This document shows positions 1-64,000 of a DNA stretch of 64,000 nucleotides, piece by piece. Numbering within the stretch: the stretch's first letter is position 1; each line of letters opens with the position of its first letter. Source of the stretch: an uncultured Pseudomonadota bacterium (GTDB taxonomy: Bacteria; Pseudomonadota; Alphaproteobacteria; RF32; CAG-239). The notes beneath the pieces are model-generated. The model was not told where the DNA came from, ran no database searches, and saw only the letters and a program-made list of their open reading frames with translations. The DNA lies in assembly GCA_902763155.1 (NCBI GenBank), contig CACWQS010000007.1, positions 3,184 through 67,183 on the forward strand, read 5' to 3'. Made by a program: the position numbers and the translations under genes.

Positions 1-794
1 TTGGCAGTGGTTTGCAAAGTTTCTATGAAACCGGAAATAACCGACAGAGGTGTACGTAGTTCATGACTTGCATTAGCTACAAAATCAGAGTGCATTTTTT
101 CAACACTTAAAGATTTACTGATATCATACAATGAAACTACCGCCACGGCGCGTCCTTTGGAAAACCACGGTAATTTGTTTATATGAGCGTATATCTGCAG
201 ATTATTGTGTTCCGGAGCGTGAAATACCAAACGTTCAGATGTTGATTTTCCTTTCAAAATTTTATCAACGGTTGAGATAAATATGTTGGTTGAAAATACA
301 TTATCTATACGTTTACTTACAATATCTTCCCCTAAGAAGTTTCGTGCAGCTAAATTACTACCGGTAATATTTCCTTCACCATCAAGCATCAAAATCGGGT
401 CGGGCAGGGTATCTAGAACGGCTGCATCCGAAACGGTTTGCGCTTCCAAAGTATCGTTTTTAGAAACCCAGAAACGATGAATAGAGTTAATGGCATTAGC
501 CAGTTCTTGCGTATCTTTTTCCGAAAGTTGAATATCATTGATAGTATTTTGCTCCGATGTCAATGAATATACATATTTACGCAAAGCCTGCATCTCATAA
601 CTGATCGGAAATAGAGAAAACATATTGAAAATAATGATGATAATGTAGCATATAAGACTGGTCAGAGGAGTAAGAAAGTTTAATAAAGTTAATGTAAGAA
701 AAAGCAGAGCAGAGGGGAGAGATAAAATAATTACTCTGGTTGAAAACTGTGAATCTCGGTCTATTCCCATGATAGATTTTAAATGATGTTGCAT
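1..794 (-). CDS. phoR: PhoR-like sensor histidine kinase (N-terminal part; runs off the window start)
   Basis: Manual translation: ATG at 794 after a GAGG RBS, two N-terminal TM segments, a PAS-like region, then H-box DFVANASHELRTPLSVISGFIETL. Confidence 0.8.
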   Translation of the reverse strand, partial: MQHHLKSIMGIDRDSQFSTRVIILSLPSALLFLTLTLLNFLTPLTSLICYIIIIIFNMFSLFPISYEMQALRKYVYSLTSEQNTINDIQLSEKDTQELANAINSIHRFWVSKNDTLEAQTVSDAAVLDTLPDPILMLDGEGNITGSNLAARNFLGEDIVSKRIDNVFSTNIFISTVDKILKGKSTSERLVFHAPEHNNLQIYAHINKLPWFSKGRAVAVVSLYDISKSLSVEKMHSDFVANASHELRTPLSVISGFIETLQTTA

Positions 795-899
795 AACTTT
801 ATTATTCCTCTTGGTAAAATTTGTAAAAATACTAGACTAAGCTTAAAAATATTGTAATATGTAATAAGTTTAAATAGATTTAATTTTTAGTGGCAAGAT

Positions 900-3590
900 A
901 TGACGAAAGAAAACGATTTATCTCCCGGAATGGTGCAATATTTGGCTATAAAAGAGCAATATCCGGATTATTTGCTTTTTTATCGTATGGGTGATTTTTA
1001 TGAAATGTTTTTTGATGATGCCAAAAAAGCAGCCAAGGCCTTGGATATTGCTCTCACAAAGCGGGGAAAAGCTTTTGGCGAAGATGTGCCTTTATGCGGA
1101 GTGCCGTTTCATGCCTATGAGGGATATTTGGCCAAACTTATAAAACAGGGCTTCAAGGTTGCTATATGTGAACAGATGGAAGATCCTAAAGAGGCAAAAA
1201 AACGCGGTTCTAAATCAGTTGTTCAACGTGATGTGATACGGCTTGTTACCGGCGGAACCATTACCGAGGAAACATTACTTGATTCGCGCAAGAATAATTT
1301 TTTGCTCGGTGTGGTTAAGGTTAACAACGGTTTCGGTTTAGCTTGGGTGGATTTATCTACCGGAGTTTTTTATACTCAGGAAATCAGCGTAACGGAACAA
1401 AATGAGGCTACCGAATTGTATAGTGTGTTTTCTCGTTTACAACCTGAAGAAATTTTGGTTGCCGACAGTATCCTCGAAAAAGCGGATTTGTTCCGTTTGT
1501 TGAATGAATATCGGGATAAGTTATCGATATTACCACAGGCACGTTTTAATTTTGACGGAGCGAAAAAACGCATCTTAGATTTTTATAACGTTAACACTTT
1601 GGAGGCTTTCGGGGCTTTCGGCAGAGCCGAAATTATGGCCGCCGGTGTGGTTTTGGACTATATTCAAACTACCCAAAAACAACAAATGCCGCATATTAGT
1701 CGTCCAATAAAGATTGTCAGTAATCAATACATGGAGATAGATGCGGCAACACAACATAATTTGGATTTAATCGAGGGTCCGAAAGGAACAAATTTATTAT
1801 CGGTAATTGATCGCACATTATCGGGTACCGGTGCGCGTATGCTTGCCAATCGCCTCATAAATCCGTTGTTGGATGTAACGGAGATAAATAAGCGACTTGA
1901 TGCGATAGATTTTTTCATGCAATATGCTGATGTGCGGGAAAATATACGAGAGATACTAAAATGTATGCCTGATGCGGAACGTTCGTTGGGGCGTTTGGGA
2001 GTGGGGCGAGGAGGACCGCGCGACCTTAAAGCTGTTTTAATCGCTTTATCATTATTACCAAAAATTCGTAAAAGTATTGAAGCATTCAGAAATGCTGACA
2101 TAGTGGCAAATAATATGCCTGATGCAATCAACGAAATATTACAAAATTTCGGTGAGCATTATCAACTTATAAATACTTTGGCTACCGCTTTAAAAGATGT
2201 TGATGAAGAAGGTAATCCTTTTGTCTTACCGGCACTGGCTCGAGAAGGTGGATTTATTAAACGCGGTTTCAGCGCCAATTTTGATGCTGTGTGTGATATG
2301 CGCGATAAAGGCGGGCAAAATATCTTAGGCATGCAAGACAAATATGTAGCAGAGACCGGCATTGATAAACTTAAAATCAAATACAATAATATTATCGGCT
2401 ATTTTATTGAAGTTCCGAATAATTTTACTACAAAACTGCTTGATAATCCGCGTTTTATTCATCGGCAATCGGTTTTGAATGCCACTCGTTTTACTACCGT
2501 GGAATTAACGGAGCTTGAAAATGAATGTCGTGGTGCCGCAGAGAGAGCTCTGGCCATGGAGATGCAACTGTATGATGGATTAGTGCGCGATGTTTTGTTA
2601 GCGGCAGATGATATTATTCGTGCGGTTAATGCGGTTGCGTCATTGGACGTTGCCGCTGCTTTGGCTGATTTGGCATTGGAAAATAATTATTGTCGTCCGA
2701 TTTTGGATAATGGTTTGGAATTTGAAATTACAGAAGGGCGGCATCCGATGGTTGAAGCCGCACTTAAAAAAGACGGTAATGATGTCTTTGTCAGTAATAA
2801 TTGTTCGGTTAATGCCGAAAATAATCGTCTGTGGCTGATTACCGGACCGAATATGGCGGGAAAATCAACGTTTTTACGGCAAAATGCCATTATTGCCATT
2901 ATGGCGCAAATGGGCTCATACGTTCCGGCAAAGGCCGCTCATATCGGTATTGTCAATAAGGTATTTTCAAGAGTGGGGGCATCTGATGATTTATCGCGCG
3001 GGCGTTCGACATTTATGGTAGAAATGGTGGAAACTGCCTCTATTTTGAACCGTGCCGACGAACATTCTTTTGTGATTATCGATGAAATCGGGCGTGGTAC
3101 GGCTACGTTTGACGGGTTGTCTATTGCTTGGGCCGTGGCGGAATATTTGCACAATGTAAATCGCTGTCGAACACTTTTTGCCACCCATTATCATGAGCTG
3201 ACAAATTTAGCAGACAGGTTGCCGGCTTTGTCTTTACATTGTATGAAAATTAAAGAGTTTAATAATCAGGTAGTGTTTTTACACGAGGTGATTAAAGGCT
3301 CAGCCGATAGGTCTTACGGTATTCATGTGGCAAATTTAGCCGGATTACCGAAAGAAGTTATCCGTCGTGCCGATCAGGTTTTGAAAAAGTTGGAAAAGGA
3401 AAATCAGCAAAATAACGCCCTAGATTTAGCCAACGAATTGCCGTTATTTGACTATCAACCGCCGATGTTTGAAGTAACGAAACCTTCGGCTGTGGAAGAG
3501 GCATTAAAGAATATCAATCCGGATAATTTGAGCGCCCGTGAGGCATTGGATAAAATCTATGAACTGAAAGAACTATTGAAAGAAGACTAA
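900..3590 (+). CDS. mutS: DNA mismatch repair protein MutS
   Basis: [13 protein letters not shown] mismatch-binding motif, P-loop [29 protein letters not shown]. Confidence 0.98.
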
Positions 3591-3591
3591 A

Positions 3592-3996
3592 ATGAAAGTT
3601 GAAGATTTTTTTGAAGAATATAAGCAATATGTGGCTTCCGTAACCTCTGAAACCGCTCTTAGTGATGAGTTGTTTTCCAAGCATCTTACCGAACTTTCAA
3701 AATTATTGAACGGTAACTATGCGCGTCTTGACCATGCTATTACCGGACTTACCGGTGAAGCTGGCGAGGTGGCTGACGTGTGGAAAAAGGTTAAATATAT
3801 GGGGTTGGAATATAATGCCGAAACCAGAGAAAAAATGATTAAAGAGTTGGGAGATGTGTGTTGGTATTTGATGAGTGCCGCCACAGCGCTTGACATTCCT
3901 TTTGATGAAATTATCAATCGTAATATTGAAAAGCTCAAAGCTCGTCATCCCAATGGTTTTTCCAGTAGCTATCTGCAGCAGAAGAAAGGGGCGTAG
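3592..3996 (+). CDS. MazG-like nucleoside triphosphate pyrophosphohydrolase
   Basis: GLTGEAGEVAD...KELGDVCWY...NIEKLKARHP all-alpha NTP-PPase motif. Confidence 0.88.
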   Translation: MKVEDFFEEYKQYVASVTSETALSDELFSKHLTELSKLLNGNYARLDHAITGLTGEAGEVADVWKKVKYMGLEYNAETREKMIKELGDVCWYLMSAATALDIPFDEIINRNIEKLKARHPNGFSSSYLQQKKGA

Positions 3997-6174
3997 ATGG
4001 CTGAAATTGTCGGTGTTTTGCTACCGCTTCCGTTTGATAAACCGTTTGATTATATAACTGAAACTTCGCTTAAAATCGGGCAGTTGGTGGAAGTCCCGTT
4101 TGGCAAAGAAAAGCAAATCGGTGTGGTCTGGGAAACCAAACAAGATACTGATATTACAGCAGAAAAAATAAAAAAAATCTCAAAAATTTTTGAATTTGAA
4201 CCTCTTAAAGAAAGCCTGTTACAATTTATTAAATGGGTGGCAAATTACAATATGGCGCCGTTAGGAGCGGTGTTTAAAATGGTTATCAGCGTGCGTTCGG
4301 TGTTTGAACCGTCGCCGATGACCGTGCTTTATACCTTGTCGGGCAAAACCTTAGCTGAAGCTAAATTGAAGAATTCCGACGCCCGTTGGCATGTCATGGA
4401 TTTGTTAAAGCATGCGCCTTATACCAGGCCGGAAATTGCTGCCGGAGCAGGTGTAAGTGACAGTGTGATTAAGACACTTATAGATGCCGGTGTATTGGCA
4501 CCGATTTATGTGGAAAATAAGCGCGAATTTTTAGAGCCGGTAGGAGATTTTGCTAAAGTAGAATTGATGCCGGAGCAACAAAATGCCGCAGATGTATTGT
4601 GCCAAAAGGTCGGCAGCGGTTTTTCGGTTACGCTTTTGGATGGTATAACCGGTTCCGGTAAGACTGAAGTTTATTTTGAAGCCGTGGCGAAAACGTTAGA
4701 TGAAGGAAAGCAGGTACTAATTTTGGTGCCGGAAATTTCGCTGACTTCTCAATGGTTGGAGCGCTTTCAAAAGCGGTTTGGCGTGCGTCCGGCAAGTTGG
4801 CATTCCGGTTTGAGCGCCAAAGAACGTACCGATACGTGGAAAGCCGTGATTGAAGGGCGGGTTAAGGTTTTGGTCGGTGCGCGGTCGGCACTGTTCTTGC
4901 CATATACCAATTTGGGGTTGATAGTGATTGATGAGAGTCACGACCATTCGTTCAAGCAAGAGGATGCCGTTAATTATCAAGGGCGCGATATGGCGATAGT
5001 GCGTGCCAATATTGAGCATTTGCCGGTTATTCTTTCAACTGCAACGCCTGATTTGGAAACCATAGTTAACGTAGAAAACGGTAAGTACGACTGCGTAAAA
5101 TTGCAGAGCCGCTATGCCGACGCCGAACTACCGGAAGTTAAAATTGTCGATTTGAAGAAAGACCGGCCGCAAAAAGGCGAGTGGGGTGTTTCGTGGTTGG
5201 CGCCGAGTTTGGTGCAGGCGTTGCAGAAAAATTTAGAGAAGGGGGAACAGTCGGTGCTGTTTCTTAATCGCCGCGGTTATGCACCTCTGCTTATTTGCCG
5301 CGAATGCGGGCATCGGATGCAATGTCCGAGTTGCAGTGCGTGGCTGACAGAACACCGTGCGGCGCAAAAGTTGATGTGCCACCATTGCGGCTATGTTGAT
5401 GAAATCCCGCAAGCATGTCCGCATTGTGGTTCAACCGATGGATTAACGGCTTGCGGTCCCGGGGTGGAGCGCGTGGCAGAGGAGGCGACGCACCGGTTTA
5501 AAAACGCTAAAATTGCTATATTATCGAGTGATAATGCCGGTTCTTTTACTGCCGTTTCCGATATTATCAATAAAATGCAACGCCGCGAGATAGATATTTT
5601 GGTCGGTACGCAGATTATCGCCAAAGGGCACCATTTCCCTGATTTGACATTGGTGGGAATTGTTGATGCTGATTTAGGCTTGATGGGAAGCGATTTAAGA
5701 GCCTCGGAACAAACGTATCAGTTATTGAGCCAAGTAGCGGGACGAGCAGGGCGCGGCGATAAAAAAGGAACGGTAATGGTGCAAACTTTATATCCGGAAA
5801 ACAATGTGTTAAAGGCGCTTCTTAACGGCGATAGAAATACATTTTTAAATTTAGAAAAATCGAGTCGGCAAATGCTGCATTATCCGCCATACGGAAAATT
5901 GGCGGCGATTATCATTTCCGGTGCTAATCAGGTGCAGACGGGGCAGGTGGCGGCGGCTTTCGGTAAAACTGCGCCGCAGACGAATGATATTGAGGTTTTA
6001 GGTCCGGCACCGGCTCCGTTGTTTTTGTTGCGTGACAAATATCGCTATCGTCTGATGCTGAAAACTTCGCGCAATATAAATATTCAGCAAGTGTTGGCTA
6101 AATGGCGGCAAATGGTGCGTGTGCCGTCAACGGTGAAAGTGGAAATTGATATCGATCCGTATTCTTTTATGTAA
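3997..6174 (+). CDS. priA: Primosomal protein N' (replication restart helicase)
   Basis: GITGSGKTEVY, DESH, LNRRGY, four CxxC zinc motifs, VLGPAPAP, DIDPYSFM C-terminus. Confidence 0.97.
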   Translation: MAEIVGVLLPLPFDKPFDYITETSLKIGQLVEVPFGKEKQIGVVWETKQDTDITAEKIKKISKIFEFEPLKESLLQFIKWVANYNMAPLGAVFKMVISVRSVFEPSPMTVLYTLSGKTLAEAKLKNSDARWHVMDLLKHAPYTRPEIAAGAGVSDSVIKTLIDAGVLAPIYVENKREFLEPVGDFAKVELMPEQQNAADVLCQKVGSGFSVTLLDGITGSGKTEVYFEAVAKTLDEGKQVLILVPEISLTSQWLERFQKRFGVRPASWHSGLSAKERTDTWKAVIEGRVKVLVGARSALFLPYTNLGLIVIDESHDHSFKQEDAVNYQGRDMAIVRANIEHLPVILSTATPDLETIVNVENGKYDCVKLQSRYADAELPEVKIVDLKKDRPQKGEWGVSWLAPSLVQALQKNLEKGEQSVLFLNRRGYAPLLICRECGHRMQCPSCSAWLTEHRAAQKLMCHHCGYVDEIPQACPHCGSTDGLTACGPGVERVAEEATHRFKNAKIAILSSDNAGSFTAVSDIINKMQRREIDILVGTQIIAKGHHFPDLTLVGIVDADLGLMGSDLRASEQTYQLLSQVAGRAGRGDKKGTVMVQTLYPENNVLKALLNGDRNTFLNLEKSSRQMLHYPPYGKLAAIIISGANQVQTGQVAAAFGKTAPQTNDIEVLGPAPAPLFLLRDKYRYRLMLKTSRNINIQQVLAKWRQMVRVPSTVKVEIDIDPYSFM

Positions 6175-6193
6175 AAAACTTACAAAAAACCAC

Positions 6194-6222
6194 TTGACAA
6201 AATGGGAAATTTTTGCTAATTT
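6194..6222 (+). promoter_or_regulatory. Sigma70-type promoter upstream of leader A
   Basis: TTGACA (6194-6199), 17 nt spacer, then TAATTT preceded by TG. Confidence 0.65.
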
Positions 6223-6230
6223 GGACTTAA

Positions 6231-6476
6231 GCAAGGTGAAAAGACTTGCCCGAGGTGTGGAAACCTCTTTGAGAGCGTCAATGCAAGACGTTAAATTTTG
6301 CAGGCCCGATGGTTATCTTTATGTGATGATCGGTGGGCGGCAAAATAAGCCGTTTTACAAAGACATCATATAAATATTCTAGACAAATATATGGCTGTTT
6401 AGGCCAATATGTCGCACTATTCTCTCAAATAGTTTCCAACCGCCGGTCGCTTTTCATTAAGCGACTAGTTTTTTTT
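6231..6476 (+). ncRNA. c4/CI-like antisense RNA-attenuator leader A
   Basis: GAAAAGA-loop hairpin (6231-6249); b1 hairpin with TGGAAAC (6258-6264) and a1 TTTGAGAG (6268-6275), complementary to a' CTCTCAAA (6422-6429) and b' GTTTCCA (6432-6438); P1 GATCGGTGG/CCGCCGGTC; terminal hairpin plus T8. Confidence 0.75.
6445..6476 (+). terminator. Conditional intrinsic terminator (attenuator) at the end of leader A
   Basis: GGTCGC-TTTTCATTAA-GCGACT followed by AG and T8, immediately upstream of the RBS of the 6502 gene. Confidence 0.7.
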
Positions 6477-6501
6477 GTTTATGGCGAAAAGGAGAACGAC
6501 G

Positions 6502-8196
6502 ATGAGTAGAGAAGAAGATAGAGAAACTTTGGAAAAGTTTTTTAATTGTGTCAGAGAGCAGAATTATCAAGATATTGAAGAAGCATATAAAGCCGTATGC
6601 AAAATGCCGGAATGTTATAGTCCTGATGCTCAATATCACACCTATGGAAAAGCTTACTATATAGATGAAAGAATTTATCCAACCGAAAATAATGTAGATT
6701 TTCATCCGTATATTAAAGGTTATTATGATATGGCAGTTACAGAACAGATGAGTTGGGGAATAGAAGTTTCAAGAGACTTAAAAAGGATAAAAAAGTATAA
6801 TGATTCAGCCGAGTTTGATGGAACTCGTGAATTAGTATTCTTTTTGAATAATTATCGCTATCTTAAAGATACATTAGAAAAACAGGGAAAAGAAATTTTC
6901 AGACCGGATACTTTTGATAAATATCCGTTTTTGGAAGATTATGTTAAAGGAATTTTCCGAGATGATTATGATAGTGTTACGCAAGATGCTGCACAATGCA
7001 AAACAATACCAGAATTAGTTAAAAACAAAGATGCGGTAAATAATTATTGTAATAGAGGTATCTTTGTATATAACCCAACAGAATATTGGGATAATATAGA
7101 AAAAAGGTATGAAGAATGGGGAAAACAAAAATGGCGTGAAATATATACGGAGGCTGAAAATGAAACTTTCAAACAAGGAAATATAGCTACGCTTTCAGAC
7201 GAAGAAAAGAAATTTATATTAGAAAATACCGAAAACGCAGATAGAGCTATTGCAGTTGGCAAAACAGTGAGTAATGAAGTTCTGGATAATTGGGATAATC
7301 CGGTTTTAAAGGCAGAAATTCTTTTTGCAAGAGCGGAAAAACCGGAAAAACTTTCAGATGAAGATAAAGAATTTATATTAAAATGGAGTGAGTCAGATAA
7401 AACCCTTGAGGCTGTTGCTAAGGTGTATGATTTTAAAGCACAATCCGGTGAAAAACTAAAGGTATTACTTCGTTGTGTTGAGCATAAAGAAATTCGTAAA
7501 GATATTGCCAAAGAATATATAGACTCGTGCAAGGGGGATGTTGCTTACAGTTTTCCGATTTCTCGAGTTTTTACCAAAGAAGAATTTGAGCAAGCAGTTG
7601 AAGATTATAAAATCACGCAATATCGTCGTGAAAACGAGAAGTTGAGTGCTGAAAATACGCAATTAAAAGAAGAACATAAAAACGTAGAAAAAGCAAAAAC
7701 AGAACTTGCCGATGAGCAGACGAAATTTCAGCGTTATGTTAATGACAAAAGCGCAGAACTTAAAGCTAAAAGTGAGCAGCTTGGTTTTCAAAAAGATATT
7801 CCGGTTGTTTGTTTAGGCTCGCAAAAAGAGGTTGATTCTTTTGCTCCTGAGCGCAAAAAAGAACTTTTCGCCAAGATGAAAGAGGAAATGTTGAAAAACC
7901 CGAATTTAAGGGAAGGGCATTTGGTCGGAATGTGTAAAATTTATGTTTCCGAAACCAATACACCGGAACAGAAAGCCGAGTATTTTGAAGGTTTGCACGA
8001 AGTTCGTAAATCTGGAACAACTAATGCCGAAAAACGCGAAATGGCGCGCACTTTTGGCCGCGTTTTAGAGCGCAATCAGGAATTAGCCAAAGACGAAGCA
8101 CTAAAAGGTTTGGCTAAGATAGATTACAGCGCCGTTGGATATACACCAACAAAACGCGGCTTTAGTAAAAACAGTAAAAGTGATTTAGAAAAATAA
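6502..8196 (+). CDS. Hypothetical charged/coiled-coil protein, about 564 aa
   Basis: Long ORF; ATG 6502 follows an AAGGAG RBS (the track start 6475 lies inside the terminator); internal repeat; coiled coil near residues 370-430; basic C-terminal tail. Confidence 0.85.
   Translation: MSREEDRETLEKFFNCVREQNYQDIEEAYKAVCKMPECYSPDAQYHTYGKAYYIDERIYPTENNVDFHPYIKGYYDMAVTEQMSWGIEVSRDLKRIKKYNDSAEFDGTRELVFFLNNYRYLKDTLEKQGKEIFRPDTFDKYPFLEDYVKGIFRDDYDSVTQDAAQCKTIPELVKNKDAVNNYCNRGIFVYNPTEYWDNIEKRYEEWGKQKWREIYTEAENETFKQGNIATLSDEEKKFILENTENADRAIAVGKTVSNEVLDNWDNPVLKAEILFARAEKPEKLSDEDKEFILKWSESDKTLEAVAKVYDFKAQSGEKLKVLLRCVEHKEIRKDIAKEYIDSCKGDVAYSFPISRVFTKEEFEQAVEDYKITQYRRENEKLSAENTQLKEEHKNVEKAKTELADEQTKFQRYVNDKSAELKAKSEQLGFQKDIPVVCLGSQKEVDSFAPERKKELFAKMKEEMLKNPNLREGHLVGMCKIYVSETNTPEQKAEYFEGLHEVRKSGTTNAEKREMARTFGRVLERNQELAKDEALKGLAKIDYSAVGYTPTKRGFSKNSKSDLEK
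7192..7383 (+). repeat. Intragenic direct repeat (2 copies)
   Basis: ctttcagacgaagaaaagaaatttatatta (7192) vs ctttcagatgaagataaagaatttatatta (7351); LSDEEKKFIL / LSDEDKEFIL. Confidence 0.75.
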
Positions 8197-8212
8197 AAAC
8201 TTAAATTCCAGC

Positions 8213-8250
8213 AAAAGCGCATGGGTTGTATAATCGGTGCGTTTTTGTTT
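8213..8250 (+). terminator. Probable intrinsic terminator after the 6502 gene
   Basis: aaaagcgcatgggtt-gtat-aatcggtgcgtttttg imperfect hairpin with T-tract. Confidence 0.55.
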
Positions 8251-8339
8251 TATATGTTTTTTTATCGCGATACATCTCAAATTCTTAAAAACTTATAACT
8301 AATCATAAAATTTCTAAACGGGGATTTAGATAATGATAT

Positions 8340-8367
8340 TTGTCGCATAATGTATATTATGTATAGT
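8340..8367 (+). other. dif: dif site (XerC/XerD chromosome dimer resolution site)
   Basis: TTGTCGCATAA-TGTATA-TTATGTATAGT; 19 contiguous bases (CGCATAATGTATATTATGT) identical to E. coli dif; intergenic between convergent genes; KOPS polarity flips here. Confidence 0.92.
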
Positions 8368-8420
8368 TACATACATGTGAAAACTTAATTTAGTTCATTA
8401 TTGCTCAAAATATCATGCAG

Positions 8421-10007
8421 TTAAATCAGCGATGCGTTAATAAGTTGGCGCGTATATTGTTGCTGCGGATTTTCAAAAATTTGCTTTACATTACCAACTT
8501 CTACAACAACGCCGTTTTGCATAACTATAACTCTGTGAGAAATTGCTTTAACAGCGCTCATATCATGAGAAATAAAAATATATGATAACTCATATTTTTT
8601 TTGCAAACATTTTAGTAACTCAACAATTTGTGCTTGTACCGTTACATCTAAGGCTGACGTAGGTTCATCTAATAATACAATTTGTGGGCGCAAAATCAAA
8701 GCTCTGGCTAAAGCAATACGTTGACGTTGACCGCCGGAAAACTCATGCGGATACTTATTTAAAACCTCTGGTGATAATTCAACATCTTGTAAAATCTGCA
8801 AAATTTTCTGTTCTTTTTCTTCATTTGTCATATTTTTGTAATGCACATTTAAGCCTTCACCTATGATATCGCGCACATTCATGCGCGGATTAAGTGAATT
8901 GTAAGGATCTTGAAAAACAATTTGTATATCTTTATTAAATAGTTTATTTTCTTGAAATATATTATTGTTTTTAATGTATATTTTTCCTTTGTGTTTTATA
9001 AGATTAACTAAAGACATCGCTAGTGTGGTTTTACCGGAGCCGGACTCGCCTACTATACCTAAAGTTTCTGCTTTCCCCAGCTCTAAAGATATGTTATTTA
9101 CGGCCTTTAATTCTTTAATTACCCTACCCCAAAAATTCTTCTTTTGTGGAAATGTTACTTCAATATTTTCGGCTTTTAATATAATATCTTCGTGTTTTTT
9201 ATTATTTGTATTCAATAACAAAGAAGATGATATTAACTTTTTAGTATAATCATCTTGAGGGCGATTGAAAATCTCATCTGCCGAACCATATTCAACGATT
9301 TTTCCCTGATACATAACTGCTATATTATCAGCTATATGGCGAACCAAACGCAAATTATGGCTGATAAAAATGATGCTCATATTCAACTTTTGTTTCAACT
9401 CAAGTAGCAAATTGATAATTTGCTCTTGTATTGTTACATCTAAAGCAGTTGTCGGTTCATCGGCAATCAAGATGCTGGGGTTATTGGCAATTGCCATGGC
9501 AATCATCACTCTTTGCCGCTGACCGCCGGAAAGTTCAAACGGAAAAGCATTTATCTTTTGCTCCGGATTAGGAATTTTCACGGCTTCAAGCAATTCAATT
9601 GTTCTTTTTTTAACTTCTGCGGCTGACATTTTTTGATGTAATGTGATACTTTCGGCAATTTGTTTACCGATTTTATGCAATGGATTGAGCGATGACATCG
9701 GTTCTTGAAAAATAAAAGCAATTTTATTGCCGCGAATATGGCGGAAATTTTCGTTATCTAAACCTATAAGTTCTTGATTTTCAAATATAATTGAAGATTC
9801 TTTGCTATGAGATGCTTTAGGATATGGCAACAGTCCGAGTATGGATAATGCAGTAACCGATTTACCGGAACCGGATTCACCGACAATACCTAATATTTCA
9901 CCTTGACTTAAACATAAATTAGCATCGATAACGGCTTGAAAATGTGTATTATTTTCTCTCTCAAATTTAACTGATAAATGTTTTATTTCCAATAGATTAT
10001 TCATCAA
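8421..10007 (-). CDS. yejF: Peptide ABC transporter dual ATP-binding protein (YejF-like)
   Basis: Two ABC domains: GESGSGKS...LSGGQRQR...DEPTT and GESGSGKT...FSGGQRQR...DEPTS. Confidence 0.85.
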   Translation of the reverse strand: MMNNLLEIKHLSVKFERENNTHFQAVIDANLCLSQGEILGIVGESGSGKSVTALSILGLLPYPKASHSKESSIIFENQELIGLDNENFRHIRGNKIAFIFQEPMSSLNPLHKIGKQIAESITLHQKMSAAEVKKRTIELLEAVKIPNPEQKINAFPFELSGGQRQRVMIAMAIANNPSILIADEPTTALDVTIQEQIINLLLELKQKLNMSIIFISHNLRLVRHIADNIAVMYQGKIVEYGSADEIFNRPQDDYTKKLISSSLLLNTNNKKHEDIILKAENIEVTFPQKKNFWGRVIKELKAVNNISLELGKAETLGIVGESGSGKTTLAMSLVNLIKHKGKIYIKNNNIFQENKLFNKDIQIVFQDPYNSLNPRMNVRDIIGEGLNVHYKNMTNEEKEQKILQILQDVELSPEVLNKYPHEFSGGQRQRIALARALILRPQIVLLDEPTSALDVTVQAQIVELLKCLQKKYELSYIFISHDMSAVKAISHRVIVMQNGVVVEVGNVKQIFENPQQQYTRQLINASLI

Positions 10008-11017
10008 TTATTTTTCCTCGTATCAAGAGCATCACGGACCCCCTCGCCTATAAAAATCAGCATTGAAAGCAAACCGGAAAGGACAATAAAAATACTTATT
10101 CCAATCCATGGAGCTTGCAAATTATCTTTACCTTGCCGCACCAAATCTCCCAACGATGGATAATCTTCCGACAGTCCCAAACCTAAAAAATCCAGTGCAC
10201 TAAGAGAGGTTATAGCTTCTGCCATAATAAAGGGAATAAATGTAACCGAAGTAACCAAAGCATTCGGTAAAATATGCCGGAACATAATCCGTAAATTCCC
10301 TACTCCCATCACTTGTGCTGCTTTAACATATTCAAAATTACGCAATCGTAAAAATTCGGCTCTCACCATACCTGTTAGGCCGGTCCACGAAAATAACAAT
10401 AAAATTACCAGTAAACTCCAAAATGTCGGTAAAAATACACTGGCAATGATAATGAGAATAAACATTTGCGGCAGAGAATCCCATATTTCAATGACACGTT
10501 GTAATATTAAATCGGTTTTACCGCCAAAATATCCCTGCACTGCTCCGATGATAATACCTATAACCGAAGAAATTGCAGTTAGCAAAAAGGCAAATATTAC
10601 TGATAATCTGATACCATATAGTATGCGTGCCAAGATATCGCGTCCGGATTCATCCGTCCCGAGAATATGTTGTGAATCCGGAGCAGACGGAGTTGCTTGA
10701 GCCAGCTCATAATCTACCGTATTAAAAGAATACGGTATGAATGGCATTATCATCCACCCGTTTTGTTTTATATTTTGCTGAATTACAATATCTTTATAAT
10801 TAGCTTCAGTTGGAAAGTCTCCGCCGAATGATTCGTCACTATAACTTTGGAATATCGGAAAACAATAATTATTTTTATATTTTATTATCAATGGTTTATC
10901 GTTGGCAATTAATTCAGAAAATAATGAAAACACGAAGACTAAGGTAAAAATAACCAAAGCCCAGAAAGCACGCTTATTTTTTCTAAATTTTGCAATTTTT
11001 TCCCGATTGACAATCAT
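10004..11017 (-). CDS. yejE: Peptide ABC transporter permease (YejE-like)
   Basis: ELIANDKPL, LGTDESGRDILAR, EAA-loop VRAEFLRLRNFEYVKAA. Confidence 0.85.
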   Translation of the reverse strand: MIVNREKIAKFRKNKRAFWALVIFTLVFVFSLFSELIANDKPLIIKYKNNYCFPIFQSYSDESFGGDFPTEANYKDIVIQQNIKQNGWMIMPFIPYSFNTVDYELAQATPSAPDSQHILGTDESGRDILARILYGIRLSVIFAFLLTAISSVIGIIIGAVQGYFGGKTDLILQRVIEIWDSLPQMFILIIIASVFLPTFWSLLVILLLFSWTGLTGMVRAEFLRLRNFEYVKAAQVMGVGNLRIMFRHILPNALVTSVTFIPFIMAEAITSLSALDFLGLGLSEDYPSLGDLVRQGKDNLQAPWIGISIFIVLSGLLSMLIFIGEGVRDALDTRKNN

Positions 11018-11019
11018 TT

Positions 11020-13011
11020 TTATTCTACAATATTTCCCTGCAATTTTGCTTCATCATCAATAAAGTTTAGATCATCTATACCGAAATCTTCCTCAGAAAT
11101 TTCTTCATCTTCAAATTCTGTATTTTGTTTCTTAAAGATATCTGCCTCATCTTCCGGTAAAGAGGTATTGATTTTCAACCATTCTGCGTACCATTTGGTA
11201 AATTTTTCCGAATGATCAATATCAGCCCCACTACTGAGGTAATATAACTTTCTGCGTAATGCCTCATACAAACTGCCATGAATATCGAGTTTTTTGGGCT
11301 CACATTGTTCCTTAGGGTGGAATAAATATTGAGATAAAATATTGTTAGTCGGGCAAAATCCCATGTTTACTTCAGCTTTTTTCTGATGTTTATCATGTAT
11401 TGCCATACCTACCAGTCTGTTCGCCATGAAATTATCAATAAAATCTTGATATTTATAGTTTTGGAAGTTATTAACTCCGGAAGTTCCTTGTATAACCATT
11501 ACGGTATCGTCCCATAAATTTTTTTCTCTTAATTTATCAATAAACTCTTCTAATTTACCATATAAACAGCGAGTTTGTTGCAAATAGGCTGTTTGACGTT
11601 GCTCGGTATAATCTGTCTTTATCCAAGGCAGATTAGCCATATCCAACCATTCTTCTTGCGGTTTCAAACGGCAATACTCATCATATATATACATATTCGA
11701 CGGAATATCGGCAAAAACAAAATATGCCTGTCTTCCACTATCTTTTAGAATATCATCAAACAATATATCAAAAGTTTTGATAGAATTAACCACATACAAA
11801 TTATTATAATCTACGCCTACCATCGGCACTCTGTCGGCATCAATTACCGATGCTAATGTGTGGTAAATTGACGACATATTAGTCAATAGATGCATACTCG
11901 AAAGCCACTCTACCATCAAAATTTTGGTCTTTTCCCAAGTAGATAAAGACATTGAGTAAATGTTGGTTGGTTGATTAATCTTTTCAATACAACGTGTTAC
12001 ATTAATTTTATGATTAACATGACACATATCAAAATCACGTGATTTATAGGCTGAAATCTGAAATTTATTCTTTTTGAAAATATCATATAGTTGATTATCT
12101 TTCAAATAAATATATTCAGTGCGTAAATTACGAAAACGCCAATATTCCGACAAAATCCGCGTCTTTAATAAATGTTCACTGCTATGTTTATTCGACATTG
12201 GATTAAAACTGATAACCATATTGCTTAAGTATTCATGTTCCGGAGTGTATGCTTGAGGATAATTAGTAAACCCATTTTTCTGATAAAATCCTTGAATTAA
12301 GTGTTTAGTATACTGTGCATCGGAAAATTTTAAGCCATTTAAGTAAGAATATGATACCAGATTAGGAAACATAAAATATATAAATCGTTTATTACCATTT
12401 TGACGTATTGTTTGCGAATTATGCGATTCCACAAATTCGTGCGGCTCTGTATGACGCATATAAGTAACATAAACATCAGCAAATAAAATAATTGCAGCCA
12501 ATGTTAATAGCCCTTTAAATAATATTTTGTCTTGAGCAAAAATGGCAAACACAATCGCAGCTAAGACAATACCTACAACGATATAAGTCGAAACGTTGTA
12601 AGAACCAAGATTTATAGTTTGTTGCATCTGCGAAAATTGATTAAACATCGCATATACAAAACCAAATGTAATAAACGAAGCAAAGGCATATTTAGTTATG
12701 GAATGTTTGTTTAATAACCAAACAATTATCGAAACAACAGGCACTAAGCATAACAAGCTTAACAATACTTCCGGAATAGGTAAAACAGAATTATGAAAAA
12801 CCTCTACGTTACCGGAACCGGCAAATAAAATAAAATCCGTTGCCAGCAAACTTAGGCAAAAGATTATAATGAATATACTTTCAATTCCTCGATAATCCTT
12901 AAACTTTTTTTCCAGTTTTTGACCTTTCCGCGAAAAACGCCCGTCATAGTCGTGACTTAATGGTGATACGGCTCTCGAATTATCGGTTTTGTTCAAGTCA
13001 TCCAAAAACAT
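11020..13011 (-). CDS. Hypothetical membrane protein: about 5 TM segments plus a large periplasmic sulfatase/alkaline-phosphatase-like domain and acidic tail
   Basis: N-terminal hydrophobic segments; LEEFIDKLREKNLWDDTVMVIQGTSG resembles the sulfatase-fold C-terminal motif. Confidence 0.6.
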   Translation of the reverse strand: MFLDDLNKTDNSRAVSPLSHDYDGRFSRKGQKLEKKFKDYRGIESIFIIIFCLSLLATDFILFAGSGNVEVFHNSVLPIPEVLLSLLCLVPVVSIIVWLLNKHSITKYAFASFITFGFVYAMFNQFSQMQQTINLGSYNVSTYIVVGIVLAAIVFAIFAQDKILFKGLLTLAAIILFADVYVTYMRHTEPHEFVESHNSQTIRQNGNKRFIYFMFPNLVSYSYLNGLKFSDAQYTKHLIQGFYQKNGFTNYPQAYTPEHEYLSNMVISFNPMSNKHSSEHLLKTRILSEYWRFRNLRTEYIYLKDNQLYDIFKKNKFQISAYKSRDFDMCHVNHKINVTRCIEKINQPTNIYSMSLSTWEKTKILMVEWLSSMHLLTNMSSIYHTLASVIDADRVPMVGVDYNNLYVVNSIKTFDILFDDILKDSGRQAYFVFADIPSNMYIYDEYCRLKPQEEWLDMANLPWIKTDYTEQRQTAYLQQTRCLYGKLEEFIDKLREKNLWDDTVMVIQGTSGVNNFQNYKYQDFIDNFMANRLVGMAIHDKHQKKAEVNMGFCPTNNILSQYLFHPKEQCEPKKLDIHGSLYEALRRKLYYLSSGADIDHSEKFTKWYAEWLKINTSLPEDEADIFKKQNTEFEDEEISEEDFGIDDLNFIDDEAKLQGNIVE

Positions 13012-13012
13012 C

Positions 13013-14473
13013 TTATTGTTCCAGTTTTTCTTTTACCAATTTATTAACCATTGCCGGATTTGCTTTACCTTGCGACTGTTTAATCACTTGTCCCACAAAC
13101 CAACCGGCCAAATTTGTTTTGCCGTTTTTATAAGCGGCAACATTATCCGGATTAGATGCAATAACTTCTTCAACCAATGCTTCAATGGCACCGCTGTCTG
13201 TTACTTGTTTTAAGCCTTTTTCTTCAACTATTTTTTCCGGATTTTCTCCGGTTTCGCTCATAATTTCAAATACATCTTTGGCAATTTTACCGGAGATTAC
13301 TTCTTTAGAAATAAGTTCCACCAAGCGACCGAGATTTTCAGCTGAAATCGGACTTTGAGAGATATCCAAACGCTTTTTATTAAGCATGGCAAAAAAGTCG
13401 CTCATCATCCAGTTCGCCACTTTTTTGGCATCATGACCGGCGGCGGCTTTTTCAAAATAATCGGCAATTTCTTTATTTTCGCAAAGCACCATCGCATCAT
13501 AGGCCGTCAGTCCCATTGTTTCAACAAATCGTTGTTTTTTGGCATCAGGTAACTCAATCATCTCTGCTTTAACACCGTTAATATATTCATCAGACAACAC
13601 CAACGGCGGTAAATCCGGCTCCGGAAAATACCGATAATCGTGTGCAAATTCCTTTTTACGCATCACTTTCGTTTGTCCGCTGGTAGGATCGAATTGGCGT
13701 GTTTCCTGTTCAACAGTTCCGCCGTTTTCATAAACCTCAATATGTCTTTTAGCTTCATTTTCAATAGCTTGCATTACAAACTTAACGCTGTTAACGTTCT
13801 TCATTTCGCAACGCGTGCGCAATTCGCTTGAGCCATAAGGACGCACCGAAACATTAACGTCGCAACGCATTGAACCTTCGTCCATATTACCATCGCAAGT
13901 TCCTAAATAACGCAAAATCGAACGTAATTTACGCAAAAATGCTCCGGCTTCTTCCGGTGATCTGAAATCAGGCTTGGTGACAATTTCCATTAAGCCTACC
14001 CCTGCCCTATTTAAGTCAATATAGCTTTTGGTCGGGCTTAAATCGTGAATTGATTTTCCGGCATCTTGCTCAATATGCATACGTTCTATACCGATTGTTT
14101 TGCTTGTTCCGTCACTTAAATCAATTTTAACTTCCCCTTCTCCTACTATCGGGTAACGAAATTGAGTAATTTGATAATCGGTCGGCATATCGGCGTAGAA
14201 GTAGTTTTTGCGCGAAAATTCAGAATATTTATTTATTTTGGCATTAAGCCCTAAACCGGTTTTGACTGCTTGATGCACACATTCTTTGTTTATAACCGGC
14301 AACATTCCCGGCATTCCGGCATCAACGAACGAAACATTGGTATTAGGATCATCACCGAACTCTGTCGAAGCACCGCTGAAAATTTTAGATTTGGAAATAA
14401 TCTGACAATGAATTTCCAGTCCGACAACCACTTCCCATTTTCCTTTGGCGGTTTCAATAATATACTCAGCCAT
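13013..14473 (-). CDS. gatB: Asp/Glu-tRNA amidotransferase subunit B
   Basis: [38 protein letters not shown]; start moved to ATG 14473, just after the gatA stop. Confidence 0.97.
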
Positions 14474-14474
14474 T

Positions 14475-15935
14475 TTACTTCCTTTCAAACTTTGCATCGG
14501 CTTCTAATTTTGCCGCTACATTGAAAATTGTGCCTTCGTCAAACGGTTTTCCTATTAGTTGCATACCGAGCGGTAAACCGTTTTGCGCCAAACCAATCGG
14601 CAAACTCATTGCCGGTAATCCGGCTAAATTTATCGAAACCGTAAATACGTCGTTTAAATACATATTTATAGGATTTTGAAGCATACTTTCATCGCCTATC
14701 GGAAAAGCCGTAATCGGTGATGTCGGGGTTAGAATTATATCACATTGTTTGAATGCTTCCATAAAATCATTATAAATCAGTCGGCGCATTTTTTGGGCTT
14801 TGAGGTAATAGGCGTCATAATAACCGGCAGAAAGAACGTATGTTCCTATCATAATACGGCGTTTAACTTCTTTTCCGAAACCTTCGGTGCGGCTTCTGAT
14901 ATATAGTTCATCTAAATGTTCGCCTTTAGCATCAGCGCGGTATCCGTAACGAATACCGTCATAACGCGCTAAGTTTGAAGATGCTTCCGCCGGTGCTAAA
15001 ACATAATAGGTGGCAAGTGCATATTTAGTATGCGGCAACGATATTTCTTTTATTATTGCACCGCGTGCTTTGAGCATCTCAGCAGCTTTATCCCAATATG
15101 CCGCCACTTCGGCATTTAAACCTTCCGGTCGATATTCTTTAGGTAGTCCAATGACCAAACCTTTAATATCTTCTGCTAAAAAACTCGTATAATCAGGAAC
15201 CGGTAAATTGCAAGATGTCGAATCTTTGTCATCAAATCCGGCCATAGAGTTTAATAACAACGCACAATCGCGCACATCTTGAGCAATAGGTCCCGCTTGG
15301 TCTAAAGAAGACGCAAATGCCACAATACCATAACGCGAGCAACGTCCGTATGTCGGTTTAATACCGGTTACACCGCAAAATGCCGCCGGTTCGCGGATAG
15401 AACCGCCGGTATCGGTGCCGGTAGAGGCCGCACACAAATGCGCTGCCACAGCCGCAGCCGAACCGCCGGAAGAACCGCCCGGTACCAAATCTTTGTCTTT
15501 ACTCCAAGGGTTTATAACCGGCCCGAAATAGCTGGTTTCATTACTGCCGCCCATGGCAAATTCATCTAAGTTTAATTTACCTAAAAATACGGCACCGTCA
15601 TCAAGCAGATGTTGAGTTACCGTAGATTCATACGGTGGAATAAAATTATCTAAAATATGTGATGCCGCTGTGGTACGAATATCTTTGGTGCAAAATAAAT
15701 CCTTAATACCAAGCGGCAAACCTTCTAATGAACGTGCCGTACCATTGGCATAACGCTTGTCGGCTTCCCTAGCCTGTTCCAATGCTTTTTCGCCACATTC
15801 GGTAATATAAGCGTTATATTTACGCCCGTTCTCCATATTATGTAAATAGGCCTCTGTTAACTCTACCGAAGTAAATTCTTTTTTCTTTAACCCGTCCAAT
15901 GCTTCCGCAGCAGTCAATTTTGTAATATCACTCAT
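14475..15935 (-). CDS. gatA: Asp/Glu-tRNA amidotransferase subunit A
   Basis: Amidase signature [32 protein letters not shown]. Confidence 0.97.
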
Positions 15936-15941
15936 CTTGTC

Positions 15942-16229
15942 TTACTCCACTACTTTAGGAACAGCAAAATAATCATATTCTGTAGCCGGTGCATTTTTCA
16001 AAACTGCATCTTTACAATGTCCGGCTGTTACCTCATCTTCACGCATTCTTAGCGGCATATCGTTTACCGCAATCAATGGCTCAACATCGTCGGTATTGAT
16101 TTCATTTAGTTCTTCAATCCATGTCAAAATTTTATTAAATTCTTCCTTTGTGGCATCAATCTTATCACTTTCAACCCGCAAACGCGATAGAAAGGCTATT
16201 CTTCTGACTGTTTCATTATCTATGGCCAT
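15942..16229 (-). CDS. gatC: Asp/Glu-tRNA amidotransferase subunit C
   Basis: IAFLSRL...MREDEVT...NAP...YFAVPKVVE; directly upstream of gatA. Confidence 0.95.
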   Translation of the reverse strand: MAIDNETVRRIAFLSRLRVESDKIDATKEEFNKILTWIEELNEINTDDVEPLIAVNDMPLRMREDEVTAGHCKDAVLKNAPATEYDYFAVPKVVE

Positions 16230-16246
16230 TTTATATCCTCTTTTTC

Positions 16247-17995
16247 TTACATCTTTATCATAAACGCTGGTAACACTGTATCATATTGCAACCGTTTGAA
16301 AAGTTTTAAATAGCGAATATCAACACCGCTGTGCATAAGCAACTTTCTTTCTTTTACTTGTCCCGCGAGCAATAATTCACTGATTTTTTCACTGAAAGTT
16401 TTGGAACGTGGATATTCTGCCAAAATAAATTTTGCATCTTCGCTCAAACCGGCTGCTTTTCTGGCACTCTCAATCGCTTCAGCATATCCGCCCATCATAT
16501 CGACCAAGCCTACTTCAAAGGCTTGCCATCCGAGCCAAACTCGACCACGGGCAATATCATTGATATTTCTCTTTAAATGTCTGTTTTCTACTACTTTTTG
16601 TGTAAAATCGTCATAAATTTCATCCAACGAAGCATTAAATAAACGTTTTTCTTCTGCTGAAAACGGTTTATTAACACTTAAAATATCAGCATTTTGCCCG
16701 ATTTTGATTTCCGCCCAATTAACTCCGATTTTTTGCCACATTTGTTGTAATGAAACTTTACCGCCCAAAACACCGATAGAACCGGTAATTGTTGTCGGTT
16801 CGGCAATTATCTTATCTCCGGCTAAAGCAATATAATAGCCACCTGATGCCGCATACCCGCTCATCGAAATAATAATCGGTATGTGTTTTTCTATTTTCAA
16901 ATTTTTCAGAGCATTATATATTTCATCAGAAGCATTATAATCGCCGCCAGGACTGTCAATTCGCACAATAATAGCCTTCAAATTAGGTAAATCGGCTATT
17001 TCGGCAATATCTGAAGCCACGCTTTTACTGCCTATTACAATTTCTCCGTCAAATTCATTGGAGCTTTCGCCCTTATCTATTACTCCGCTTAAAGTCAAAT
17101 ATGCTATAACCGGTAAATCTCCTTCGTGAGTTTTTATAGCCTGAGCATAATCTTCTACGGCAATATAATTCTCAACATTTTCTTTTTGTAAATTCTTTTC
17201 TAATTCAGGTAAATACATTATGCCGTCAATCAGTCCCAATTCTACCCCTTTTTCCGCAGAAAAAGGAGCCTGATTAACCAATTTTTTTACCTCTTTTAAT
17301 TGTCTGTTTTGTTCAATTCCGCTGATTAAAACATCAGACAGCCCTTGCGCCAGATTATTCATATCTTTCCGGTATGATGCCGACATATTTTTATCGGTGA
17401 GCGACATCATTGCCGTTTTATATTCGTATCTTGCAAAAAACTCCGGTTCTATTCCCAACTTATCCAAAAGCGAACGCACAAAAGGAACTTCTATCGCAAT
17501 ACCTGTCAGACCGATGGTGGTATGTGGTTGCATATATATTTTATCAAAAAAAGTAGCTAAATAATATTCACGATTACCCTGCCCCAGAGGTCCGAAGCCT
17601 TGTGAGAAAACATAAGCCTTTTTGCCATGACCGCGAAAATAGGCAACAGCTCTTGCTATATCTTGAACTTGAGCAAGCTCCAAATCGGTGGTATCAAGCC
17701 GTGCTACTAAGGCTTTAATATGGTTATCATGTGCCGCTAATTCTATACTTTGGATAATTTTTGAGAGTTTAATACTCGATTCTTCGGTAATTTCAGATAA
17801 TAAGCTATCATCTTCTGCTTCGGTAATATGGTGCGAAAAATCAATAGTCAAAGCACTATTATCCGGCACATATACACCGCCGCGATTATATAAATTAACA
17901 ATTACCGCTCCAATACCGATTATAAGGACAATTCCACCTAAAATGGCACAAAATGATTTTATAAACTTCCAGATTTTCTGCTTTAATTTTTTCAT
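16247..17995 (-). CDS. sppA: Signal peptide peptidase SppA (long form, S49)
   Basis: RIDSPGG, AASGGYYIA, TITGSIGV, ARGRVWLG; N-terminal anchor. Confidence 0.92.
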   Translation of the reverse strand: MKKLKQKIWKFIKSFCAILGGIVLIIGIGAVIVNLYNRGGVYVPDNSALTIDFSHHITEAEDDSLLSEITEESSIKLSKIIQSIELAAHDNHIKALVARLDTTDLELAQVQDIARAVAYFRGHGKKAYVFSQGFGPLGQGNREYYLATFFDKIYMQPHTTIGLTGIAIEVPFVRSLLDKLGIEPEFFARYEYKTAMMSLTDKNMSASYRKDMNNLAQGLSDVLISGIEQNRQLKEVKKLVNQAPFSAEKGVELGLIDGIMYLPELEKNLQKENVENYIAVEDYAQAIKTHEGDLPVIAYLTLSGVIDKGESSNEFDGEIVIGSKSVASDIAEIADLPNLKAIIVRIDSPGGDYNASDEIYNALKNLKIEKHIPIIISMSGYAASGGYYIALAGDKIIAEPTTITGSIGVLGGKVSLQQMWQKIGVNWAEIKIGQNADILSVNKPFSAEEKRLFNASLDEIYDDFTQKVVENRHLKRNINDIARGRVWLGWQAFEVGLVDMMGGYAEAIESARKAAGLSEDAKFILAEYPRSKTFSEKISELLLAGQVKERKLLMHSGVDIRYLKLFKRLQYDTVLPAFMIKM

Positions 17996-18005
17996 TGCTT
18001 TTATA

Positions 18006-18767
18006 CTAATCTTTTTTTGCTAAAAATTTTGCCACATAAGGATATTTTTCCACGGTTTCCGCATTTAATTCGGCACATTTTGTTTCAATAGCTGTTTCCA
18101 GTTCCTGCATAAATTGCTCTTTGGTTTTGCCTTTGGCGCTTATTGCCGGTAAAAACTCAAATACTGCAGTCCCCGGATAACGCAAGAAAGAATTTTTTGC
18201 CCAGAAAAAGCCGGTGTTAATCGCCACCGGAATCACCGGTAAATCCAAATTTTCCGCCAAAAACATAATCCCTGATTTATACCCTTTGGTCGTTCCCGGC
18301 TGACAACGGGTTCCTTCCGGAAAAATTACCACCGGACGGCCGGTATCGGTGCGTTTTTTCACCTCAGATAACATATGCTTCATAGCCGCCGCCCCGCCTT
18401 TGCGATTAACCGGAATCATACCATAAAAATATTGCGCCCAACCGAAAAACGGCATATAAACCAGTTCTTTTTTCAAAATATAGGTGGTTGTAGGCACAAA
18501 CTGAGTAAATGAATATGTTTCCAGAGCCGATTCGTGTTTGCAGGCATAAATGGCATTTTGCGGCAGTATATTTTCTTTACCCCTCACATCAAATTTAATA
18601 CCGGCAAACAAATGAACCCAATACAGAGCTATCGGCATTACAATTTTATCCCAGTAATAAATAGAACATTTGCGCGGTAAGAGTGCCACCGGAAGTTGGA
18701 TAATACAACCAACCATCAGAGTTCCGAAATATAATCCGTTAGCTAATAAAGATCGAATATATAACAT
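18006..18767 (-). CDS. plsC: 1-acyl-sn-glycerol-3-phosphate acyltransferase
   Basis: KHESALET (HxxxxE/D motif) and IFPEGTR. Confidence 0.85.
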   Translation of the reverse strand: MLYIRSLLANGLYFGTLMVGCIIQLPVALLPRKCSIYYWDKIVMPIALYWVHLFAGIKFDVRGKENILPQNAIYACKHESALETYSFTQFVPTTTYILKKELVYMPFFGWAQYFYGMIPVNRKGGAAAMKHMLSEVKKRTDTGRPVVIFPEGTRCQPGTTKGYKSGIMFLAENLDLPVIPVAINTGFFWAKNSFLRYPGTAVFEFLPAISAKGKTKEQFMQELETAIETKCAELNAETVEKYPYVAKFLAKKD

Positions 18768-18768
18768 A

Positions 18769-19362
18769 TTATTTCTCCAGTAATTGCAAGCGACGATGAT
18801 TAAGATAAGTATATAAAAACTTATTATATTCCGCCGCTAAAAGTTTGAAGGTTGAAAAAGAATGCCACCATTTTTTTATAATTTTTTCTGAATAAACCGG
18901 ATGTGCTATTACTTTAACCGGTAAGCTGTAAACCGACAATTCTTCCAGCGCTCGCGGCAGATGATAATTAGAAGTTACCAGATGTAAAGAATGCACATCA
19001 TTTTGAGTAATCCAATCGACAATTTCTGCCGCATTACCTATGGTATCGGTTGCATTATAACCCAAATATATTTTATGCGAATCGTTAATTTTTATTTTTG
19101 ATTTTTTTTCAATTTCTTGCAATGATGTTTTTTTAGAAACTCCGGAAATAAATAATTTATCACCGATACCATTGTTTAGAAGAGAAATCCCCTCCTCAAT
19201 ACGATGTCTTCCTCCAGTTAAAACCACAATGGCATCAGTTCTATCTTTTGAAATTTGGTAAGAATCGATTTGCCGCACAAAAAAAACAAACCCCAAGCAC
19301 CAAAGTAACATGGCACTAAAGATAGAAGAAAACAGTAATAATATTGTTTTTTTTACCTGCAT
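18769..19362 (-). CDS. YdcF/DUF218 family protein
   Basis: DAIVVLTGG, LFISG, TIGNA, LVTSNYHLPRA; conserved position after ftsX in Alphaproteobacteria. Confidence 0.9.
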   Translation of the reverse strand: MQVKKTILLLFSSIFSAMLLWCLGFVFFVRQIDSYQISKDRTDAIVVLTGGRHRIEEGISLLNNGIGDKLFISGVSKKTSLQEIEKKSKIKINDSHKIYLGYNATDTIGNAAEIVDWITQNDVHSLHLVTSNYHLPRALEELSVYSLPVKVIAHPVYSEKIIKKWWHSFSTFKLLAAEYNKFLYTYLNHRRLQLLEK

Positions 19363-19363
19363 C

Positions 19364-20278
19364 TTAAACCATTTTCTCCAACGATTTTCGCACTGTCCAA
19401 TATGAAGTTAGCATAGCGTAAAACAGAGAAAACAACGGAGTAAGCATAATCAGTGTCCATGCATAATTAGACAGACTGGCACCGTTTAGAAGTCCGCTAC
19501 CGGTTGACATACCATAACGCCCCACCAAAAGAATACACGGCACTGCTGCCAATAACCCGATAATACCGGAGAAAAATCCTATTTTAGCATAGTCTATGGC
19601 ATATAACTTGGCGATAAATCTATCCTTAGCCCCGATAATGTGCAGAATTTCAATCGACTCGAAATTTATATTTAAACTGGTGCGCGCCGAATAATATATG
19701 GAAAATGCGCAAATTGCCACCACCATCAGCAAAATTGCCAAAGCAATTGTTTTCAATGAGGTGGCAAATTTTATCAATCGATTAAGCCATAAACGGTGAT
19801 TATCAATTGAAGCATTCGGAGTTAATTGTTTCAAACCGCGAGTAATTTCATCATAGTTGAGCTCGGCATCAGGTTTTAAGCGCACGTCTAAAAGTTGCGG
19901 AATCGGTAAAGTTGACATATCAACCTTTGTACCTATCCATGGCGTCATCAATTTTTTAATGGCTTGCTCATCTAAAGTTCGCACTTCGGCAACTCCTGAT
20001 ACTTTTTCAATAAACTGTTCCACTTTATGCAGTTGCTCTTGCGTTTTAGTTTTATCTATATGTTTATCGGCGTTTTCTATCGGCGAAATTTGCACGGTTA
20101 TTGAACCGGTAATATCTTTTTCCCAACTACCGGCCATTGAACTGATAGACATAAAAATCGCCAACACAACCACAAACAAATACATATATATGGAAGTCAA
20201 AACATACATGAAGACAGATGTATCATTATCTTCAGCCGGAATCTCGTGTTTTTGTCCCATTAATAAATCTCTGCGCAT
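19364..20278 (-). CDS. ftsX: Cell division permease FtsX
   Basis: 4-TM topology, IEILHIIGA motif, downstream of ftsE. Confidence 0.88.
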   Translation of the reverse strand: MRRDLLMGQKHEIPAEDNDTSVFMYVLTSIYMYLFVVVLAIFMSISSMAGSWEKDITGSITVQISPIENADKHIDKTKTQEQLHKVEQFIEKVSGVAEVRTLDEQAIKKLMTPWIGTKVDMSTLPIPQLLDVRLKPDAELNYDEITRGLKQLTPNASIDNHRLWLNRLIKFATSLKTIALAILLMVVAICAFSIYYSARTSLNINFESIEILHIIGAKDRFIAKLYAIDYAKIGFFSGIIGLLAAVPCILLVGRYGMSTGSGLLNGASLSNYAWTLIMLTPLFSLFYAMLTSYWTVRKSLEKMV

Positions 20279-20287
20279 AATTTTCTC

Positions 20288-20986
20288 CTATATATGTTGC
20301 AATGCCGGATAAAGTTTTGCCGAGCCATCGTGTAAATGAATTCGCGGATAGTTATATGTAGACGTTAGTTGTTCATTATGGGTAGCAATAATAATCGTTG
20401 TTCCGACCTTATTAAGTTCTACAAACAGACGCATCAATTTATTGGCAATTTCCGAATCTACGCTACCGGTAGGCTCGTCGGCAAACAAAATATCCGGACG
20501 ATTTATTACAGCTCTGGCTATGGCAACACGTTGTTTTTCACCACCGGAAAGAGTACTGCATTTTTTGTAAATACTTTTATGTAACTCTACCCATTGCAAA
20601 AGCTCCACTACACGACGGTAAATTTCTTTTTCGTTCATACCTCGCACCCGCAAAGGTAAAGCAATGTTGTCATACACACTCATATTTTCCAGCAAACGGA
20701 AATCTTGAAACACCACGCCGATACGTTGACGCATTTCAGCTAATGTATCACGGTTCGAAAAATTGATATTTTGCCCGAATACCTTTAAAATTCCTTTACT
20801 TGGTCGTTTGACCAAATACAGCATACTAAGAAGTGTGGTTTTACCGGAACCGCTTCGTCCGGTAATAAAAGTGAACGAACCGTTGTCCAGTGATAATTGC
20901 ACATTACTTAAAACATCAGTTCCGTCATATCCCACGGCAACATTTTGCATATCAATAATTGCCTGTGTATTTGTTGTTTCCGTCAT
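20288..20986 (-). CDS. ftsE: Cell division ATP-binding protein FtsE
   Basis: GRSGSGKTT, IGVVFQDFRLL, LSGGEKQR, ADEPTG; ATG 20986 has an AAGGAG RBS. Confidence 0.92.
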   Translation of the reverse strand: MTETTNTQAIIDMQNVAVGYDGTDVLSNVQLSLDNGSFTFITGRSGSGKTTLLSMLYLVKRPSKGILKVFGQNINFSNRDTLAEMRQRIGVVFQDFRLLENMSVYDNIALPLRVRGMNEKEIYRRVVELLQWVELHKSIYKKCSTLSGGEKQRVAIARAVINRPDILFADEPTGSVDSEIANKLMRLFVELNKVGTTIIIATHNEQLTSTYNYPRIHLHDGSAKLYPALQHI

Positions 20987-21103
20987 AAAAAAACTCCTTT
21001 GCTTTCTTGGCATATACGTTACAACAATAATCTATTTAATAAAATACTTTTTTTAATTGCTTCTGCATAATTTTGGAATATAGTGTAAAAAAAAGAGGTT
21101 AAG

Positions 21104-21877
21104 ATGTTAATAAGTTGTCCTAAATGTGTTGCCGTGTATAATATTGCGGCTGATAAAATACCGGAACAAGGCCGTCGTTTCAAATGTGTGGAATGCGGTA
21201 ATGTGTGGACGGTATATCCAAGAGATGTTTCCGATATCGAGCCGGAAAATAAGATTAAAGCACAAAAGATTTTACAAAATGAAAACGATATGAAGGAAAT
21301 GTTTCATCGTTTATCTAAAGATACCGACAACTTATTCGCAGGTAATGAGGAAATAGTTTACAGTAAAAGCATGAATTCTGCTCAAGATAAATTAACAGAG
21401 CCTATAGATATTGCTAAGCGGAAAATACAGGTTCTATTCTCTCCTTTTTTATTAAACGGATTCATTTTATTTTTCATCGCTATTTTTACCGTGTTCATCG
21501 GTTATTTTAACAGATATGAAATTGTCCGTTTTGCACCGGCGATGGAAAGCTTTTACAATAATCTGAATTTGAATAGTGTTTATTCCGCTCGTAACGTGAT
21601 ATTCGACCAGCTTGATGTTAAGCCGGTTAAACATGGCATGAAGCATTTTGTGGAAATATCCGGTCGGTTGTATAATCAGGGACCGTATAAAGCCAAATTG
21701 CTGCCGATTGTTGCCCGTTTGGAAACAAATACCGGCGAGATGATGGTCACTGCAACAAAATTACCGTCAATAAAAGACCTTCCACCACGGATGAGTGCGA
21801 TGTTTTTTATGATATTGGAAAATAAAACCGCTGAGGCTAAAATTATTCGTTTATCTTTTGCCGAAAACGGTAAATAA
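21104..21877 (+). CDS. Zinc-ribbon (MJ0042-type) / DUF3426-like membrane protein
   Basis: MLISCPKC...FKCVECGNVW, one TM segment, C-terminal Ig-like domain; divergent from ftsE as in other alphas. Confidence 0.8.
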   Translation: MLISCPKCVAVYNIAADKIPEQGRRFKCVECGNVWTVYPRDVSDIEPENKIKAQKILQNENDMKEMFHRLSKDTDNLFAGNEEIVYSKSMNSAQDKLTEPIDIAKRKIQVLFSPFLLNGFILFFIAIFTVFIGYFNRYEIVRFAPAMESFYNNLNLNSVYSARNVIFDQLDVKPVKHGMKHFVEISGRLYNQGPYKAKLLPIVARLETNTGEMMVTATKLPSIKDLPPRMSAMFFMILENKTAEAKIIRLSFAENGK

Positions 21878-21899
21878 CCTAAATAATATGGAGATAAAA

Positions 21900-22352
21900 A
21901 TGTTAAGAGATGATTTGCAAAACAGTTTAAAAGAAGCAATGAAACAAAGAGATACCAAAACCGTCAATGCCGTGCGATTGATTATTGCCGGTCAGAAGGA
22001 AAAGGATGTTGAAGCACGCGGTAAAGGTAGAGAAAAAGCCGATGATACCGAGCTTTTAGCCATGATGCAAACCATGATTAAACAACGTAACGAATCTATT
22101 CGTATTTATACCGAAGGCAATCGTGCCGATTTGGCAACTAAAGAGCAAGATGAAATTGATGTTATCTCTCGCTTTTTACCGAAGCAAATGAGTGCCGAAG
22201 AAATAAATGCCGCCATCAAAGAAGCCATTAGTGCCACAGGTGCCGCCGGTATTAAAGATATGGGAAAAGTTATGGGAGCCTTAAAAACGAAATATACCGG
22301 TCAGATGGATTTTGGTGCGGCTTCCGGCATTATCAAACAACTTCTGGGATAG
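21900..22352 (+). CDS. GatB/YqeY domain protein
   Basis: LKEAMK...KQRNESI...FLPKQMS...KDMGKVMG; ATG 21900 follows GGAG. Confidence 0.92.
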   Translation: MLRDDLQNSLKEAMKQRDTKTVNAVRLIIAGQKEKDVEARGKGREKADDTELLAMMQTMIKQRNESIRIYTEGNRADLATKEQDEIDVISRFLPKQMSAEEINAAIKEAISATGAAGIKDMGKVMGALKTKYTGQMDFGAASGIIKQLLG

Positions 22353-22367
22353 TTTTAAGCATCTAAG

Positions 22368-24200
22368 ATGACGGATGATTTACAAAAATTTTTAGATGAA
22401 TTAAGAAGTCGGCTTTCGATTGTCGATATTATCGGTCAAAAGGTAAAATTGACCAAACGAGGGCGAGAATATATTGGTTTGTGCCCGTTTCACCATGAAA
22501 AGACTCCGTCATTTACCATTAACGAAAGCAAAGGTTTTTACCATTGTTTCGGTTGCGGTGCGCATGGAGATATTATACGCTTTTTGATGGAGGCTGAAGG
22601 ATTGCCGTTTATGGAAGCGGTTAAAAAATTGGCGGATAAGGCCAATTTGCCGATGCCGGTATTTTCCAAAGAAAGCCAAGAACAAAGCCAAAAACGTAAA
22701 TCTCTGTATGAAATAATGGATATGGCGGCGGCATTTTTTGAAAAGAATCTAAAGATGCCGATTGGTGCCTACGGATTGCGCTATTTTAAGGAGAAACGCG
22801 GTTTAAGTGATGATATTATCCAAAAATTTCGTTTGGGGTATGCGCCCAACAATAACGGCTTAAAAGCCCTACTCCTTTCCAAAGGCGTTTCCGAGCAAGA
22901 TATGGCGGAATTGGGGCTGATTGCGATACCTGAGGATAAAAACCGTCAGTCACACGATTTTTTCCGCGAACGAGTGATGATTCCGATTATGGATAAACAA
23001 GGCAATGTGATTGCCTTCGGTGGTCGCATAATGGACAACAGTCAACCCAAATATCTTAATTCACCGGAAACTCCGATTTTTAATAAACGCCGTATCCTTT
23101 ATAATATGACGCATGCTCGCGAATCGGCTTACCAGAATAAGCGACTGATTATTTGCGAAGGGTATATGGATGTTATCGCGCTTGACAGCTTCGGCTTTAA
23201 TTATGCGGTAGCACCGCTCGGAACGGCATTGACCGAAGAACAAATCTTAGAAGCATGGAAAGTTTGTCCTAACCCGATTTTATGTTTTGACGGCGACGGA
23301 GCCGGTATTAAAGCGGCGATTCGTTCTATTGACAGAGTGTTACCGATTTTGCGTGCCGGATATTCGGTCAGTTATATCTTTTTGAAAGAAAAGAAGGATC
23401 CGGACGAACTGTTGCACACCTTAGGACCGGCGGTATTTGAGCAATATTTACAACGCGCTAAACCTTTGGTTGATATTCTGTGGCACAAATGCAAAATGAA
23501 CAAAGATACTTCAACACCAGAACAAAAAGCTCTGATAGAAAAAGAGGTTTATGAGGAAGTCGGTAAAATCAAAGATGCACAAATTCGCAGTTATTATGCT
23601 CAAGAAATGAAACAACGCATATATTATACCTTCGGCAAGGGCGCGCAGATTAAAAAGCAACAAAATGAGCAAAGTGGAACCAATGCAAATGTTTCGCAGC
23701 CGACTAAGCGTTTCGGCTCTCAAACTTCAACCGGTTATAATTTGGTTAAAAAGCCTCCGTTATCTGATTTGGATTTGCGTAATGTTGTTGCGGCATTGAT
23801 TTTGTATCCGGAATTAATCAGCAAATATGAAGAGCGCTTATCGTCATTTGAAATAGGTAATTCGCAAATGGCGAAGATTTTAACGGATATTATCGAAATC
23901 AATCAGGAAGATGGGCATCTTGACAGTGATATATTGCTTGAAAAAATTAAGTTAAATTTTACCGGCGAAATCGGTGATTTGTGGGAGCTGAATATGTATC
24001 GCCAACAAAAACTGAGCATGCAGGATTTAAATACTCAAATCAACAGCTGTTTAATTGCCATTCAACTTAAACAAATTGATGCCGACATCAAAGAATGTAT
24101 GACTTCAATGCAGAATAATCCGGCAGATTTGGAAGAAATCAATACTCGATACCAACAACTGGTTAAAGAACGCAATGCTCTTATTTTGGCACAAGAATAA
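22368..24200 (+). CDS. dnaG: DNA primase
   Basis: CPFHHEKTPSF zinc finger, FGGR, KYLNSPET, EGYMDVI, FDGDGAG TOPRIM. Confidence 0.97.
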   Translation: MTDDLQKFLDELRSRLSIVDIIGQKVKLTKRGREYIGLCPFHHEKTPSFTINESKGFYHCFGCGAHGDIIRFLMEAEGLPFMEAVKKLADKANLPMPVFSKESQEQSQKRKSLYEIMDMAAAFFEKNLKMPIGAYGLRYFKEKRGLSDDIIQKFRLGYAPNNNGLKALLLSKGVSEQDMAELGLIAIPEDKNRQSHDFFRERVMIPIMDKQGNVIAFGGRIMDNSQPKYLNSPETPIFNKRRILYNMTHARESAYQNKRLIICEGYMDVIALDSFGFNYAVAPLGTALTEEQILEAWKVCPNPILCFDGDGAGIKAAIRSIDRVLPILRAGYSVSYIFLKEKKDPDELLHTLGPAVFEQYLQRAKPLVDILWHKCKMNKDTSTPEQKALIEKEVYEEVGKIKDAQIRSYYAQEMKQRIYYTFGKGAQIKKQQNEQSGTNANVSQPTKRFGSQTSTGYNLVKKPPLSDLDLRNVVAALILYPELISKYEERLSSFEIGNSQMAKILTDIIEINQEDGHLDSDILLEKIKLNFTGEIGDLWELNMYRQQKLSMQDLNTQINSCLIAIQLKQIDADIKECMTSMQNNPADLEEINTRYQQLVKERNALILAQE

Positions 24201-24204
24201 ATAG

Positions 24205-25434
24205 TTATTCATATCTCAGCGCATTTATCGGATTTAATAATGACGCTTTATAAGCGGGGAAAAAGCCGAATAGCAAACCGACAATACCGGAAAAGCTAAA
24301 CGGTAGCAATACATAAAATGTCGATAATACTGCCGAAATAGAAGAAAAAAGCGGCAAAATAAGAGTGCCGATAATCCCTATGGCTACTCCGATTAAACCG
24401 CCGATAAGCGATAAAATCAGCGCCTCCATCAAAAATTGCCACCGAATATCCCACCGCTTGGCGCCAATAGCCATTCGAATACCGATTTCTCTTGTTCGCT
24501 CGGTAACCGAAACCAACATAATGTTCATAATTCCGATACCACCGACAAGAAGTGAAATAGAGGCAATTGAACCGAGCAAAATTGTCATAATCTGCGTTGA
24601 AGATTGCATCATCTCCATAAACTGCGTCAAATTCATAATAGAAAAATCATCTTCCTTATTCAGCCCTAAATTATGACGCTGGCGCAACAGAGCAGAAATT
24701 TCTTCTTGTGAAGTATATGTATCTTCTGCCCGATAGGCCTGAAGCATAATCATATTAACCATATCCGGAAATTGAGTACCCGAAAGTTTTTTCTGCACGG
24801 TAGAAAGCGGCAAATATATCATATCATCTTGGTCTTGTCCAGGACCGCTTTGTCCTCGTGCCGGTAAAGCGCCGATAACGGTAAATGGAATTCCTTTAAC
24901 CCGTATGGTTTTACCCAAAGGATCAATATCTCCAAACAGTTGTTTAACCACGGTTTGTCCTAAAATAGCCACTTTGTTGGCATTTTTCAAATCAGCTTCA
25001 GAAAACAAACGTCCGTATGACAAATCCCATTCTTTAATTTCAAAATAGCGATTATCGGTGCCGATTATATTAGTAGCCCAGTTGGTATTACCATAAACAA
25101 TTTGCCCGCTGTCATTAACCACCGGTGCGGCGAGATGAATAGCCGCTACTTTTTCTTCAATGGCATTGGCATCGCCGTTTTTTAATGTCGGTTGCGAGCC
25201 GTGCCCCATGCGTGCACCTCCGGAAGTGCTTGAGCCTGAGCGAATCATAATTAAATTAGTTCCCATTGAACGCATTTCGTTTTGCAGCGAAATTTGCGCC
25301 CCGTTACCGATGGATAGCATCACAATTACCGCCGCAACGCCGATAATAATTCCCAAACTGGTTAATACCGAGCGCATTTTATTGGCTTTGATAGCGCGTA
25401 AGGCAATTTTAGTTATGGTTCTTAATTCTATCAT
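24205..25434 (-). CDS. MacB-like ABC transporter permease
   Basis: RSVLTSLGIIIGVAAV, VGGIGIMNIMLVSVTERTREIGIRMAIGA, PINALRYE. Confidence 0.93.
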   Translation of the reverse strand: MIELRTITKIALRAIKANKMRSVLTSLGIIIGVAAVIVMLSIGNGAQISLQNEMRSMGTNLIMIRSGSSTSGGARMGHGSQPTLKNGDANAIEEKVAAIHLAAPVVNDSGQIVYGNTNWATNIIGTDNRYFEIKEWDLSYGRLFSEADLKNANKVAILGQTVVKQLFGDIDPLGKTIRVKGIPFTVIGALPARGQSGPGQDQDDMIYLPLSTVQKKLSGTQFPDMVNMIMLQAYRAEDTYTSQEEISALLRQRHNLGLNKEDDFSIMNLTQFMEMMQSSTQIMTILLGSIASISLLVGGIGIMNIMLVSVTERTREIGIRMAIGAKRWDIRWQFLMEALILSLIGGLIGVAIGIIGTLILPLFSSISAVLSTFYVLLPFSFSGIVGLLFGFFPAYKASLLNPINALRYE

Positions 25435-26138
25435 TTACCTACTCTTTTCTTATTTAATGTATCGCTATGAATCTCTCCATCGACGATTTTTATAATTCTA
25501 TCAGCATAAAGGGCGATATCTTCTTCGTGCGTTACCAAGATAATGGTGCGATTAAGTTCTTTATTCAATCGAGTAAAAAGCTCCATAATTTCCACACTCA
25601 TCTTGGTATCCAAGTTACCGGTCGGCTCATCAGCAAAAATAATCGGCGCATCGTTGACGATGGCACGAGCGATCGCCACGCGCTGTTGTTGTCCGCCGGA
25701 AAGTTGATTCGGTTGGTGATGCATACGCTCTTTCAATCCGACATCGGTCAACGCTTTAATAGCTTTTTTGCGTCGCGTTTTATCATCTAAGCCGGAATAA
25801 ACCATCGGCAATTCCACATTTTCGAGTGCCGAAGTGCGCGAAAGCAAATTAAACCCCTGAAATACGAAACCTATTTTGCGATTGCGAATTTCCGCCAAGG
25901 CATCTGCATCAAGATTTTCGACATTTTTCCCGTCTAAAACATACTCGCCGTTTGTCGGAGTATCTAAGCAACCCAAAATATTCATTAAAGTAGACTTACC
26001 GGAACCTGAGGGGCCCATAATCGCCACAAATTCACCGGATTTTATTTCTAAATCTATCCCTTTTAAAATTTCCAAATCAAAACCATCAAGCGGGTAACTC
26101 TTATGAATGTTTTTGAGTTTAATCAAAATTTCGGTCAT
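25431..26138 (-). CDS. MacB/LolD-like ABC transporter ATP-binding protein
   Basis: [41 protein letters not shown]. Confidence 0.93.
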
Positions 26139-27364
26139 TAGCGCGGCATCCTTAATCTGGTTTGACGTTCTTTTCCAGTATTACCGGTTTTGGCAACAAT
26201 AACTTTATTCCCCTCGCCCAATTCATCGGAGATAATCTGGGTAAAATTATCATTGCTGATTCCGGTTTTTACGGAAATACGTTGCGGCTTACCATCTCTT
26301 AAAATCCATATACCTCGATCGGAATAACGCTTGTTATTGTCACCGTCTTCCATGTAAAAACGCAAAGATTGGTTCGGTGCCAAAAGCACATTTTTTTCAT
26401 CGGCGGTAATAATTTCGACATTAGCCGTCATCCCCGGTTTGAGTTTCATATCGCTATTATCAATTTCGATTACCACCATGTAAGTTACCACGTTTGAGGT
26501 TGTAATAGCTTCGTTACGAACTTGCACCACATATCCGTAAAAATATTCATCGGCATAACTATCTACCGTAAAACGCACGGTTTGCCCATCTTTGACTTTG
26601 GCTATATCGGCTTCGGCTACGGTGGCTTCAATTTGCATCTTGGTTAAATCTTCTGCAACCGAGAACAACTCTGGGGTTGAAAAACTGGCGGCAACCGTTT
26701 GCCCTACTTCAACTGCTTTAGAAATAACGATGCCATTTACCGGCGATTTAATCTCGGTGTATGAAAGTTCGGTTAAGGCTGAATTAAGTGCAGCTTGAGC
26801 CTGTTTAACCTGTGCTTGATCCAGTTGTAACTGCGCCAAGGCGTTATCATAATCGCGCTCGGCGGCTTCCAAATCTTTAACCGCCGAATATTTTGAGGCA
26901 TTAAGTTTACTTATTCTATCAAGCGCTTTTTTATAATATTTAATATTATTTTCTTCCACAGCGACCTGCGCTTTAGCAATTTCGAGCGCAGCCTCGCGTT
27001 GAGCCACGTTAGCTTTGGCATTATCTTGATCTATCAGCGCCAAAAGCTGTCCTTCTTTAACTTCTGAGTTATAGTCAACGTAAATTTCGGCAATACGTCC
27101 CGATGCTTGTGTACCGATTGAAACGATTGAAAGCGGATTTATGGTACCGGAAGCGGTAATAACTTCAGTAATATTACCAATGGTAAGCGGCTGAGTTTTA
27201 TATGTTTTGGCACTACTGTTTCCTAACAATAAACTGCCGCACCAAGCCAGAAGTGCTATCCCCGCTACTATAATGAGCCATTGCTTGCGATTCAATTCAC
27301 GCCATTTAATATTTTTAACTTTTTCATATAACATCTTAATTTTATTAAAAAATTTTTGTTTCAT
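26138..27364 (-). CDS. MacA-like periplasmic adaptor (efflux membrane fusion protein)
   Basis: ITASGTINP, IYVDYNSEVKEGQLLA, GQTVAASFSTPELF, LKPGMTANV; ATG 27364 follows GGAG. Confidence 0.9.
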   Translation of the reverse strand: MKQKFFNKIKMLYEKVKNIKWRELNRKQWLIIVAGIALLAWCGSLLLGNSSAKTYKTQPLTIGNITEVITASGTINPLSIVSIGTQASGRIAEIYVDYNSEVKEGQLLALIDQDNAKANVAQREAALEIAKAQVAVEENNIKYYKKALDRISKLNASKYSAVKDLEAAERDYDNALAQLQLDQAQVKQAQAALNSALTELSYTEIKSPVNGIVISKAVEVGQTVAASFSTPELFSVAEDLTKMQIEATVAEADIAKVKDGQTVRFTVDSYADEYFYGYVVQVRNEAITTSNVVTYMVVIEIDNSDMKLKPGMTANVEIITADEKNVLLAPNQSLRFYMEDGDNNKRYSDRGIWILRDGKPQRISVKTGISNDNFTQIISDELGEGNKVIVAKTGNTGKERQTRLRMPR

Positions 27365-27486
27365 CGCTTTATTCTCCAACTCTTCTTTATCGCTTAATAT
27401 AAATATATTTAATTCCAATGTCCAGCGATATTAAAAATTATTTATACTTTGAGGTATGTATAATTTTTTGAATTTAGATTCAAATC

Positions 27487-27517
27487 TTGACAATTACCGA
27501 CAAATAGCGTATATAAA
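27487..27517 (+). promoter_or_regulatory. Sigma70-type promoter of smpB
   Basis: TTGACA, 17 nt spacer, TATATA. Confidence 0.6.
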
Positions 27518-27537
27518 TGCTCTGGAAGGCAAGAAAA

Positions 27538-28017
27538 ATGGCACAAAAGAATAAAAAATCTGATTTTATTTCCACCGGTTTGGTCGCCCCAAACCGACGT
27601 GCTCGTTTTGACTATACTATTAACGAAACTTTTGAAGCCGGCCTTATTTTAACCGGAACCGAAGTAAAATCTCTGCGCCTAGGACATGCTAATATTAACG
27701 ACGCCTACGGTATTATCGAAAAAGATGAGCTCTACATGAGCAATATGTTTATTGCCGCTTATGATAATCAAGGTTATGCCAGCCATGCCGAACGTCGCAA
27801 TCGCAAACTCTTGTTGCATCATCGAGAAATTGTAAAAATTATCAATGCACTTAATCGCAAAGGTTCAACCTTGGTTGCGATAAAGCTGTATTTTGACAAA
27901 CGCGGGCGTGCCAAGTTGGAAATAGGTCTCGGTACCGGTAAAAAACTCTATGACAAGCGTGAAACGATGAAAGAACGGGATTGGAATCGCGAAAAAGCCC
28001 GTATTATGGCACACTAA
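27538..28017 (+). CDS. smpB: SsrA-binding protein
   Basis: NRRARFDY, EAGLILTGTEVKSLR, RKLLLH, GKKLYDKRE. Confidence 0.97.
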   Translation: MAQKNKKSDFISTGLVAPNRRARFDYTINETFEAGLILTGTEVKSLRLGHANINDAYGIIEKDELYMSNMFIAAYDNQGYASHAERRNRKLLLHHREIVKIINALNRKGSTLVAIKLYFDKRGRAKLEIGLGTGKKLYDKRETMKERDWNREKARIMAH

Positions 28018-28021
28018 ACCA

Positions 28022-28243
28022 CTATGAGTGCAACTTCTTTTCAACTTTTGCCACTTCATGATTGGTCTTTTCAAAATGATCAATTTCGTGGTGATAATGA
28101 TTAACCACGTGGTAAAGTTTGTGCCAAAAGCCCTGCTCTACGCTAACAACCGTCCCCCATACCGCCATAACAAACATTATAATGGTTACAATACTTTCGG
28201 CTATATCAAGAGTTTCTTTTATGTCATATTTTTTCTTTTTCAT
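28022..28243 (-). CDS. Small hypothetical membrane protein with His-rich tail
   Basis: 73 aa, single TM segment, HVVNHYHHEIDH; fills the gap and converges on smpB. Confidence 0.5.
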   Translation of the reverse strand: MKKKKYDIKETLDIAESIVTIIMFVMAVWGTVVSVEQGFWHKLYHVVNHYHHEIDHFEKTNHEVAKVEKKLHS

Positions 28244-28320
28244 AGGGCTTAGATAGTTCTATGTGAAATATATTCAACCTCTACAATTGTATATTTTTGC
28301 AAATAATATATATTTAACTA

Positions 28321-28349
28321 TTGACAATTTATATAAATGTCACTAAATT
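28321..28349 (+). promoter_or_regulatory. Sigma70-type promoter of rpoD
   Basis: TTGACA, 17 nt spacer, TAAATT. Confidence 0.6.
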
Positions 28350-28412
28350 AACCGCGCTAGCAAAGTATAGCCACTAAAAAGGCTACATAAAAATCGATTT
28401 TTAAGGAACGTT

Positions 28413-30509
28413 ATGGCTGAGAAAAATAATCAAGACGTATATGACAATAATGCCGATTCTGCCACAGTTGATGCTGGGGCTTCTGCTTTGCGTCATTTAT
28501 TAGCTAAGGGCAAAAAACTCGGATATATTACCATGGAGGAACTCAACAAAGTTCTACCTTCAGAAAAACTCTCATCTGAAAAAATAGAAGATGTAATGTC
28601 TAGTATTTCCGATATGGGAATAAATATCATCTCTGATGCCGATATTGATACCGAAGATGAAGAAAATGCCGATAATGGTGATTATGACTACGAGCAAGAT
28701 GATACTGAAGATGAGGAAGTTGGTAATATTGACTCAAAGGATATCGGACATTCTGATGATCCGGTAAGAATGTATCTTAAAGAAATGGGATTGGTCGAAC
28801 TGCTCTCGCGTGAAGGTGAAATAGCTATTTCAAAGCGCATTGAGGCCGGAAAAACCGTAATGATTGGCGGTTTGTGCGAAAGTCCGATGACCATTAAAGC
28901 TATTGCCGGTTGGCGCGATGAGCTGCAAAACGGCACTATGCAACTGCGCGATATTGTCGATTTGGAAATGATGTTTGGAGGCGATTCCGATGCTATCGAA
29001 TTTGAAGATGAAAGCGATAACACCGGAGTTGATTATTTGGAAAAAGTTACCAAGGAACTCAATGAAAAAAATCTTGACGATATCGATGATGATTTGGAAA
29101 ATGACATTGATATAGAAAACGATGTTACCGACAATATTGATGAAGAAGATGAAGATGAACAGCTTGATACATTAAACGATGAAGGGGAAGAATCTTCAGA
29201 AAATGAAGATGAAGACGATGTTGATGGCGGTTCTCGCAATACAACATCTATAACAGCGATGGAAAACGCTTTATTGCCGCAGGTTTTGGAAACACTTAAT
29301 AAAATTTCCAGTTATTATGATAATTTGAAAAAGATTCAAAGTCAGCGTATGGCATCATTTCTTTCTGGGCGTAAAGTGATTGCCGCTACCGAACGCCGTT
29401 ATTTGAATTTGAAAAAAGAACTGGTTGAACTTATGAGTTCCATCAGCTTAAACAGTGCTAAAGTAGAACAACTGGTCGAACAATTAAATGATATGAATAA
29501 TCGGCTGATGAGCCAAGAAGGAAAACTTCTGCGCTACGCTCTTTCGTGCAAGATTAAACGTGAAGACTTTTTGGAAGCTTATCAAAAATCGGAATTGGAT
29601 CCGACTTGGCTTGATAAAATTTCAATGAAAAAAGATAAACATTGGGCGTCTTTTGTTGAAAAATATAAAGATGAAATTATCGAAATTCGTCAGAATGTAG
29701 CACAAATGGCGCAAGAATGCGGATTGCCTATCAGTGAATATCGCAAAATGGTTGATACCATTAAAAAAGGTGAACGTGAAGCAGAACGCGCTAAAAAGGA
29801 AATGATTGAAGCAAACCTCCGTTTGGTAATCTCAATTGCGAAAAAATATACCAATCGCGGTATGCAGTTCTTGGATTTAATTCAAGAAGGCAATATCGGC
29901 TTAATGAAAGCTGTTGATAAATTTGAATATCGCCGCGGTTATAAGTTTTCAACCTATGCCACATGGTGGATACGTCAGGCCATTACCCGCTCTATTGCCG
30001 ATCAGGCACGCACCATTCGTATTCCGGTTCACATGATAGAAACCATCAACAAACTGGTGCGCACTTCTCGACAAATGCTTTCGGAAATGGGACGTGAACC
30101 GGTGCCGGAAGAATTGGCAAAACGGCTTTCGATGCCGCTTGAAAAAATCCGCAAAGTTATGAAAATTGCCAAAGAACCGGTTAGCTTGGAAGCTCCGGTG
30201 GGAGATGAAGAAGATTCTTCTTTGGGTGATTTTATTGCGGACGAGAGTGTATTGCAGCCTTTAGATATGGCTATTCATTCTAATTTGAAAGAAACTTGCA
30301 CACGTATCTTATCTTCGTTGCAACCGCGTGAGGAACGTGTTTTACGTATGCGTTTCGGCATTGGTATGAATACGGATCATACATTGGAAGAGGTGGGTAA
30401 GCAATTTAATGTTACTCGTGAACGTATTCGTCAAATTGAAGCGAAGGCTCTGCGTAAATTAAAGCACCCTAGCCGCTCACGAAAGTTACGTTCTTTCTTG
30501 GATCAATAA
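28413..30509 (+). CDS. rpoD: RNA polymerase sigma factor RpoD
   Basis: Region 1.1, [58 protein letters not shown]. Confidence 0.98.
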
Positions 30510-30515
30510 AAAAAT

Positions 30516-30546
30516 AAAACGCCGGCAAATAAAGTCGGCGTTTTTT
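30516..30546. terminator. Bidirectional intrinsic terminator between rpoD and the ankyrin gene
   Basis: aaaacgccggc-aaataaa-gtcggcgtttttt. Confidence 0.8.
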
Positions 30547-30566
30547 ACTTTATAAGTAAAGCTAAA

Positions 30567-31190
30567 TTAACGTTTCAATGCTGCTTTAACTTCATCATCG
30601 GTTGCATATTCAAAAACCGATTTACCATTATAATCACGAGCTTTTTTGCTGGCACCGGCGGTAATCAGCAAAGAAACCACATCCGGATTCCGATTAAGTG
30701 CCGCAGCATACATCAATGCCGTGCGACCATTATTATCTATAGCATTGATATCGGCACCATATTGTAAAATCATTTTAACCACTTTTGCCGATGCATCAGT
30801 GCGGCAAATATTCATCAATAATGTTCGCCCTTTTTGATCGCGAGAGTTAATATCGTTACCGGAATTATAACTTTCGTTTGGTGTTTGAGAAACCTCCCCA
30901 AATGCCGATAGTAAATTTTGTGCTAATGAACCTAAATCAGCACTTTGTCCTTGCTCACCGCCAAACATATTTAACAGTGTACCTAAACCACCTGAATTAT
31001 TCCCGTTTTCTGTCGGAGCATTTGCCGATGATGACTTTAAGAAACTTACGCCGATATTTTGCATAGCATAATTAACTGCTTTTTGAGTTAATTCATGGCG
31101 ATGTTGATAAGCGTAATAAGAACCTCCGGCAGCCGCCAACAACAAAATGATCATAAAAATACCTAAACCTATCAAAATTTTCTTCATCAT
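30567..31190 (-). CDS. Membrane-anchored ankyrin-repeat protein
   Basis: N-terminal TM; DINSRDQKGRTLLM, GADINAIDNNGRTALMYAA, ARDYNGKSV. Confidence 0.85.
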   Translation of the reverse strand: MMKKILIGLGIFMIILLLAAAGGSYYAYQHRHELTQKAVNYAMQNIGVSFLKSSSANAPTENGNNSGGLGTLLNMFGGEQGQSADLGSLAQNLLSAFGEVSQTPNESYNSGNDINSRDQKGRTLLMNICRTDASAKVVKMILQYGADINAIDNNGRTALMYAAALNRNPDVVSLLITAGASKKARDYNGKSVFEYATDDEVKAALKR

Positions 31191-31369
31191 AGATTATCTC
31201 CTTTTTTTCCCGTGCCAACACCGTTTGATAGTTCTACATATCAGGTACTGATAATTCCTACTTTATCTTCAAATCTGTTGTGTATCTAGTCCTTCAACTA
31301 CTTTATGGTCATATCTCGACTTTCGTCAAGCATTATTGCTTTATAATCCTCAACCGTCTTTTTATTATC

Positions 31370-31401
31370 AAAAACAGCCCGCACTTTCATCAAGAGCGGG
31401 C
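31370..31401 (-). terminator. thrS terminator
   Basis: Minus strand gcccgc-tcttgatgaaagt-gcgggc followed by tgttttt. Confidence 0.7.
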
Positions 31402-31426
31402 CTTTTATCTTCAATTATTGCTTGAG

Positions 31427-33358
31427 TTATTCGAAACGATGCGGCATTTCCGCTTCTTTTTGCATTTGCTTTACAAACTCATCAAGCGACATCGTTTCTT
31501 GTTTTTCGCTACCTAAACGGCGAATGGTTACAGTACGATTTTCCTTTTCTTTAGCACCAACAACCACAATTACCGGTATTTTTGATAGCGAATGTTCGCG
31601 CACTTTATAGTTAATCTTTTCGTTACGCAAATCAGTATCGGCATTTAAGCCCGCTTTTTTCAAAGTTTCAGCCACTTCGGTTGCATAGCCGTCAAACTCG
31701 CTCACAATCGGCGCCACCATAGCTTGAACCGGTGATAACCAAAGCGGCAATTTACCGGCATGATGTTCAATCAAAATACCCAAAAAGCGTTCAATCGAAC
31801 CGAACAATGCACGGTGCAACATTACCGGCTGATGCTTTTCTCCGTCTTCGCCGATATATGAAATATCAAAACGTTGCGGTAAGTTCATATCTACTTGAAT
31901 GGTTCCACATTGCCATTCACGGCCGATGGCATCGCGTAAGATAAATTCCAGTTTCGGACCATAGAATGCCCCTTCGCCCGGATTGATTTCGTATTCATAA
32001 CCATGTTTTTCCAAAGCGTGCGCCAACGAATTTTCGCACAAATCCCAAATTTCATCAGAACCGATACGATATATGCTATCCGGTCTGGTTGAAAGATAAA
32101 TTTTCACTTTATCGAAGCCGAAATCTTTATAAATATCGAAAATCAGCTTCATTGTGCGAATACATTCTTCTTCCATTTGCTCCGGTGTGCAGAAAATATG
32201 CGCATCATCTTGGGTAAATTCGCGTACCCGCATCAATCCCATCAGCGAACCGGAAGCTTCATAACGATTAACTTTACCAAATTCGGCCATGCGGAGCGGC
32301 AAATCACGATAAGACTTAACACCTTGTTTATAGACAAGCAATCCACCTGGGCAATTCATCGGTTTAACGCAGAACATACTGCCGTCTTCCATTTGTCCCG
32401 AGTAGTTATGCGCACCGTATTTATCCCAGTGACCCGAAGTCTCCCATAAAACGCGATTCATAATGCGTGGCGTTTCAATTTCAATATACCCGTTATGTTC
32501 TTGACGATTACGCATATATTCTATCAATTTGCGATAGATACGGAAACCTTTGTCATGCCAAAAAACCGCTCCCGGAGCATAATCCGGCTCAAAATGGAAC
32601 AAATCCATTTCTTTACCAAGCTTACGATGGTCACGCTTTGCCGCTTCTTCCATCATGGTAATATAAGCGTCCAAATCTTTTTTGTTAGCCCATGCCGTTG
32701 CATAAATACGTTGCAACATTTCGTTGTTAGCATCTCCGCGCCAATACGCCCCTGCCACTTTCATCAATTTAAATGCATCACCAACTTTACTTGTTGACGG
32801 CACATGCGGACCGCGGCATAAATCGGTATAATTTCCTTGACGATAAAGCGTAATTGTTTCATCTTCCGGCAAATCTTCAATAATTTGAACCTTGTAGCTT
32901 TCCCCCTTATCTTTAAAGAATTTGATTGCCTCATTGCGCGGCATAACGATTCGCTCGATTTTTTCATCGCGCTTTACGATTTCATGCATTTTTGCTTCAA
33001 TTTTCACAAAATCTTCAGTCGTAAACGGTTCTTTGCGTGCAAAATCGTAATAGAAACCATTTTCGATAGCCGGACCGATAGTCACTTGCGTATCCGGCCA
33101 AAGTTCTTGAACAGCCTCGGCCATAATATGGGCACAAGAGTGACGCAAAATGTGTAAACCGTCAGCGTCTTTGGCGGTGATGATAGTGAGTGTAGAATCG
33201 GTTGTTATAGGGGTTGTTAAATCTTGCAATGTATCATTGACTTTGACTGCCAATGCCGCTTTTGCTAATCCTGAACTGATTTTCTCGGCAATTTCCAAAC
33301 CGGAAACACCGTCTTTTTCTTCCATAATACTGCCATCAGGCAATTTAATTTTAACCAT
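31427..33358 (-). CDS. thrS: Threonine--tRNA ligase
   Basis: TGS domain, LRHSCAH, DLCRGPH, KPMNCP, RVREFTQDDAHIF, GAFYGPK. Confidence 0.98.
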   Translation of the reverse strand: MVKIKLPDGSIMEEKDGVSGLEIAEKISSGLAKAALAVKVNDTLQDLTTPITTDSTLTIITAKDADGLHILRHSCAHIMAEAVQELWPDTQVTIGPAIENGFYYDFARKEPFTTEDFVKIEAKMHEIVKRDEKIERIVMPRNEAIKFFKDKGESYKVQIIEDLPEDETITLYRQGNYTDLCRGPHVPSTSKVGDAFKLMKVAGAYWRGDANNEMLQRIYATAWANKKDLDAYITMMEEAAKRDHRKLGKEMDLFHFEPDYAPGAVFWHDKGFRIYRKLIEYMRNRQEHNGYIEIETPRIMNRVLWETSGHWDKYGAHNYSGQMEDGSMFCVKPMNCPGGLLVYKQGVKSYRDLPLRMAEFGKVNRYEASGSLMGLMRVREFTQDDAHIFCTPEQMEEECIRTMKLIFDIYKDFGFDKVKIYLSTRPDSIYRIGSDEIWDLCENSLAHALEKHGYEYEINPGEGAFYGPKLEFILRDAIGREWQCGTIQVDMNLPQRFDISYIGEDGEKHQPVMLHRALFGSIERFLGILIEHHAGKLPLWLSPVQAMVAPIVSEFDGYATEVAETLKKAGLNADTDLRNEKINYKVREHSLSKIPVIVVVGAKEKENRTVTIRRLGSEKQETMSLDEFVKQMQKEAEMPHRFE

Positions 33359-33375
33359 TTTTTTCTACCTTTTCA

Positions 33376-34539
33376 CTATTTGTTTTTGTTATTTTGATTC
33401 ATGAGTTCCTCATAAACCTTGATTGTTTTATCACACATTATTTGTTTTGTAAAATGTTCTTTTACATTTTTTATCGCTGCTGCGCCGATTTTTTCTTTTT
33501 CATCTTTGGAAAGATGCAACGCCCAGCGTATGGCAGCCGCTAAATCGTCGGCATTTCCGCTTTCAAATAGCTTACCGGTCACGCCGTCAATCACCGTTTC
33601 TTTCGAACCGCCGATGTTAGAAGCTACCACAATCCGTCCCATAGCTTGCCCTTCGATGGCAATTCGTCCGAATGCTTCCGGTTCTATTGAGGTGGAAAGC
33701 ACAACCTCCGAAAGCATCATTGCTGCCGGAACATCACTCACATGGCGAATGAAGGTATATCTGTCGCTCATTCCATATTCTTCTATCATTTGTCGCAATT
33801 CTTCGGTATATTTCACCCTACCCTGATCATCTCCAATTAAAAGACAATGAAAATCTTCATCTTTAATCTTACTTAAAGCAGTAGCGAGCAATTTCTGTCC
33901 TTTCCAATTAGTCAGACGCCCAATCAGCGTGACTAGAGGTTTATCCTCCGGAATATTAAATTCTTCCATAAGTTTAATCATCCGCTCGGCGGTTGTGGTT
34001 TCCACATTAAAATTTTCCATATTAACACAGCGCGAAATCAAGCGAATTTTACTCTCATCCGTACCGTAATTTTTGATTATATGCTCCTTAATATGATTAG
34101 AAATGGCAATTACCCGCTCACCGAATGTCATGACCTTGTTATAAATCTTTTTAATTCCCCAAGGTCCTAACCCATAAGTTCCATGAAAGGTGGTCATATA
34201 ATGCACACCGCAACGTTTGGCTGCCCAATAGGCACTCCATGCCGGAGCTCTCGAACGTGCATGCACAATGGTTACGCCATAGTCTTTAATAATTTTAGAC
34301 AGACGCCAAGAGTTAATATATAATTTGAAAATATTTTTCGTTTTAAGCGGTAATGTAAAATGCTTAACCTTCATACGTTCCAAGTTAAAAGCCATACGCC
34401 CACCGGCTGAAGCTACATAATTTTCAATGCCTCGTTTTTGCAGTTCCGATGCAATTTCTATGGTGCCAAGCTCAACCCCTCCTTGATTAAGCTCCGGTAA
34501 AACTTGCAACACCACCATTTTCTTTTCTTTATTTTCCAT
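33376..34539 (-). CDS. Glycosyltransferase family 4
   Basis: LQVLPELNQGGVE, HARSRAPAW, PEAFGRIAIEGQAMG (EX7E). Confidence 0.92.
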   Translation of the reverse strand: MENKEKKMVVLQVLPELNQGGVELGTIEIASELQKRGIENYVASAGGRMAFNLERMKVKHFTLPLKTKNIFKLYINSWRLSKIIKDYGVTIVHARSRAPAWSAYWAAKRCGVHYMTTFHGTYGLGPWGIKKIYNKVMTFGERVIAISNHIKEHIIKNYGTDESKIRLISRCVNMENFNVETTTAERMIKLMEEFNIPEDKPLVTLIGRLTNWKGQKLLATALSKIKDEDFHCLLIGDDQGRVKYTEELRQMIEEYGMSDRYTFIRHVSDVPAAMMLSEVVLSTSIEPEAFGRIAIEGQAMGRIVVASNIGGSKETVIDGVTGKLFESGNADDLAAAIRWALHLSKDEKEKIGAAAIKNVKEHFTKQIMCDKTIKVYEELMNQNNKNK

Positions 34540-34703
34540 TTTGACCTCAAAATATGTTCAAATTTAAGCGCATTTTATCTTATTTATGAGCTTTTTTCAA
34601 AGTTTGAGGAGTGGTTATGCACAAGTCCAATGAACATAAACATTTACATCATCAATAATACGTGTTACTCAAAATCAAAATATCATAAAAAAGGAAATTA
34701 AAT

Positions 34704-35690
34704 ATGTCAAAACCTGCTATCAGTATAATTATACCTATATATAATGTTGAAAAGTTTTTACCGCAGACTCTGTCCAGTGTGCAAAACCAGACATTTACCA
34801 ATTTTGAAGCAATTTGTGTTAATGACGGCAGTCCCGATAATAGTTTGGATATAATAAAACAATTTATGAAAAATGATTCTCGTTTTAAACTGATAGATCA
34901 ACCTAACAGCGGAGTTTCAGTAGCCAGAAATGCCGGAATAAGAATGGCTGCAGGTAACTATATTATGTTTTTAGACGGCGATGACTATTTGCATCCTCAA
35001 GCTATGGAATTTGCTTATAATACAATTGAAAAATCTAATGTAGATATTTGTAATTTTGGTTATGAAGAAGTCAATGAAGATGAAAAAACAGAATTTCCAC
35101 TTTTAATACCTTATGATTATAGAATTCTTCCCGATGTTTTTTTGAAATATTTGAAAAGAGAATTTTCCCCTGTCGTAATGGTTTGGAACAAAATTTATAA
35201 AGCCAAGTTTGTAAAACAAACTCCATTTAAACCATATCACCCAGGAGAAGATGATGTTTGGACGTTTGAAATATTAGCAAAAATTAAAAAATTTGCTACT
35301 TTTGAAAATAAACTGGTCTATTACGTGCAAAATTCAAAATCTGTTATGCACCGAATATCTGAAGAAAGACTTATAAGCAATTACGTAGCTTATACATGCG
35401 AAATATCTGCTTCAACTAAACAAATGATTGAAAGTGAAAAATATGCTGACTTGCGTGATAATTTAATCCATTTCCTTAACGATTGTCATCGTGAAGTATT
35501 TAAGAACCTTATTTTGAAGCCATTAAAACTGAAGATGGATATTAATATTATTAAGAATAATTTTACCAAATACCAACAATACATCAACTTGCATCAAGAG
35601 TATCTCAAACCCCTGAAGTTTAAGCGTCGCTTAACTATTTGGCTTTTGCGACAAAAATATTATACGCTTGCGCAATTGCTGACAAAATGA
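34704..35690 (+). CDS. Glycosyltransferase family 2
   Basis: ISIIIPIYNVEKFL, VNDGSPD, GVSVARNAG, FLDGDD. Confidence 0.92.
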   Translation: MSKPAISIIIPIYNVEKFLPQTLSSVQNQTFTNFEAICVNDGSPDNSLDIIKQFMKNDSRFKLIDQPNSGVSVARNAGIRMAAGNYIMFLDGDDYLHPQAMEFAYNTIEKSNVDICNFGYEEVNEDEKTEFPLLIPYDYRILPDVFLKYLKREFSPVVMVWNKIYKAKFVKQTPFKPYHPGEDDVWTFEILAKIKKFATFENKLVYYVQNSKSVMHRISEERLISNYVAYTCEISASTKQMIESEKYADLRDNLIHFLNDCHREVFKNLILKPLKLKMDINIIKNNFTKYQQYINLHQEYLKPLKFKRRLTIWLLRQKYYTLAQLLTK

Positions 35691-35692
35691 TA

Positions 35693-36622
35693 TCAGTTTA
35701 TTTTGCAAATGGTTTTTAGGACAGGAATTCCAAACAAATAATATTTTTTACTACCTGTTTTTTGTCGAACTTTCCAAAACGGAATATGTTTAAATAGTCT
35801 GATGTCGGTGACAATGTTTTTATTTTTGTCGGATATCTTAGTAAAAACAGGCACGCCACAAATGCAAACTTCATGAGTGTTAGTATAATATTTTGCTATT
35901 GGTAAAAGATTAAACAAACACACAGATTTAAACGCATGATATTGCTGCTGTTCCAGTTCTTGCGGAGTATATTTATGTTTGTTCTCCAAGAAAAACAGAA
36001 CGTCAGGTTTCACCCAGCTGGCATTCCACCAATGGATTGTATGGGTATTTTCTTTTATACATTCCGGAGTGAATGTTTCTTTATTATCAGCAAAAGGATT
36101 AAACGGATAAAAATATTCCGGTGCATATAATTTAACATCCGAATACTGATTTCTACTATATAATTCAGTCATAATAGTCGGGATAGTATATAACGGACTT
36201 TTAAAAATCTCATTATGATAAAAATCAAGCATATCTTTCATAAATTTATGATATTTAACGCATCCCATAACAGCACCGTTAAAACACTTTTCATCTTCAT
36301 ATCCGGCAAAAAAATTATCATTCAATAATGAAGATATATCCTTAACCACTGTAATATCCGTATCAAAATAGACACCTCCGTGTTCATATAGAGCTTGGCA
36401 GCGAACGTAATCTGCCACATAAGCCCACATCTTGCGATCATACACCATTTTGAACCACAAACACTCTTTGTAAGCTTTGGAAAAATCAAAATAAGATGAA
36501 TGCTCATTTAGTTCTATTATTTCATAACCCGGTAATTTTTCACGCCAATTTTGAATGCATATATTTACCATTGACGGCTTTTTTCCACCAAACCATACAT
36601 AAAAAATCCGCTTTGGTATCAT
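35693..36622 (-). CDS. Glycosyltransferase family 32 (DXD / capsular polysaccharide synthesis type)
   Basis: MIPKRIFYVWFGG, ADYVR, GGVYFDTD, IHWWNASW; C-terminal LFxxP repeats. Confidence 0.9.
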   Translation of the reverse strand: MIPKRIFYVWFGGKKPSMVNICIQNWREKLPGYEIIELNEHSSYFDFSKAYKECLWFKMVYDRKMWAYVADYVRCQALYEHGGVYFDTDITVVKDISSLLNDNFFAGYEDEKCFNGAVMGCVKYHKFMKDMLDFYHNEIFKSPLYTIPTIMTELYSRNQYSDVKLYAPEYFYPFNPFADNKETFTPECIKENTHTIHWWNASWVKPDVLFFLENKHKYTPQELEQQQYHAFKSVCLFNLLPIAKYYTNTHEVCICGVPVFTKISDKNKNIVTDIRLFKHIPFWKVRQKTGSKKYYLFGIPVLKTICKIN

Positions 36623-36798
36623 AATCAGTGCCTCTTAACATAGTCAAACAGTTTTTTATTATACTATGTTGTATTTTTTGTTATGTAAATAATAATCTTT
36701 TCAATATCCCTTACAAAAAACCACCAACCTACCCTTTAAAATATGTAATTCGGTTATATATGAGTTTGCGTAACAATCATAGAAAAAGGAATAACAAT

Positions 36799-39700
36799 AT
36801 GTTGAAATATAGTAAATCTGCATTAGGACTATTAAATAATCAGTATCGCAGCATTTTGAAAAAATGTATGTTGTTGAATTTGGGATTATTTGCGCTTTCT
36901 CTGCCGGCAAAAGCCGAAATTTCGGAAATTACGGCAGATAATTTAAATACTTTGACTTCACCTAAAGTAGAATGGGAAGGACCGCAAACCGATATACCAT
37001 TAACCGAATCTTTTATTGTGGTAGACCAAGAAGGTTCTGAACAATTTTATATTTACGATTATACCAACGTTGATGATTATGAAGAAACATCAACTAATGT
37101 GGACGGCGATTTTACCGAAGAAGATGTTACGGGTAAAGTATTTACCGGCTATGAAGCCCAAAATGGCGAATATGGCGCCATCTATATAGCCGAAACAAAC
37201 ACCAACGCTACCGATATTACCTCTGATTTTGTTAAAAACAGTGTGGCCGCAACAACAAATGTCAGCGGTGCTTCTATTTTCAATCAGGGAATTGTCGGAG
37301 ATATCACCGGCGACTTTGTCGGCAATACGGTTGATGTTGAAACCGAAATTTTAACTGCCGGCGGCGCAGCAATACGTAACTATGAAACTGCCGGTAATGT
37401 TATCGGTAATTTTGTTGATAACGGCGCTTCGGCTCCCGAAGGATTAGCCTTTGGCGGCGCTATTTTAAACCTCAGTAACAATATTACCCACGCCGTTGTC
37501 ACAGATGGTACAAATACTGTTTTAGGCAATATAGAAGGTAACTTTATCGGCAATACGGTTGAAGACAGCGAACTTGTTGCCGGCGGTGCTATTCTAAACG
37601 CGGCAAATGTGGCTGAAACTGACGTTTCTATCGGTGATATTACCGGTGATTTTGTCGCCAATTATGCCTTAACCAACGGCACAGCCTTAGGTGGCGCAAT
37701 TGCTAATATTGTTGATTCAACCATGGAAACCGCGACAACTTCAATCAGTACCATAACGGGTGATTTTATCGATAATAATGTTGAGGGTGATGTAAATGCT
37801 TTCGGTGGCGCTGTTTATAATGCTCTTGGCGGCACAAACACAAACGCTGTTGCTTCCATTGAAGCTCTTGACGGAAATTTCACACAAAACTATGCTCGGT
37901 CATCAAACGGCGATGCCTTAGGCGGTGCTGTGTATAATGCCAATCCGGTTAATACAACACCTTTAGAAACACCATTTAACCCTGTTGCAAATACTTCAAC
38001 CGGAAGCTCTGCAATTATTGATTCTATCAGTGGTAACTTCACCGACAACTATGTGGAAGCAAACAGCGGTGACGCTTTTGGTGGCGCTATTTATAACGAA
38101 GCTTATGAAGCAAGCGAGGCAGATACGGCTGTTATTTCTTCCGTAAGCGGCGAATTTAGCGGCAACTATGCCATGTCTGAAGATGGTAATGCTGCCGGCG
38201 GTGCCATTTATAATACCGGCACCATAGGTGAAGCTGTTGAACCTGTTGCCGATGCAGAATCCGTTGCCGGCATTGTTAATTCTTCATTTATGGAAAACTA
38301 TGCTAAATCAACCGGCGGAACGGCATTCGGCGGGGCTATCGCTACCAGCCAAAATCTGACGCTAACGGCTCAAGACGGCTTTGAATCGGTTATCAGCGGC
38401 AACTATGTTGAAGATGGTAACGGTGAGCGCGAAGAAGCGATTACAGCCTTCAAACTGGCTGAAACAGATGAAGCACCAACTTTGACATTTACGGCTTTAA
38501 GCGATGGTAATTTCACCATAGATGATAAAATTACCGGTATTGAAGGATATAAGGTCGTCTTTAACGGTGATGAAACAGGTATTGTTAATTTGAACAACAC
38601 CATTGCCACCAACTATGCGTTGACAAATGGTAATATTGAATACACCGGCGACCAAATGGGCGTTGATGTCAATGTTGAAAACGTTACCTTGAAGCTTGGG
38701 GATGTTGAAGCTCTGACTGCCAACAATTTAACCTTAAATAATGCGACTTTAGATGTTATTAACGACACCATTGACGACATTGTTCTCGGTTCAATCAACA
38801 CGACAGACGGTGCAACCGGTAATTTAGCCATAGATATTGACTTGGAGCAAAATGTTGCCGATACATTCACTGTTTCATCTGCAAGCGCCGGAACATATAA
38901 CTTCAAAGATATGAACGTTCTCGGTCTGCCAACCGAAGAAGGTGCTTTTGAGGTAGAAATTTTCAAAGCAACTGAAGCTGCATCTTTAACCGATTTGGTA
39001 ATGAATACCTATGACGCCATCTACAGTAACATGGATCAAATTATCTTAGAGCAAGGAACCGGTGATAAAATAGGTTATTTGCTTTATGACTATACCAAAG
39101 GCGAACACACCTTAAATGATGCGGTTGCGTTTGAAGAAGGTGACAGACAATATAATATGAACACCGACGAAGATGTGGCCGAAGATTTAGGTGTTATGGG
39201 CGGCGAAAACTCGACTTTAGCCATCAATGGTAACGGATACGCTATCAACGGTAATGGTTTTGAGGGTATTACCGTTGGCGATGGCCAAACATTGGAATTG
39301 AACAACATTCAAGACATGAATGGTTTTGATCCGGCGGCTGTTGCCATTGAAGAAGGAGGAACCGCCAGCATTGCCGACAGCACATTCAGTGATAACTATT
39401 CTGATGTTGTTAATGACGGCACTTTGAATTTGAGCGGTAACAACGTTTTCAATGATGGTATTGAAGGCGACGGAACAATGCTCATCAGCGACGGCACTTC
39501 AACATTCAATGCCGATGTTGACCAAAGCATCATCATTGTCGGTAACGAACAAACACCGCAAGCCAAAGCAACCGATTCGATTATGGATATCGGCACAAAT
39601 ATGGTAACCGCTGATGACATCAGCTTTATCAACGGCTCAACTTTAGCCTTAACGGTTAACAGTGCTGAAGAATATGGTTCGGTGATTGCTCAAAATATTA

Positions 39701-41001
39701 CAGTTGAAACCGGAGCAAAATTACAAGCCACATTGGCACAAGGTATTATTCAAACTCAACCGGTTACATTGCAATTATTGAGCGCTGAAAATACCGACTT
39801 CAATAACTTTACAGATAGTTTTGACAACCAAATGTATAAGTTTGAAAAAGTTGATAAAAACGGTGCTTACAAAATTTCATTGGCTAAAACAGCGGCTCAG
39901 GTTTCTGCTGAAAACGGCGGCACACAAAATAACCAAAACACAGCAGCTGCATGGGCAGACGGCGGTTTGTTTGCCAATGCCGGAGAACAGGCTCTTGCCA
40001 ACAAAATTTCGGCAACAGCACAAAATAATCCGAAAGAGCTGAATGCTAATCTGACTGCTTTGGCGCCAAATGATGCACCGGTTGTTCAAAACACCACGGT
40101 TGTTTTACAAAATCACTTATATGAAGCTGTTGGCACTCACTTACGGGAAGAAAGCTTAGGCCGTCGTAACGGCGGACGTTCTTCGGGCGATATGTATGCC
40201 GATAAAGAGCTGTGGATTGCCGGCTACATGGGGCATAACAAGTTGCAAAACCATGGCGGCCACTACGGATTTAAGGGTGATACATACGGTGCTGTGATTG
40301 GTATGGACGGCAAAATTTCGCCGCACTCCAAACTCGGTATCGGTTACCAATACGACTATACAAAGGTTGATGCCTTCAACCGCGACACAAAAGTTGATAC
40401 GCACACCGGTTTCTTGTATGGTGAATATAAACCAAGCCAATGGTTTATGAATGGAGTTGCCTCTTACGGCTATTCAACTTATAAAGATAAAAAGTCGGCA
40501 TTCGGCGGGCGTTATCATGGCAAATATCATGCAGATTTATACGGTTTGCAAGGTTTGGTCGGATATGAACATGTTGGCCAATATATGAATGTGACGCCGC
40601 AAATGGGCTTAAGATACAGCTATATCAAACGTCACGGCTATGTTGACGGCGCCGGTCAGGATATTTCCGGCAAAAATATGGATATCTTCACAGGTATTGC
40701 CGGTTTGAAGTTCAGTAAAGACCTTTATTACAATATGAACTGCAACGTGATGCGTCCGGAATTGTATTTGGGGTTAAGCTACGACTTTGTCAGCGACCAT
40801 GATGCGGCTGTTGTCGGCTTGGGTAACGGTTCAACCTACGTTATTAACGGCAAACGTTTAGACCGTATGGGCTATGACGTTGGCGCCGGTATCACCACCG
40901 AGCTCAATGACCATTGGAATATGAATATCGGTTACATGGGTAATTTCCGTGATCGTTATCAAAACCATTCCGGCACCATTGGCCTGAGCTACGCTTTTTA
41001 A
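36799..41001 (+). CDS. Autotransporter adhesin with Pmp-like FxxN/GGA(I/V) repeats
   Basis: ATG 36799 after AAGGA; extended signal peptide ending PAKA; about 10 FxxN motifs alternating with GGA(I/V); C-terminal beta-barrel ending GLSYAF. Confidence 0.9.
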   Translation: MLKYSKSALGLLNNQYRSILKKCMLLNLGLFALSLPAKAEISEITADNLNTLTSPKVEWEGPQTDIPLTESFIVVDQEGSEQFYIYDYTNVDDYEETSTNVDGDFTEEDVTGKVFTGYEAQNGEYGAIYIAETNTNATDITSDFVKNSVAATTNVSGASIFNQGIVGDITGDFVGNTVDVETEILTAGGAAIRNYETAGNVIGNFVDNGASAPEGLAFGGAILNLSNNITHAVVTDGTNTVLGNIEGNFIGNTVEDSELVAGGAILNAANVAETDVSIGDITGDFVANYALTNGTALGGAIANIVDSTMETATTSISTITGDFIDNNVEGDVNAFGGAVYNALGGTNTNAVASIEALDGNFTQNYARSSNGDALGGAVYNANPVNTTPLETPFNPVANTSTGSSAIIDSISGNFTDNYVEANSGDAFGGAIYNEAYEASEADTAVISSVSGEFSGNYAMSEDGNAAGGAIYNTGTIGEAVEPVADAESVAGIVNSSFMENYAKSTGGTAFGGAIATSQNLTLTAQDGFESVISGNYVEDGNGEREEAITAFKLAETDEAPTLTFTALSDGNFTIDDKITGIEGYKVVFNGDETGIVNLNNTIATNYALTNGNIEYTGDQMGVDVNVENVTLKLGDVEALTANNLTLNNATLDVINDTIDDIVLGSINTTDGATGNLAIDIDLEQNVADTFTVSSASAGTYNFKDMNVLGLPTEEGAFEVEIFKATEAASLTDLVMNTYDAIYSNMDQIILEQGTGDKIGYLLYDYTKGEHTLNDAVAFEEGDRQYNMNTDEDVAEDLGVMGGENSTLAINGNGYAINGNGFEGITVGDGQTLELNNIQDMNGFDPAAVAIEEGGTASIADSTFSDNYSDVVNDGTLNLSGNNVFNDGIEGDGTMLISDGTSTFNADVDQSIIIVGNEQTPQAKATDSIMDIGTNMVTADDISFINGSTLALTVNSAEEYGSVIAQNITVETGAKLQATLAQGIIQTQPVTLQLLSAENTDFNNFTDSFDNQMYKFEKVDKNGAYKISLAKTAAQVSAENGGTQNNQNTAAAWADGGLFANAGEQALANKISATAQNNPKELNANLTALAPNDAPVVQNTTVVLQNHLYEAVGTHLREESLGRRNGGRSSGDMYADKELWIAGYMGHNKLQNHGGHYGFKGDTYGAVIGMDGKISPHSKLGIGYQYDYTKVDAFNRDTKVDTHTGFLYGEYKPSQWFMNGVASYGYSTYKDKKSAFGGRYHGKYHADLYGLQGLVGYEHVGQYMNVTPQMGLRYSYIKRHGYVDGAGQDISGKNMDIFTGIAGLKFSKDLYYNMNCNVMRPELYLGLSYDFVSDHDAAVVGLGNGSTYVINGKRLDRMGYDVGAGITTELNDHWNMNIGYMGNFRDRYQNHSGTIGLSYAF

Positions 41002-41042
41002 GCACATACATATTATTATAAAATAAACCTGTTAGAACAAAG

Positions 41043-41075
41043 ATACCGGTTGGATTATCCCAGCCGGTATTTTTT
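41043..41075 (+). terminator. Autotransporter terminator
   Basis: ataccggttgg-attatc-ccagccggtat followed by T-tract. Confidence 0.8.
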
Positions 41076-41128
41076 CTTGACAACTTCTATCGGTAAAAAT
41101 ATCCTTGCCTTAATAAAAGGAGTAAATA

Positions 41129-41704
41129 ATGAATTTTGTAATTTATGATACCGAATATACCACTTGGGAGGGCGCGATGGCGCGCCATTGGTATGGCAAA
41201 GATGAATATAAGGAAATTATCCAAATCGGTGCGCTTAAAATCAGCTATCCGGAATTTAAAGTGGTGGATAGCCTCTCGCTTTTCATTAAGCCGCAAAAAA
41301 ATCCCATTCTCTCCGACTATTGCAAAAATTTAACCGGAATTACTCAACAAGATGTTGATAACGGATTATCATTTGAACAAGGCTTAAAGCGTTTTCTTGA
41401 TTTTGTCGGCGATAACTTGGTCGGTTCTTACGGCAACGATTGTTGTGTTATGGCAGAAAATACCGCACTGATTAAGGCAAATCCCCTCACCTTATATGGA
41501 GCAAATTTCATCAATTTACGCTTTTGGATTAACCGCTTCAATCCGGCTACTTCCGGTATAAATTCCGGTCATTTATGGCACTTGGTTCCTGAGCCGCATA
41601 TTTTTGAGCATACTCGTGAACACGATGCATTATGCGATTGTTACTCTATTGCTGAAATGCTACATTATATACACGACCAAAAGCACCCGCTTCCGTTTAT
41701 ATAG
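41129..41704 (+). CDS. DEDDh 3'-5' exonuclease (ERI-1/KapD-like)
   Basis: YDTEYT, EIIQIGA, LTGITQ, HDALCDC; promoter TTGACA-17-TATCCT at 41077-41105. Confidence 0.85.
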   Translation: MNFVIYDTEYTTWEGAMARHWYGKDEYKEIIQIGALKISYPEFKVVDSLSLFIKPQKNPILSDYCKNLTGITQQDVDNGLSFEQGLKRFLDFVGDNLVGSYGNDCCVMAENTALIKANPLTLYGANFINLRFWINRFNPATSGINSGHLWHLVPEPHIFEHTREHDALCDCYSIAEMLHYIHDQKHPLPFI

Positions 41705-41709
41705 TTCGA

Positions 41710-42069
41710 TTATTTTCCGCTTTTCCTGTGTAACTGGCTACGTACCGTTTGTACGTAGTTATAATTGCGAAAAGAATCATACGCGTGATCAAAACTATCG
41801 GAGCCGTAAATATAAAACACCTTATTTGCCAGTCCTTTGATTGCTGTCTCTATTGTTTCAAATGCTTGATTAAACTCTTCATCAAAATTATTATTGCGCT
41901 TGCGTTTTTGCATAATATCATGATACGCGCCAATTGCTTCTATGGTTTTATTGGCATAATCTCCGGCATTTTTTTGTGCAAAAAAGTGCATCAGTTTGAC
42001 CGTTGTCTGGTAAAAACATTTGTTAACTAAAATATTTCGCTGCTTCTGATTATTACCGTCAACAATCAT
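41710..42069 (-). CDS. Hypothetical protein
   Basis: 119 aa ORF with GGAGG RBS, directly downstream of mlaC. Confidence 0.6.
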   Translation of the reverse strand: MIVDGNNQKQRNILVNKCFYQTTVKLMHFFAQKNAGDYANKTIEAIGAYHDIMQKRKRNNNFDEEFNQAFETIETAIKGLANKVFYIYGSDSFDHAYDSFRNYNYVQTVRSQLHRKSGK

Positions 42070-42091
42070 AAAACCGATGTTGGTTACCTCC

Positions 42092-42688
42092 TTACTTTAA
42101 TTTTGCCTTCAAATCGGCAATTAAACCATCTATACCTTTTGGCGATTTTTGAATATATCCGGTATATTCGCTACGCGCCGTTTGCGCCAGACTGACATTT
42201 TCGATAATAATATCGACAACCCGCATTTTGCCATTGGTATCTTTAACACGCCACTTAACCGAAGCAGGTGCTCCTTCCGGCATCGGTACCTGTGTATTTA
42301 CAAAAATCTGATCCGCCGATTTAGAAGTTTCCGTTCCCAAAAATTCAAAATGCTTACCTTTAAATTCATCAAAACGCGCAGACCAAGTCTGAATGTTAAG
42401 CTTACGATATACATCAATAAAATCTTGGCGTTGCGTCGGTGTGGCCGTGCGCCAATAGCGCCCTAACACAAACTTACCGATAAAATCCAAATCCAAATCT
42501 TCATTAAAAAGCTTGGTAAAACGTGCTTTTTTCTCAGTTTCAGAAACATTGGAATTTATCAGTTGTTCAATGCCTTCCTGTGTCAAATTCTTCACAAAAT
42601 TTTTGGCTTTTGTTGCATCAACCGCCGCTTCTGCTGTTGCATTCCATGCCAACAACCCCGAAAACAAAATCGCCCAAAATTTTTTCAT
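42092..42688 (-). CDS. mlaC: Phospholipid-binding protein MlaC/Ttg2D
   Basis: Signal peptide, FVLGRYWR, VKWRV, DIIIENVSL; adjacent to mlaA. Confidence 0.88.
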   Translation of the reverse strand: MKKFWAILFSGLLAWNATAEAAVDATKAKNFVKNLTQEGIEQLINSNVSETEKKARFTKLFNEDLDLDFIGKFVLGRYWRTATPTQRQDFIDVYRKLNIQTWSARFDEFKGKHFEFLGTETSKSADQIFVNTQVPMPEGAPASVKWRVKDTNGKMRVVDIIIENVSLAQTARSEYTGYIQKSPKGIDGLIADLKAKLK

Positions 42689-42704
42689 CTCTATCCCTTT
42701 CTTG

Positions 42705-43472
42705 CTAATAATCTTCGTCATCATCAAAATCAAAATCATAGCTCGCCGGTGCATCTGCAGCATCTTTATCGGCGCATACATTAAGTTTCAGTCGATTTTG
42801 AATAAATGCCGATTTAATCGTGCCATAAACATCAACCGAACTTGAAGTTAAGTCATCCAAAAATTCCAGATTTTCTTCGCGTAAACTCACAAATCCAAGA
42901 GCCGTTAGGCCGTAATAAAAGCTATACCGCTCCCAATCTTCGCTAAAGGTTGCATAATATTTACCCCAATAAATCGGATCTGCTAGCGCATCACCCACCA
43001 TACCAACCGTATTACGTGGAGTTGATGGGCCGAAAAACGGCAACACAATGAACGGACCGTCAGGAACGCACCATTTAGCTAACGTTTCATCTAAACCTGT
43101 TCTGCTTTTCTTTAGTCCCCAACCGTTTGCAACATCAAAGGTACCCAATAATCCTAGCGTGCTATTCACGGCAAAACGTCCGACCGAATTTCCGCTTTCA
43201 GCTAAATTTCCTTGTAGGGTATGGTTAATTGCCGATGCCGGCTCGCGCAAATTAGAAAAGAAATTACGCACCCGCTCACGAATAAACGGCGTCGTAACAG
43301 CTCGATACCCCTTTGCTAAAGGCTTCATAATATAATCATCAAGCGTAGTATTTATATCATACATGGTGCGATTATAGCTCTCTAATGCCGAATCATTATC
43401 ATCAGCCCGAGCCGTTCCGCCCCAAAACATACTAACGGCAATCAGAAAACATATTACATTTATTTTTTTCAT
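42705..43472 (-). CDS. mlaA: MlaA/VacJ family protein
   Basis: ESYNR...N, NFFSNLREP, RFAVNSTLGLLG, GPFIVLPFFGPST. Confidence 0.92.
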   Translation of the reverse strand: MKKINVICFLIAVSMFWGGTARADDNDSALESYNRTMYDINTTLDDYIMKPLAKGYRAVTTPFIRERVRNFFSNLREPASAINHTLQGNLAESGNSVGRFAVNSTLGLLGTFDVANGWGLKKSRTGLDETLAKWCVPDGPFIVLPFFGPSTPRNTVGMVGDALADPIYWGKYYATFSEDWERYSFYYGLTALGFVSLREENLEFLDDLTSSSVDVYGTIKSAFIQNRLKLNVCADKDAADAPASYDFDFDDDEDY

Positions 43473-43548
43473 CTTCATCTCTTTCAATTGCCCTATAATA
43501 TATAGCCAAATCTTTTATAAATCAATCGAAAAAATGCTTTTTTGCCAA

Positions 43549-43583
43549 CAAAAAAGCAGGGATTTTTACTTTCCCTGCCTTTT
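43549..43583 (-). terminator. Terminator after the 43602-44771 gene
   Basis: gcaggga/tccctgc stem flanked by A- and T-tracts. Confidence 0.65.
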
Positions 43584-43601
43584 GTGTTCCGATATTTTAC
43601 T

Positions 43602-44771
43602 TCAGAACAAAGTATCATTGGTACGCATACGACTAAACATATCACTCTGGTGGATATTGTCGATGATGCGACGCATAAACTGGTTGATACCGTTTTGTGC
43701 GGTTTGCGCCAGCTTAGGATATTGCCAAGCAATCCACGCTGCACAAGCAGGAGTAACAAGCCCTTTTTCAAGTTCCGGAACAATCTTTTCCATCACCAGA
43801 TTGCGACGCTCATCATCTTTTTGCATAGCCATAATCTCTTTTTCCTTAGGATAGAGATACGGCTCGTCATAGAAGCTGAACAGACCAAAACCATATTGGC
43901 TCAATGTGTTAAGCACATTCTGTCTGGTCTGCGAAATTGTCAACATCGCCTTAACATGAATATCCAAGCTGCTATGCTGAAATTTCTCAACCAGAGCCTC
44001 GTTTTCAATGCAACTCAAAGACAGGAACTGCTTGAGCAAATCGGCCGAACGTCCTTTCCTACGAGAAGCATTATCAATCAGTACCTCTATTGCCACATCA
44101 CGCAGAGAGGGCTTCATCATCGTGCTTTTCAAGATCAGTCTTTCCTGCACATCTTCGCAATTCGGCAGCTCAAACAACAGCTGTTGGGCATCCATCTTAA
44201 TGAAAGCCTTGTTCGGATGAGCCTCCACATAACGGCAGGCCATGGCATGCAATTCCTGACCTATACCGTTTTGCACGGAGTTTTGCGAAAGAATGCCGAT
44301 AAATCTGCGCTCAGCTGCCAATGAAAGGGCAAATTTCTGCAAGTAAGCATCTTTTTGCGTTTTACTGCCATCATCCAACAACTTTTCCTCATACTTTGAT
44401 GAGAGTTGCTTGGTCAAATACCCGATTCTGGTTGACGAGAGCTTCAAGATAGCCTTTTGTTCATAGTCTTCCCAGGCAAGAGCACGCTTACCCACACTCT
44501 CAAGATAAAGGATTGTGGTTGCTTTATTTTCCATAACTTTCCCAAATAAGGATTTGTTTGGAACGTAACTACCAAACCAGAATCTTAACACTCGGCTGAG
44601 ATACGATTTTGGGAAAGCCCCCCTTCTGAAGCCGCTCAAATTCCACTTCGGCGTTCTGTCGCAATACAGCTCATAAGAGTTGAACATCTCGACCAGTTTC
44701 TCTACTTGCTCTTGGTTCATCTTTCCAAAGATCACCAGGCACATAAAGTACCAAAATTTAATTGTTCCCAT
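43602..44771 (-). CDS. Hypothetical helical protein
   Basis: 389 aa ORF with its own TTGACA promoter (44838-44843, minus) and terminator; no recognised motif. Confidence 0.75.
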   Translation of the reverse strand: MGTIKFWYFMCLVIFGKMNQEQVEKLVEMFNSYELYCDRTPKWNLSGFRRGAFPKSYLSRVLRFWFGSYVPNKSLFGKVMENKATTILYLESVGKRALAWEDYEQKAILKLSSTRIGYLTKQLSSKYEEKLLDDGSKTQKDAYLQKFALSLAAERRFIGILSQNSVQNGIGQELHAMACRYVEAHPNKAFIKMDAQQLLFELPNCEDVQERLILKSTMMKPSLRDVAIEVLIDNASRRKGRSADLLKQFLSLSCIENEALVEKFQHSSLDIHVKAMLTISQTRQNVLNTLSQYGFGLFSFYDEPYLYPKEKEIMAMQKDDERRNLVMEKIVPELEKGLVTPACAAWIAWQYPKLAQTAQNGINQFMRRIIDNIHQSDMFSRMRTNDTLF

Positions 44772-44938
44772 AATTCTTGATTTTTAAATGTTATTAATAA
44801 TATAAATTTGTCTTTATGATACACGTTCTAAAAAATTTGTCAAGTTTTTTATTAAAAAAATATTCACTCTTGACAAAAATAAAAAATCTGTTACTATAAA
44901 ATCCAATAAAAAGATTATTAACATAAAAACTTACATAT

Positions 44939-45868
44939 ATGGAAAAAATTAACACTATGATGATTTGGCCGGTGCAAAAGCCCTGCCAGATTGCGTATCG
45001 TGACCCGTTAACGGGCGTGTTATGGCTTCGACCATACATAGATTTGCGCCTCAAGAGTAAAATCTGGGGTATATGTATTAACGGTGCTGTGTTTAAGTTG
45101 ACACACGAACCGGACGCTAAATGGGATACCGCTACAAATTATACCGACGAAAAAAGTAAAGCTAAAATGCCGCAAACGACGGATTTAGATGCTGTTTTTC
45201 CCTATGTTGCCGATTTTAATCGTGTGGTTGGCGAGCTGAACAAACATCGCATTTCTGCCGAATCATGGCGCCAAGGCTTTTACTGGAGTGGGGAAAATGA
45301 TGGCGACAATGCTGTAGTTATGGATATGGGAAGCGGTAAGGTTGAACTTCTGCCCAAACGGATTCCCAATGTCTATACCCGTCTGGTCAGTTATCGAATT
45401 ATCAATAAACCGATTAACACCGGTGCCACATTGGCTTATTGGCGTAACGGTCGCATTGAAGTTTCGCTTGATTTACATCTTGATTGCCTGCATCAGCTCT
45501 GGGGAATCCAAACTTGTAATAAGAACATCTTTTGTAAATTGACCGATGAGCCTCAGATGTATGATTGGAATGCCGGTATGCAACTTGCCAAAGAGCAAAG
45601 CACCGATACCGTTAAGCTAATATTACCCAGTGCCGAAAATATGCTTGAGGTTGAAAAATATTACCAGAGCAACAACGACACACTGGCGATTATTGCAGCT
45701 TATGGCATTAAGGTTGATTTGTTCGACAAACGCAAATGGGGGTATCTGACTTCTACCGAATACGGCGAAGGGCATTTTATAACCCACTACCACGAGATGA
45801 TAGCAAAAAACAAACCGTGTAAATGTCGTTTATTTGCTCAGCCACGCAAAAATCCGGTAGTGTTCTGA
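44939..45868 (+). CDS. Hypothetical protein with two tandem DUF1566/CLec-like domains
   Basis: Two homologous halves: AY...WGI...KLTxEP...W...P...YWS/YLTS...K...RL; promoter TTGACA at 44870. Confidence 0.7.
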   Translation: MEKINTMMIWPVQKPCQIAYRDPLTGVLWLRPYIDLRLKSKIWGICINGAVFKLTHEPDAKWDTATNYTDEKSKAKMPQTTDLDAVFPYVADFNRVVGELNKHRISAESWRQGFYWSGENDGDNAVVMDMGSGKVELLPKRIPNVYTRLVSYRIINKPINTGATLAYWRNGRIEVSLDLHLDCLHQLWGIQTCNKNIFCKLTDEPQMYDWNAGMQLAKEQSTDTVKLILPSAENMLEVEKYYQSNNDTLAIIAAYGIKVDLFDKRKWGYLTSTEYGEGHFITHYHEMIAKNKPCKCRLFAQPRKNPVVF

Positions 45869-45880
45869 TTTTTTATAAAG

Positions 45881-45918
45881 AGAGTCTCAAAAAACTTGTT
45901 GTTTTTGGGGCTCTTTTT
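45881..45918 (+). terminator. Terminator after the 44939 gene
   Basis: agagtctcaaaaaac-ttgtt-gtttttggggctct followed by T-tract. Confidence 0.7.
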
Positions 45919-45948
45919 GTTTATATTGCCTTTCATAAGGAGAAAAAG

Positions 45949-47166
45949 ATGCAATTAAGCGCCAAATATCAAGCCGTTTTGGAAATAATGCAAAAAGTGT
46001 GGCAAGACCAATATCCTGCCGACAATATAATCAAAGAGTATTTACGTGCGCGCAAATATATCGGTTCAAAAGACCGTAAGTTTATAGTTAATACCGTTTG
46101 GGATATTATCCGCCATCGCAGTCGGCTTGAATTTGACTGCGGTTGTTGCGAACCGCGAATGTTACTTTTGGCTTATCTGCAACAAAAAGGGGAAGATTTA
46201 GATATAGTTGCCGATGATTCTACTTACGGTCTGAAAAGCCTTGATAAGACCGAAAAACAAGCGTTACAACATCTGCGTGAAGATGTTTATCCGCCGGAGA
46301 TTGAACATGAATGTCCAAAATGGCTGTTTGAAAAAATCAATAATCCCATGTTGGTTGAAACTTTAAATACTACGGCACCGGCAGATATACGTGCCAATTT
46401 CATCAGCCGTGATGAGGCTAAAAATAAGCTGCAAAAAGAAGGCCTATTCTTTTCGCTTTCACCTTATTCACCATACGGATTACGCTCAGCAGAACGTATC
46501 AACTTACAAAACTGCATTGCTTACCAAAACGGTGAAATTGAAGTGCAAGACGAAGCATCGCAACTGGGGGCTATATTATGTGATGTGCGTGCCGAACACC
46601 GCATCATTGATTATTGTTGCGGAGGTGGCGGTAAAAGTCTGCTTTTGGGCGCTATTTTGAATAACAAAGGCACAATTTTGGCGCACGATAAAAATCTTAA
46701 GCGCATGGAAGGATTAGCCGAGCGCGCTAAGCGTTTAGGCATTAAAAACATAAAACAAATTGAAAAATTGCAACCAAACGACAAATTTGAGCGTTTTATC
46801 ATTGATGCACCATGCTCCGGCAGTGGTACATGGCGCCGTTCTCCAGATGCCAAATATCGCTTAACACCGAAGCAACTGAAAGCCATTGAGCAAGCGCAAG
46901 AAGAAATCTTAGATATTGCCGTTAAACATCTGGCACCAACAGGTCGTATTGTTTATATGACATGCTCGGTTTTGCCGGAAGAAAACGAACAACGTATAGA
47001 AGCATTTTTGCAAAAATATCCGCATTTTGAAACGGTTAACATGGAAAAATTGTGGGAACGTAAATTGGAACTTCCTTACCCGCTGACAGAAACCCGTTGG
47101 CTTAAATGTTCACCGCTTTCCACTAACACCGATGGCTTTTTTGTCTGCGTTTTACAACACCGTTAA
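45949..47166 (+). CDS. RsmB/NOP family m5C rRNA methyltransferase
   Basis: EVQDEASQL, DYCCGGGGKS, DAPCSGSGTWRR, VYMTCSVLPEEN; ATG 45949 follows AAGGAG. Confidence 0.92.
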   Translation: MQLSAKYQAVLEIMQKVWQDQYPADNIIKEYLRARKYIGSKDRKFIVNTVWDIIRHRSRLEFDCGCCEPRMLLLAYLQQKGEDLDIVADDSTYGLKSLDKTEKQALQHLREDVYPPEIEHECPKWLFEKINNPMLVETLNTTAPADIRANFISRDEAKNKLQKEGLFFSLSPYSPYGLRSAERINLQNCIAYQNGEIEVQDEASQLGAILCDVRAEHRIIDYCCGGGGKSLLLGAILNNKGTILAHDKNLKRMEGLAERAKRLGIKNIKQIEKLQPNDKFERFIIDAPCSGSGTWRRSPDAKYRLTPKQLKAIEQAQEEILDIAVKHLAPTGRIVYMTCSVLPEENEQRIEAFLQKYPHFETVNMEKLWERKLELPYPLTETRWLKCSPLSTNTDGFFVCVLQHR

Positions 47167-47873
47167 TTTTTTTGCAGTAAATCTCTGATTACTTCTCCGG
47201 CGATTAATAACCCCATTACTGACGGAACGAAAGATATACTCCCCGGAGTTTGTCTTTTTCCGTTATTCGCTTCACACATTTGCGGCTTTAGTGCCGGTTC
47301 GGTTGAATAAGCCACCTTTACATGACTAATTCCGCGTTGCCGCAATTCTTTACGCATTACCTTGGCCAACGGACAAGTATGGGTTTTACTAATATCGGTA
47401 ATTTCGAGTTTGCTTGCATCCAGTTTATTACCGGCTCCCATGGCACTGATAATCGAAACTCCGGCCTCGACGGCCTGCTCTATAAGTGAAATTTTACCGG
47501 CAACTGTATCAATGGCATCTATCACATAATCGTATTCTTTAAAATTAAATTGTTCTTTATTTTCATGAAGATAAAATATTTTGTTAATTTTTAACTTTAT
47601 ATTAGGATTAATGTCTTTGATCCGCTTTGCCGCTATCTCAACCTTGGGTTGACCGATAGTGGAATGCAAAGCAATAATCTGCCGATTGATATTGCTTATA
47701 TCAACCATATCATCATCAACTAAATCCAATGCTCCGATCCCTGCCCGCGCCAACGCTTCAACCGCATATCCGCCGACTCCGCCGATACCGAAAACCGCCA
47801 CACGGGCTTTTTGCAATTTTTCCAATCCTTCTGAGCCAATCAGCATCTCAGTGCGTGAAAATTGCTTATTCAT
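47163..47873 (-). CDS. tcdA: tRNA threonylcarbamoyladenosine dehydratase (ThiF family)
   Basis: GIGGVGGYAVEALARAGIG, SNINRQ, DAIDTV, SAMGAGNKLD, CPLAKVMRKEL. Confidence 0.9.
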   Translation of the reverse strand: MNKQFSRTEMLIGSEGLEKLQKARVAVFGIGGVGGYAVEALARAGIGALDLVDDDMVDISNINRQIIALHSTIGQPKVEIAAKRIKDINPNIKLKINKIFYLHENKEQFNFKEYDYVIDAIDTVAGKISLIEQAVEAGVSIISAMGAGNKLDASKLEITDISKTHTCPLAKVMRKELRQRGISHVKVAYSTEPALKPQMCEANNGKRQTPGSISFVPSVMGLLIAGEVIRDLLQKN

Positions 47874-47889
47874 ACTATCTTACTCCTTT

Positions 47890-48774
47890 CTAACGTTCCA
47901 ATAGAACCAAAGCAACAGCGCAAATAAGCAATAATATTGCTTTTTTGCGCTCTATTATCCGAAATTTTGTGCCTTTGCCGTATTTTTCCAATATTTTTCC
48001 AATAAGCATAATCCAAATTATGTATAAATACAAGGTTGCGGTTACAAATGCCGGATTACTGACTTGAAACATGGCAAAATTTTTGCTGGCCATTGAACCG
48101 ACAAGTAAGGCAATAAGAGGCATATATTTAAGATTTTTTATAACACATAAATCCTTTATTTTATTATTATTTTTCATATAGATAAGCAAATTTATCACCG
48201 CTACCACCACTCCGGTGATTAGAATATAATAATAACTGGCATACGGCACAAGTTCGGCTGAAACATAGCTCATACATTGTTTGTTGATAATATCACATAA
48301 TGCCGCTACAAAAAAATATGGTAACAGATACTGAATCAGCTTTTTACTGCGATGTGAAGATTTAATTGAGGCTGTAGCATAAATAATCCCGCAAAATGCG
48401 ACAATTATCGCAAAAAATCGCCATAATTCATCAACATAGAGCATTATATTATAGGGCTTTAAAATAAGCCACATCACAAAAACAACACCAATCCCCAACG
48501 GATACAATGAAGAAACAGCCTCTGCTCCCCATACGTGCATAGCTCTGAAATTGCGATAATCAATATAAGCAATCACCAATCCTTGTAGCACACAGAAAGC
48601 ATAAAACTGCCACGATGGAATCATGGTTATAAAAGGCAAAAACGGTAATAGAAGCAAAACCGGAGCAAATCCCCTGTAAAACATAAAAACATTCGGGGTT
48701 AATTTTGCTATTTGATTACCGAAATAATAAGCGCAAACGAAAAAGCTGGAAATTATAACATAGATAAACCACAT
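47890..48774 (-). CDS. DMT/EamA-like 10-TM membrane protein
   Basis: About 10 hydrophobic segments arranged as two 5-TM halves. Confidence 0.6.
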   Translation of the reverse strand: MWFIYVIISSFFVCAYYFGNQIAKLTPNVFMFYRGFAPVLLLLPFLPFITMIPSWQFYAFCVLQGLVIAYIDYRNFRAMHVWGAEAVSSLYPLGIGVVFVMWLILKPYNIMLYVDELWRFFAIIVAFCGIIYATASIKSSHRSKKLIQYLLPYFFVAALCDIINKQCMSYVSAELVPYASYYYILITGVVVAVINLLIYMKNNNKIKDLCVIKNLKYMPLIALLVGSMASKNFAMFQVSNPAFVTATLYLYIIWIMLIGKILEKYGKGTKFRIIERKKAILLLICAVALVLLER

Positions 48775-48777
48775 ATT

Positions 48778-49623
48778 CTAACCCTCATACCACCCTTTTC
48801 CCTCACATTGCGGCTTAACAATTCCGTTAGCATTTCCTTGCAATTTTTCAATACGATAAGCGCGTACACACTCCCATTTCGTAATCGGATATTTTTTATT
48901 CCACGCGTTCAAAACACCACGCATCGGCTCGCCGATACGATAACGCGGATAAGTGCTTTGCATATATAAATAAGTTCGAGCAATCAACCCCTTCATATTG
49001 TCAGGCGGTTCAACCTTATTGCGCGAGATTTTCATTTGGCAAGTACCGAAAGTTACCGGTATGCCCGTATCAAACTGTGTCATATTGAAATGAGCGCGCA
49101 AAAAATTCACCGCCCCAATGCTCGGATAAAGGTTATACATATCGGTGTACATATAGCGAAATTCTTCGCTTTGCTGCTCGGCACATTTACGCCCTTTATA
49201 CCTTTTTCCCCCATCGAAAGTACAGTTCTTATGCCCGTTTGACCATTCGGTGAACGTTTTACCGAAGTTTTGTGCCGGCACGATGTGTTCCCACTCCATA
49301 CGCTCGGCTTTACGTTGTAACTCCTCTGCCGAAACATTGTCATAGAGCGTAAAATCAACCTTGCGCAGATTGGGAAGTTTAAACCCTTTCGGTAATTTAA
49401 TCTTTTTGCGAGAGTTCCAAGTAACACCACAATACAAAGTTTGTTTATGGTCAAAATATATATTATCCAGCATTTCTTTTTTGACGGCATAAAAAGACTG
49501 ACTATGGCGATTTCCCTGTACTGTTGTTTTCGGTGCGACATTATCGTCAAACGGTCGCCAACCGAATGCTGCAATTATTACTGTTATTAAGCAAATTACC
49601 GAAATAAAAAATAACTTTTTCAT
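48778..49623 (-). CDS. endA: Secreted endonuclease I (EndA/Vvn/Dns family)
   Basis: Signal peptide, TLYCG, MEWEHIVPA, DMYNLYPSIGAVN, GLIARTYLYM. Confidence 0.9.
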   Translation of the reverse strand: MKKLFFISVICLITVIIAAFGWRPFDDNVAPKTTVQGNRHSQSFYAVKKEMLDNIYFDHKQTLYCGVTWNSRKKIKLPKGFKLPNLRKVDFTLYDNVSAEELQRKAERMEWEHIVPAQNFGKTFTEWSNGHKNCTFDGGKRYKGRKCAEQQSEEFRYMYTDMYNLYPSIGAVNFLRAHFNMTQFDTGIPVTFGTCQMKISRNKVEPPDNMKGLIARTYLYMQSTYPRYRIGEPMRGVLNAWNKKYPITKWECVRAYRIEKLQGNANGIVKPQCEGKGWYEG

Positions 49624-49689
49624 CTGTTTTATATCCTGTTTTTTTATAAATTTATCGTAAAACAAAAAAGAGAATTGTCAATAAAATAT

Positions 49690-49720
49690 AAAAAAAATAA
49701 CCGCTCGTCTTGTGAGCGGT
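49690..49720 (-). terminator. Terminator of the OMP-lipoprotein operon
   Basis: Minus strand accgctc-acaagac-gagcggt followed by tattttttt. Confidence 0.75.
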
Positions 49721-49750
49721 ATTAAATGATTAAATTATTTACTAACTAAA

Positions 49751-50176
49751 TTATTTTTGATTATCAATTGGTGTCATATTCATTAGAGCATCGTCTTGTT
49801 CTAAATAATACATATCACCGCTTATCGGGTCAATAATCAGCAAACCGATAAGACCGCCAAAAATAATATTTGCCCAATACCAACCGCTTATATGATAATC
49901 AATACGTGTTTGATAATCTTCATAGCCGTCCTTATGCGCATAAACTGTATAGTATTGAGGGTTAAAGTAACCATCATCAGAAGTTTTTAGGTTAATGGTT
50001 GTCGGAGTCTGTCCTTCAAAAACAGTAAGACCGTTTCTATCTATAATTTTAATATCTACATTAGCAGGACTTGCATTTAGTGTTATCGGCTCCATATTAT
50101 CACGCATAATGGTTGCGCAACCGAAAATCATTGGTAAAATGCCTATAACAGCACATAACATAAATATCTTTTTCAT
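49751..50176 (-). CDS. Lipoprotein with PEGA-like domain and C-terminal hydrophobic hairpin
   Basis: Lipobox IFGC-ATI, GQTPTTINL, KDGYE, WANIIFGGLIGLLIIDPISGDMY. Confidence 0.8.
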   Translation of the reverse strand: MKKIFMLCAVIGILPMIFGCATIMRDNMEPITLNASPANVDIKIIDRNGLTVFEGQTPTTINLKTSDDGYFNPQYYTVYAHKDGYEDYQTRIDYHISGWYWANIIFGGLIGLLIIDPISGDMYYLEQDDALMNMTPIDNQK

Positions 50177-50180
50177 CTTA

Positions 50181-50597
50181 CTAGTCCTTTTGAATAAGTT
50201 TACATTCTTTGATTTCTGATAAAGCGCGACTTTGGTCAGAAACCAACTTAATATTATAACGTCCAGAAATAGCCCCCCAATTTACACCGGAAGAAACATA
50301 ATATTCTTTTCCTGCTTGTGCATCTACAGTAATAGATTCTGTATTTTCTATACTTTCAACAGTGTAAGTATGTTTTCCGGCAGATGTGTGGTGCGGATAA
50401 TAGCCGCCATTATACATTGTAATGATTGTGTTACCATTTTCTTGCACGTCTGGAGACATTCCGCCACCAACATATTTCCACGGGCGGTAAAAATACACGA
50501 TTGCTTCCTCTGAATTTGGTTGTTGCGGAGAGAATTGTTCCCCTAAACTGGCACACGAACAAAGTGCAAATACACATAAAATCAGATATTTTTTCAT
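50181..50597 (-). CDS. DUF2846-like lipoprotein
   Basis: MKKYLILCVFALCSC-AS lipobox; AIVYFYRP, NGGYY...GKHT, AGKEYYV. Confidence 0.8.
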   Translation of the reverse strand: MKKYLILCVFALCSCASLGEQFSPQQPNSEEAIVYFYRPWKYVGGGMSPDVQENGNTIITMYNGGYYPHHTSAGKHTYTVESIENTESITVDAQAGKEYYVSSGVNWGAISGRYNIKLVSDQSRALSEIKECKLIQKD

Positions 50598-50685
50598 CTC
50601 ACTAATCCTTTTTTTTCTTTTCCTTTTTAAAAGGCTCAATAACTTGGTATTGAGCCCCAAGTCAAAAGGAATATCGTTATAAAAA

Positions 50686-51258
50686 TTAGAAATTATAGCG
50701 AACGCCAACTGTTGCTTCGCCAATGTAATCAATATAGTCATTATCTATATGATGATAACGGAACATTCCGCGAATTGACCACTTGTCATTGATGTTATAT
50801 TGTGTGCCTAAACCAGCACGAAAAGCAGTTTTATTAAGAATTTCATGTACTTCCCATTTATCATATTTTCCAGCTTTTATATCAAAGCTATAATGACCTA
50901 CACCGGCAATAGCAAATAAATCGAGTTTTGTATTGAGGGGAATATAACCAACAGCATCAAGACCAACGGAACTATATGACAAATCGCCTATTTTATAACC
51001 ATGTGCTTTTAAATCTACTTCCGAAGATCCTTGTGAAGAAACTTCTAAACCAAAATATTGATTAAATTTTACGCCTAAATTTAAATTGGCAATAAGAAAC
51101 GCTTCTGAATGGCTCTCTCCCAGTAATTTATTTACCTTATTATTATATTCAATTCGTGATGCACCTAAATCCATTCCAATATAAGGTTTAATTCCCTCTG
51201 CATTTGCTTGAGCTGTAAATAAGCAGGCTACACCTGTAAGTAATAGATATTTTTTCAT
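50686..51258 (-). CDS. Outer membrane beta-barrel protein (OmpA-TM/Ail-Lom-like, 8-stranded)
   Basis: Signal peptide ANA-E, PYIGMDLG, GVKFNQYFGLE, GLGTQYNINDKWSIR, C-terminal VGVRYNF. Confidence 0.88.
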   Translation of the reverse strand: MKKYLLLTGVACLFTAQANAEGIKPYIGMDLGASRIEYNNKVNKLLGESHSEAFLIANLNLGVKFNQYFGLEVSSQGSSEVDLKAHGYKIGDLSYSSVGLDAVGYIPLNTKLDLFAIAGVGHYSFDIKAGKYDKWEVHEILNKTAFRAGLGTQYNINDKWSIRGMFRYHHIDNDYIDYIGEATVGVRYNF

Positions 51259-51283
51259 TTGTTTTCCATCCTTTTAAAAGTTC

Positions 51284-51311
51284 AAAAAAATACCCGCTTT
51301 TCTTTAGCGGG
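51284..51311 (-). terminator. Conditional intrinsic terminator (attenuator) at the end of leader B
   Basis: CCCGCT-AAAGAAA-AGCGGG-TATTTTTTT, ending 25 nt upstream of the OMP start codon. Confidence 0.7.
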
Positions 51312-51500
51312 CGGATGTTCGAAAACCGTCAATGATCAAGTAAAAACCGGCTCGGCTTATTTGGCCGGATAGCCTTATTCAGCCGACATCCGTCCAAAAA
51401 GAACAGAAGTCGGCATATATATTTAAGTCGCATATGCACACACGACTACTTGATTATTAGTAGGGTTTTCGACGCCCTAAGTATGTCTTTTCCATACCTA
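51284..51500 (-). ncRNA. c4/CI-like antisense RNA-attenuator leader B
   Basis: Minus strand: GTATG-GAAAAGA-CATAC hairpin; b1 TCGAAAACC (51464-51472) and a1 AATAATCAAGTA (51447-51458), complementary to b' GGTTTTCGA (51319-51327) and a' TACTTGATCATT (51331-51342); P1 GGACGGATGT/ACATCCGCCC; terminator CCCGCT/AGCGGG plus TATTTTTTT. Confidence 0.78.
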
Positions 51501-51545
51501 CTAGCTAGGTTATATGAAATTGAAACAAAAGTAAAGAACTATTTT

Positions 51546-51576
51546 AAAAACGCCTCACTTTTTATGTAAGGCGTTT
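51546..51576 (-). terminator. gyrA terminator
   Basis: aaacgcct/aggcgttt stem with a T-tract on the minus strand. Confidence 0.7.
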
Positions 51577-51600
51577 AAATTTTGTTGATTTCGAAATAAC

Positions 51601-54402
51601 TTAAGCATCAACTTCGTCTGTTTTCGGCTCGGCAATCACTTCATCTGCCATTATTTCGGCTGCCTCAATCTCGGTATCGGTTTCCTCATCTATTTCCTCA
51701 TCAGTGCCTTCATCAGCATCGAGTTTGGTTACCGAAACCACTTTCTCATCATCGGCGGTGCGGAACAAAATCACGCCTTGCGTCTTGCGTCCGGCAATAC
51801 GAATGTCATCTACCGGCATTCTGATTAACTTACCGCCGTCGGTTACCATCATGATTTCCTTATCTTCTTCTATCGGGAATGAACTGACAACTTCCTTATT
51901 ACGCGGCGACATTTCCATATTGGCAATACCTTGACCGCCACGACCGGTTACACGATATTCATACGACGACGAACGTTTACCATAGCCGGTTACCGTTACG
52001 GTGAGCAAAAATTCCTCCAACTCTTGCATTTGGGTAAATTTTTCCGGCGTTAATAAGTTCAACAAGCCGGTCTGATCAGCCGTCATGCAACTGATTTCGC
52101 CGGTTTCGGCATCAACCTTCTTCATGGCGCTTGAAATGCGGAGATACTCATCACGCTCATCGGCATTAGCGCTAATATGCTTTAAGATAGACATGGAAAT
52201 TACTTCATCTCCCTTGGCGAGTTTAATGCCGCGCACGCCGGTTGAATTACGTCCGACAAACACACGCAAATCGGCCACTGGGAAGCGAATACACTTACCC
52301 AAGCGCGTTGCCAACATAATATCGTTATTATTATCGCACAGTGCCACATTGACCAGTTTGTCGCCATCATCAAGCTTCATGGCTATTTTACCGTTAGCTT
52401 GAACGCGAACAAAATCCATCAAGCTGTTGCGGCGGATATTTCCGGTTGCCGTGGCAAAAGCAATCGACAACCCTTTGCACTCCTCTTCATTTTCCGGCAA
52501 CTTCATAATTGCAGTAATGTTTTCGCCGTTTTCCAGAGGAAGCAGGTTAATAAACGGCTTACCCTTAGAGGTCGGTGAACCGAGCGGCAACTTATAAACC
52601 TTCATCTTATAAACAATACCGCGGCTCGAGAAGAACAACACCGGTGTATGTGTGCTTGCCACAAACAGACGGGTAACAAAATCTTCTTCCTTCGTAGTCA
52701 TGCCCGATTTACCCTTACCGCCACGTTTTTGTGCCTTATAAGCATTAAGCGGTACACGTTTGATATAACCTTCTTCGGTAACCGTAACCACCATTTCTTC
52801 ACGCTGAATCAGCGATTCAATATCTTGGTTAAACTCGATATCTTCAATTTGGGTTAAACGCGGAGTAGCATATTCATCTTTAACAGCAACCAATTCATCA
52901 CGCATAATACCATAAAGTTTCTCACGGCTGGATAAAATCGAAAGATATTCTTTAATATCATCACCTAAAGCCACCAATTCATCGTGAATTTTATCACGTT
53001 CCAAACCGGTCAAGCGTTGCAATTTCAAATCCAATATCGCTTTGGCTTGGTCTTCGGAAAGTTGATACATACCGTTTTCAACCTTATGATCCGGTTCATC
53101 AATCAAATCTACCCATGAAGCAATACTACCGGCCGGCCACGGATTAGCTGTCAGGCGATCACGTGCATCTTGCGGTGTAGGAGCGGTTTTAATCAACTCA
53201 ATTACCGGATCCAGATTTTCTACCGCTATTGCCAAACCAACCAATACATGCGCTCTGTCACGTGCTTTATTTAAGCGATATACCGTGCGACGACGGATAA
53301 CTTCTTCACGAAATTCGATAAAGGTCGAAATAATGTCGCGCAAATTCATCATCATCGGGCGCCCGCCGTTAATGGCGAGCATATTCATCCCAAAACTGGT
53401 TTGCAGCTCGGTGTATTTGTAAAGCTGGTTCAAAATTACTTCGGCTTGGAAGTCGCGCTTAATTTCGATGACGATACGCACACCTTGACGATCCGACTCA
53501 TCACGGATATCGGAAATACCTTCAATGCGTTTATCTTTGACCAATTCAGCAATATGCGCCACCAAATTGGCTTTATTAACCTGATAAGGCACTTCATGAA
53601 CAATAATGGCTTCTTTATCCTTACGAATTTCTTCAATAGAGCATTTTGAGCGCATCATTACCGAACCGCGACCGGTTAAATATGCCTGACGCGCCCCGCC
53701 GTAACCTAAAATCAGTCCGCCGGTCGGAAAATCCGGTCCCGGAACAATTTTAATTAAATCTTCAATAGAAATTTCCGGATTATCAATATAGGCACAGCAG
53801 GCATCAATTACCTCGCCTAAATTGTGTGGCGGAATATTGGTCGCCATACCAACGGCAATACCGTTACCGCCATTAACCAATAAATTCGGAAAACGTGCCG
53901 GTAAAACGGTAGGCTCTTGTAATGATTCATCATAGTTCGGCATAAAGTCAACGGTATCTTCGTCCAAGTTATCGGTCAAGCAGGTGGCAACCTTAGCTAA
54001 TCTTGCCTCTGTATAACGCATAGCAGCGGCACCGTCACCATCCATCGAACCGAAGTTACCCTGCCCGTCAACCAAAGTTAAGCGCATTGAAAACGGTTGC
54101 GCCATACGCACCATAGCTTCATAAATTGAGCTGTCGCCGTGCGGGTGATATTTACCCATAACATCACCGACAATACGTGCCGATTTACGGTAAGGCTTGG
54201 TGTTATCATAGCCATTCTCAAACATTCCGTAAATAATGCGTCGATGCACAGGTTTCATACCATCTCTGGCATCAGGTAATGCACGCGAAACAATCACGCT
54301 CATGGCATAATCCAAATAGCTGCGGCGCATTTCTTCAGAAATCATGGTCGGGGCAATATTATCGGTTTTAACAACTTCGGTTGTTGCAATTTCTTCAGTC
54401 AC
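51601..54402 (-). CDS. gyrA: DNA gyrase subunit A
   Basis: [33 protein letters not shown], GyrA-box QKRGGKG, acidic tail. Confidence 0.98.
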
Positions 54403-54499
54403 TTTATACCTCTTCTTTATATTATATAAAACTAACTGAATATAGCAATTATGCCCGCAAATAAAAAGTTTTTTTTAACTGTTATCCACTTGTAAAAAT

Positions 54500-54745
54500 T
54501 TACTGAACAATTTGAGATATGTTTTCTTTGGTTTCTTCTTCAACAGTTTTAATTTCATCATCAGTTTTTTGCATAAAATTTTCATAAGCATCATGCATCA
54601 TTTGTTGCGCACTAACAGTAATTTTTTGTGCCGAACTTTGTAATGATTGTTCTACATTAGTACCGTCCGAAAACAGGTTTTTCAAAAAATAAAACAACGC
54701 CACCACAATAAAAATATAAATTGCATATCTAACCACTGTCCACAT
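54500..54745 (-). CDS. Small hypothetical membrane-anchored protein
   Basis: 81 aa, N-terminal TM, AAGGAG RBS. Confidence 0.65.
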   Translation of the reverse strand: MWTVVRYAIYIFIVVALFYFLKNLFSDGTNVEQSLQSSAQKITVSAQQMMHDAYENFMQKTDDEIKTVEEETKENISQIVQ

Positions 54746-55013
54746 CTTTTTTTCTCCTTTTATGAAAAATAAAATAAATCCTCTGATAAATTTTTCAATT
54801 AACTTATTGTATTAAGAGTTAATTATTTTTTGTCATTTTTTAGAAAAAAATGCTTGATTTTTTGTATAAATTTAATATAATTGTAAGTGATTATAGATAA
54901 TTTATATAATAATGATGCCTATTATTAGTGGTGAAAAATCTTTGACATAATTCATGGATGACATTGCGAAATTGGCATTATATTTGTTTGCAAATTTTAA
55001 AATTTCAAAAAAT

Positions 55014-55598
55014 ATGACTAAAAAAATGTTTTTCTTGCTCTGTGCGGCGATAGCTGTGCTGTTGGCAAGCGCTTTGTCATCCTGCGAAAAGGATTCTTAT
55101 CAAAAAAGTCCAATCACGGAAAAGTTTTTCAAGATTGTTGATGAAACACACATCAACACTTATGATCAACTGGAAATTCTGTGTACAGCAAACAAAGAAG
55201 TGTCTTTTGAAATTCGGGTCCAAGACGACCAATATGCAATAGACACTCTGTATATTGCTGAAGGTGAAGATATGGACCGGAATTTTATGTACGGTTCATA
55301 TGAGGACGATGCCGTTTTCGAGGATGAAAATATTTTATTTTCATTCAAATATCGTGATGCAGATGACGTTGTTAAAAACAGTGTCCGTGTTATCGGAATG
55401 TTGCAAAAATCACAAAGCAGCACCGCGGAAGATCCCGACTACTTACTTTGCAAGAGTGATGTTGTGCTGAAAGCAACTATTCAACCTATGGAGATGATAG
55501 GCAACAGAAAAATTGCCAAAGTCCTCTATGAACTGAAATGTGATAACATTGTGTTAGCCTCCGCAACACAGAATTTTCTTGTAATTAAGTATAAATAG
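55014..55598 (+). CDS. Hypothetical lipoprotein (Bacteroidota-style)
   Basis: MTKKMFFLLCAAIAVLLASALSS-CEKD lipobox followed by acidic/Lys residues. Confidence 0.75.
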   Translation: MTKKMFFLLCAAIAVLLASALSSCEKDSYQKSPITEKFFKIVDETHINTYDQLEILCTANKEVSFEIRVQDDQYAIDTLYIAEGEDMDRNFMYGSYEDDAVFEDENILFSFKYRDADDVVKNSVRVIGMLQKSQSSTAEDPDYLLCKSDVVLKATIQPMEMIGNRKIAKVLYELKCDNIVLASATQNFLVIKYK

Positions 55599-55602
55599 CA
55601 AT

Positions 55603-57294
55603 ATGAAAAAGATAATATTCACCATTGCGGTAATGCTGGCAACAATTATGCAGGCACAAACCTGTAAAATTTCGTCGGCAAACGGTCAAAAAACTGTCCG
55701 AATTTCAGTTAATCTCGACAGTTTGGAAGGCAAAACATTTGTAACCATCATTAACAACATTAAAGACAGTGTTGTCTTAAATATGTCATTGGATGAAGAA
55801 AATACCAATGTTCTGCCGATTACCGAAATGACTTGTGAAGACAGTAGCAAGGTAAATACCGCACAAAACATTAAAGAATTTAAACCTATCAAAGAAGAAC
55901 AAGCTATTTTCTCTGACAGCGCAGAAGTTGCTTCCACGGCAGAAATGCCACAAGACAGCTCTATTACCGGAGGTGTGTTGAACGCACTCGGGTTAGCTGA
56001 AGTCGGCAACCTTATTGGCGCACTCACCAACACCAACGGTGAGGAAGTTGATAAAATGGTGACGAAGGCACTCGTCGACGTCACTGTTGTCGATTCAACC
56101 AAATATATTCCGCAATATCCAAAACGGAAATGGAAACGGTTAAAGAATTATACTTCTTATACAAGGTTGAGTTTGTCAGGTATTTTCGGCCAAGATTTCG
56201 GAGATGATAACGACGATAAAGCTGAAGAAATTGATGCTGACGATTATGGAACCGACACGGAAAACAACAAAAATTTTGGCGGCAGTGCCGAAATTTCGCA
56301 AGTTTTCTTAAAAGGTAGCCATGATTCTGATGGTAAGTTTATTCCAAATCCTCTGAATTTTGCATGGTCTGTTGGCGTATTGTTTGCTATGGATCACCAA
56401 AAAGATTATGGCTGGAGTTGGGATGTTATGGCTAAATTCGGTATCCAAGCGGGTAAAGGTCTAACACTGGGGGCTGATGTTCTCCTTGGCGGCGGCGGTA
56501 CCAAATATACTATCTATTCAACCAATCGGGTTGACTATCGTGTGGTTTTCCATGACCAATGGTGTCTGAAAGCCGGACTTCAAGGTTGGATAAGTATGAA
56601 TGATGATGGAACAACATCTACTCGATTATTCGCAAGAATAGTTAAGTCATTTGAACCATCATCAATACATAACACGCCAACCGCTCCCGGTTGGGAAACT
56701 ACGTATGTCGATTTTGATGATGGCAGTTGGCAGGTAGGTTTTGCTGTCGATTACAAATTCGGTTTTAAGCCGAAGCTTGAAGACAATCGACTGTTAGCTT
56801 CCGTGTCAACCGGTTATAATCTATTCGGCGCAGATAAGGGACCGGTAATGCTTTATGAGTTGGAGAAAGTTACCCAAATATCGCCAATGCTGAGATTTAT
56901 GTATGGCCTTGGATATGAACAATCTTTGTCAGGTGAGCAGTTACAAAGCTTTACTTTGGGTGGAGGTTGGCTGTTCAAACTTAAACCGAAACAGAAGTTC
57001 TCTTATTTGGCAAAAGTTTTTGCCGGTTTAGGAGAATATATGGTGGATAAAAACTGTCAGTCTGCGGATAAAGATTTCAAAATGGCAGACACGAAAGTTC
57101 GCCAGCTTTGTCCAAAGATTGGTGTGCACCTGGGTATAGCCTACCAGAACAAGTGTAGCACATTCACTCTGGGGTTGAGAGGGGCTTTTCATAAAGGTCT
57201 TGACACCGAATACGAAGGATACGAAACCGCTGAAACCTCTAATCTCTCCGGTTTTGAACTGACACCGATGCTAGGGTACAGCCTCAATTTCTAA
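55603..57294 (+). CDS. Hypothetical outer membrane beta-barrel protein (Bacteroidota-style signal peptide)
   Basis: MKKIIFTIAVMLATIMQA-QT; amphipathic beta-strand pattern in the C-terminal two-thirds; ends LGYSLNF. Confidence 0.7.
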   Translation: MKKIIFTIAVMLATIMQAQTCKISSANGQKTVRISVNLDSLEGKTFVTIINNIKDSVVLNMSLDEENTNVLPITEMTCEDSSKVNTAQNIKEFKPIKEEQAIFSDSAEVASTAEMPQDSSITGGVLNALGLAEVGNLIGALTNTNGEEVDKMVTKALVDVTVVDSTKYIPQYPKRKWKRLKNYTSYTRLSLSGIFGQDFGDDNDDKAEEIDADDYGTDTENNKNFGGSAEISQVFLKGSHDSDGKFIPNPLNFAWSVGVLFAMDHQKDYGWSWDVMAKFGIQAGKGLTLGADVLLGGGGTKYTIYSTNRVDYRVVFHDQWCLKAGLQGWISMNDDGTTSTRLFARIVKSFEPSSIHNTPTAPGWETTYVDFDDGSWQVGFAVDYKFGFKPKLEDNRLLASVSTGYNLFGADKGPVMLYELEKVTQISPMLRFMYGLGYEQSLSGEQLQSFTLGGGWLFKLKPKQKFSYLAKVFAGLGEYMVDKNCQSADKDFKMADTKVRQLCPKIGVHLGIAYQNKCSTFTLGLRGAFHKGLDTEYEGYETAETSNLSGFELTPMLGYSLNF

Positions 57295-57336
57295 AATAAA
57301 AGAAGGCTCCGTTTTACGGAGCCTTCTTTTATTTTT
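57293..57336. terminator. Bidirectional intrinsic terminator
   Basis: aaaataaaagaaggctccgt-ttt-acggagccttcttttatttt perfect inverted repeat between convergent genes. Confidence 0.88.
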
Positions 57337-58808
57337 TACTTTATTTCTTTGCCATAAAGCAACCAATCATATACTTTAGATGATTTGCGCACACCGATAT
57401 TCATTTCATCGACTGTCATTTTCTCTTCGGTCAATGTGGCAAGGTTGCTAAACAACGAAGTCCCTAGCCCCAGACGGTGTCCGCTTATTTTGGCACCCAT
57501 ACTTTCAATAATCGTCGGATAAATATCAAACGGTGTAAATACTCTATTTTTTTCAGCAATTGCCGAAACCGCGCTGTTAATAAAAATATTCAGCGTTCGA
57601 CGTTTCATCTCCGGTTCAAACTCACCGCGCATCATCTGATGGTCGCCAAGCAGAACAACCGTGCTGTTTGCATAAAACGGCTGTTGCTTCAGCCATTCAA
57701 CAAATTGACCAATTTGAAAGTCGGAACACGACACCACATTTTTAAAATTCTTTTCGGTGCTATATTTATAACCGCAAACATCGCCTGAAAATTCCTGCGA
57801 ACCAAAATGCGTATCAAGCGTCATCATTGTAAAAACAAAAGGTTTATTTTCTTGAGACAAACGATTTAGTTCATCTTTTGCCTGTGCAAACAATTCTTTA
57901 TCCGGGATACTTCTGCTTTTTTCTTTATAAGACAATTTGCGTCCTTGTTCTCGAGCATAATACAAAGTATCTAACAAACGCTGATTTTTATGAGTTTCAA
58001 CAAAATGATTTAATCCGGCAAATTTACCGTTTGATCCCACCAAAAAACTCTCGTTATACCCTTCTTCTGCCAAAACATCATACAAGCACCAAGCATTCGG
58101 ATAGAAATCTCCCTTAGGACGAATCAGATTAACCTCTTTTATCGGTAATTGAATCGGAGCTCCGCAAGTTTTAGCAAACAAAGCGGCTTGCGTCCACTGA
58201 GTTCCATCGATTGCAAATTCCCCACCCAAATATTCACTATCGCTAAAACTGATATTTTCTTGAGCTAACTTATGCAATTGCGGTATTAAATCGTCCTGAT
58301 AATAATTATGTTCCGGCGTTTGAGCAAAAGTTGCTTCCATACTTTCCATAAATATCAAAATCAAATTACGCTTTTTATGAGGAAAGCTGACTTCTGCGTT
58401 TTGCGGCATCACATAGTATTGTTCGTAAAAATTAGACAGTTCCCTCTTGTATGAACGATATGTTATCATAGCCCACACATTCATGCGCCAACAATAATAA
58501 GCCACGCAAAAAACAAACCATACCAAACATAAAACCCAGCGATATTCATATATTTTGGTTCTGATACGCTCTATGGACGACCATTTCAGCCGATATTTTC
58601 CGGAAAACAAAAGCCAAAGCACCAAAACAACAATAGTTCCGGTCATCACCGTATTTTGTAAATAACTTAAAATCAGTCTGATTTCCGAATGAAACGGCAT
58701 ATTTAAATGAAACATTATTTGTTCATAAGTAACCGGACCAAATTTGCGAATAATCCAATTTGCTGAGGCAAAGAGCACATAACCGCAAAATATAATCAAC
58801 AAAGGCAT
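57336..58808 (-). CDS. Phosphoglycerol transferase I / LTA synthase family (MdoB/OpgB-like)
   Basis: NLILIFMESME, WTQAALFAKTCG, MTLDTHF, VLLGDH, RLGLGTSL; N-terminal TMs. Confidence 0.85.
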   Translation of the reverse strand: MPLLIIFCGYVLFASANWIIRKFGPVTYEQIMFHLNMPFHSEIRLILSYLQNTVMTGTIVVLVLWLLFSGKYRLKWSSIERIRTKIYEYRWVLCLVWFVFCVAYYCWRMNVWAMITYRSYKRELSNFYEQYYVMPQNAEVSFPHKKRNLILIFMESMEATFAQTPEHNYYQDDLIPQLHKLAQENISFSDSEYLGGEFAIDGTQWTQAALFAKTCGAPIQLPIKEVNLIRPKGDFYPNAWCLYDVLAEEGYNESFLVGSNGKFAGLNHFVETHKNQRLLDTLYYAREQGRKLSYKEKSRSIPDKELFAQAKDELNRLSQENKPFVFTMMTLDTHFGSQEFSGDVCGYKYSTEKNFKNVVSCSDFQIGQFVEWLKQQPFYANSTVVLLGDHQMMRGEFEPEMKRRTLNIFINSAVSAIAEKNRVFTPFDIYPTIIESMGAKISGHRLGLGTSLFSNLATLTEEKMTVDEMNIGVRKSSKVYDWLLYGKEIK

Positions 58809-58879
58809 GGTTTTATCCTTAAAATTCTCAAGTTAAGAATATTTATAATAATGTAATAATATTTTCGCAAGTAATTTTA

Positions 58880-59608
58880 TTGGTTTTATACATGAACTTT
58901 ATATCCGCAATTCATCCACAAAGTATTATTTTTATGCTTGAGATTACTTCAGGTATGGATTATGCCTGTATTAAAGGTAATAAAAATTTTAACGAGGCAA
59001 AATTGCAAAATACTCGAAAATCTTTACAAAAAGAAATAATCCGAAAAGCTGTTCATTTGAGTTCGCTCTGGATGCCGGCTGTAATTTATATTTTACCGCA
59101 ACCGATTGTTGTTTATTTGTTTGCGTTTCTACTTATTTTCGACTTTATTTTCGAATATGGTTACCATAAACGATATCGGTGGGCACGCAAAACATTTGGT
59201 ACATTGTTTTATAAAACACTACGCAACAAAGAAATACTTGACAGAAAGTTTCATCCTACAGGCTCAATATATGTATTGACAGCGGCACTTATTTGCTCAT
59301 ACTTTTTCGATAAGTACGCGGCAATTATAGGGCTGACGGTAATGTTGGTAGCGGACAGTGCTGCGGCGTTGGTCGGTAAGGCCTTCGGCAGGATTAAAAT
59401 ATACAAAAACAAAACTATTGAAGGCACATTGGCATTTTTCTTTTCTGCGATTTTGGTTAATATACTTCTAAGTCCTCTGCATCCTTTCGGAATATATAGT
59501 ATTCTTGCTTGCAGCGCAGCAACTTTGGCCGAACTGTTTGAAGATAAAATTAAAATAGATGACAATCTTTCTATTCCTCTGCTGACTGCCGGTATTTTAA
59601 GTTTGTAA
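58880..59608 (+). CDS. Phytol/dolichol kinase-like (CTP-dependent) membrane protein; start uncertain
   Basis: EIIRKAVH, ADSAAALVGKAFGR, KTIEGTLAF, IDDNLSIPL. Confidence 0.85.
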   Translation: MVLYMNFISAIHPQSIIFMLEITSGMDYACIKGNKNFNEAKLQNTRKSLQKEIIRKAVHLSSLWMPAVIYILPQPIVVYLFAFLLIFDFIFEYGYHKRYRWARKTFGTLFYKTLRNKEILDRKFHPTGSIYVLTAALICSYFFDKYAAIIGLTVMLVADSAAALVGKAFGRIKIYKNKTIEGTLAFFFSAILVNILLSPLHPFGIYSILACSAATLAELFEDKIKIDDNLSIPLLTAGILSL

Positions 59609-59620
59609 AAGGAATGTTTT

Positions 59621-60247
59621 ATGGCATATTGTAATTGGGGTAACACCTCGGAAGTAAATCAAAAATATCATGACGAAGAATGGGGAATACCGGTATATGA
59701 TGACCGCAAACAATTTGAATTTTTGATGTTGGAAGTTTTGCAGTGCGGGCTGAGTTGGAATATCATTATCAATAAGCGAGAGATTTTCCGACGTTGTTTT
59801 GATAACTTTAATTATGATAAAATTTCCGCTTACACAAATCATGATATAGCAAAGATTATGGCTTTTGAAGGTATGATTAAGAGTCCGCGCAAAATTACGG
59901 CAATTATTCATAATGCACAATGTTTTCAAAAAATACGCCAAGAATTCGGTAGCTTTTGCAATTATTTATGGGGATATTCCGATGGTAAAACGATTATTTA
60001 TGATAAACATGGTGATGGTTATATTCCGGTCAGTAACGGGCTGTCTGATATTATCAGTAAAGATTTAAAAAAACGCGGATTTAAATATTTAGGCACAATA
60101 ACTATATATTCTCATCTGCAAGCTGCCGGTATTATCAATGACCACGGCTCTGATTGTCCGCGTTATAAATTTATTTGCACACATTATCCAATGGTGCAAA
60201 AGCACCGCGACAAAGAAAAAAATGTGCAAAATTTCAGCAATAAATAA
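59621..60247 (+). CDS. tag: DNA-3-methyladenine glycosylase I
   Basis: YCNW, YHDEEWGIP, FEFLMLEVLQCGLSW, LKKRGFKYLG, GIINDH..DC. Confidence 0.93.
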   Translation: MAYCNWGNTSEVNQKYHDEEWGIPVYDDRKQFEFLMLEVLQCGLSWNIIINKREIFRRCFDNFNYDKISAYTNHDIAKIMAFEGMIKSPRKITAIIHNAQCFQKIRQEFGSFCNYLWGYSDGKTIIYDKHGDGYIPVSNGLSDIISKDLKKRGFKYLGTITIYSHLQAAGIINDHGSDCPRYKFICTHYPMVQKHRDKEKNVQNFSNK

Positions 60248-60259
60248 AGGGAGAAAAAA

Positions 60260-60787
60260 ATGAACGAAGTTATAAATGCTATCAAATCACGTCGCAGTAT
60301 TCGCCGATTTAATCCTGATATGGTGGAAGAAGGAAAAATTGAACAGATTGTTGAGGCTGGACTCTATGCGGCAAGTGGTATGAATAAACAAGCGACCAAA
60401 ATCATTGTTATTAAAAATAAGCATTTTCGTGATAAATTATCTGCTGTTAATGCTAAAATTATGGGACAAAATGATGGTATGGATCCGTTTTACGGTGCCC
60501 CTGTTGTATTAATCGTCTTAGCTGATAAAAATTGGTTCACCGGCATTTATGACGGATCATTGGTAATGGGTAATTTGATGCTGGCGGCACATTCTCTCGG
60601 TCTGGGCAGTTGTTGGATACATCGCGCTAAAGAAGAATTTGAAATGCCGGAATATAAAGAATTTCTAAAGTCTTTAGGTATTGAAGGTAATTGGGAAGGT
60701 ATCGGACATTGTATTTTAGGTTATGCAGCGGATGGAGAACCTATGCCTGCACCACGCAAAGAAGATCGCGTATATTATATCGATTAA
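60260..60787 (+). CDS. Nitroreductase family protein
   Basis: IKSRRSIRRF, AASGMNKQ, PFYGAP, NLMLAAHSLGLGSCW. Confidence 0.92.
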   Translation: MNEVINAIKSRRSIRRFNPDMVEEGKIEQIVEAGLYAASGMNKQATKIIVIKNKHFRDKLSAVNAKIMGQNDGMDPFYGAPVVLIVLADKNWFTGIYDGSLVMGNLMLAAHSLGLGSCWIHRAKEEFEMPEYKEFLKSLGIEGNWEGIGHCILGYAADGEPMPAPRKEDRVYYID

Positions 60788-60794
60788 ATAAAGC

Positions 60795-62123
60795 CTAATA
60801 TCCGTAGCGTTTTTTTAACTTAAAGAAAAAGCCGAAACTGACAATAAAGGCCAATATCTCGGCCACAATAATGGCGCACCAAATACCATTCAAGCCGAAG
60901 AAAATCGGTAATATAAGCACGCATAAACATTCAAAAATTAAGGTGCGCATCAAGGCGATGGTTGCCGATATCAAGCCATTATTCAATGCAGTGAAAAATC
61001 CAGAAGCATAGATATTGAAACCTGCAAACAGAAAAGATAAGGCATAAATACGGAAGCCGATTGCGGTCATTTCAGTCAATTCGTCATCGTATCCGATAAA
61101 CACCGCGGCAATTGGAATTGCAAAAAGTTCTGCTAACAATGTTAAAATTACACCGGATATAGTGATCAAGAACAAACTTTTTCGCCACAAACTCTGCAAT
61201 TCCTTCTTGTTTTCGGCGCCGAAATGAAAACTGACAATCGGATTACTCCCTATCGTATAGCCGATAAATGCTGCCCAAAAAATAAAAGTTACATACGATA
61301 TAATTCCATAAGCTACTACACCGTCTTCCCCGACGATTCGCAGCAATTGATAATTATATAACATACAAACTACCGACATGGAAATATTTGAAACAAATTC
61401 GCTAACTCCGTTGGATGCCGATTTCAATAATGCTGAAAAGTAGAAACGTGTTTTTCCCAAATGTAACAAACTTTTGTTAGGGAATATAAAATACAATAAA
61501 GGTACTACGGCTCCGATTATTTGGCTGGCTGCCGTTGCCCATGCAGCGCCGGCCACTCCCCATTGCCAAACAATAATAAATAAAGCATCCAATCCAAAAT
61601 TTGCAACTCCGGCAACAACAGTAATAATCAGCCCCAACTTAGGACGTGCCGCTGTTGACATAAATTGCTGAAAGATTACTTGCAACATCAGCATCGGCAC
61701 TGCCGGTAATAAAATACTGGCATAGACCATACATTCATCAAGCAAGACGCCTTCTACCCCGAATGCCGCTACCAACGGTTTAATAAAAAGCAGGCCGCAA
61801 ACGGCAAAAGTGCTTCCTAAAATCAGCGTAGCATAAATAAGCAGTGAAAATATTCTATTTGCCTTAAATATTCGCCCTTCTCCCAGTGTTTTTGCCACCA
61901 AGGCACTGCCGCCGCTGCCGAACATAAAACCGATAGCCCCCAAAATCATAATAAACGGCCAAATTATATTAACGGCGGCAAAAGGCGTTTCGCCTACAAA
62001 TTGTGAGACAAATAAACCGTCAATCACACTGTAAATAGAAGTAAAAATTACCATAATTACAGACGGAAGCGTAAAACGCAACAACTTACTGTAAGTAAAA
62101 TGTTCGGATAATTGTATTGGCAT
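60795..62123 (-). CDS. MATE family efflux transporter
   Basis: 12 TM; LPSVIMVIFTSIYSVIDGLFVS, NFGLDALFI..WGVAGAAWAT. Confidence 0.92.
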   Translation of the reverse strand: MPIQLSEHFTYSKLLRFTLPSVIMVIFTSIYSVIDGLFVSQFVGETPFAAVNIIWPFIMILGAIGFMFGSGGSALVAKTLGEGRIFKANRIFSLLIYATLILGSTFAVCGLLFIKPLVAAFGVEGVLLDECMVYASILLPAVPMLMLQVIFQQFMSTAARPKLGLIITVVAGVANFGLDALFIIVWQWGVAGAAWATAASQIIGAVVPLLYFIFPNKSLLHLGKTRFYFSALLKSASNGVSEFVSNISMSVVCMLYNYQLLRIVGEDGVVAYGIISYVTFIFWAAFIGYTIGSNPIVSFHFGAENKKELQSLWRKSLFLITISGVILTLLAELFAIPIAAVFIGYDDELTEMTAIGFRIYALSFLFAGFNIYASGFFTALNNGLISATIALMRTLIFECLCVLILPIFFGLNGIWCAIIVAEILAFIVSFGFFFKLKKRYGY

Positions 62124-62128
62124 ATCTG

Positions 62129-62755
62129 CTACATCAATTCATCATCATTTTGCCTGTTGCACGGGATAATTTGATTAAATTTGGTGTTTTTTACACGCTC
62201 GCTCATTGTGTATCCCGGTTTTTCGTTGGCGCAATAAGCATCTTTAAGCCAACCTTTTTTATAGGTCATCTGCCCGATTAAAACCCCGCTGATATCATAT
62301 TCATCAACTTTGCCGTTCAATAAACCTTTGTCATAATGCTTAATAAGCCAGACATTACCATTAATATAATATTCTATTGCTTCTCCATCACGCAAACCTT
62401 TTTTAAATATTGCGCGCTCTATAAGATTTCCATCATTAGAATAAACCGAAGTTTCTCCGCTTTGGTAGCCGTTCAAATATGTGGCGTAGGTTACGGTTTG
62501 ACCATCGGTGGTTACAATTTGTCCGTTTATTGCCCTGCCCTTACGATTAACGCAATATCTGAGATTACGCCGCATAGTGCAACTGTAACGATCGGGAGTG
62601 TATATTTTGCTCCTATCCGGCACAATCCGATAATGAGGTGCAAAAACATTAACTTTCCCTGCCTCATGATGATGCGGTTTTATATGAACCTGCGCCAATA
62701 CCGGAAAACTGAGTAGAATCCCAAATACCGCAATATATATACTCCATTTTTTCAT
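62129..62755 (-). CDS. Exported MORN2/YwqK-repeat protein
   Basis: Signal peptide; repeated Y/F-x-x-G...G...Y...G units. Confidence 0.78.
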   Translation of the reverse strand: MKKWSIYIAVFGILLSFPVLAQVHIKPHHHEAGKVNVFAPHYRIVPDRSKIYTPDRYSCTMRRNLRYCVNRKGRAINGQIVTTDGQTVTYATYLNGYQSGETSVYSNDGNLIERAIFKKGLRDGEAIEYYINGNVWLIKHYDKGLLNGKVDEYDISGVLIGQMTYKKGWLKDAYCANEKPGYTMSERVKNTKFNQIIPCNRQNDDELM

Positions 62756-62880
62756 GAATTTAATATACCATTTTTTCTTTATATTGCAAGCGTAATTTTG
62801 CTTGTGAATGAATTAGCGGAAAACGTTGCTTTACTGTGTGAAAGTTAATATCTTAAAGTAAGATAACAGAGGAGTGTGCT

Positions 62881-63804
62881 ATGTTGTGGAATTTATTTAA
62901 GTTTGAACCGAAACCATATAGTGAAGATTTTTTGGATACCGATGACGGACATCATGTCTATTATCGGCAATTCGGTAATCCGCAAGGGATACCTGTGCTG
63001 TCTTTCCATGGAGGACCGGGAGGCTCATCTCGTCCGAAATATGCCAAACTTTTTGATAAACATAAATACCGTTTTATTCAATTTGACCAACGCGGTTGCG
63101 GACTTTCCACGGCTGAAGATGTTTGGCGTAATAATACTACGGACTTTTTGCTGAAAGATGCAATAGGAATTTTGGAAAAATTACGGATAAAACAAAAGAT
63201 TGTGGTTCATGGGGCTTCGTGGGGTTCGACAATGGCACTTCTGTTTGCGGAAAAATATCCTGATTTGGTGCAAAAAATCGTTGTTTCATCGGTATTTTTG
63301 GCACGCGAGTACGATGTAAATTGGGTTAATGAAGACAGCGAGCGTTTTTATCCTGATTTATGGGCTGTGATGCGCCAAAAAATTAACAATAAGAATGTTT
63401 ATGATACCTATCACAAAATGCTGTTTGCCGATGATTTACAAACAAATGTCGAAGCTATGACGTATCTTGGCAGCTATGAATATATGTTAGGGCAACTAAA
63501 TCCGCAATTTACTCCGCCGGAAGAATTAAACGAAAAAGAATTATTGTCGCGGAGAATTGCTTTTAAGTACGACGAGGATAAATATTATATTAAAGAAAAT
63601 CAGATTATCGTTAATACCGACCGGATAAAGCATATTCCGACACTAATCGTGCATAATCGGCTCGATTTTTGTTGCCCGTGCAAGCAAGCTTGGGATTTAC
63701 ACCAAGTGTTGCCAAACTCAAAGCTGATAATCAACGCCGGTTTCGGGCATTCTTCTCCGGAACTGCTTAAAATCGTTAAAGACGAATTGAAAAAAGAGGA
63801 ATAG
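62881..63804 (+). CDS. pip: Proline iminopeptidase (alpha/beta hydrolase)
   Basis: GNPQGIPVLSFHGGPGG, FDQRGCGLS, GASWGST nucleophile, GHS. Confidence 0.88.
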   Translation: MLWNLFKFEPKPYSEDFLDTDDGHHVYYRQFGNPQGIPVLSFHGGPGGSSRPKYAKLFDKHKYRFIQFDQRGCGLSTAEDVWRNNTTDFLLKDAIGILEKLRIKQKIVVHGASWGSTMALLFAEKYPDLVQKIVVSSVFLAREYDVNWVNEDSERFYPDLWAVMRQKINNKNVYDTYHKMLFADDLQTNVEAMTYLGSYEYMLGQLNPQFTPPEELNEKELLSRRIAFKYDEDKYYIKENQIIVNTDRIKHIPTLIVHNRLDFCCPCKQAWDLHQVLPNSKLIINAGFGHSSPELLKIVKDELKKEE

Positions 63805-63810
63805 AAAGAA

Positions 63811-64000
63811 ATGTATTACAGTTTGTTTGAAATTTTTTCCGTCGGCATCGGTCCTTCCAGCTCGCATACCGTAGGACCAATGAGAGCGGCTCAACGTTTT
63901 ATCCGTAATTTATGCGAAAAGAATTTGCTAAGCAAAGTTAATCGCTTATATACTACCCTCTATGGTTCGTTGGCACTTACCGGTGTGGGGCATGGCACGC
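63811..64000 (+). CDS. sdaA: L-serine ammonia-lyase (5' part; runs off the window end)
   Basis: Manual translation [27 protein letters not shown]...[13 protein letters not shown]. Confidence 0.92.

Follow-up and report, generated by a model that had tools for sequence, protein, structure and literature searches.

A Large, Apparently Undescribed Family of c4-Like RNA Leaders with Private Pairing Codes in Small-Genome Gut Alphaproteobacteria

Two RNA leaders, here called A and B, lie in the 64,000-nucleotide stretch of DNA that we analyzed (the window) and are members of a large family of c4-like RNA switches that apparently has not been described so far. The hosts of this family are small-genome gut Alphaproteobacteria, in which the copies precede surface genes and other variable genes. 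It is fairly likely, in our judgment, that the leaders are multicopy, c4-type, self-addressed transcription attenuators.

Results

Leaders A and B Belong to a Large Family

A first-pass annotation of the window had proposed two homologous leaders with a shared module order, and all eight modules are present where it had placed them (Table 1). Family scans with a covariance model of the c4-like core (model R1 for the genome of origin) show the family to be larger than that pair: the 1.47-Mb genome of origin holds 15 copies, leaders A and B being two of these. The family occurs in all 24 genomes examined from the same genus (1-62 copies apiece, median 7.5) and, across the order, in 114 of 121 genomes and 19 of 19 genera. 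Beyond the order, 11 of 149 other families of the class were positive, as was, weakly, 1 of 150 other genomes from the rest of the phylum.

Table 1. Features of leaders A and B in window coordinates.
Feature	Coordinates	Strand	Description and basis
Leader A, whole	6230-6476	+	Eight modules present
A, promoter	6194-6222	+	TTGACA, 17-nt spacer, TGcTAATTT (extended -10); by reading the sequence; kept in four A-type copies
A, hairpin H1 (module 1)	6231-6249	+	GCAAG/CTTGC, GAAAAGA-type loop; from the fold; present in own copies
A, hairpin H2	6252-6267	+	GAGG/CCTC; loop with target 1, TGGAAAC (6258-6264)
A, target 2	6268-6275	+	Single-stranded, hypervariable, TTTGAGAG
A, anti-P1/P2 strand and loop	6296-6327	+	UUUUGCAGGCCCGAU...; partner 6328-6345
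A, c4-like core	6328-6448	+	Model R1, 102.6 bits; P1 and P2 covary
A, P1	6328-6336 with 6440-6448	+	
A, P2	6337-6341 with 6411-6415	+	Near-invariant AAAAUAAG and AAUAU loop strands; ~55-nt insert
A, P3	6416-6420 with 6429-6433	+	Loop is seeker 2, CTCTCAAA (6422-6429)
A, seeker 1	6432-6438	+	Single-stranded GTTTCCA
A, intrinsic terminator	6445-6476	+	8-bp stem and T-run; terminator scan (called 6445-6466)
A, downstream gene	6502-8196	+	564 aa, no family assigned; RBS and ATG 27 nt past model end
Leader B, whole	51284-51501	-	H1, H2, targets, H3, anti-P1/P2 hairpin, core, terminator
B, H1 (module 1)	about 51499-51480	-	
B, target 1	51472-51464	-	In H2 loop, TCGAAAACC
B, target 2	51458-51447	-	Single-stranded, AATAATCAAGTA
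B, H3	51446-51427	-	
B, anti-P1/P2 hairpin (module 5)	51414-51382	-	14 bp, one mismatch
B, c4-like core	51309-51395	-	Model R1, 86.4 bits
B, P1	51395-51387 with 51317-51309	-	One A.C mismatch
B, P2	51386-51382 with 51356-51352	-	
B, P3-loop seeker	51342-51331	-	TACTTGATCATT
B, second seeker	51327-51319	-	GGTTTTCGA
B, intrinsic terminator	51284-51312	-	7-bp stem and T-run; terminator scan (called 51312-51292)
B, downstream gene	50686-51258	-	190-aa outer-membrane beta-barrel protein (Pfam OMP_b-brl, 3.5e-17); start codon 25 nt past model end

The promoter of leader A escaped a consensus scan because its -10 hexamer agrees at only three of six positions. Both leaders contain a GTC..GAC hairpin followed by TTAAAT (module 4) and the motif CGGC(A/C)AAATAAGCCG (module 6). 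The latter, annotated as a near-identical module, does recur in both leaders but is not positionally homologous, as it comprises the P2 5' strand and the first AAUAAG in leader A, and the second AAUAAG and the P2 3' strand in leader B. The 14-bp hairpin annotated as module 5 likewise exists, yet it does not stand as a module of its own: the 5' strand of P1 and P2 serves as its 3' arm, making the hairpin an alternative to the c4-like fold.

Conserved Helices and Private Codes

Both leaders fold better than shuffled sequences (z = -4.6 for A and -6.1 for B; 0 of 200 shuffles as good). In an alignment fitted to the model, P1, P2, and the terminator are paired in 99.3% of cells, with 16 of 17 pairs changed on both sides, versus 31-60% of cells paired in slid controls. 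P1 and the terminator share bases: the first four bases of the leader A terminator, GGTC, also end the P1 3' strand, and the overlap in leader B is 4 nt. Three columns common to the two helices covary with both partners (column 142: AU 23, GC 16, and GU 3 with column 2; UA 21, CG 17, and UG 5 with column 170). The internal-loop strands of P2 are near-invariant, with entropies of 0.10 bits for AAAAUAAG and 0.00 bits for AAUAU.

The remaining helices were evaluated in a plain MAFFT alignment. The anti-P1/P2 hairpin, which folds with an energy of -24.4 kcal/mol in leader A, has 20 pairs, which are 93.8% paired and of which 4 changed on both sides; its cognate duplexes average -13.6 kcal/mol, compared with -8.0±3.0 kcal/mol for non-cognate combinations of elements that differ at three or more positions of the P1 5' strand. 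H2 is paired in 100% of cells, while H1 is paired in just 66.7%, in a region that aligns badly in this alignment (A6).

Two further helices join the 5' module to the core and constitute the private code of each copy. The helix between target 1 and seeker 1 is paired in 100% of cells, with 2 pairs changed on both sides. Target 2 is hypervariable (entropy 1.27 bits versus a mean of 0.65), and all seven counted pairs of its helix (8 of 8 including the pair common with P3) changed on both sides among 15 elements, with ∼94% of cells paired. Over 57 elements, the cognate code duplex averages -19.9 kcal/mol versus -11.7±3.5 kcal/mol for non-cognate duplexes; cognate pairing ranks first in 39 of these and within the top three in 51, as well as first in 13 of the 15 own copies and in 19 of 20 copies in genome G012. 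An element from a second family of the order (L052) lacks loop-code complementarity and ranks 54th of 57. These rankings, together with the double-sided changes, bear out the first-pass proposal that the codes differ from copy to copy, are each self-complementary, and covary. Its a and b labels, by contrast, are swapped relative to usage in phage P1, where the target in the hairpin loop is a1; target 1 of leader A is its b1 (a1 of phage P1) and target 2 its a1 (b1 of phage P1). The hypervariable helix has a single partner, whereas the other helices have two each, so its fast change need not reflect selection for new specificities.

A Candidate Attenuation Mechanism

In the mechanism we favor, each copy would have its own promoter and yield a structured RNA of 190-250 nt. 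Transcription would usually stop at the intrinsic terminator, ∼10-30 nt short of the ribosome-binding site that serves the following gene, leaving that gene to be expressed only through read-through. The outcome would be decided by three mutually exclusive helices, namely the anti-P1/P2 hairpin, the P1/P2 core, and the terminator. The upstream strand of the hairpin would sequester the 5' strands of P1 and P2, which could otherwise close a c4-like three-way core. Because the P1 3' strand ends in 3-4 bases that also form the bottom of the terminator stem, P1 would act as an antiterminator once fully formed. The two code pairings, one between the H2-loop target and the unpaired stretch that separates P3 from P1, the other between the single-stranded target after H2 and the P3 loop, would jointly tether the 5' module to the core. 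Pairing in cis may lock the terminating fold, and occupation of either side of the code, including by RNA of the same copy in trans, may shift nascent transcripts to read-through. With private codes, the many copies of a cell would remain independent of one another.

A nested energy model of 56 elements, which leaves out pseudoknots, agrees with this direction of switching. When the upstream targets are free, the terminating fold has an advantage of 8.3 kcal/mol, and 3 of 56 elements prefer the c4 fold. Blocking the targets nearly removes the difference (+1.0±4.2 kcal/mol), and 22 of 56 then prefer the c4 fold. The model suggests that occupied upstream targets would favor read-through, rather than the shut-off envisaged in the first-pass annotation. 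Two considerations qualify the scheme. P1 and the terminator overlap by just 3-4 of 7-8 stem pairs, so a shortened P1 and the terminator might coexist. The c4 RNA of phage P1 stays folded when it binds its targets; hence, code pairing may suit both folds and decide nothing.

The same elements could instead act as sensors in cis alone, as a riboswitch or as a leader that binds a protein, a reading that we regard as unlikely. The P1-P2-P3 junction with its AAAAUAAG/AAUAU loop would be the aptamer or protein site, binding would stabilize P1 and give read-through, and the codes would be drifting long-range helices with no RNA acting in trans. The near-invariance of the unpaired internal-loop strands fits a binding site, and riboswitch expression platforms are usually built with a P1 3' strand that the terminator shares. 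The long-range helix also belongs to the minimum-energy fold of both A and B, and a crude, seeded genome search returned no target beyond each copy's own upstream site. Second-messenger riboswitches are known to control pilin and surface genes in other bacteria. Against such a sensor, the layout mirrors, part for part, a device for RNA-RNA recognition (c4 and its a1/b1 module), and the range of downstream genes is too wide for a metabolite ligand. Moreover, all 20 sampled copies of one genome differ in their loop code in leaders that are otherwise alike, whereas known aptamer pseudoknots are conserved, not hypervariable.

Genes behind the Copies and RNA Evidence

The elements had been described as stand-alone switches, a view that their position contradicts. 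A start codon follows 11-28 nt past the model end in 12 of the 15 own copies, and 12-35 nt past it in 33 of 42 elements of other genomes, indicating that they are leaders. The genes behind them encode outer-membrane proteins, lipoproteins, pilin-like proteins, glycosyltransferases, restriction-modification systems, and HTH proteins, the last being small genes behind 3 of the 15 own copies. Two of the 15 have no gene behind them and resemble plain sRNA genes.

Assembled contigs from rumen metatranscriptomes, at least one of which derives from a paralogue and whose RNA libraries may carry DNA, span 6240-6474 in two of four runs. The contigs on leader A start at 6240 and 6244, with none found upstream, and in one run (X18) the per-contig depth is 6-16 on the leader versus 2.7-2.8 on the coding region.

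This deeper coverage of the leader in one run would also suit trans-acting sRNA genes of the c4/sRNA-Xcc1 kind, whose terminated or processed RNA acts elsewhere while the adjoining gene is incidental or weakly coupled. Consistent with such genes, the two gene-less own copies score best with the sRNA-Xcc1 model (37.9 and 35.5 bits), and sRNA-Xcc1 is described as an 88-nt sRNA confirmed by Northern blot (PMC2996969). We nonetheless consider this improbable as an account of the family. In 12 of the 15 own copies the gap from terminator to RBS is too short to hold a promoter, cognate downstream regions do not outperform non-cognate ones as targets (-12.2 versus -11.7 kcal/mol), the seeded genome search found no site clearly fitting both codes beyond the copy's own upstream module, and a copy's own targets would occupy its seekers in cis.

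The setting is not that of a phage, as the first-pass annotation had recognized: leader A follows mutS-mazG-priA and leader B follows gyrA, opp is also among the flanking housekeeping genes, the family pattern has 0 matches in viral contigs, and blastn against 50,697 phage records gave no match. That the copies are relics of prophage immunity or parts of mobile cassettes, with no present regulatory role, is therefore hardly credible and already largely refuted: the characterized relatives, as far as their reports describe them, all reside on a phage, prophage, or integron cassette (P1; Gifsy-1 IsrK, PMC4825925; sRNA-Xcc1, bioRxiv 10.1101/2025.06.18.660453), and leaders 84-90% identical preceding unrelated proteins suggest a portable module, but the neighbors are housekeeping genes, the family extends through nearly the whole order, and five helices, paired in 93-100% of cells, have changed in a compensatory manner, which shows that selection is still acting. 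Self-addressed attenuation remains our preferred reading.

Comparison with Known Systems

The c4-like layout proposed at first pass agrees with the annotated phage P1 record and the Rfam alignments: the topology of the leaders is the same as that of c4 with its a1/b1 module. In the P1 record, the loop of the second a1b1 hairpin holds a1, with b1 just 3' of it; the last c4 hairpin presents b' in its loop, and a' occupies the unpaired stretch leading up to the P1 3' strand. Like the leaders, c4 of phages P1 and P7 (RF01695, RF03163) begins with a promoter and a two-hairpin 5' module, with one target in the loop of the second hairpin and the other just 3' of it, followed by a spacer of ∼50-70 nt and a P1-closed core with two inner hairpins. 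The single-stranded target is complementary to the loop of the last hairpin, and the loop target to the unpaired stretch that leads into the P1 3' strand; the RNA and the gene it precedes share a promoter. By eye, a phage P1 hairpin (ACGCCC...GGGCGT) also takes in part of the 5' strand of the closing stem.

The leaders differ from c4 in having an intrinsic terminator that shares bases with P1, a covarying hairpin that sequesters the 5' strands of P1 and P2, a P2 with a conserved AAUAAG/AAUAU internal loop, and chromosomal locations before host genes at 15-62 copies per genome. c4 itself represses translation and relies on Rho-dependent polarity. Its repression sites over the RBS, a2 and b2, are absent downstream in the leaders, so the c4 mechanism is not simply transferable. 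Membership in an existing Rfam family was not borne out, as none reaches its threshold: the C4 model gives 14.7 bits on the core of leader B (cut-off 45) and nothing on leader A or in a whole-genome scan, and the c4-a1b1 model matches no leader. Conversely, our own model has no match in the phage P1 record.

The best-scoring Rfam family is sRNA-Xcc1 (RF02221), at 24.4-37.9 bits (24.4 for the core of leader B) and below its cut-off of 53; the top six matches of a whole-genome search are six of the 15 copies, in the same register from P1 to P1. Its consensus has AAUA-rich strands in the first inner hairpin, and we know of no 5' target module in it. Unlike the leaders, sRNA-Xcc1 is an integron-cassette sRNA of Xanthomonas, found on mobile cassettes of Gammaproteobacteria, and its reported product is the 88-nt sRNA (PMC2996969). 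Like them, it is described as preceding a gene that has the same orientation, in this case symE (bioRxiv 10.1101/2025.06.18.660453).

The Rfam family of IsrK (RF01394), from the Salmonella Gifsy-1 prophage, matches the a1/b1 region of phage P1, and IsrK is, to our knowledge, the sole characterized precedent for an RNA acting on its own mRNA. As in the leaders, a terminated short RNA and a read-through mRNA are reported to share a 5' module that pairs downstream in the same transcript, and the short form is described as competing in trans with its cis copy, switching the long form on (PMC4825925). In that account, however, the output is not termination but the translation of orf45-anrP; the terminator separates the target module from the remaining transcript, whereas that of the leaders follows the core; and a single prophage locus is involved.

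The Brt RNAs of Bartonella, compared by description only, also belong to an alphaproteobacterial host and precede HTH genes. In front of trp (XRE HTH) genes, nine copies are reported to yield an abundant RNA of 194-203 nt; a structure resembling a terminator ends it immediately ahead of the gene, which is poorly transcribed, and in the authors' reading this sRNA doubles as a riboswitch-like attenuator (PMC5387305). The same account mentions no similar sequence beyond Bartonella and places all copies before one gene family (PMC5387305), unlike the varied genes behind the leaders described here.

A family of leader RNAs with a single order of parts

The window sequence bears out leaders A and B as the first-pass annotation had described them, and the pairing codes listed for each are present, forming in each leader one long-range two-block duplex. 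Relative to shuffled sequences, the two leader folds gave z-scores of -4.6 and -6.1, and none of 200 shuffles equaled either leader. BLAST searches of A and B against their own genome (1.47 Mb in 21 contigs, 98% complete) showed that the two leaders are not a pair but members of a larger family. R1, a covariance model of the leader core that was built from eight copies, begins at the P1 5' strand, and ends with the terminator, found 15 copies in this genome at 40–105 bits (the "own copies"); a sixteenth match, at 20 bits, was a plain terminator. All 15 own copies share a single order of parts, in which target 1 pairs with seeker 1 and target 2 pairs with seeker 2 (the "loop code"). The observation made on two leaders is confirmed and generalized to a wider family.

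Parts of the leader RNAs, in 5' to 3' order, followed by variant forms and associated elements (window positions unless an L-number names another sequence region)
Feature	Position	Description
Leader A	6230-6476 (+)	Before the gene for a 564-aa protein
Leader B	51501-51284 (-)	Before an outer-membrane beta-barrel gene
Promoter		First part of leader; in A-type copies TTGACA, 17 nt, then TGcTAATTT
H1, then H2		5' module; H2 carries target 1 as its loop
Target 2, then H3		Target 2 single-stranded, 3' of H2
Anti-P1/P2 strand		After H3; complementary to 5' strands of P1 and P2
Core		P1 closes P2 and P3; P2 with AAAAUAAG and AAUAU loop strands and optional insert; P3 loop is seeker 2
P2 internal-loop strands	6342-6349 and 6406-6410 (A); 51381-51374 and 51362-51356 (B)	Unpaired; AAAAUAAG and AAUAU/AAUAAG
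P2 insert	6350-6405	Long A-type leaders; ~55 nt with own AU-rich hairpin
Seeker 1, then P1 3' strand		3' end of core; seeker 1 single-stranded
Intrinsic terminator		First 3–4 bases are the last bases of P1; called by scan in A and B
RBS and start codon		After terminator in most copies
Short-form leader (example)	L006:1477-1577	Without the ~55-nt P2 insert
Minimal forms	L030:1501-1592; L031:1501-1593	P2 a plain hairpin without inner hairpin
Relatives of leader A	L002:1503-1748; L003:1501-1740	Leaders 84–90% identical
Geneless copies	L027:285-387 (+); L028:1501-1602 (-)	No same-strand start within 1.4 kb (ORF rule)
~60-nt repeat	L004 about 1730; L003 about 1851; L010 about 1866; four other places	..TGCAAAT.CAC..GAGATCCCCTCA..TCGAGGATGACA; 7 occurrences in own genome
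Phage P1 hairpin	L074:228-262	ACGCCC..GGGCGU; takes in part of the c4 closing-stem 5' strand (by eye)

Among 57 elements pooled from many genomes, a direct stem search detected the P3 stem in 49, with 12 stem types, and a crude automatic test placed the codes in hairpin loops of the minimum-energy folds in 33 and 18 elements. The presence of the insert in long A-type leaders and its absence from short forms indicate that P2 tolerates large insertions. Three of the seven copies of the ~60-nt repeat sit 100–150 nt upstream of leaders.

Mutually exclusive helices share bases with the terminator

In an alignment of 43 matches from other genomes, 99.3% of cells in P1, P2, and the terminator were paired and 16 of 17 pairs had changed on both sides, compared with 31–60% of cells paired in slid controls; the alignment was fitted to R1, so these pair counts are flattered. 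Three columns common to P1 and the terminator covary with both of their partners. Column 142, for example, combines with column 2 as AU (23), GC (16), and GU (3), and with column 170 as UA (21), CG (17), and UG (5), which argues that both of the exclusive helices are under selection.

The hairpin formed by the anti-P1/P2 strand comprises 20 pairs, and when 15 long-form elements were aligned with plain MAFFT, 93.8% of its cells were paired and four pairs had changed on both sides. Cognate duplexes of this strand average -13.6 kcal/mol, versus -8.0±3.0 kcal/mol for duplexes with elements differing at three or more positions of the P1 5' strand. H2 was paired in 100% of cells of the MAFFT alignment, and H1 and H3 in just 66.7% and 70% (alignment A6), because this region is misaligned among divergent members. 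By segment entropy the P2 loop strands are nearly invariant; no other part of the RNA is as well conserved as these unpaired strands, which might bind a protein or a ligand or make a tertiary contact. Similar AAUA-rich strands are seen in the consensus of sRNA-Xcc1.

As in attenuators and riboswitch expression platforms, exclusive helices thus share a strand with a terminator that lies directly before the gene, and the minimum-energy folds of A and B contain the anti-P1/P2 hairpin, the long-range code duplex, and the terminator. Given the bases common to P1 and the terminator, full P1 probably acts as an antiterminator and the anti-P1/P2 hairpin as an anti-antiterminator. We compared the terminating fold with the c4 fold in 56 elements, using an energy model of nested structures for transcripts ending at the P1 3' strand, which ignores pseudoknots and kinetics. 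With the targets free, the terminating fold was favored by 8.3 kcal/mol and the c4 fold won in 3 of 56 elements; with the upstream targets masked, the two folds were about equal and the c4 fold won in 22 of 56. On the strength of this modeled difference, we read code pairing as a putative copy-specific lock that keeps the leader OFF. The lock would open when another partner competes for the codes, possibly RNA of the same copy, as in IsrK, an RNA of the Gifsy-1 prophage.

Each copy carries a private pairing code

The seeker region of each copy was tested for pairing against the upstream 130 nt of all copies. In 13 of the 15 own copies the cognate partner ranked first, with a mean of -19.9 kcal/mol versus -12.6 kcal/mol for non-cognate partners. 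For the 57 pooled elements it ranked first in 39 and among the top three in 51, and several of the near-ties are orthologues with an identical code. In the high-copy genome G012, the cognate partner came first for 19 of 20 sampled copies; these carry 20 different loop codes, and a few variants account for their other code.

The codes also bear the marks of compensated change. In MAFFT alignments, all seven counted pairs of the loop-code helix had changed on both sides (8/8 including a pair in common with P3), with 93–94% of cells paired, and the other code helix was 100% paired with two compensated positions. Variability peaks in the loop code and its target, with entropies of approximately 1.1–1.3 bits compared with a mean of 0.65; the segments were delimited with an offset of one base, and while these values are approximate, their order stands. 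Cognate ranking and two-sided changes together substantiate the earlier claim that the codes of each leader are self-complementary and differ between copies.

A two-seed search of the own genome for a second target returned as many matches as expected by chance, none of which clearly rivals the cognate site. A k-mer coverage search for extra targets was noisy, with the cognate sites themselves not ranked at the top.

The leaders precede diverse genes in small genomes of gut bacteria

R1 found the family in all 24 genomes of the same genus (1–62 copies each, median 7.5) and, across the order, in 114 of 121 genomes and 19 of 19 genera, all with genomes of 1.3–1.9 Mb. Beyond the order, matches occurred in 11 of 149 genomes from other families of the class, nearly all small (0.9–2.5 Mb), and in one of 150 other genomes of the phylum, as a weak match at 32 bits. 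Across this order of small-genome gut bacteria, no other leader is as common as the c4-type architecture, whose copies number up to 62 in a 1.5-Mb genome. When 185,579 species genomes were scanned for an exact pattern, at least 118 stretches matched; among the 80 matches listed, almost all are from uncultured gut alphaproteobacterial MAGs (rabbit, deer, sheep, yak, buffalo, and human), and a few carry the bin titles Bacteroidaceae, Eubacteriales, Bacilli, or Gastranaerophilales, perhaps through mis-binned contigs or by chance. The window's DNA itself was found in ruminant gut metagenomes.

The absence of a phage setting, noted in the first-pass annotation, holds: mutS, mazG, and priA lie before A, with an opp transporter beyond, and gyrA lies before B; the RNA pattern had no match in viral contigs, and a short-form leader used as blastn query likewise matched none of 50,697 phage records.

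A start codon follows the model end by 11–28 nt in 12 of the 15 own copies; in another the distance is 175 nt, and the remaining two are followed by no gene. Across other genomes, a start lies within 12–35 nt in 33 of 42 elements. The products include the outer-membrane beta-barrel behind B, a GT2 glycosyltransferase, an HTH_3 regulator (the copy in L006), two small HTH-like proteins, lipoprotein-like proteins, an acyltransferase-3, an EcoRI-type methyltransferase, an HSDR_N nuclease-like protein, and many proteins without a family, among them the 564-aa protein behind A; Pfam and NCBIfam gave no named family for most. In G012 (1.5 Mb), at least 17 of the 20 sampled leaders (L193–L212) precede paralogous genes starting MYKNFE.GRSMIE. 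This start, which we take to resemble a prepilin leader motif, scores 14.4 bits against TIGR02532, below the cut-off of 16.3, and on these two grounds the G012 products appear pilin-like. The small HTH-like proteins behind the minimal forms are 75–76 aa long and 36% identical.

Leader A and its 84–90% identical relatives precede unrelated proteins, with no similarity among those proteins by blastp at E up to 1e-3. Either the leaders act as portable modules, or gene conversion keeps them uniform.

On their 3' side, the two geneless copies are flanked by a shared, conserved stretch that includes a second terminator-like hairpin. No other matches to sRNA-Xcc1 in the genome score as high as these two (35.5 and 37.9 bits). 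Pairing would also be possible between their single-strand seeker, UUUUCGAG, and the loop targets of several gene-linked copies, B among them, a complementarity that hints at a hierarchy among copies.

The RNA evidence for the leader is weak. Metatranscriptome contigs cover window positions 6240-6474 in two runs, as assembled contigs in which RNA ends are not visible, with no contig upstream of where leader A is predicted to start. In one run the leader had a higher per-contig depth than the coding region. Two contigs cross the terminator into genes of paralogues. Runs X17 and X20 gave no informative cover of the leader, and stretches lacking cover were left out of the evidence.

The gene classes behind the leaders are those varied elsewhere by DNA inversion or slipped-strand mispairing. 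It is conceivable, though we think it rather unlikely, that the family forms an RNA-only addressable switchboard, with dozens of orthogonal c4-type toggles per 1.5-Mb genome, each an independent and self-reinforcing ON/OFF control of one surface or contingency gene whose private code limits trans action to nascent transcripts of the same copy. The genes so controlled would be pilin-like paralogues, porins, lipoproteins, glycan-modifying enzymes, or restriction-modification genes, and for uncultured gut Alphaproteobacteria such a switchboard would do with RNA what invertible promoters do for surface variation. Were the private codes to act in trans, the family would amount to dozens of RNA regulators that are naturally orthogonal to one another, bearing on surface variation in these bacteria and offering a parts list for synthetic biology.

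Comparison with c4, sRNA-Xcc1, and Brt RNAs

At gathering thresholds, no Rfam family matched in the window. The C4 model (RF01695, cut-off 45 bits) gave 14.7 bits for B (E = 5.8), no match for A at E up to 10, and none in the whole own genome at E up to 10; phage P1, the positive control, scores 68.8 bits. The c4-a1b1 model (RF03163, cut-off 46.7 bits), which scores 51 bits on phage P1, had no match on A or B at E up to 10, and its four matches in the own genome reached at most 14.1 bits, all away from the leaders. Conversely, R1 had no match on the phage P1 record at E up to 10. By score, sRNA-Xcc1 (RF02221) comes nearest among Rfam families: 6 of the 15 copies match at 24.4–37.9 bits, below the cut-off of 53, with per-genome E-values of 2.6e-5 to 0.04, and these six are the best six in the genome. 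Other sub-threshold Rfam matches (miRNA, snoRNA, and similar) were taken as chance. We found no description of the family in Rfam 15 or in the literature searched.

In architecture, the likeness to c4 is close. Like c4, the leaders have a closing stem around two hairpins, with seekers in the last hairpin loop and before the P1 3' strand; like c4-a1b1, A, B, and other own copies have two hairpins, with target 1 in the second loop and target 2 just 3' of it. The phage P1 record is annotated in the order promoter, a1, b1, c4, a2, b2, icd, and in the Rfam alignments two of the pairing segments fall in hairpin loops, a1 in the second hairpin of a1b1 and b' in the last one of c4, and a' is single-stranded, ahead of the closing-stem 3' strand of c4. 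The layout match drawn in the first-pass annotation thus stands in its topology, with its a and b labels exchanged. Of the likeness it proposed, the architecture survives, whereas membership of the c4 family does not, the scores being below cut-off, nor does the c4 mechanism, as a2/b2 are absent.

This last is the decisive functional difference: c4 acts on a2/b2 over the RBS of the next gene, and the leaders are without them. For downstream targets of the a2/b2 type in the own copies, cognate pairing gave -12.2 versus -11.7 kcal/mol for non-cognate, with the cognate ranking 2 to 15 of 15. Mature c4 is an RNA of ~77 nt released by RNase P, and the known c4-type RNAs occur singly, as controls of immunity or of toxins carried by phages, prophages, and integron cassettes.

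The isrK model, run on phage P1, matches a terminator-like hairpin between b1 and c4. Together with the hairpin that takes in part of the c4 closing stem, this suggests that the anti-P1 element may be ancestral to RNAs of the c4 kind. The HTH-like genes behind the minimal forms and the HTH_3 gene behind the L006 copy recall Brt/Trp of Bartonella, and the family may also explain the Brt RNAs there. The c4 architecture is here probably rebuilt as a terminator-based switch, and the family offers a testable idea for the role of the poorly understood a1/b1 module of phage P1.

Follow-up and report, generated by a model that had tools for sequence, protein, structure and literature searches.

The trp and his leaders, T-box leaders and leaders of the PyrR type place a chain of mutually exclusive anti-antiterminator, antiterminator and terminator helices 5' of the ORF that they regulate. 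The c-di-GMP riboswitch classes occur in multiple copies before pilus, surface and regulatory genes, and join conserved internal loops and covarying helices to a terminator output. In Bartonella henselae, the RNAs Brt1-9 have been proposed to serve both as small RNAs and as a terminator/antiterminator 'riboswitch' for a ligand not yet known (PMC5387305). The same text places all nine Brt RNAs upstream of XRE regulators, and its Table 1 lists the B. grahamii plasmid pBGR3 with a Brt copy (PMC5387305).

Here we analyse a leader at 6229–6476 of the window, the whole stretch of 64,000 nucleotides under study. We put at about 0.7 the probability that it is a cis-acting, default-off transcription attenuator of a large leader-RNA family of small-genome gut and rumen Alphaproteobacteria, switched by a putative factor that stabilises the antiterminator. 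The logic of its helix chain is that of the classical attenuators, however it lacks a conserved peptide and downstream genes of amino-acid or nucleotide metabolism, and its 'barcode' helices have no counterpart in them. A T-box was looked for in Rfam and gave no match, and the leaders do not precede aminoacyl-tRNA synthetase or amino-acid genes. Second-messenger riboswitches resemble the leader in copy number, gene context, loop and helix design and terminator output. The Rfam GEMM and c-di-GMP-II models gave no match, and the one clear GGDEF gene in the genome shows only that the messenger may exist there.

The Brt RNAs (PMC5387305) and this family are both alphaproteobacterial, lineage-restricted, multi-copy and highly structured RNAs of ~200 nt with their own terminator, located directly 5' of a poorly co-transcribed gene. 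In contrast to Brt, the leader family stands mostly before cell-envelope genes, and glycosyltransferases and envelope proteins dominate among 80 downstream ORFs. We rejected an identity with the Bartonella Brt RNAs because the relatives come from uncultured gut and rumen Alphaproteobacteria and pBGR3 (NC_012847) has no profile match; the best nhmmer match of the family profile to this plasmid had E = 0.48 over 19 nt, a comparison that relies on Table 1 placing a Brt copy there.

Organization of the leader and its neighbourhood

The features of the leader, its putative promoter, the ORF behind it and the second family copy in the window are given below. Alignment A2 holds 90 non-redundant copies; one incomplete row (L141) is counted in its helix-pairing and covariation figures, those for helix H3' included, and is left out of the box and loop duplex tests, the downstream-target test and the start-codon count.

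6194–6222, + strand: putative promoter, read from the sequence, with −35 TTGACA (6194–6199), a 17-nt spacer and an extended −10 TGcTAATTT (6214–6222)
6229–6476, + strand: leader or small RNA of ~245 nt, a long-form member, defined by fold z-score and RNA contigs, the 5' end placed by promoter spacing
6231–6249, + strand: hairpin H1, GCAAG/CTTGC, with loop TGAAAAG (6237–6243); 82.5% paired, 5/5 pairs compensatory
6252–6267, + strand: hairpin H2, GAGGT/ACCTC, presenting b1 TGGAAAC (6258–6264); 96.9% paired
6268–6275, + strand: a1 box TTTGAGAG, partner of a' (6422–6429) and a 'barcode' that differs between copies
6276–6290, + strand: hairpin H3, CGTC (6276–6279) with GACG (6287–6290); 89.2% paired
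6296–6345, + strand: P1, the extended anti-antiterminator, TTTTGC/GCAAAA (6296–6301/6340–6345), 6304–6308/6334–6338 and 6310–6317/6325–6332; 82.4% and 86.9% paired
6328–6342, + strand: 5' strands of the antiterminator (6328–6336) and of P-in, the inner helix stacked on it, GCGGCA (6337–6342); 99.6% and 98.5% paired
6343–6409, + strand: near-invariant A-rich internal loop, AAAUAA (6343–6348) and CAAUA (6405–6409), around the variable hairpin P4; from invariant alignment columns
6410–6415, + strand: 3' strand of P-in, TGTCGC; from covariation alignments
6416–6433, + strand: hairpin P3, ACTATT/AATAGT (6416–6421/6428–6433); 96.6% paired (A2)
6432–6438, + strand: b' GTTTCCA, sole linker of the three-way junction when the antiterminator is folded
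6440–6448, + strand: 3' strand of the antiterminator, CCGCCGGTC; from the covariation alignment
6445–6476, + strand: intrinsic terminator, stem 6445–6452/6459–6466 and T-run 6469–6476 (8 T); 93.2% paired, in the terminator scan
6490–8196, + strand: Shine-Dalgarno AGGAG (6490–6494) and ORF (ATG at 6502, 564 aa); from the sequence and a Pfam search
51287–51535, − strand: second family copy; covariance model 54.3 bits, E = 1.8e-12, 5' limit set by eye

The −35 and −10 blocks line up among paralogs and relatives. The consensus scan of the window did not return this promoter because its −10 agrees with the consensus at only three of six positions. Upstream of the leader lies priA, and the 564-aa ORF downstream has no Pfam family. 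The second copy lies downstream of gyrA and upstream of an ORF of 190 aa (50686–51258) that is outer-membrane beta-barrel-like, and both window copies are thus flanked by chromosomal genes. A weak model match at 18665–18785 (E = 0.052) was judged by eye to lie inside a coding frame and was taken as chance.

The leader folds stably, with a minimum free energy (MFE) of −80.7 kcal/mol for the 256-nt RNA (z = −5.15), and none of 200 shuffles folded as well. RNA-library contigs from four runs in four rumen studies cover only 6240–6474 within 6150–6900; such contigs show cover and not RNA ends or levels, and the gaps in this interval are not evidence of absence.

Three mutually exclusive helices are conserved

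The earlier note had proposed that this leader carries a three-state switch, and the helices on which that proposal was built are all present. The hairpin GCCCGATGGTTATC/GATGATCGGTGGGC at 6304–6317/6325–6338 forms 13 bp in the MFE structure (6304–6308/6334–6338 and 6310–6317/6325–6332) and is 86.9% paired in A2. P1, to which it belongs, sequesters GATCGGTGG (6328–6336), and this segment is indeed complementary to CCGCCGGTC (6440–6448) over 9 bp, two of them G-U; CCGCCGGTC shares positions with the left terminator arm, as claimed. The helices 6304–6338, 6328–6336/6440–6448 and 6445–6466 are mutually exclusive, and each is kept by covariation. The leader has the sequence marks of an attenuator: a G+C-rich stem and T-run directly upstream of an ORF, a conserved helix that takes up one arm of the terminator, and another that hides this helix's other strand.

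The antiterminator helix is paired in 99.6% of cells in A2, with three of its nine pairs changing on both sides. Across 58 short-form copies the antiterminator fold (the antiterminator helix, P-in, P4 and P3) is 98.6% paired and the antiterminator helix itself 100%. Diverged copies in the same genome carry fully compensated versions, for example GGGCGGATG with CATCCGCCC and AGGGGAG with CTCCCCT; the terminator arm has changed in them too, and both the antiterminator and P1 are retained. Taken over the 90 copies, the helices of the terminator state are paired in 88.7% of cells, and those of the a/b boxes, the antiterminator and P-in in 93.8%. The covariation scores of both helix sets were reached by none of 500 shuffles, controls that overstate significance because related sequences share ancestry. 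When the partners were slid by 1–3 columns, in a test of the antiterminator and b1/b', pairing fell to 31–43%.

Between P-in and P4, the AAUA motifs on both loop strands are invariant columns in alignment A4, and the leader thus shows, as a riboswitch does, strongly conserved unpaired nucleotides framed by covarying helices. P4 is 97.7% paired and covaries. The spacing of its region is bimodal in the family, separating a long from a short form, and the long-form copy at 6229–6476 has ~45 nt extra in P4. A candidate proximal 'decoy', in which GACTGGA would pair with the stretch immediately 5' of AATATG, is only 79% paired in A2, and part of this stretch fits P4 better. The H3 loop can alternatively pair with 6297–6301 in a helix H3', which is 86.8% paired with five of six pairs compensatory.

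Nearest-neighbour energies favour the terminator fold, at −80.7 kcal/mol compared to −64.2 kcal/mol with the antiterminator enforced, a gap of ~16 kcal/mol whose size is uncertain because the energy model ignores pseudoknots. Four short-form copies gave −62.9 to −71.7 for the terminator fold and −54.6 to −65.1 with the antiterminator enforced, and in none of the constrained folds was the antiterminator the minimum-energy structure. Termination would be the default state, with which the confinement of the RNA contigs to 6240–6474 agrees. One RNA contig of 209 nt passes through a family terminator into the downstream ribosome site.

Long-range contacts carry copy-specific sequences

Two pairs of short boxes, a1/a' and b1/b', link the 5' domain to the switch region. 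As had been described, the P3 loop displays a' CTCTCA (6422–6427), and the box reaches to 6429. Both pairings are borne out by covariation and copy-specific duplexes. In A2, b1 and b' are paired in 99.4% of cells and six of the seven pairs are compensatory, and the a1/a' duplex averages 7.30 nt within a copy and 3.58 nt between copies; the boxes of the different paralogs in this genome are mutually orthogonal. As judged from these pairings, the a/b boxes are cis long-range contacts with copy-specific sequences. In the nearest-neighbour model they are compatible with the hairpin 6304–6338 and the terminator, and the fold still has the terminator when a1/b1 is blocked. A further contact noted before, between TGAAAAG in the H1 loop (6237–6243) and CTTTTCA in the terminator loop (6450–6456), is likewise complementary. 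It is copy-specific but weaker, with a mean duplex of 5.03 nt within and 4.11 nt between copies, a complementarity as high as which was found in none of 2000 permutations.

A lineage-restricted family mostly upstream of surface genes

The covariance model R1 finds at least 14 copies in the 1.47 Mb genome, two of them inside the window (13 in the genome-wide run and one more, absent from that run, in the window). When 150 other genomes were sampled from the class, one per family, the model matched 12 of them, and the 5' domain and a/b boxes are retained in those families as well. The family comprises 153 nhmmer matches in 147 of 152 loci. The five loci with no family match are L007, which came from own-genome blastn, and L055, L072, L099 and L120, pattern loci that were taken as chance matches.

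No Rfam model matched at gathering score anywhere in the window, and at E up to 10 the five matches to 6150–6520 were to models of eukaryotic miRNAs, snoRNAs or lncRNAs, every one falling well short of its cut-off. Literature searches found no account of this leader RNA and, judged from these and the Rfam searches only, the family is previously undescribed. By blastn, 50,697 phage records held no similar DNA and 72,556 plasmid records gave no match.

Behind 80 of the 90 copies there is an ORF of 60 codons or more, which begins no further than 160 nt from the terminator and in most cases has a Shine-Dalgarno sequence before it. Glycosyltransferases, outer-membrane proteins, pilin-like proteins and lipoproteins make up most of the products, and one is a capsule 'Stealth' protein; among those inspected in this genome, one is an HTH_3 (XRE-type) regulator by Pfam and one is HTH-like by eye. 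Of seven further copies inspected in this genome, two lack an ORF in the 200 nt behind them, and one relative (L031) holds three tandem copies with no ORF in between.

Alternative explanations

The ORF-less and tandem copies are consistent with free-standing small-RNA genes, and the family could consist of RNAs that act in trans by base pairing or protein binding, the downstream gene being incidental and the antiterminator a mere alternative fold. The RNA contigs limited to the leader fit such a role, Hfq is encoded in the genome, and for the Brt RNAs a trans action besides the cis one has been proposed (PMC5387305). However the antiterminator consumes the left arm of the terminator and is kept by compensation even where the arm sequence changes, a selection hard to account for unless read-through is regulated, and most copies sit just 5' of an ORF with a ribosome site. 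We regard this explanation as unlikely. The earlier note preferred a different trans mechanism, likened to phage c4 RNA, in which a processed leader piece with a'/b' binds nascent a1/b1 in trans to give termination, and cis a/b pairing gives read-through. The boxes are real and complementary copy by copy, and such copy-specific boxes mean that a terminated RNA could recognise transcripts of its own locus only; moreover, once the antiterminator has folded, b' is left as the single-stranded junction linker and a' as a hairpin loop, so that the 5' domain could dock there. In c4 the active RNA is processed by RNase P and, from the 1990 work of Citron and Schuster, a'/b' are said to pair also with a2/b2 at the downstream gene's ribosome site. 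We found no second a2/b2 target at the downstream ribosome site of our leader, and a', b', a1 and b1 were no more complementary to their own 90 nt after the terminator than to the regions downstream of other copies (86 copies; 52–403 of 500 permutations reached the observed value). The Rfam C4 model gave no match, the phage records hold no similar DNA and the neighbours are chromosomal; the energy model lets a/b pairing coexist with the terminator, which a block of a1/b1 leaves in place, and in a free RNA a'/b' would already be taken in cis. The c4 RNAs of phages P1 and P7 (PMC8201110) likewise carry short paired a/b and a'/b' boxes, copy-variable and on one transcript, but the leader RNA is ~3x longer and has neither a phage immunity context with a downstream antirepressor nor a ribosome-site target. 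Since phage context and a C4 match are both lacking, the c4-like mechanism is unsupported and we consider it quite improbable.

Regulation by proteins or ribosomes acting in the leader was also weighed. RfaH, LoaP and UpxY, which are NusG paralogs, control regulons that resemble the genes downstream of the leader, in particular the glycosyltransferases, pilin-like and outer-membrane proteins and 'Stealth', and processive antitermination by such a paralog recruited in the leader would suit this gene set. However a single NusG-family gene was found in the genome (98.45% complete), and to our knowledge those systems have no conserved RNA antiterminator helix, which makes this reading very improbable. 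A search for ANTAR was uninformative, giving no match here or in the control genomes. A frame of 30 codons (6281–6373) begins with the ATG at 6281 and crosses the switch region, as ribosome-mediated attenuation of the trp/his type would need, but the frame is not conserved: the homologous start codon is present in 62 of 89 copies, 33 of these 62 have an immediate stop and the others run for 4–62 codons, and one-base indels separate paralogs in the region. We thus rejected the leader peptide, and the chance that it operates is virtually negligible.

Discussion

A default-off attenuator of this kind would work as follows. Transcription would start at the element's own promoter and P1 (6296–6345) would form first, locking away the strand 6328–6342. 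With P1 in place the terminator (6445–6466) could form and release a compact, stable RNA of ~245 nt, predicted to be held by the three long-range contacts a1/a', b1/b' and H1 loop to terminator loop. In the alternative fold, 6328–6336/6440–6448 and 6337–6342/6410–6415 would make a 15-bp stack that, together with P3, forms a three-way junction bearing the near-invariant A-rich internal loop; this antiterminator would use up the left arm of the terminator and RNA polymerase would enter the downstream gene. Some factor would stabilise this antiterminator fold. It may possibly be a small molecule, somewhat less probably a protein, and with a smaller chance again an RNA or a physical cue; the envelope and accessory genes downstream point to no metabolite. 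The leader probably sets read-through into cell-surface and accessory genes.

As a tentative extension, the family might be a new riboswitch-like class, in which the junction with its invariant AAUA/AAUA loop binds a global signal, for instance an envelope precursor or second messenger, and co-ordinates glycosyltransferases, pilin-like and outer-membrane proteins and lipoproteins from 14 or more copies in each 1.5 Mb genome of these uncultured gut and rumen Alphaproteobacteria, while the terminated leaders double as stable small RNAs with locus barcodes.

Both alternative folds are unusually well backed by natural covariation, which would make the leader an orphan regulatory RNA ready for a ligand or protein search. 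By its sequence it would also mark the surface-gene regulon of the lineage, and it would offer a natural case of locus-specific 'barcode' helices within a repeated regulatory element. If the attenuator reading is true, a single RNA design would govern a large share of the surface and accessory genes in abundant uncultured gut and rumen bacteria.

A structured leader upstream of a 564-aa ORF

The leader RNA (6229-6476, + strand) is housed in a 327-nt intergenic gap, with a PriA helicase gene on one side and an ORF without a Pfam family on the other.

Features of the locus
3997-6174: PriA helicase gene, upstream of the gap
6194-6199: -35 element TTGACA, read by eye, 17-nt spacer to the extended -10
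6214-6222: extended -10 element TGcTAATTT, read by eye
6445-6452/6459-6466: intrinsic terminator stem, with eight T at 6469-6476
6490-6494: Shine-Dalgarno AGGAG, before the start codon
6502: ATG of the 564-aa ORF, downstream of the gap

The promoter at 6194-6222 is a reading of the sequence and was not listed by a consensus promoter scan. The RNA from 6225 to 6480 has a minimum free energy of -80.7 kcal/mol (z = -5.15), which none of 200 shuffles equalled. A search of the whole window against Rfam gave no match at the gathering score, and a search of 6150-6520 at E up to 10 gave just eukaryotic miRNA, snoRNA and lncRNA models far under their cut-offs.

The earlier note had proposed that a hairpin in this leader sequesters a strand able to pair with part of the terminator. 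The hairpin (6304-6317/6325-6338) is present, GATCGGTGG (6328-6336) within it is complementary to CCGCCGGTC (6440-6448), and the latter overlaps the left arm of the terminator. Likewise helix P3 (6416-6421/6428-6433) displays CTCTCA in its loop, and TGAAAAG (6237-6243) is complementary to CTTTTCA (6450-6456), all as located in the note. This structural observation is right, and it extends to a large, well-supported RNA family.

Copies and spread of the leader family

Six copies were found by blastn in the source genome (1.47 Mb, 21 contigs). Within the genus, 17 of 24 other genomes contained similar DNA; in the same comparison none of 16 genomes from other families did. A conserved pattern occurred in at least 116 stretches of genome_contigs, and among the matches listed nearly all titles were of uncultured Alphaproteobacteria of rumen, gut or faeces. 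Two records titled Bacteroidaceae (L036 and L090) also carry clear copies; these contigs are probably mis-binned. Of 152 loci searched with an nhmmer profile, 147 had confirmed copies, 153 in all; the other five are one locus from blastn within the source genome (L007) and four pattern loci, the latter taken to be chance matches. The 136 unique copies fall into two size classes, a short form of ~190-200 nt and a long form of ~240-255 nt, which has an extra ~45-nt stretch and includes the window copy.

A covariance model, R1, built on the 3' domains of 58 short-form copies, found 13 copies in a genome-wide run on the source genome and matched 12 of 150 other sampled genomes of the class (a different family each; 0.9-2.5 Mb). 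We inspected the flanks in five R1-positive genomes outside the source, and H1, H2 and matching a and b boxes were present. A second, diverged window copy (51287-51535, - strand; R1 match 51287-51398, 54.3 bits, E = 1.8e-12) is absent from the genome-wide R1 list; it has GGACGGATG and CATCCGCCC as antiterminator strands. Its neighbours are gyrA (51601-54402) on the upstream side and, downstream, a 190-aa outer-membrane beta-barrel-like ORF and two lipoprotein-like ORFs.

Both alternative folds are conserved

Pairing was scored in A2, an alignment of 90 copies with pairwise identity of at most 93% (row L141 is incomplete).

Cells paired in A2
H1: 82.5%
H2: 96.9%
H3: 89.2%
TTTTGC/GCAAAA: 82.4%
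6304-6338 hairpin: 86.9%
P3: 96.6%
Terminator: 93.2%
b1/b' (6258-6264/6432-6438): 99.4%; 6 of 7 pairs compensatory
a1/a' (6268-6275/6422-6429): 74-85%, alignment uncertain there; most pairs compensatory
Antiterminator (6328-6336/6440-6448): 99.6%; 3 of 9 pairs compensatory
Inner helix GCGGCA/TGTCGC (6337-6342/6410-6415): 98.5%; 2 of 6 pairs compensatory

Overall, the terminator-state helices were 88.7% paired, versus 33-49% with partners slid by 1-3 columns, and 32 of their 51 pairs changed on both sides. The alternative and long-range helices were 93.8% paired, versus 31-43% when slid. No shuffle in 500 reached the covariation score of either helix set, a figure that overstates the significance because the sequences are related; better evidence comes from the slid-partner controls and the stacked compensatory pairs. 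The antiterminator continues directly into the inner helix as one stack, and in the 58 short forms the whole antiterminator fold (antiterminator, inner helix, variable hairpin P4 and P3) was 98.6% paired. Diverged copies in the source genome have wholly different yet matching strands, such as GGGCGGATG with CATCCGCCC and AGGGGAG with CTCCCCT, and the terminator arm changes along with them. H3', an alternative to H3, was 86.8% paired, and the 5' strand of H2 could pair with the 5' half of the antiterminator 3' strand in 95.3% of cells, mostly through G-U.

We also compared the long-range boxes within and between 89 copies, independently of any alignment.

Mean duplex length (none of 2000 permutations as high in each case)
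a1 with a': 7.30 nt within a copy (at least 6 nt in 96%), 3.58 nt between copies (at least 6 nt in 7%)
b1 with b': 6.97 nt within, 4.63 nt between
H1 loop with terminator loop: 5.03 nt within, 4.11 nt between

Among the six source-genome copies the a boxes are orthogonal (6-8 nt within, 2-6 nt between); thus the boxes are real, cis-acting and copy-specific. The a and b boxes share two bases each with the local hairpins H2 and P3, both of which covary, so they either form loop-strand pseudoknots or the hairpins alternate with a long interrupted closing helix, the arrangement in the minimum-energy fold.

Downstream genes

An ORF of at least 60 codons starts within 160 nt of the terminator after 80 of the 90 copies, usually preceded by a Shine-Dalgarno sequence. 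Pfam families among these 80 were Glycos_transf_2 (10) and further glycosyltransferase families, OMP_b-brl (4), Opacity (3), PilS, N6_Mtase, RNase_T and BspA-type LRR (2 each) and Stealth (1); by eye, ~13 have prepilin-like N-termini and several are lipoprotein-like. In the source genome, four downstream ORFs have no Pfam family or a weak match alone, and the others include at least one XRE-type regulator, lipoprotein-like proteins and one glycosyltransferase.

In the window copy and L002, L003 and L004, four long or near-long source-genome copies, similarity does not stop at the terminator but takes in the ribosome site and first codons (AAGGAGAAcgAnGATGAGT), which suggests that the leader was duplicated jointly with the 5' ends of genes. 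The proteins encoded downstream have no Pfam family or a weak MORN_2 match. Elsewhere in the window, four imperfect 43-nt direct repeats (37292-37784; 60-100% identical, 108-228 nt spacing) probably encode a repeat-containing protein.

A proposed default-off attenuator with a possible second function

The terminator fold of the window copy is predicted at -80.7 kcal/mol, versus -64.2 kcal/mol with the antiterminator enforced, a gap that is uncertain because the model ignores pseudoknots. The terminator fold persisted when either the 5' arm of the 6304-6338 hairpin or a1/b1 was held unpaired, and four short forms showed the same energetic behaviour. This modelling suggests that termination is the default state. 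Contigs from four rumen metatranscriptome runs of four studies, all RNA libraries, covered only 6240-6474 within 6150-6900, and one 209-nt contig crosses a terminator and reaches a paralog-like ribosome site; such contigs show neither RNA ends nor levels and no more than hint at a discrete small RNA and some read-through.

The helices form a mutually exclusive chain: H3 or H3', extended P1, antiterminator with inner helix, and terminator. P1, the anti-antiterminator (6296-6345), would form first and mask 6328-6342. The antiterminator fold is a three-way junction with b' as its sole single-stranded linker and a' as the P3 loop, an arrangement that would let the 5' domain dock on the junction. 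Such docking may favour either read-through, as proposed in the earlier note, or termination. The inner helix and P4 are separated by a near-invariant A-rich loop with AAUA on each strand, the obvious candidate binding site. We infer a default-off attenuator, switched on by a factor that would stabilise the three-way junction.

Other mechanisms were considered. A leader peptide was rejected, as the 30-codon frame at 6281-6373 is unconserved and 33 of 62 homologous start codons meet an immediate stop. A NusG paralog was also rejected, a single NusG gene being found in the source genome (98.45% complete). The c4-style control by a trans-acting antisense RNA put forward in the earlier note is not supported: there was no match to the Rfam C4 model, no similarity in phage records by blastn and no second target at the ribosome site. 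The genome encodes Hfq and one clear GGDEF gene, which are compatible with RNA-chaperone and second-messenger ideas and support neither. A purely trans-acting small RNA is possible for orphan and tandem copies, and the family may be dual-function. Two of seven additional source-genome copies (L162, contig C4, 16261-16362, - strand; L163, contig C17, 282-384, + strand) lack an ORF in the 200 nt that follow, and a similar second terminator-like sequence comes after each of them; they may therefore be free-standing small-RNA genes. In a relative, L031 (G013:C73, - strand) holds three tandem copies (69-261, 336-532 and 606-799) ~270 nt apart with no ORF between them.

The switching logic of the attenuator is that of classical attenuators; no description of this family was found in the literature searched or match in Rfam. 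Its closest analogue is the Brt family of Bartonella (PMC5387305), multi-copy RNAs of ~200 nt that end at a terminator ahead of a silent gene and for which a double role, as small RNA and as ligand-responsive antitermination switch, has been proposed. The leader family is not Brt by sequence in plasmid-DNA searches, and the downstream genes differ.

Follow-up and report, generated by a model that had tools for sequence, protein, structure and literature searches.

The interval 51284-51535 on the minus strand of the window, by which we mean the whole 64,000-nucleotide stretch of DNA that was analyzed, is probably a self-contained transcription unit with a cis-acting leader of ~215 nt. The leader probably gates read-through into the outer membrane protein (OMP) and lipoprotein genes that follow it, and probably RBS access, and it appears to be a rewired phage c4-type module. 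Judged by its sequence, it belongs to a large, undescribed family of leaders related to the phage c4-type antisense RNAs. No Rfam family attains its gathering score on the leader, and a search of the literature at the level of article text returned no earlier description of the leader family.

The features of an attenuator are present: a promoter, recognized by motif only, a structured 5' leader and an intrinsic terminator directly before an ORF. Upstream of the leader the gyrA ORF (51601-54402, minus strand) ends at 51601, and a terminator-like inverted repeat with a T run lies at about 51546-51574, just 5' of the promoter-like site. A sequence-only reading of this DNA had already placed the leader behind the gyrA terminator and ahead of surface-protein genes, and both placements hold. 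It had also proposed a promoter here. TTTACT (51535-51530) and TATAAC (51514-51509) can be read directly on the minus strand with a 15-nt spacer, and the position agrees with the family spacing: the best -10-like hexamer begins 32-35 nt 5' of a conserved AGGGCG in 47 of 96 family members and 36 nt before it in the window. However, the simple promoter scan listed 51570-51541, and the TTTACT/TATAAC site is absent from its list. Directly downstream, three ORFs occupy 49751-51258 on the minus strand: a gene for an OMP_b-brl protein (50686-51258), a DUF2846 lipoprotein gene (about 50181-50600) and a gene for a 141-aa lipoprotein-like protein (49751-50176). The RBS region GGATGGAAAACAAATG (51256-51271) ends in the start codon, and AAGGATGGAAAACAAATG terminates in the ATG at 51258-51256 of the first ORF. 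This anatomy suggests that the leader controls the operon.

The leader, also read on the minus strand, begins with the 5'-terminal hairpin H0 (51478-51500), whose sequence varies among copies while the hairpin is always kept. Pa, AGGG-CGTCGAAAA-CCCT (51462-51478), can be either a local hairpin with an 'a1-like' loop segment or the 5' strand of the long-range helix P1, and var a (51447-51461) is a 'b1-like' address that forms the 5' strand of helix P2, as assigned from cognate duplex energies. The P3 hairpin AGTCGT...GCGACT (51426-51447), assigned from pair counts, has a conserved GCAT in its loop. The decoy strand GCCGACTTCTGTTC (51401-51414) is the 5' arm of hairpin P4, in which it would sequester the 5' strand of the c4-like closing stem; the strings of P4 were located as GGACGGATGTCGGC at 51382-51395 and the complement of GCCGACTTCTGTTC at 51401-51414. 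A c4/sRNA-Xcc1-like three-way junction (51309-51395) follows, made up of the closing stem GGACGGATG/CATCCGCCC, hairpin 1 (CGGCT...AGCCG), hairpin 2 (GCCG...CGGT) and a junction strand. Within the junction, var a' (51330-51342), a 'b'-like' address, forms the loop of hairpin 2 when the RNA takes the c4-like fold and becomes the 3' strand of P2 when it is closed; the junction strand ACGGTTTTCGAAC (51317-51329), which is 'a'-like', is in that closed state the partner of CGAAAACC in Pa. The closing-stem 3' strand AACATCCGCCC (51309-51319) runs into the terminator arm, the overlap being GCCC, and contains AACATCC, to which RBSs of the GGATGTT type are complementary; in the window, GGATG of the RBS region complements CATCC and GAAAAC complements GTTTTC of the leader. 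The intrinsic terminator (51284-51312) is canonical, with GCCCGCT-loop-AGCGGGT followed by A and T7, and its terminator-like site at 51312-51292 has seven pairs (five G-C), a 7-nt loop and the tail ATTTTTTTGA. AACATCCGCCCGC was located at 51307-51319, which places ACATCCGCCC at 51309-51318 and CCCGCT at 51306-51311. All the strings that the sequence-only reading gave for the hairpin, the alternative pairing, the terminator and the RBS thus lie on the minus strand where it had put them.

Two folds are predicted for this RNA. In the closed fold (fold A), which is the predicted ground state, Pa and var a would form helices P1 and P2, together ~22-27 bp, with the loop and the junction strand further downstream, the decoy would pair with the 5' strand of the closing stem (P4), and the terminator hairpin would form, so that transcription ends at the T run. 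In the open fold (fold B) the c4/sRNA-Xcc1-like junction would form, its closing stem would capture both the GCCC of the terminator 5' arm and the anti-RBS AACATCC, and the polymerase would read through, leaving the RBS free. The two folds are mutually exclusive because the 3' strand of P4 is common to the closing stem and hairpin 1 of fold B. The earlier reading had set the hairpin at 51382-51414 against the GGACGGATG/CATCCGCCC pairing; these two do exclude each other, and the second overlaps the terminator 5' arm. It had missed the strongest element, a long-range helix of 51447-51478 with 51317-51342, which gives the terminator-permissive fold its advantage of ~20 kcal/mol over the c4-like fold.

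The 221 nt from 51280 to 51500 fold at -82.3 kcal/mol, compared with -51.3 +/- 4.2 kcal/mol in 200 shuffles (z -7.41, with no shuffle as good). The c4-like fold B reaches -62.3 kcal/mol against the -82.3 kcal/mol of fold A, a difference of ~20 kcal/mol, and would therefore need a strong input. When transcripts are cut before the 3' arm of the terminator, the minimum-energy fold pairs GGGCG with CGCCC, and the leader is predicted to contain an alternative structure that competes with the terminator.

Pairing was counted in MAFFT alignments of 106 distinct family members, which are related and non-independent sequences, and the pairings of the folds are 86-94% paired with compensatory changes, which is more than chance would give. 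Fold A is 86.3% paired across the 106 sequences with two-sided changes at 27 of 50 pairs, a level reached by none of 500 shuffles. P1 is 95.9% paired and has five covarying pairs, three of them strong; the covarying pairs of the junction strand are C-G 68, A-U 23 and G-C 13; G-C 54 and A-U 50; and A-U 42, G-C 41, C-G 10 and U-A 8. The closing pair of Pa is A-U in 86 sequences, G-C in 3, U-A in 2 and G-U in 2. P3 is 96.1% paired with two-sided changes at all six pairs, P4 is 93.1% paired, and the terminator is 94.5% paired with three covarying pairs. Fold B is 93.9% paired. Its hairpin 1 (CGGCT/AGCCG), which had been proposed from the letters of the window, is a real helix by covariation (U-A 48, G-C 19, U-G 15). 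The top pair of the closing stem is G-C in 97 sequences, A-U in 3 and G-U in 2; six of the nine closing-stem pairs are invariant, and since most fold B pairs do not vary they are uninformative for covariation. In addition, an A.C mismatch lies within the closing stem in 53 of 106 copies. H0 folds on itself at a family mean of -7.1 kcal/mol, compared with -2.0 kcal/mol in shuffles, and it differs with compensation between near-identical paralogs. P3 and the AATAAGG/AATAAGCC loops keep their sequence without an evident alternative partner.

The P2 helix carries an address that is specific to each copy. The mean energy of the cognate duplex is -9.96 kcal/mol, compared with -2.41 kcal/mol for non-cognate duplexes, and in 94 copies the cognate strand is the best of 124 partners. 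Inside one genome, the cognate address duplex has -20.9 kcal/mol versus -9.7 kcal/mol, and the cognate is best in 27 of 34 and 31 of 34. The address helix is what differs between otherwise identical paralogs, which suggests a choice gene by gene at the RNA level. No cognate preference emerged when H0 was compared with the downstream region, the terminator, var a/a' and P4.

The alignments show two exclusive sets of pairings with covariation in both, and a terminator and a co-oriented ORF in nearly every copy. We infer in addition that termination is suppressed in fold B, that the leader adopts fold A by default and that something shifts it from fold A to fold B. The trigger is most likely a factor that acts on the locus-specific a1b1:a'b' address, for example an RNA that carries the matching address, or an RNA chaperone; Hfq, a candidate of the latter kind, is encoded in the source genome. 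A small-molecule ligand is less likely.

Within the genus, the covariance model finds the leader in 49 of 50 genomes (1 to at least 49 copies per genome); within the order, 140 of 151 genomes have it. A genome of 1.5 Mb has 36 matches and others have up to at least 49. Outside the family, the class-level tally of the R1 model is 8 of 148 genomes, or 9 of 149 with the unpublished genome G217. BLAST alone undercounts the leaders, with three copies in the source genome and none beyond the genus, and the covariance model raised the count. The copies have a common layout, in which a promoter-like site is followed by a 5' hairpin, a segment whose pairing partners are the loop and junction further downstream, a decoy hairpin, the three-way junction, an intrinsic terminator and then an ORF. 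Of 137 copies, 133 have a co-oriented ORF behind them, and its start lies 0-62 nt (median 25 nt) past the T run. The genes preceded by leaders encode pilins, lipoproteins, OMPs, autotransporters, LRR proteins and glycosyltransferases, and also sialyltransferases, opacity-type OMPs and a DNA methylase. In one genome, for example, 35 prepilin-type genes each follow a leader of their own. Leader copies sit at non-syntenic insertion places, and a comparison of the gyrA-endA interval, which the sequence-only reading had suggested, found the OMP and lipoprotein genes missing in at least 6 of 27 relatives.

Type II is a second sequence subtype with the same pairing logic in different letters. Among type II copies, 15 of 17 have an exact 7-nt complement of the closing stem and 14 of 17 a fully pairing decoy, and the closing stem and terminator stem of these leaders overlap by only 2-3 nt. 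The RBS downstream changes with the subtype. Type I leaders, which have AACATCC, are followed by the RBS GGATGTT in 39 of 137 cases and by GGAAGTT in 1 of 137, while type II leaders, which have AACTTCC, are followed by GGAAGTT in 16 of 18 and by GGATGTT in none of 18. At the other ORF starts of the same loci, those RBS motifs occur at 6 and 8 of 874. These counts show that, at the level of sequence, the RBS co-varies with the closing stem between leader subtypes.

c4-type antisense modules are immunity devices of phages and islands. c4 RNA represses the translation of icd, with Rho-dependent polarity and RNase P processing; C4 RNAs have RNase P 5' processing and an ACC(A)-like 3' tail. The sequence-only reading had called the junction of the leader a canonical c4 junction. 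Its topology is indeed that of the Rfam C4 and sRNA-Xcc1 consensus, with a closing stem around two adjacent hairpins and a 3' junction strand, the antisense sites of C4 being the loop of hairpin 2 and that strand, but the C4 model (RF01695) has no match at E<=10 in window positions 50900-51900, nor at E<=1 in 18 related loci and three divergent copies of the source genome. The C4 membership threshold is 45 bits, and the c4 of phage P1 itself scores 68.8 bits with the same tool. The sequence past the closing stem is GCT... without an ACC tail, and the phage immunity context (icd/ant-type genes) is absent, the OMP and lipoprotein genes lying downstream. The c4-a1b1 model (RF03163, threshold 46.7 bits) likewise has no match in the window, the 18 loci or the three copies of the source genome, while phage P1 scores 51.0 bits. 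In the consensus of that model a 7-bp hairpin adjoins a second one of 4 bp (GGG/CCC), whose loop of 8-9 nt contains the target copy, and H0 and Pa match this arrangement by eye.

The order of parts in the leader is that of the immI locus of phages P1 and P7, which consists of a1b1, the c4 antisense RNA, a2b2 and icd/ant (RF01695 and RF03163, clan CL00128). Both have a promoter, a hairpin, a GGG/CCC hairpin with a target copy, a second copy and a three-way junction. In both, the loop of hairpin 2 and the next junction strand complement the two upstream copies, a feature of C4 loci that the P1 and P2 helices reproduce. The complementary pairs also vary from copy to copy, which points to specificity. 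Unlike immI, the leader has no ACC tail, its terminator overlaps the 3' strand of the closing stem, a P3 hairpin and P4 decoy separate a1b1 from the junction, and the variable target could not be detected again downstream. It also precedes chromosomal surface-protein genes, not an antirepressor, and is present in up to at least 49 copies per genome.

The best-scoring known family is sRNA-Xcc1 (RF02221), which scores 24.4 bits in the window at 51301-51395, below its gathering score of 53 bits. Scores are 28.1-38.3 bits in 11 of 18 related loci and 37.9 bits for one copy of the source genome (G000:C4), all below gathering, and every match listed covers model positions 1-87 of 87. Leader and sRNA-Xcc1 agree in the closing stem, in a hairpin 1 that is nested and has AAUA-rich internal loops, in hairpin 2 (GCCGU/ACGGU) and in the UUUCGAA junction. 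Canonical sRNA-Xcc1, reportedly first described by Chen and co-workers in 2011 as an integron-borne trans-acting sRNA, is likewise multi-copy in some Alphaproteobacteria and stands upstream of genes. Its a1/a'/a2 and b1/b'/b2 sites covary between tandem copies. In canonical loci, however, the terminator lies between a1b1 and the RNA and the RBS of the next gene has clear a2 and b2 sites, while in the leader the terminator stands 3' of the junction and no clear b2 site is seen. The comparisons indicate that sRNA-Xcc1 goes with the C4 clan.

Two further RNAs invite comparison. IsrK of Salmonella Gifsy-1 has a terminator that yields short and read-through isoforms, and the short form is reported to alter the fold of the long one in trans (PMC4825925). 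IsrK (RF01394) is an a1b1-type RNA whose model overlaps the a1b1 region of phage P1, but it occupies a single prophage locus and controls the translation of orf45/anrP, not its own terminator. The isrK model has no match in the window or the 18 related loci. The Bartonella Brt RNAs are described in PMC5387305 as highly transcribed RNAs of 194-203 nt, each directly upstream of a poorly transcribed gene, for which the authors propose a combined terminator/riboswitch and trans role with a link to an adhesin. Going by that description, Brt1-9 resemble the leader in being alphaproteobacterial, lineage-restricted, multi-copy, ~200 nt long and highly structured, but HTH regulator genes, not surface-protein genes, lie downstream.

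The leader could instead be the gene of a c4-type antisense sRNA, acting in trans or in cis, in which the ~215-nt RNA or a processed c4-like core pairs at the RBS of the downstream mRNA and represses its translation, like c4 at the icd of P1, while the terminator only ends the sRNA and constitutive leakage expresses the genes. This is possible, though considerably less probable than the cis-acting switch. The RBS is complementary to the 3' strand of the leader, exactly the same layout occurs in canonical sRNA-Xcc1 loci, and Brt1 is reported in PMC5387305 to act in trans. In the source genome, one copy lies ahead of no co-oriented gene, as would suit an sRNA that stands alone. In addition, the b2-like GAAAAC that the sequence-only reading noted is present at 51261-51266, but it is a minority feature: a cognate a2-like 6-mer of the junction site lies near the RBS in 12 of 101 copies versus 4.9 expected, counting orthologous copies that are not independent. 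The cis-acting switch is preferred for several reasons. First, no cognate target of the variable loop is apparent around the RBS, as neither it nor var a shows a cognate preference for the 70 nt past the T run (-5.60 versus -5.21 kcal/mol). Secondly, fold A would bury the pairing strands in the terminated RNA. Third, the decoy hairpin and the terminator overlap would have no role in an antisense sRNA, yet they are kept in two subtypes.

Protein-dependent antitermination, in which Hfq or another factor binds P3 or the A-rich internal loops and shifts all copies together as one surface-gene regulon, is unlikely. The conserved P3 and AATAAGG/AATAAGCC loops without evident partner would suit such a factor, as would the presence of Hfq and a common core in up to at least 49 copies per genome. 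However, a global factor leaves the address difference between identical paralogs unexplained, and the 98.45% complete source genome yielded no CsrA, no ProQ and one NusG match, with no specialized NusG paralog. Individual candidates were rejected accordingly. CsrA might have acted through GGATGT in the leader and RBSs, which resembles the CsrA site, but no CsrA was found in the source genome. RfaH-like control through GGCGGATG, which resembles ops, was set aside because only one NusG-family gene was found, and ProQ because it too was not found in that genome.

A metabolite or second-messenger riboswitch with the three-way junction as its aptamer is very improbable. The conserved junction and internal-loop nucleotides, the terminator as an expression platform and the many copies before surface genes would agree with one, but the junction-closing sequences differ in the two subtypes while the pairing logic is kept, and what varies most is an address that works by base pairing rather than a pocket. 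The nearest relatives, C4 and sRNA-Xcc1, are antisense RNAs, and a table in PMC2864571 lists them under neither the cis-regulatory RNAs nor the riboswitches. A MITE- or REP-type DNA repeat without RNA function, suggested by the multiple copies and non-syntenic insertion, is the least credible reading, as at least five helices are kept by compensatory changes, copies keep a fixed orientation relative to the next ORF and a fixed distance from it, and a promoter-like site and terminator stand in the transcribed sense.

If the cis-acting switch is correct, c4 parts appear to have been rebuilt as a terminator switch and amplified to dozens of copies, and few regulatory RNAs that we know of would then be as abundant per genome. 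The leaders occur across a whole order of uncultured gut Alphaproteobacteria without genetics, and the genes they precede belong to classes that in other host-associated bacteria undergo phase variation at the DNA level. A more speculative and rather doubtful extension is that each leader is a locus-addressed, self-reinforcing switch, in which a c4-like transcript would pair in trans, through its exposed loop and junction, with nascent a1b1 of the same locus, block the closed fold and give more read-through. Such pairing would be restricted to the same locus because every locus in a genome has a different address. The ON state would then be heritable with the DNA unchanged, as an RNA-based phase variation, and a cell would express one or few of its many pilin, adhesin and glycosyltransferase genes.

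A leader peptide, ATG CCG ACT TCT GTT at the decoy, was also considered and rejected, as several copies have ATA, GTG, TTG or no start at that place, the frame is not kept and there is no SD. As a separate observation, CGACTTAAA looks boxA-like by eye.

The leader under study (51284-51535, minus strand) lies within the 342 nt that separate the end of gyrA (51601-54402, minus strand; with an inverted repeat and T run behind it) from the ATG at 51258, which opens a 190-aa OMP_b-brl protein. Genes for a DUF2846 lipoprotein, a 141-aa lipoprotein-like protein and endonuclease I follow in that order. All of the strings quoted in the sequence-only reading were found at their positions. The 221 nt from 51280 to 51500 fold at -82.3 kcal/mol, compared with -51.3 +/- 4.2 for shuffles (z -7.41), and include a canonical terminator-like site (51312-51292, minus strand) followed by T7. 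An Rfam scan of the whole window returned no family at its gathering score, and the single notable weak match was to sRNA-Xcc1 (51301-51395; 24.4 bits, where the threshold is 53).

The leader belongs to a large family. By BLAST, the 1.47-Mb genome itself holds two further copies, one in front of a family-2 glycosyltransferase and the other in front of a lipoprotein. Within the genus, 22 of the 24 genomes searched by BLAST gave a match, and the 16 genomes from other families gave none. When one genome per species was scanned with a pattern, at least 120 stretches came up; nearly all of those listed are from records titled uncultured gut Alphaproteobacteria, "Azospirillum sp." or "Acetobacter sp. 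CAG:977". Of the 120 listed, seven are G+C-rich and fall outside the family; six of these were removed by G+C content, and one (L136) was recognised by its record title alone. In total, 137 distinct copies were extracted, 106 were aligned and a covariance model (R1) was built. R1 detected 13 matches at E<=1e-3 in the genome holding the window (G000), divergent subtypes among them. It matched 49 of 50 genomes in the genus (from one up to at least 49 matches per genome), 140 of 151 in the order, with all 20 sampled genera represented, and 9 of 149 in other families of the class, all small genomes (8 of 148 leaving out genome G217). Several assemblies rich in leader copies (loci L034, L037, L049, L139 and others) are titled "Eubacteriales", "Bacteroidaceae", "Lachnospiraceae" or "[Ruminococcus] gnavus"; these titles look mislabelled.

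The copies share one anatomy from 5' to 3'. A promoter-like -35/-10, with its best -10-like hexamer beginning 32-35 nt ahead of AGGGCG in 47 of 96 copies, is followed by H0, a sequence-variable hairpin at the 5' end; the hairpin Pa, AGGG-CGUCGAAAA-CCCU; a variable segment, var a; the hairpin P3; an A/U-rich linker; P4, the same hairpin that had been described from the sequence alone; AAUAAGGC...AAUAAGCCGAGCCG; a second variable segment, var a'; and ACGGUUUUCGAACAUCCGCCCGC, which leads straight into the terminator. A co-oriented ORF is present for 133 of 137 copies, at a median of 25 nt downstream (range 0-62).

Two folds compete within this anatomy. In the closed fold A, CGAAAACC of Pa pairs with GGUUUUCG (helix P1) and var a pairs with var a' (helix P2), while P3, P4 and the terminator are kept. 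Across the 106-sequence alignment this fold is 86.3% paired, with both-side changes in 27 of 50 pairs, and none of 500 shuffles was as high. Helix P1 is 95.9% paired, for example with G-C 54/A-U 50 and A-U 42/G-C 41/C-G 10/U-A 8. Because column alignment of helix P2 is impossible, it was scored as duplexes, with a cognate mean of -9.96 against a non-cognate mean of -2.41 kcal/mol; the cognate strand was the best of 124 partners in 94 cases. The alternative pairing put forward in the sequence-only reading corresponds to the open, c4-like fold B, which is 93.9% paired in the family alignment. Fold B consists of a local Pa hairpin at the 5' end, a closing stem (GGRCGGAUG/CAUCCGCCC), hairpin 1 (CGGCU/AGCCG, inner GGC/GCC), hairpin 2 (GCCGU/ACGGU, with var a' as its loop) and the junction UUUCGAA. 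Covariation in fold B is limited but present, in hairpin 1 (U-A 48/G-C 19/U-G 15), the closing-stem top pair (G-C 97/A-U 3/G-U 2) and the Pa closing pair (A-U 86/G-C 3/U-A 2). One more compensated copy, L031, changes CCG/CGG of hairpin 2 to CUG/CAG. The folds are mutually exclusive because the 3' strand of P4 doubles as the 5' strand of both the closing stem and hairpin 1, and because the GG of ACGG is common to helix P1 and hairpin 2. In addition, GCCC is common to the closing stem and the 5' arm of the terminator. Predicted energies favour fold A (-82.3 kcal/mol with the terminator versus -62.3 with the closing stem forced), and the minimum-energy fold of the transcript before the terminator 3' arm has GGGCG paired with CGCCC.

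This anatomy fits a predicted default-off attenuator, in which fold A would permit terminator formation and fold B should loosen the terminator base and free the RBS. No leader peptide was found in the leader alignments, and a genome search found no CsrA, NusG paralog or ProQ; Hfq is encoded in the genome. The address formed by var a and var a' is locus-specific, which points to an RNA as the probable input, and at its boldest the reading is a conjectured self-reinforcing, address-specific RNA switch. Two published cases make such behaviour plausible by analogy: the terminated short isoform of IsrK is reported to act in trans on the read-through isoform (PMC4825925), and the Bartonella Brt RNAs are reported to be abundant, about 200 nt long and followed by poorly transcribed genes (PMC5387305).

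The RBS sequence tracks the leader type. The 1.5-Mb genome G012 holds 36 R1 matches, all of which were fetched (L196-L231); 17 of these leaders are type I (AACAUCC, as in the window) and 18 are type II (AACUUCC). Type II has other letters for the decoy, closing stem and terminator in the same pairing scheme as type I, and the 17 that were parsed include 15 with an exact closing-stem complement and 14 with a fully pairing decoy. All 35 typed leaders precede prepilin-type genes (N-terminal GRSMIEMLGVLAII-like), one leader per gene. GGAAGUU follows 16 of the 18 type II leaders, a count inflated by paralogy, and GGAUGUU follows none; the corresponding counts are 1 and 39 in the wider set of 137 type I leaders, and 8 and 6 at 874 ORF starts elsewhere in these loci. 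The preferred 7-mer of each type is the exact complement of its own AAC(A/U)UCC. In the window, GGAUG of the RBS is able to pair with CAUCC of the leader, as is GAAAAC with GUUUUC. From these complementarities, the 3' strand of the closing stem is read as a putative anti-RBS, which would be masked in fold B.

Addresses are diverse even among close copies. Paralogous leaders within single assemblies have cores that are 94-100% identical and a var a/var a' identity of 0.45-0.82; H0 differs too, and the differences in var a/var a' and H0 are always compensated. For example, L115 and L140 are identical in Pa, P3, core, hairpin 1 and junction, and differ in H0, P2, the P4 tip and the terminator loop. 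No two of the 34 addresses parsed in G012 are the same, and cognate pairing there has a mean of -20.9 versus -9.7 kcal/mol off the diagonal. H0 showed no cognate pairing with the downstream region, the terminator, var a/var a' or P4. The pattern could reflect diversifying selection that acts on H0 and P2, or else homogenisation of the rest by gene conversion.

The family resembles c4-type RNAs, in which a1/b1, a'/b' and a2/b2 are the target and antisense sites. The annotated phage P1 record has the order promoter, a1, b1, c4, a2, b2, icd. The Rfam C4 consensus comprises a closing stem, hairpin 1 and hairpin 2 (GCCGG/CCGGU), and by the phage P1 annotation and sequence b' is the loop of hairpin 2 and a' the junction strand after it. 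The c4-a1b1 consensus is a 7-bp hairpin followed directly by a GGG/CCC hairpin, whose loop holds the annotated a1 of phage P1. H0 plus Pa, var a and the junction of the leader family correspond to this layout. The C4 and c4-a1b1 models gave no matches in the window region, 18 related loci or the divergent G000 copies. Full-length sRNA-Xcc1 alignments of 28-38 bits were obtained in 11 of the 18 related loci, and a divergent G000 copy (L156) scored 37.9 bits. Canonical sRNA-Xcc1 (at least 53 bits) occurs in 5 of 151 genomes of the class. Locus L190 (G039:C1:749239-752323) carries three tandem canonical copies, spaced by about 994 nt, in the complete layout a1b1 - terminator - RNA - a2b2 - gene, and a1/a'/a2 and b1/b'/b2 co-change between copies. 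Because these copies have the full layout with three-way covariation, sRNA-Xcc1 is itself a c4-type system, which suggests a place for RF02221 in the C4 clan (CL00128).

The leader family differs from C4 and sRNA-Xcc1 in several respects. First, its terminator follows and overlaps the junction and does not lie between a1b1 and the junction. Secondly, P3 and a decoy strand are inserted. Third, the variable site is without a downstream copy. Lastly, the junction site rarely has a cognate downstream 6-mer (12 of 101 copies versus 4.9 expected; none of 5000 label permutations was as high, with orthologous copies being non-independent). A b2-like site such as the GAAAAC noted earlier between RBS and ATG is seen in a minority of the family. 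A separate c4-like RNA in G000 (L157, G000:C2:185362-185558, plus strand) has an upstream copy, TTGACAG, with the letters of the annotated a1 of phage P1, as well as a junction that matches it and a loop/upstream complement of 10 nt. It is flanked by an ORF resembling a UmuC-type polymerase (by eye) and a 150-aa ORF, and the C4 model gave no match there at E<=1.

Pfam families were counted over 129 downstream proteins: BspA-type LRR (14), glycosyltransferase family 2 (10), OMP_b-brl (6), PEGA (6), Autotransporter (5), Opacity (4), GT92 (3), Bundlin, PilS, Chlamydia PMP and EcoRI methylase (2 each), and GT29, Stealth and GT8 (1 each). The N-termini, classed over 133 proteins, are prepilin-like in 14, lipobox-like in 32 and signal-peptide-like in 39.

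The leader-plus-operon cassette of the window is accessory. The gyrA-endA interval had been singled out for presence or absence of both parts, and they are indeed absent from at least six of the 27 relatives with a gyrA 3' end, in which endA directly follows gyrA; in none of the 27 do the 1.5 kb downstream of gyrA contain a co-oriented leader. Relative to L240, L242, L244, L249, L252 and L255, the leader with the OMP, DUF2846 lipoprotein and 141-aa lipoprotein genes (49751-51540) is an insertion between gyrA and endA. In one other species an OMP-like gene with a related N-terminus also has a leader in front, but is sited downstream of fmt. The nearest foreign relative of the window leader, L005 (G024:C41), has 89% identity and the same var a'. 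The family-2 glycosyltransferase downstream of L005 has an N-terminus near-identical to the one encoded by the gene that follows another G000 leader (L002 compared). Since L005 thus joins a leader like that of the window to a gene like that behind another G000 leader, leaders and genes seem to have been reshuffled between species.

Some other copies in G000 are divergent. L156 (G000:C4:16258-16445, minus strand; R1 61 bits, sRNA-Xcc1 37.9 bits) has a terminator facing the 3' end of a convergent 356-aa ORF (peptide-chain release-factor-like by eye). With no co-oriented gene downstream, L156 could be either a relic or a stand-alone sRNA. A second member in the window (6195-6480, plus strand), probably the "Leader A" of the sequence-only reading, was matched by R1 at 6229-6474 (33.2 bits, E 1.5e-7, filters off). 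It sits between a 725-aa ORF (3997-6174) and a 573-aa ORF (6475-8196), and contains TTGACA/TAATTT, a 5' hairpin and GAGG-TGTGGAAA-CCTC; its hairpin 1 is longer, and its terminator lies at about 6443-6477. This member is similar to the copy at G000:C12:54816-55020, and their downstream proteins look alike at the N-terminus.
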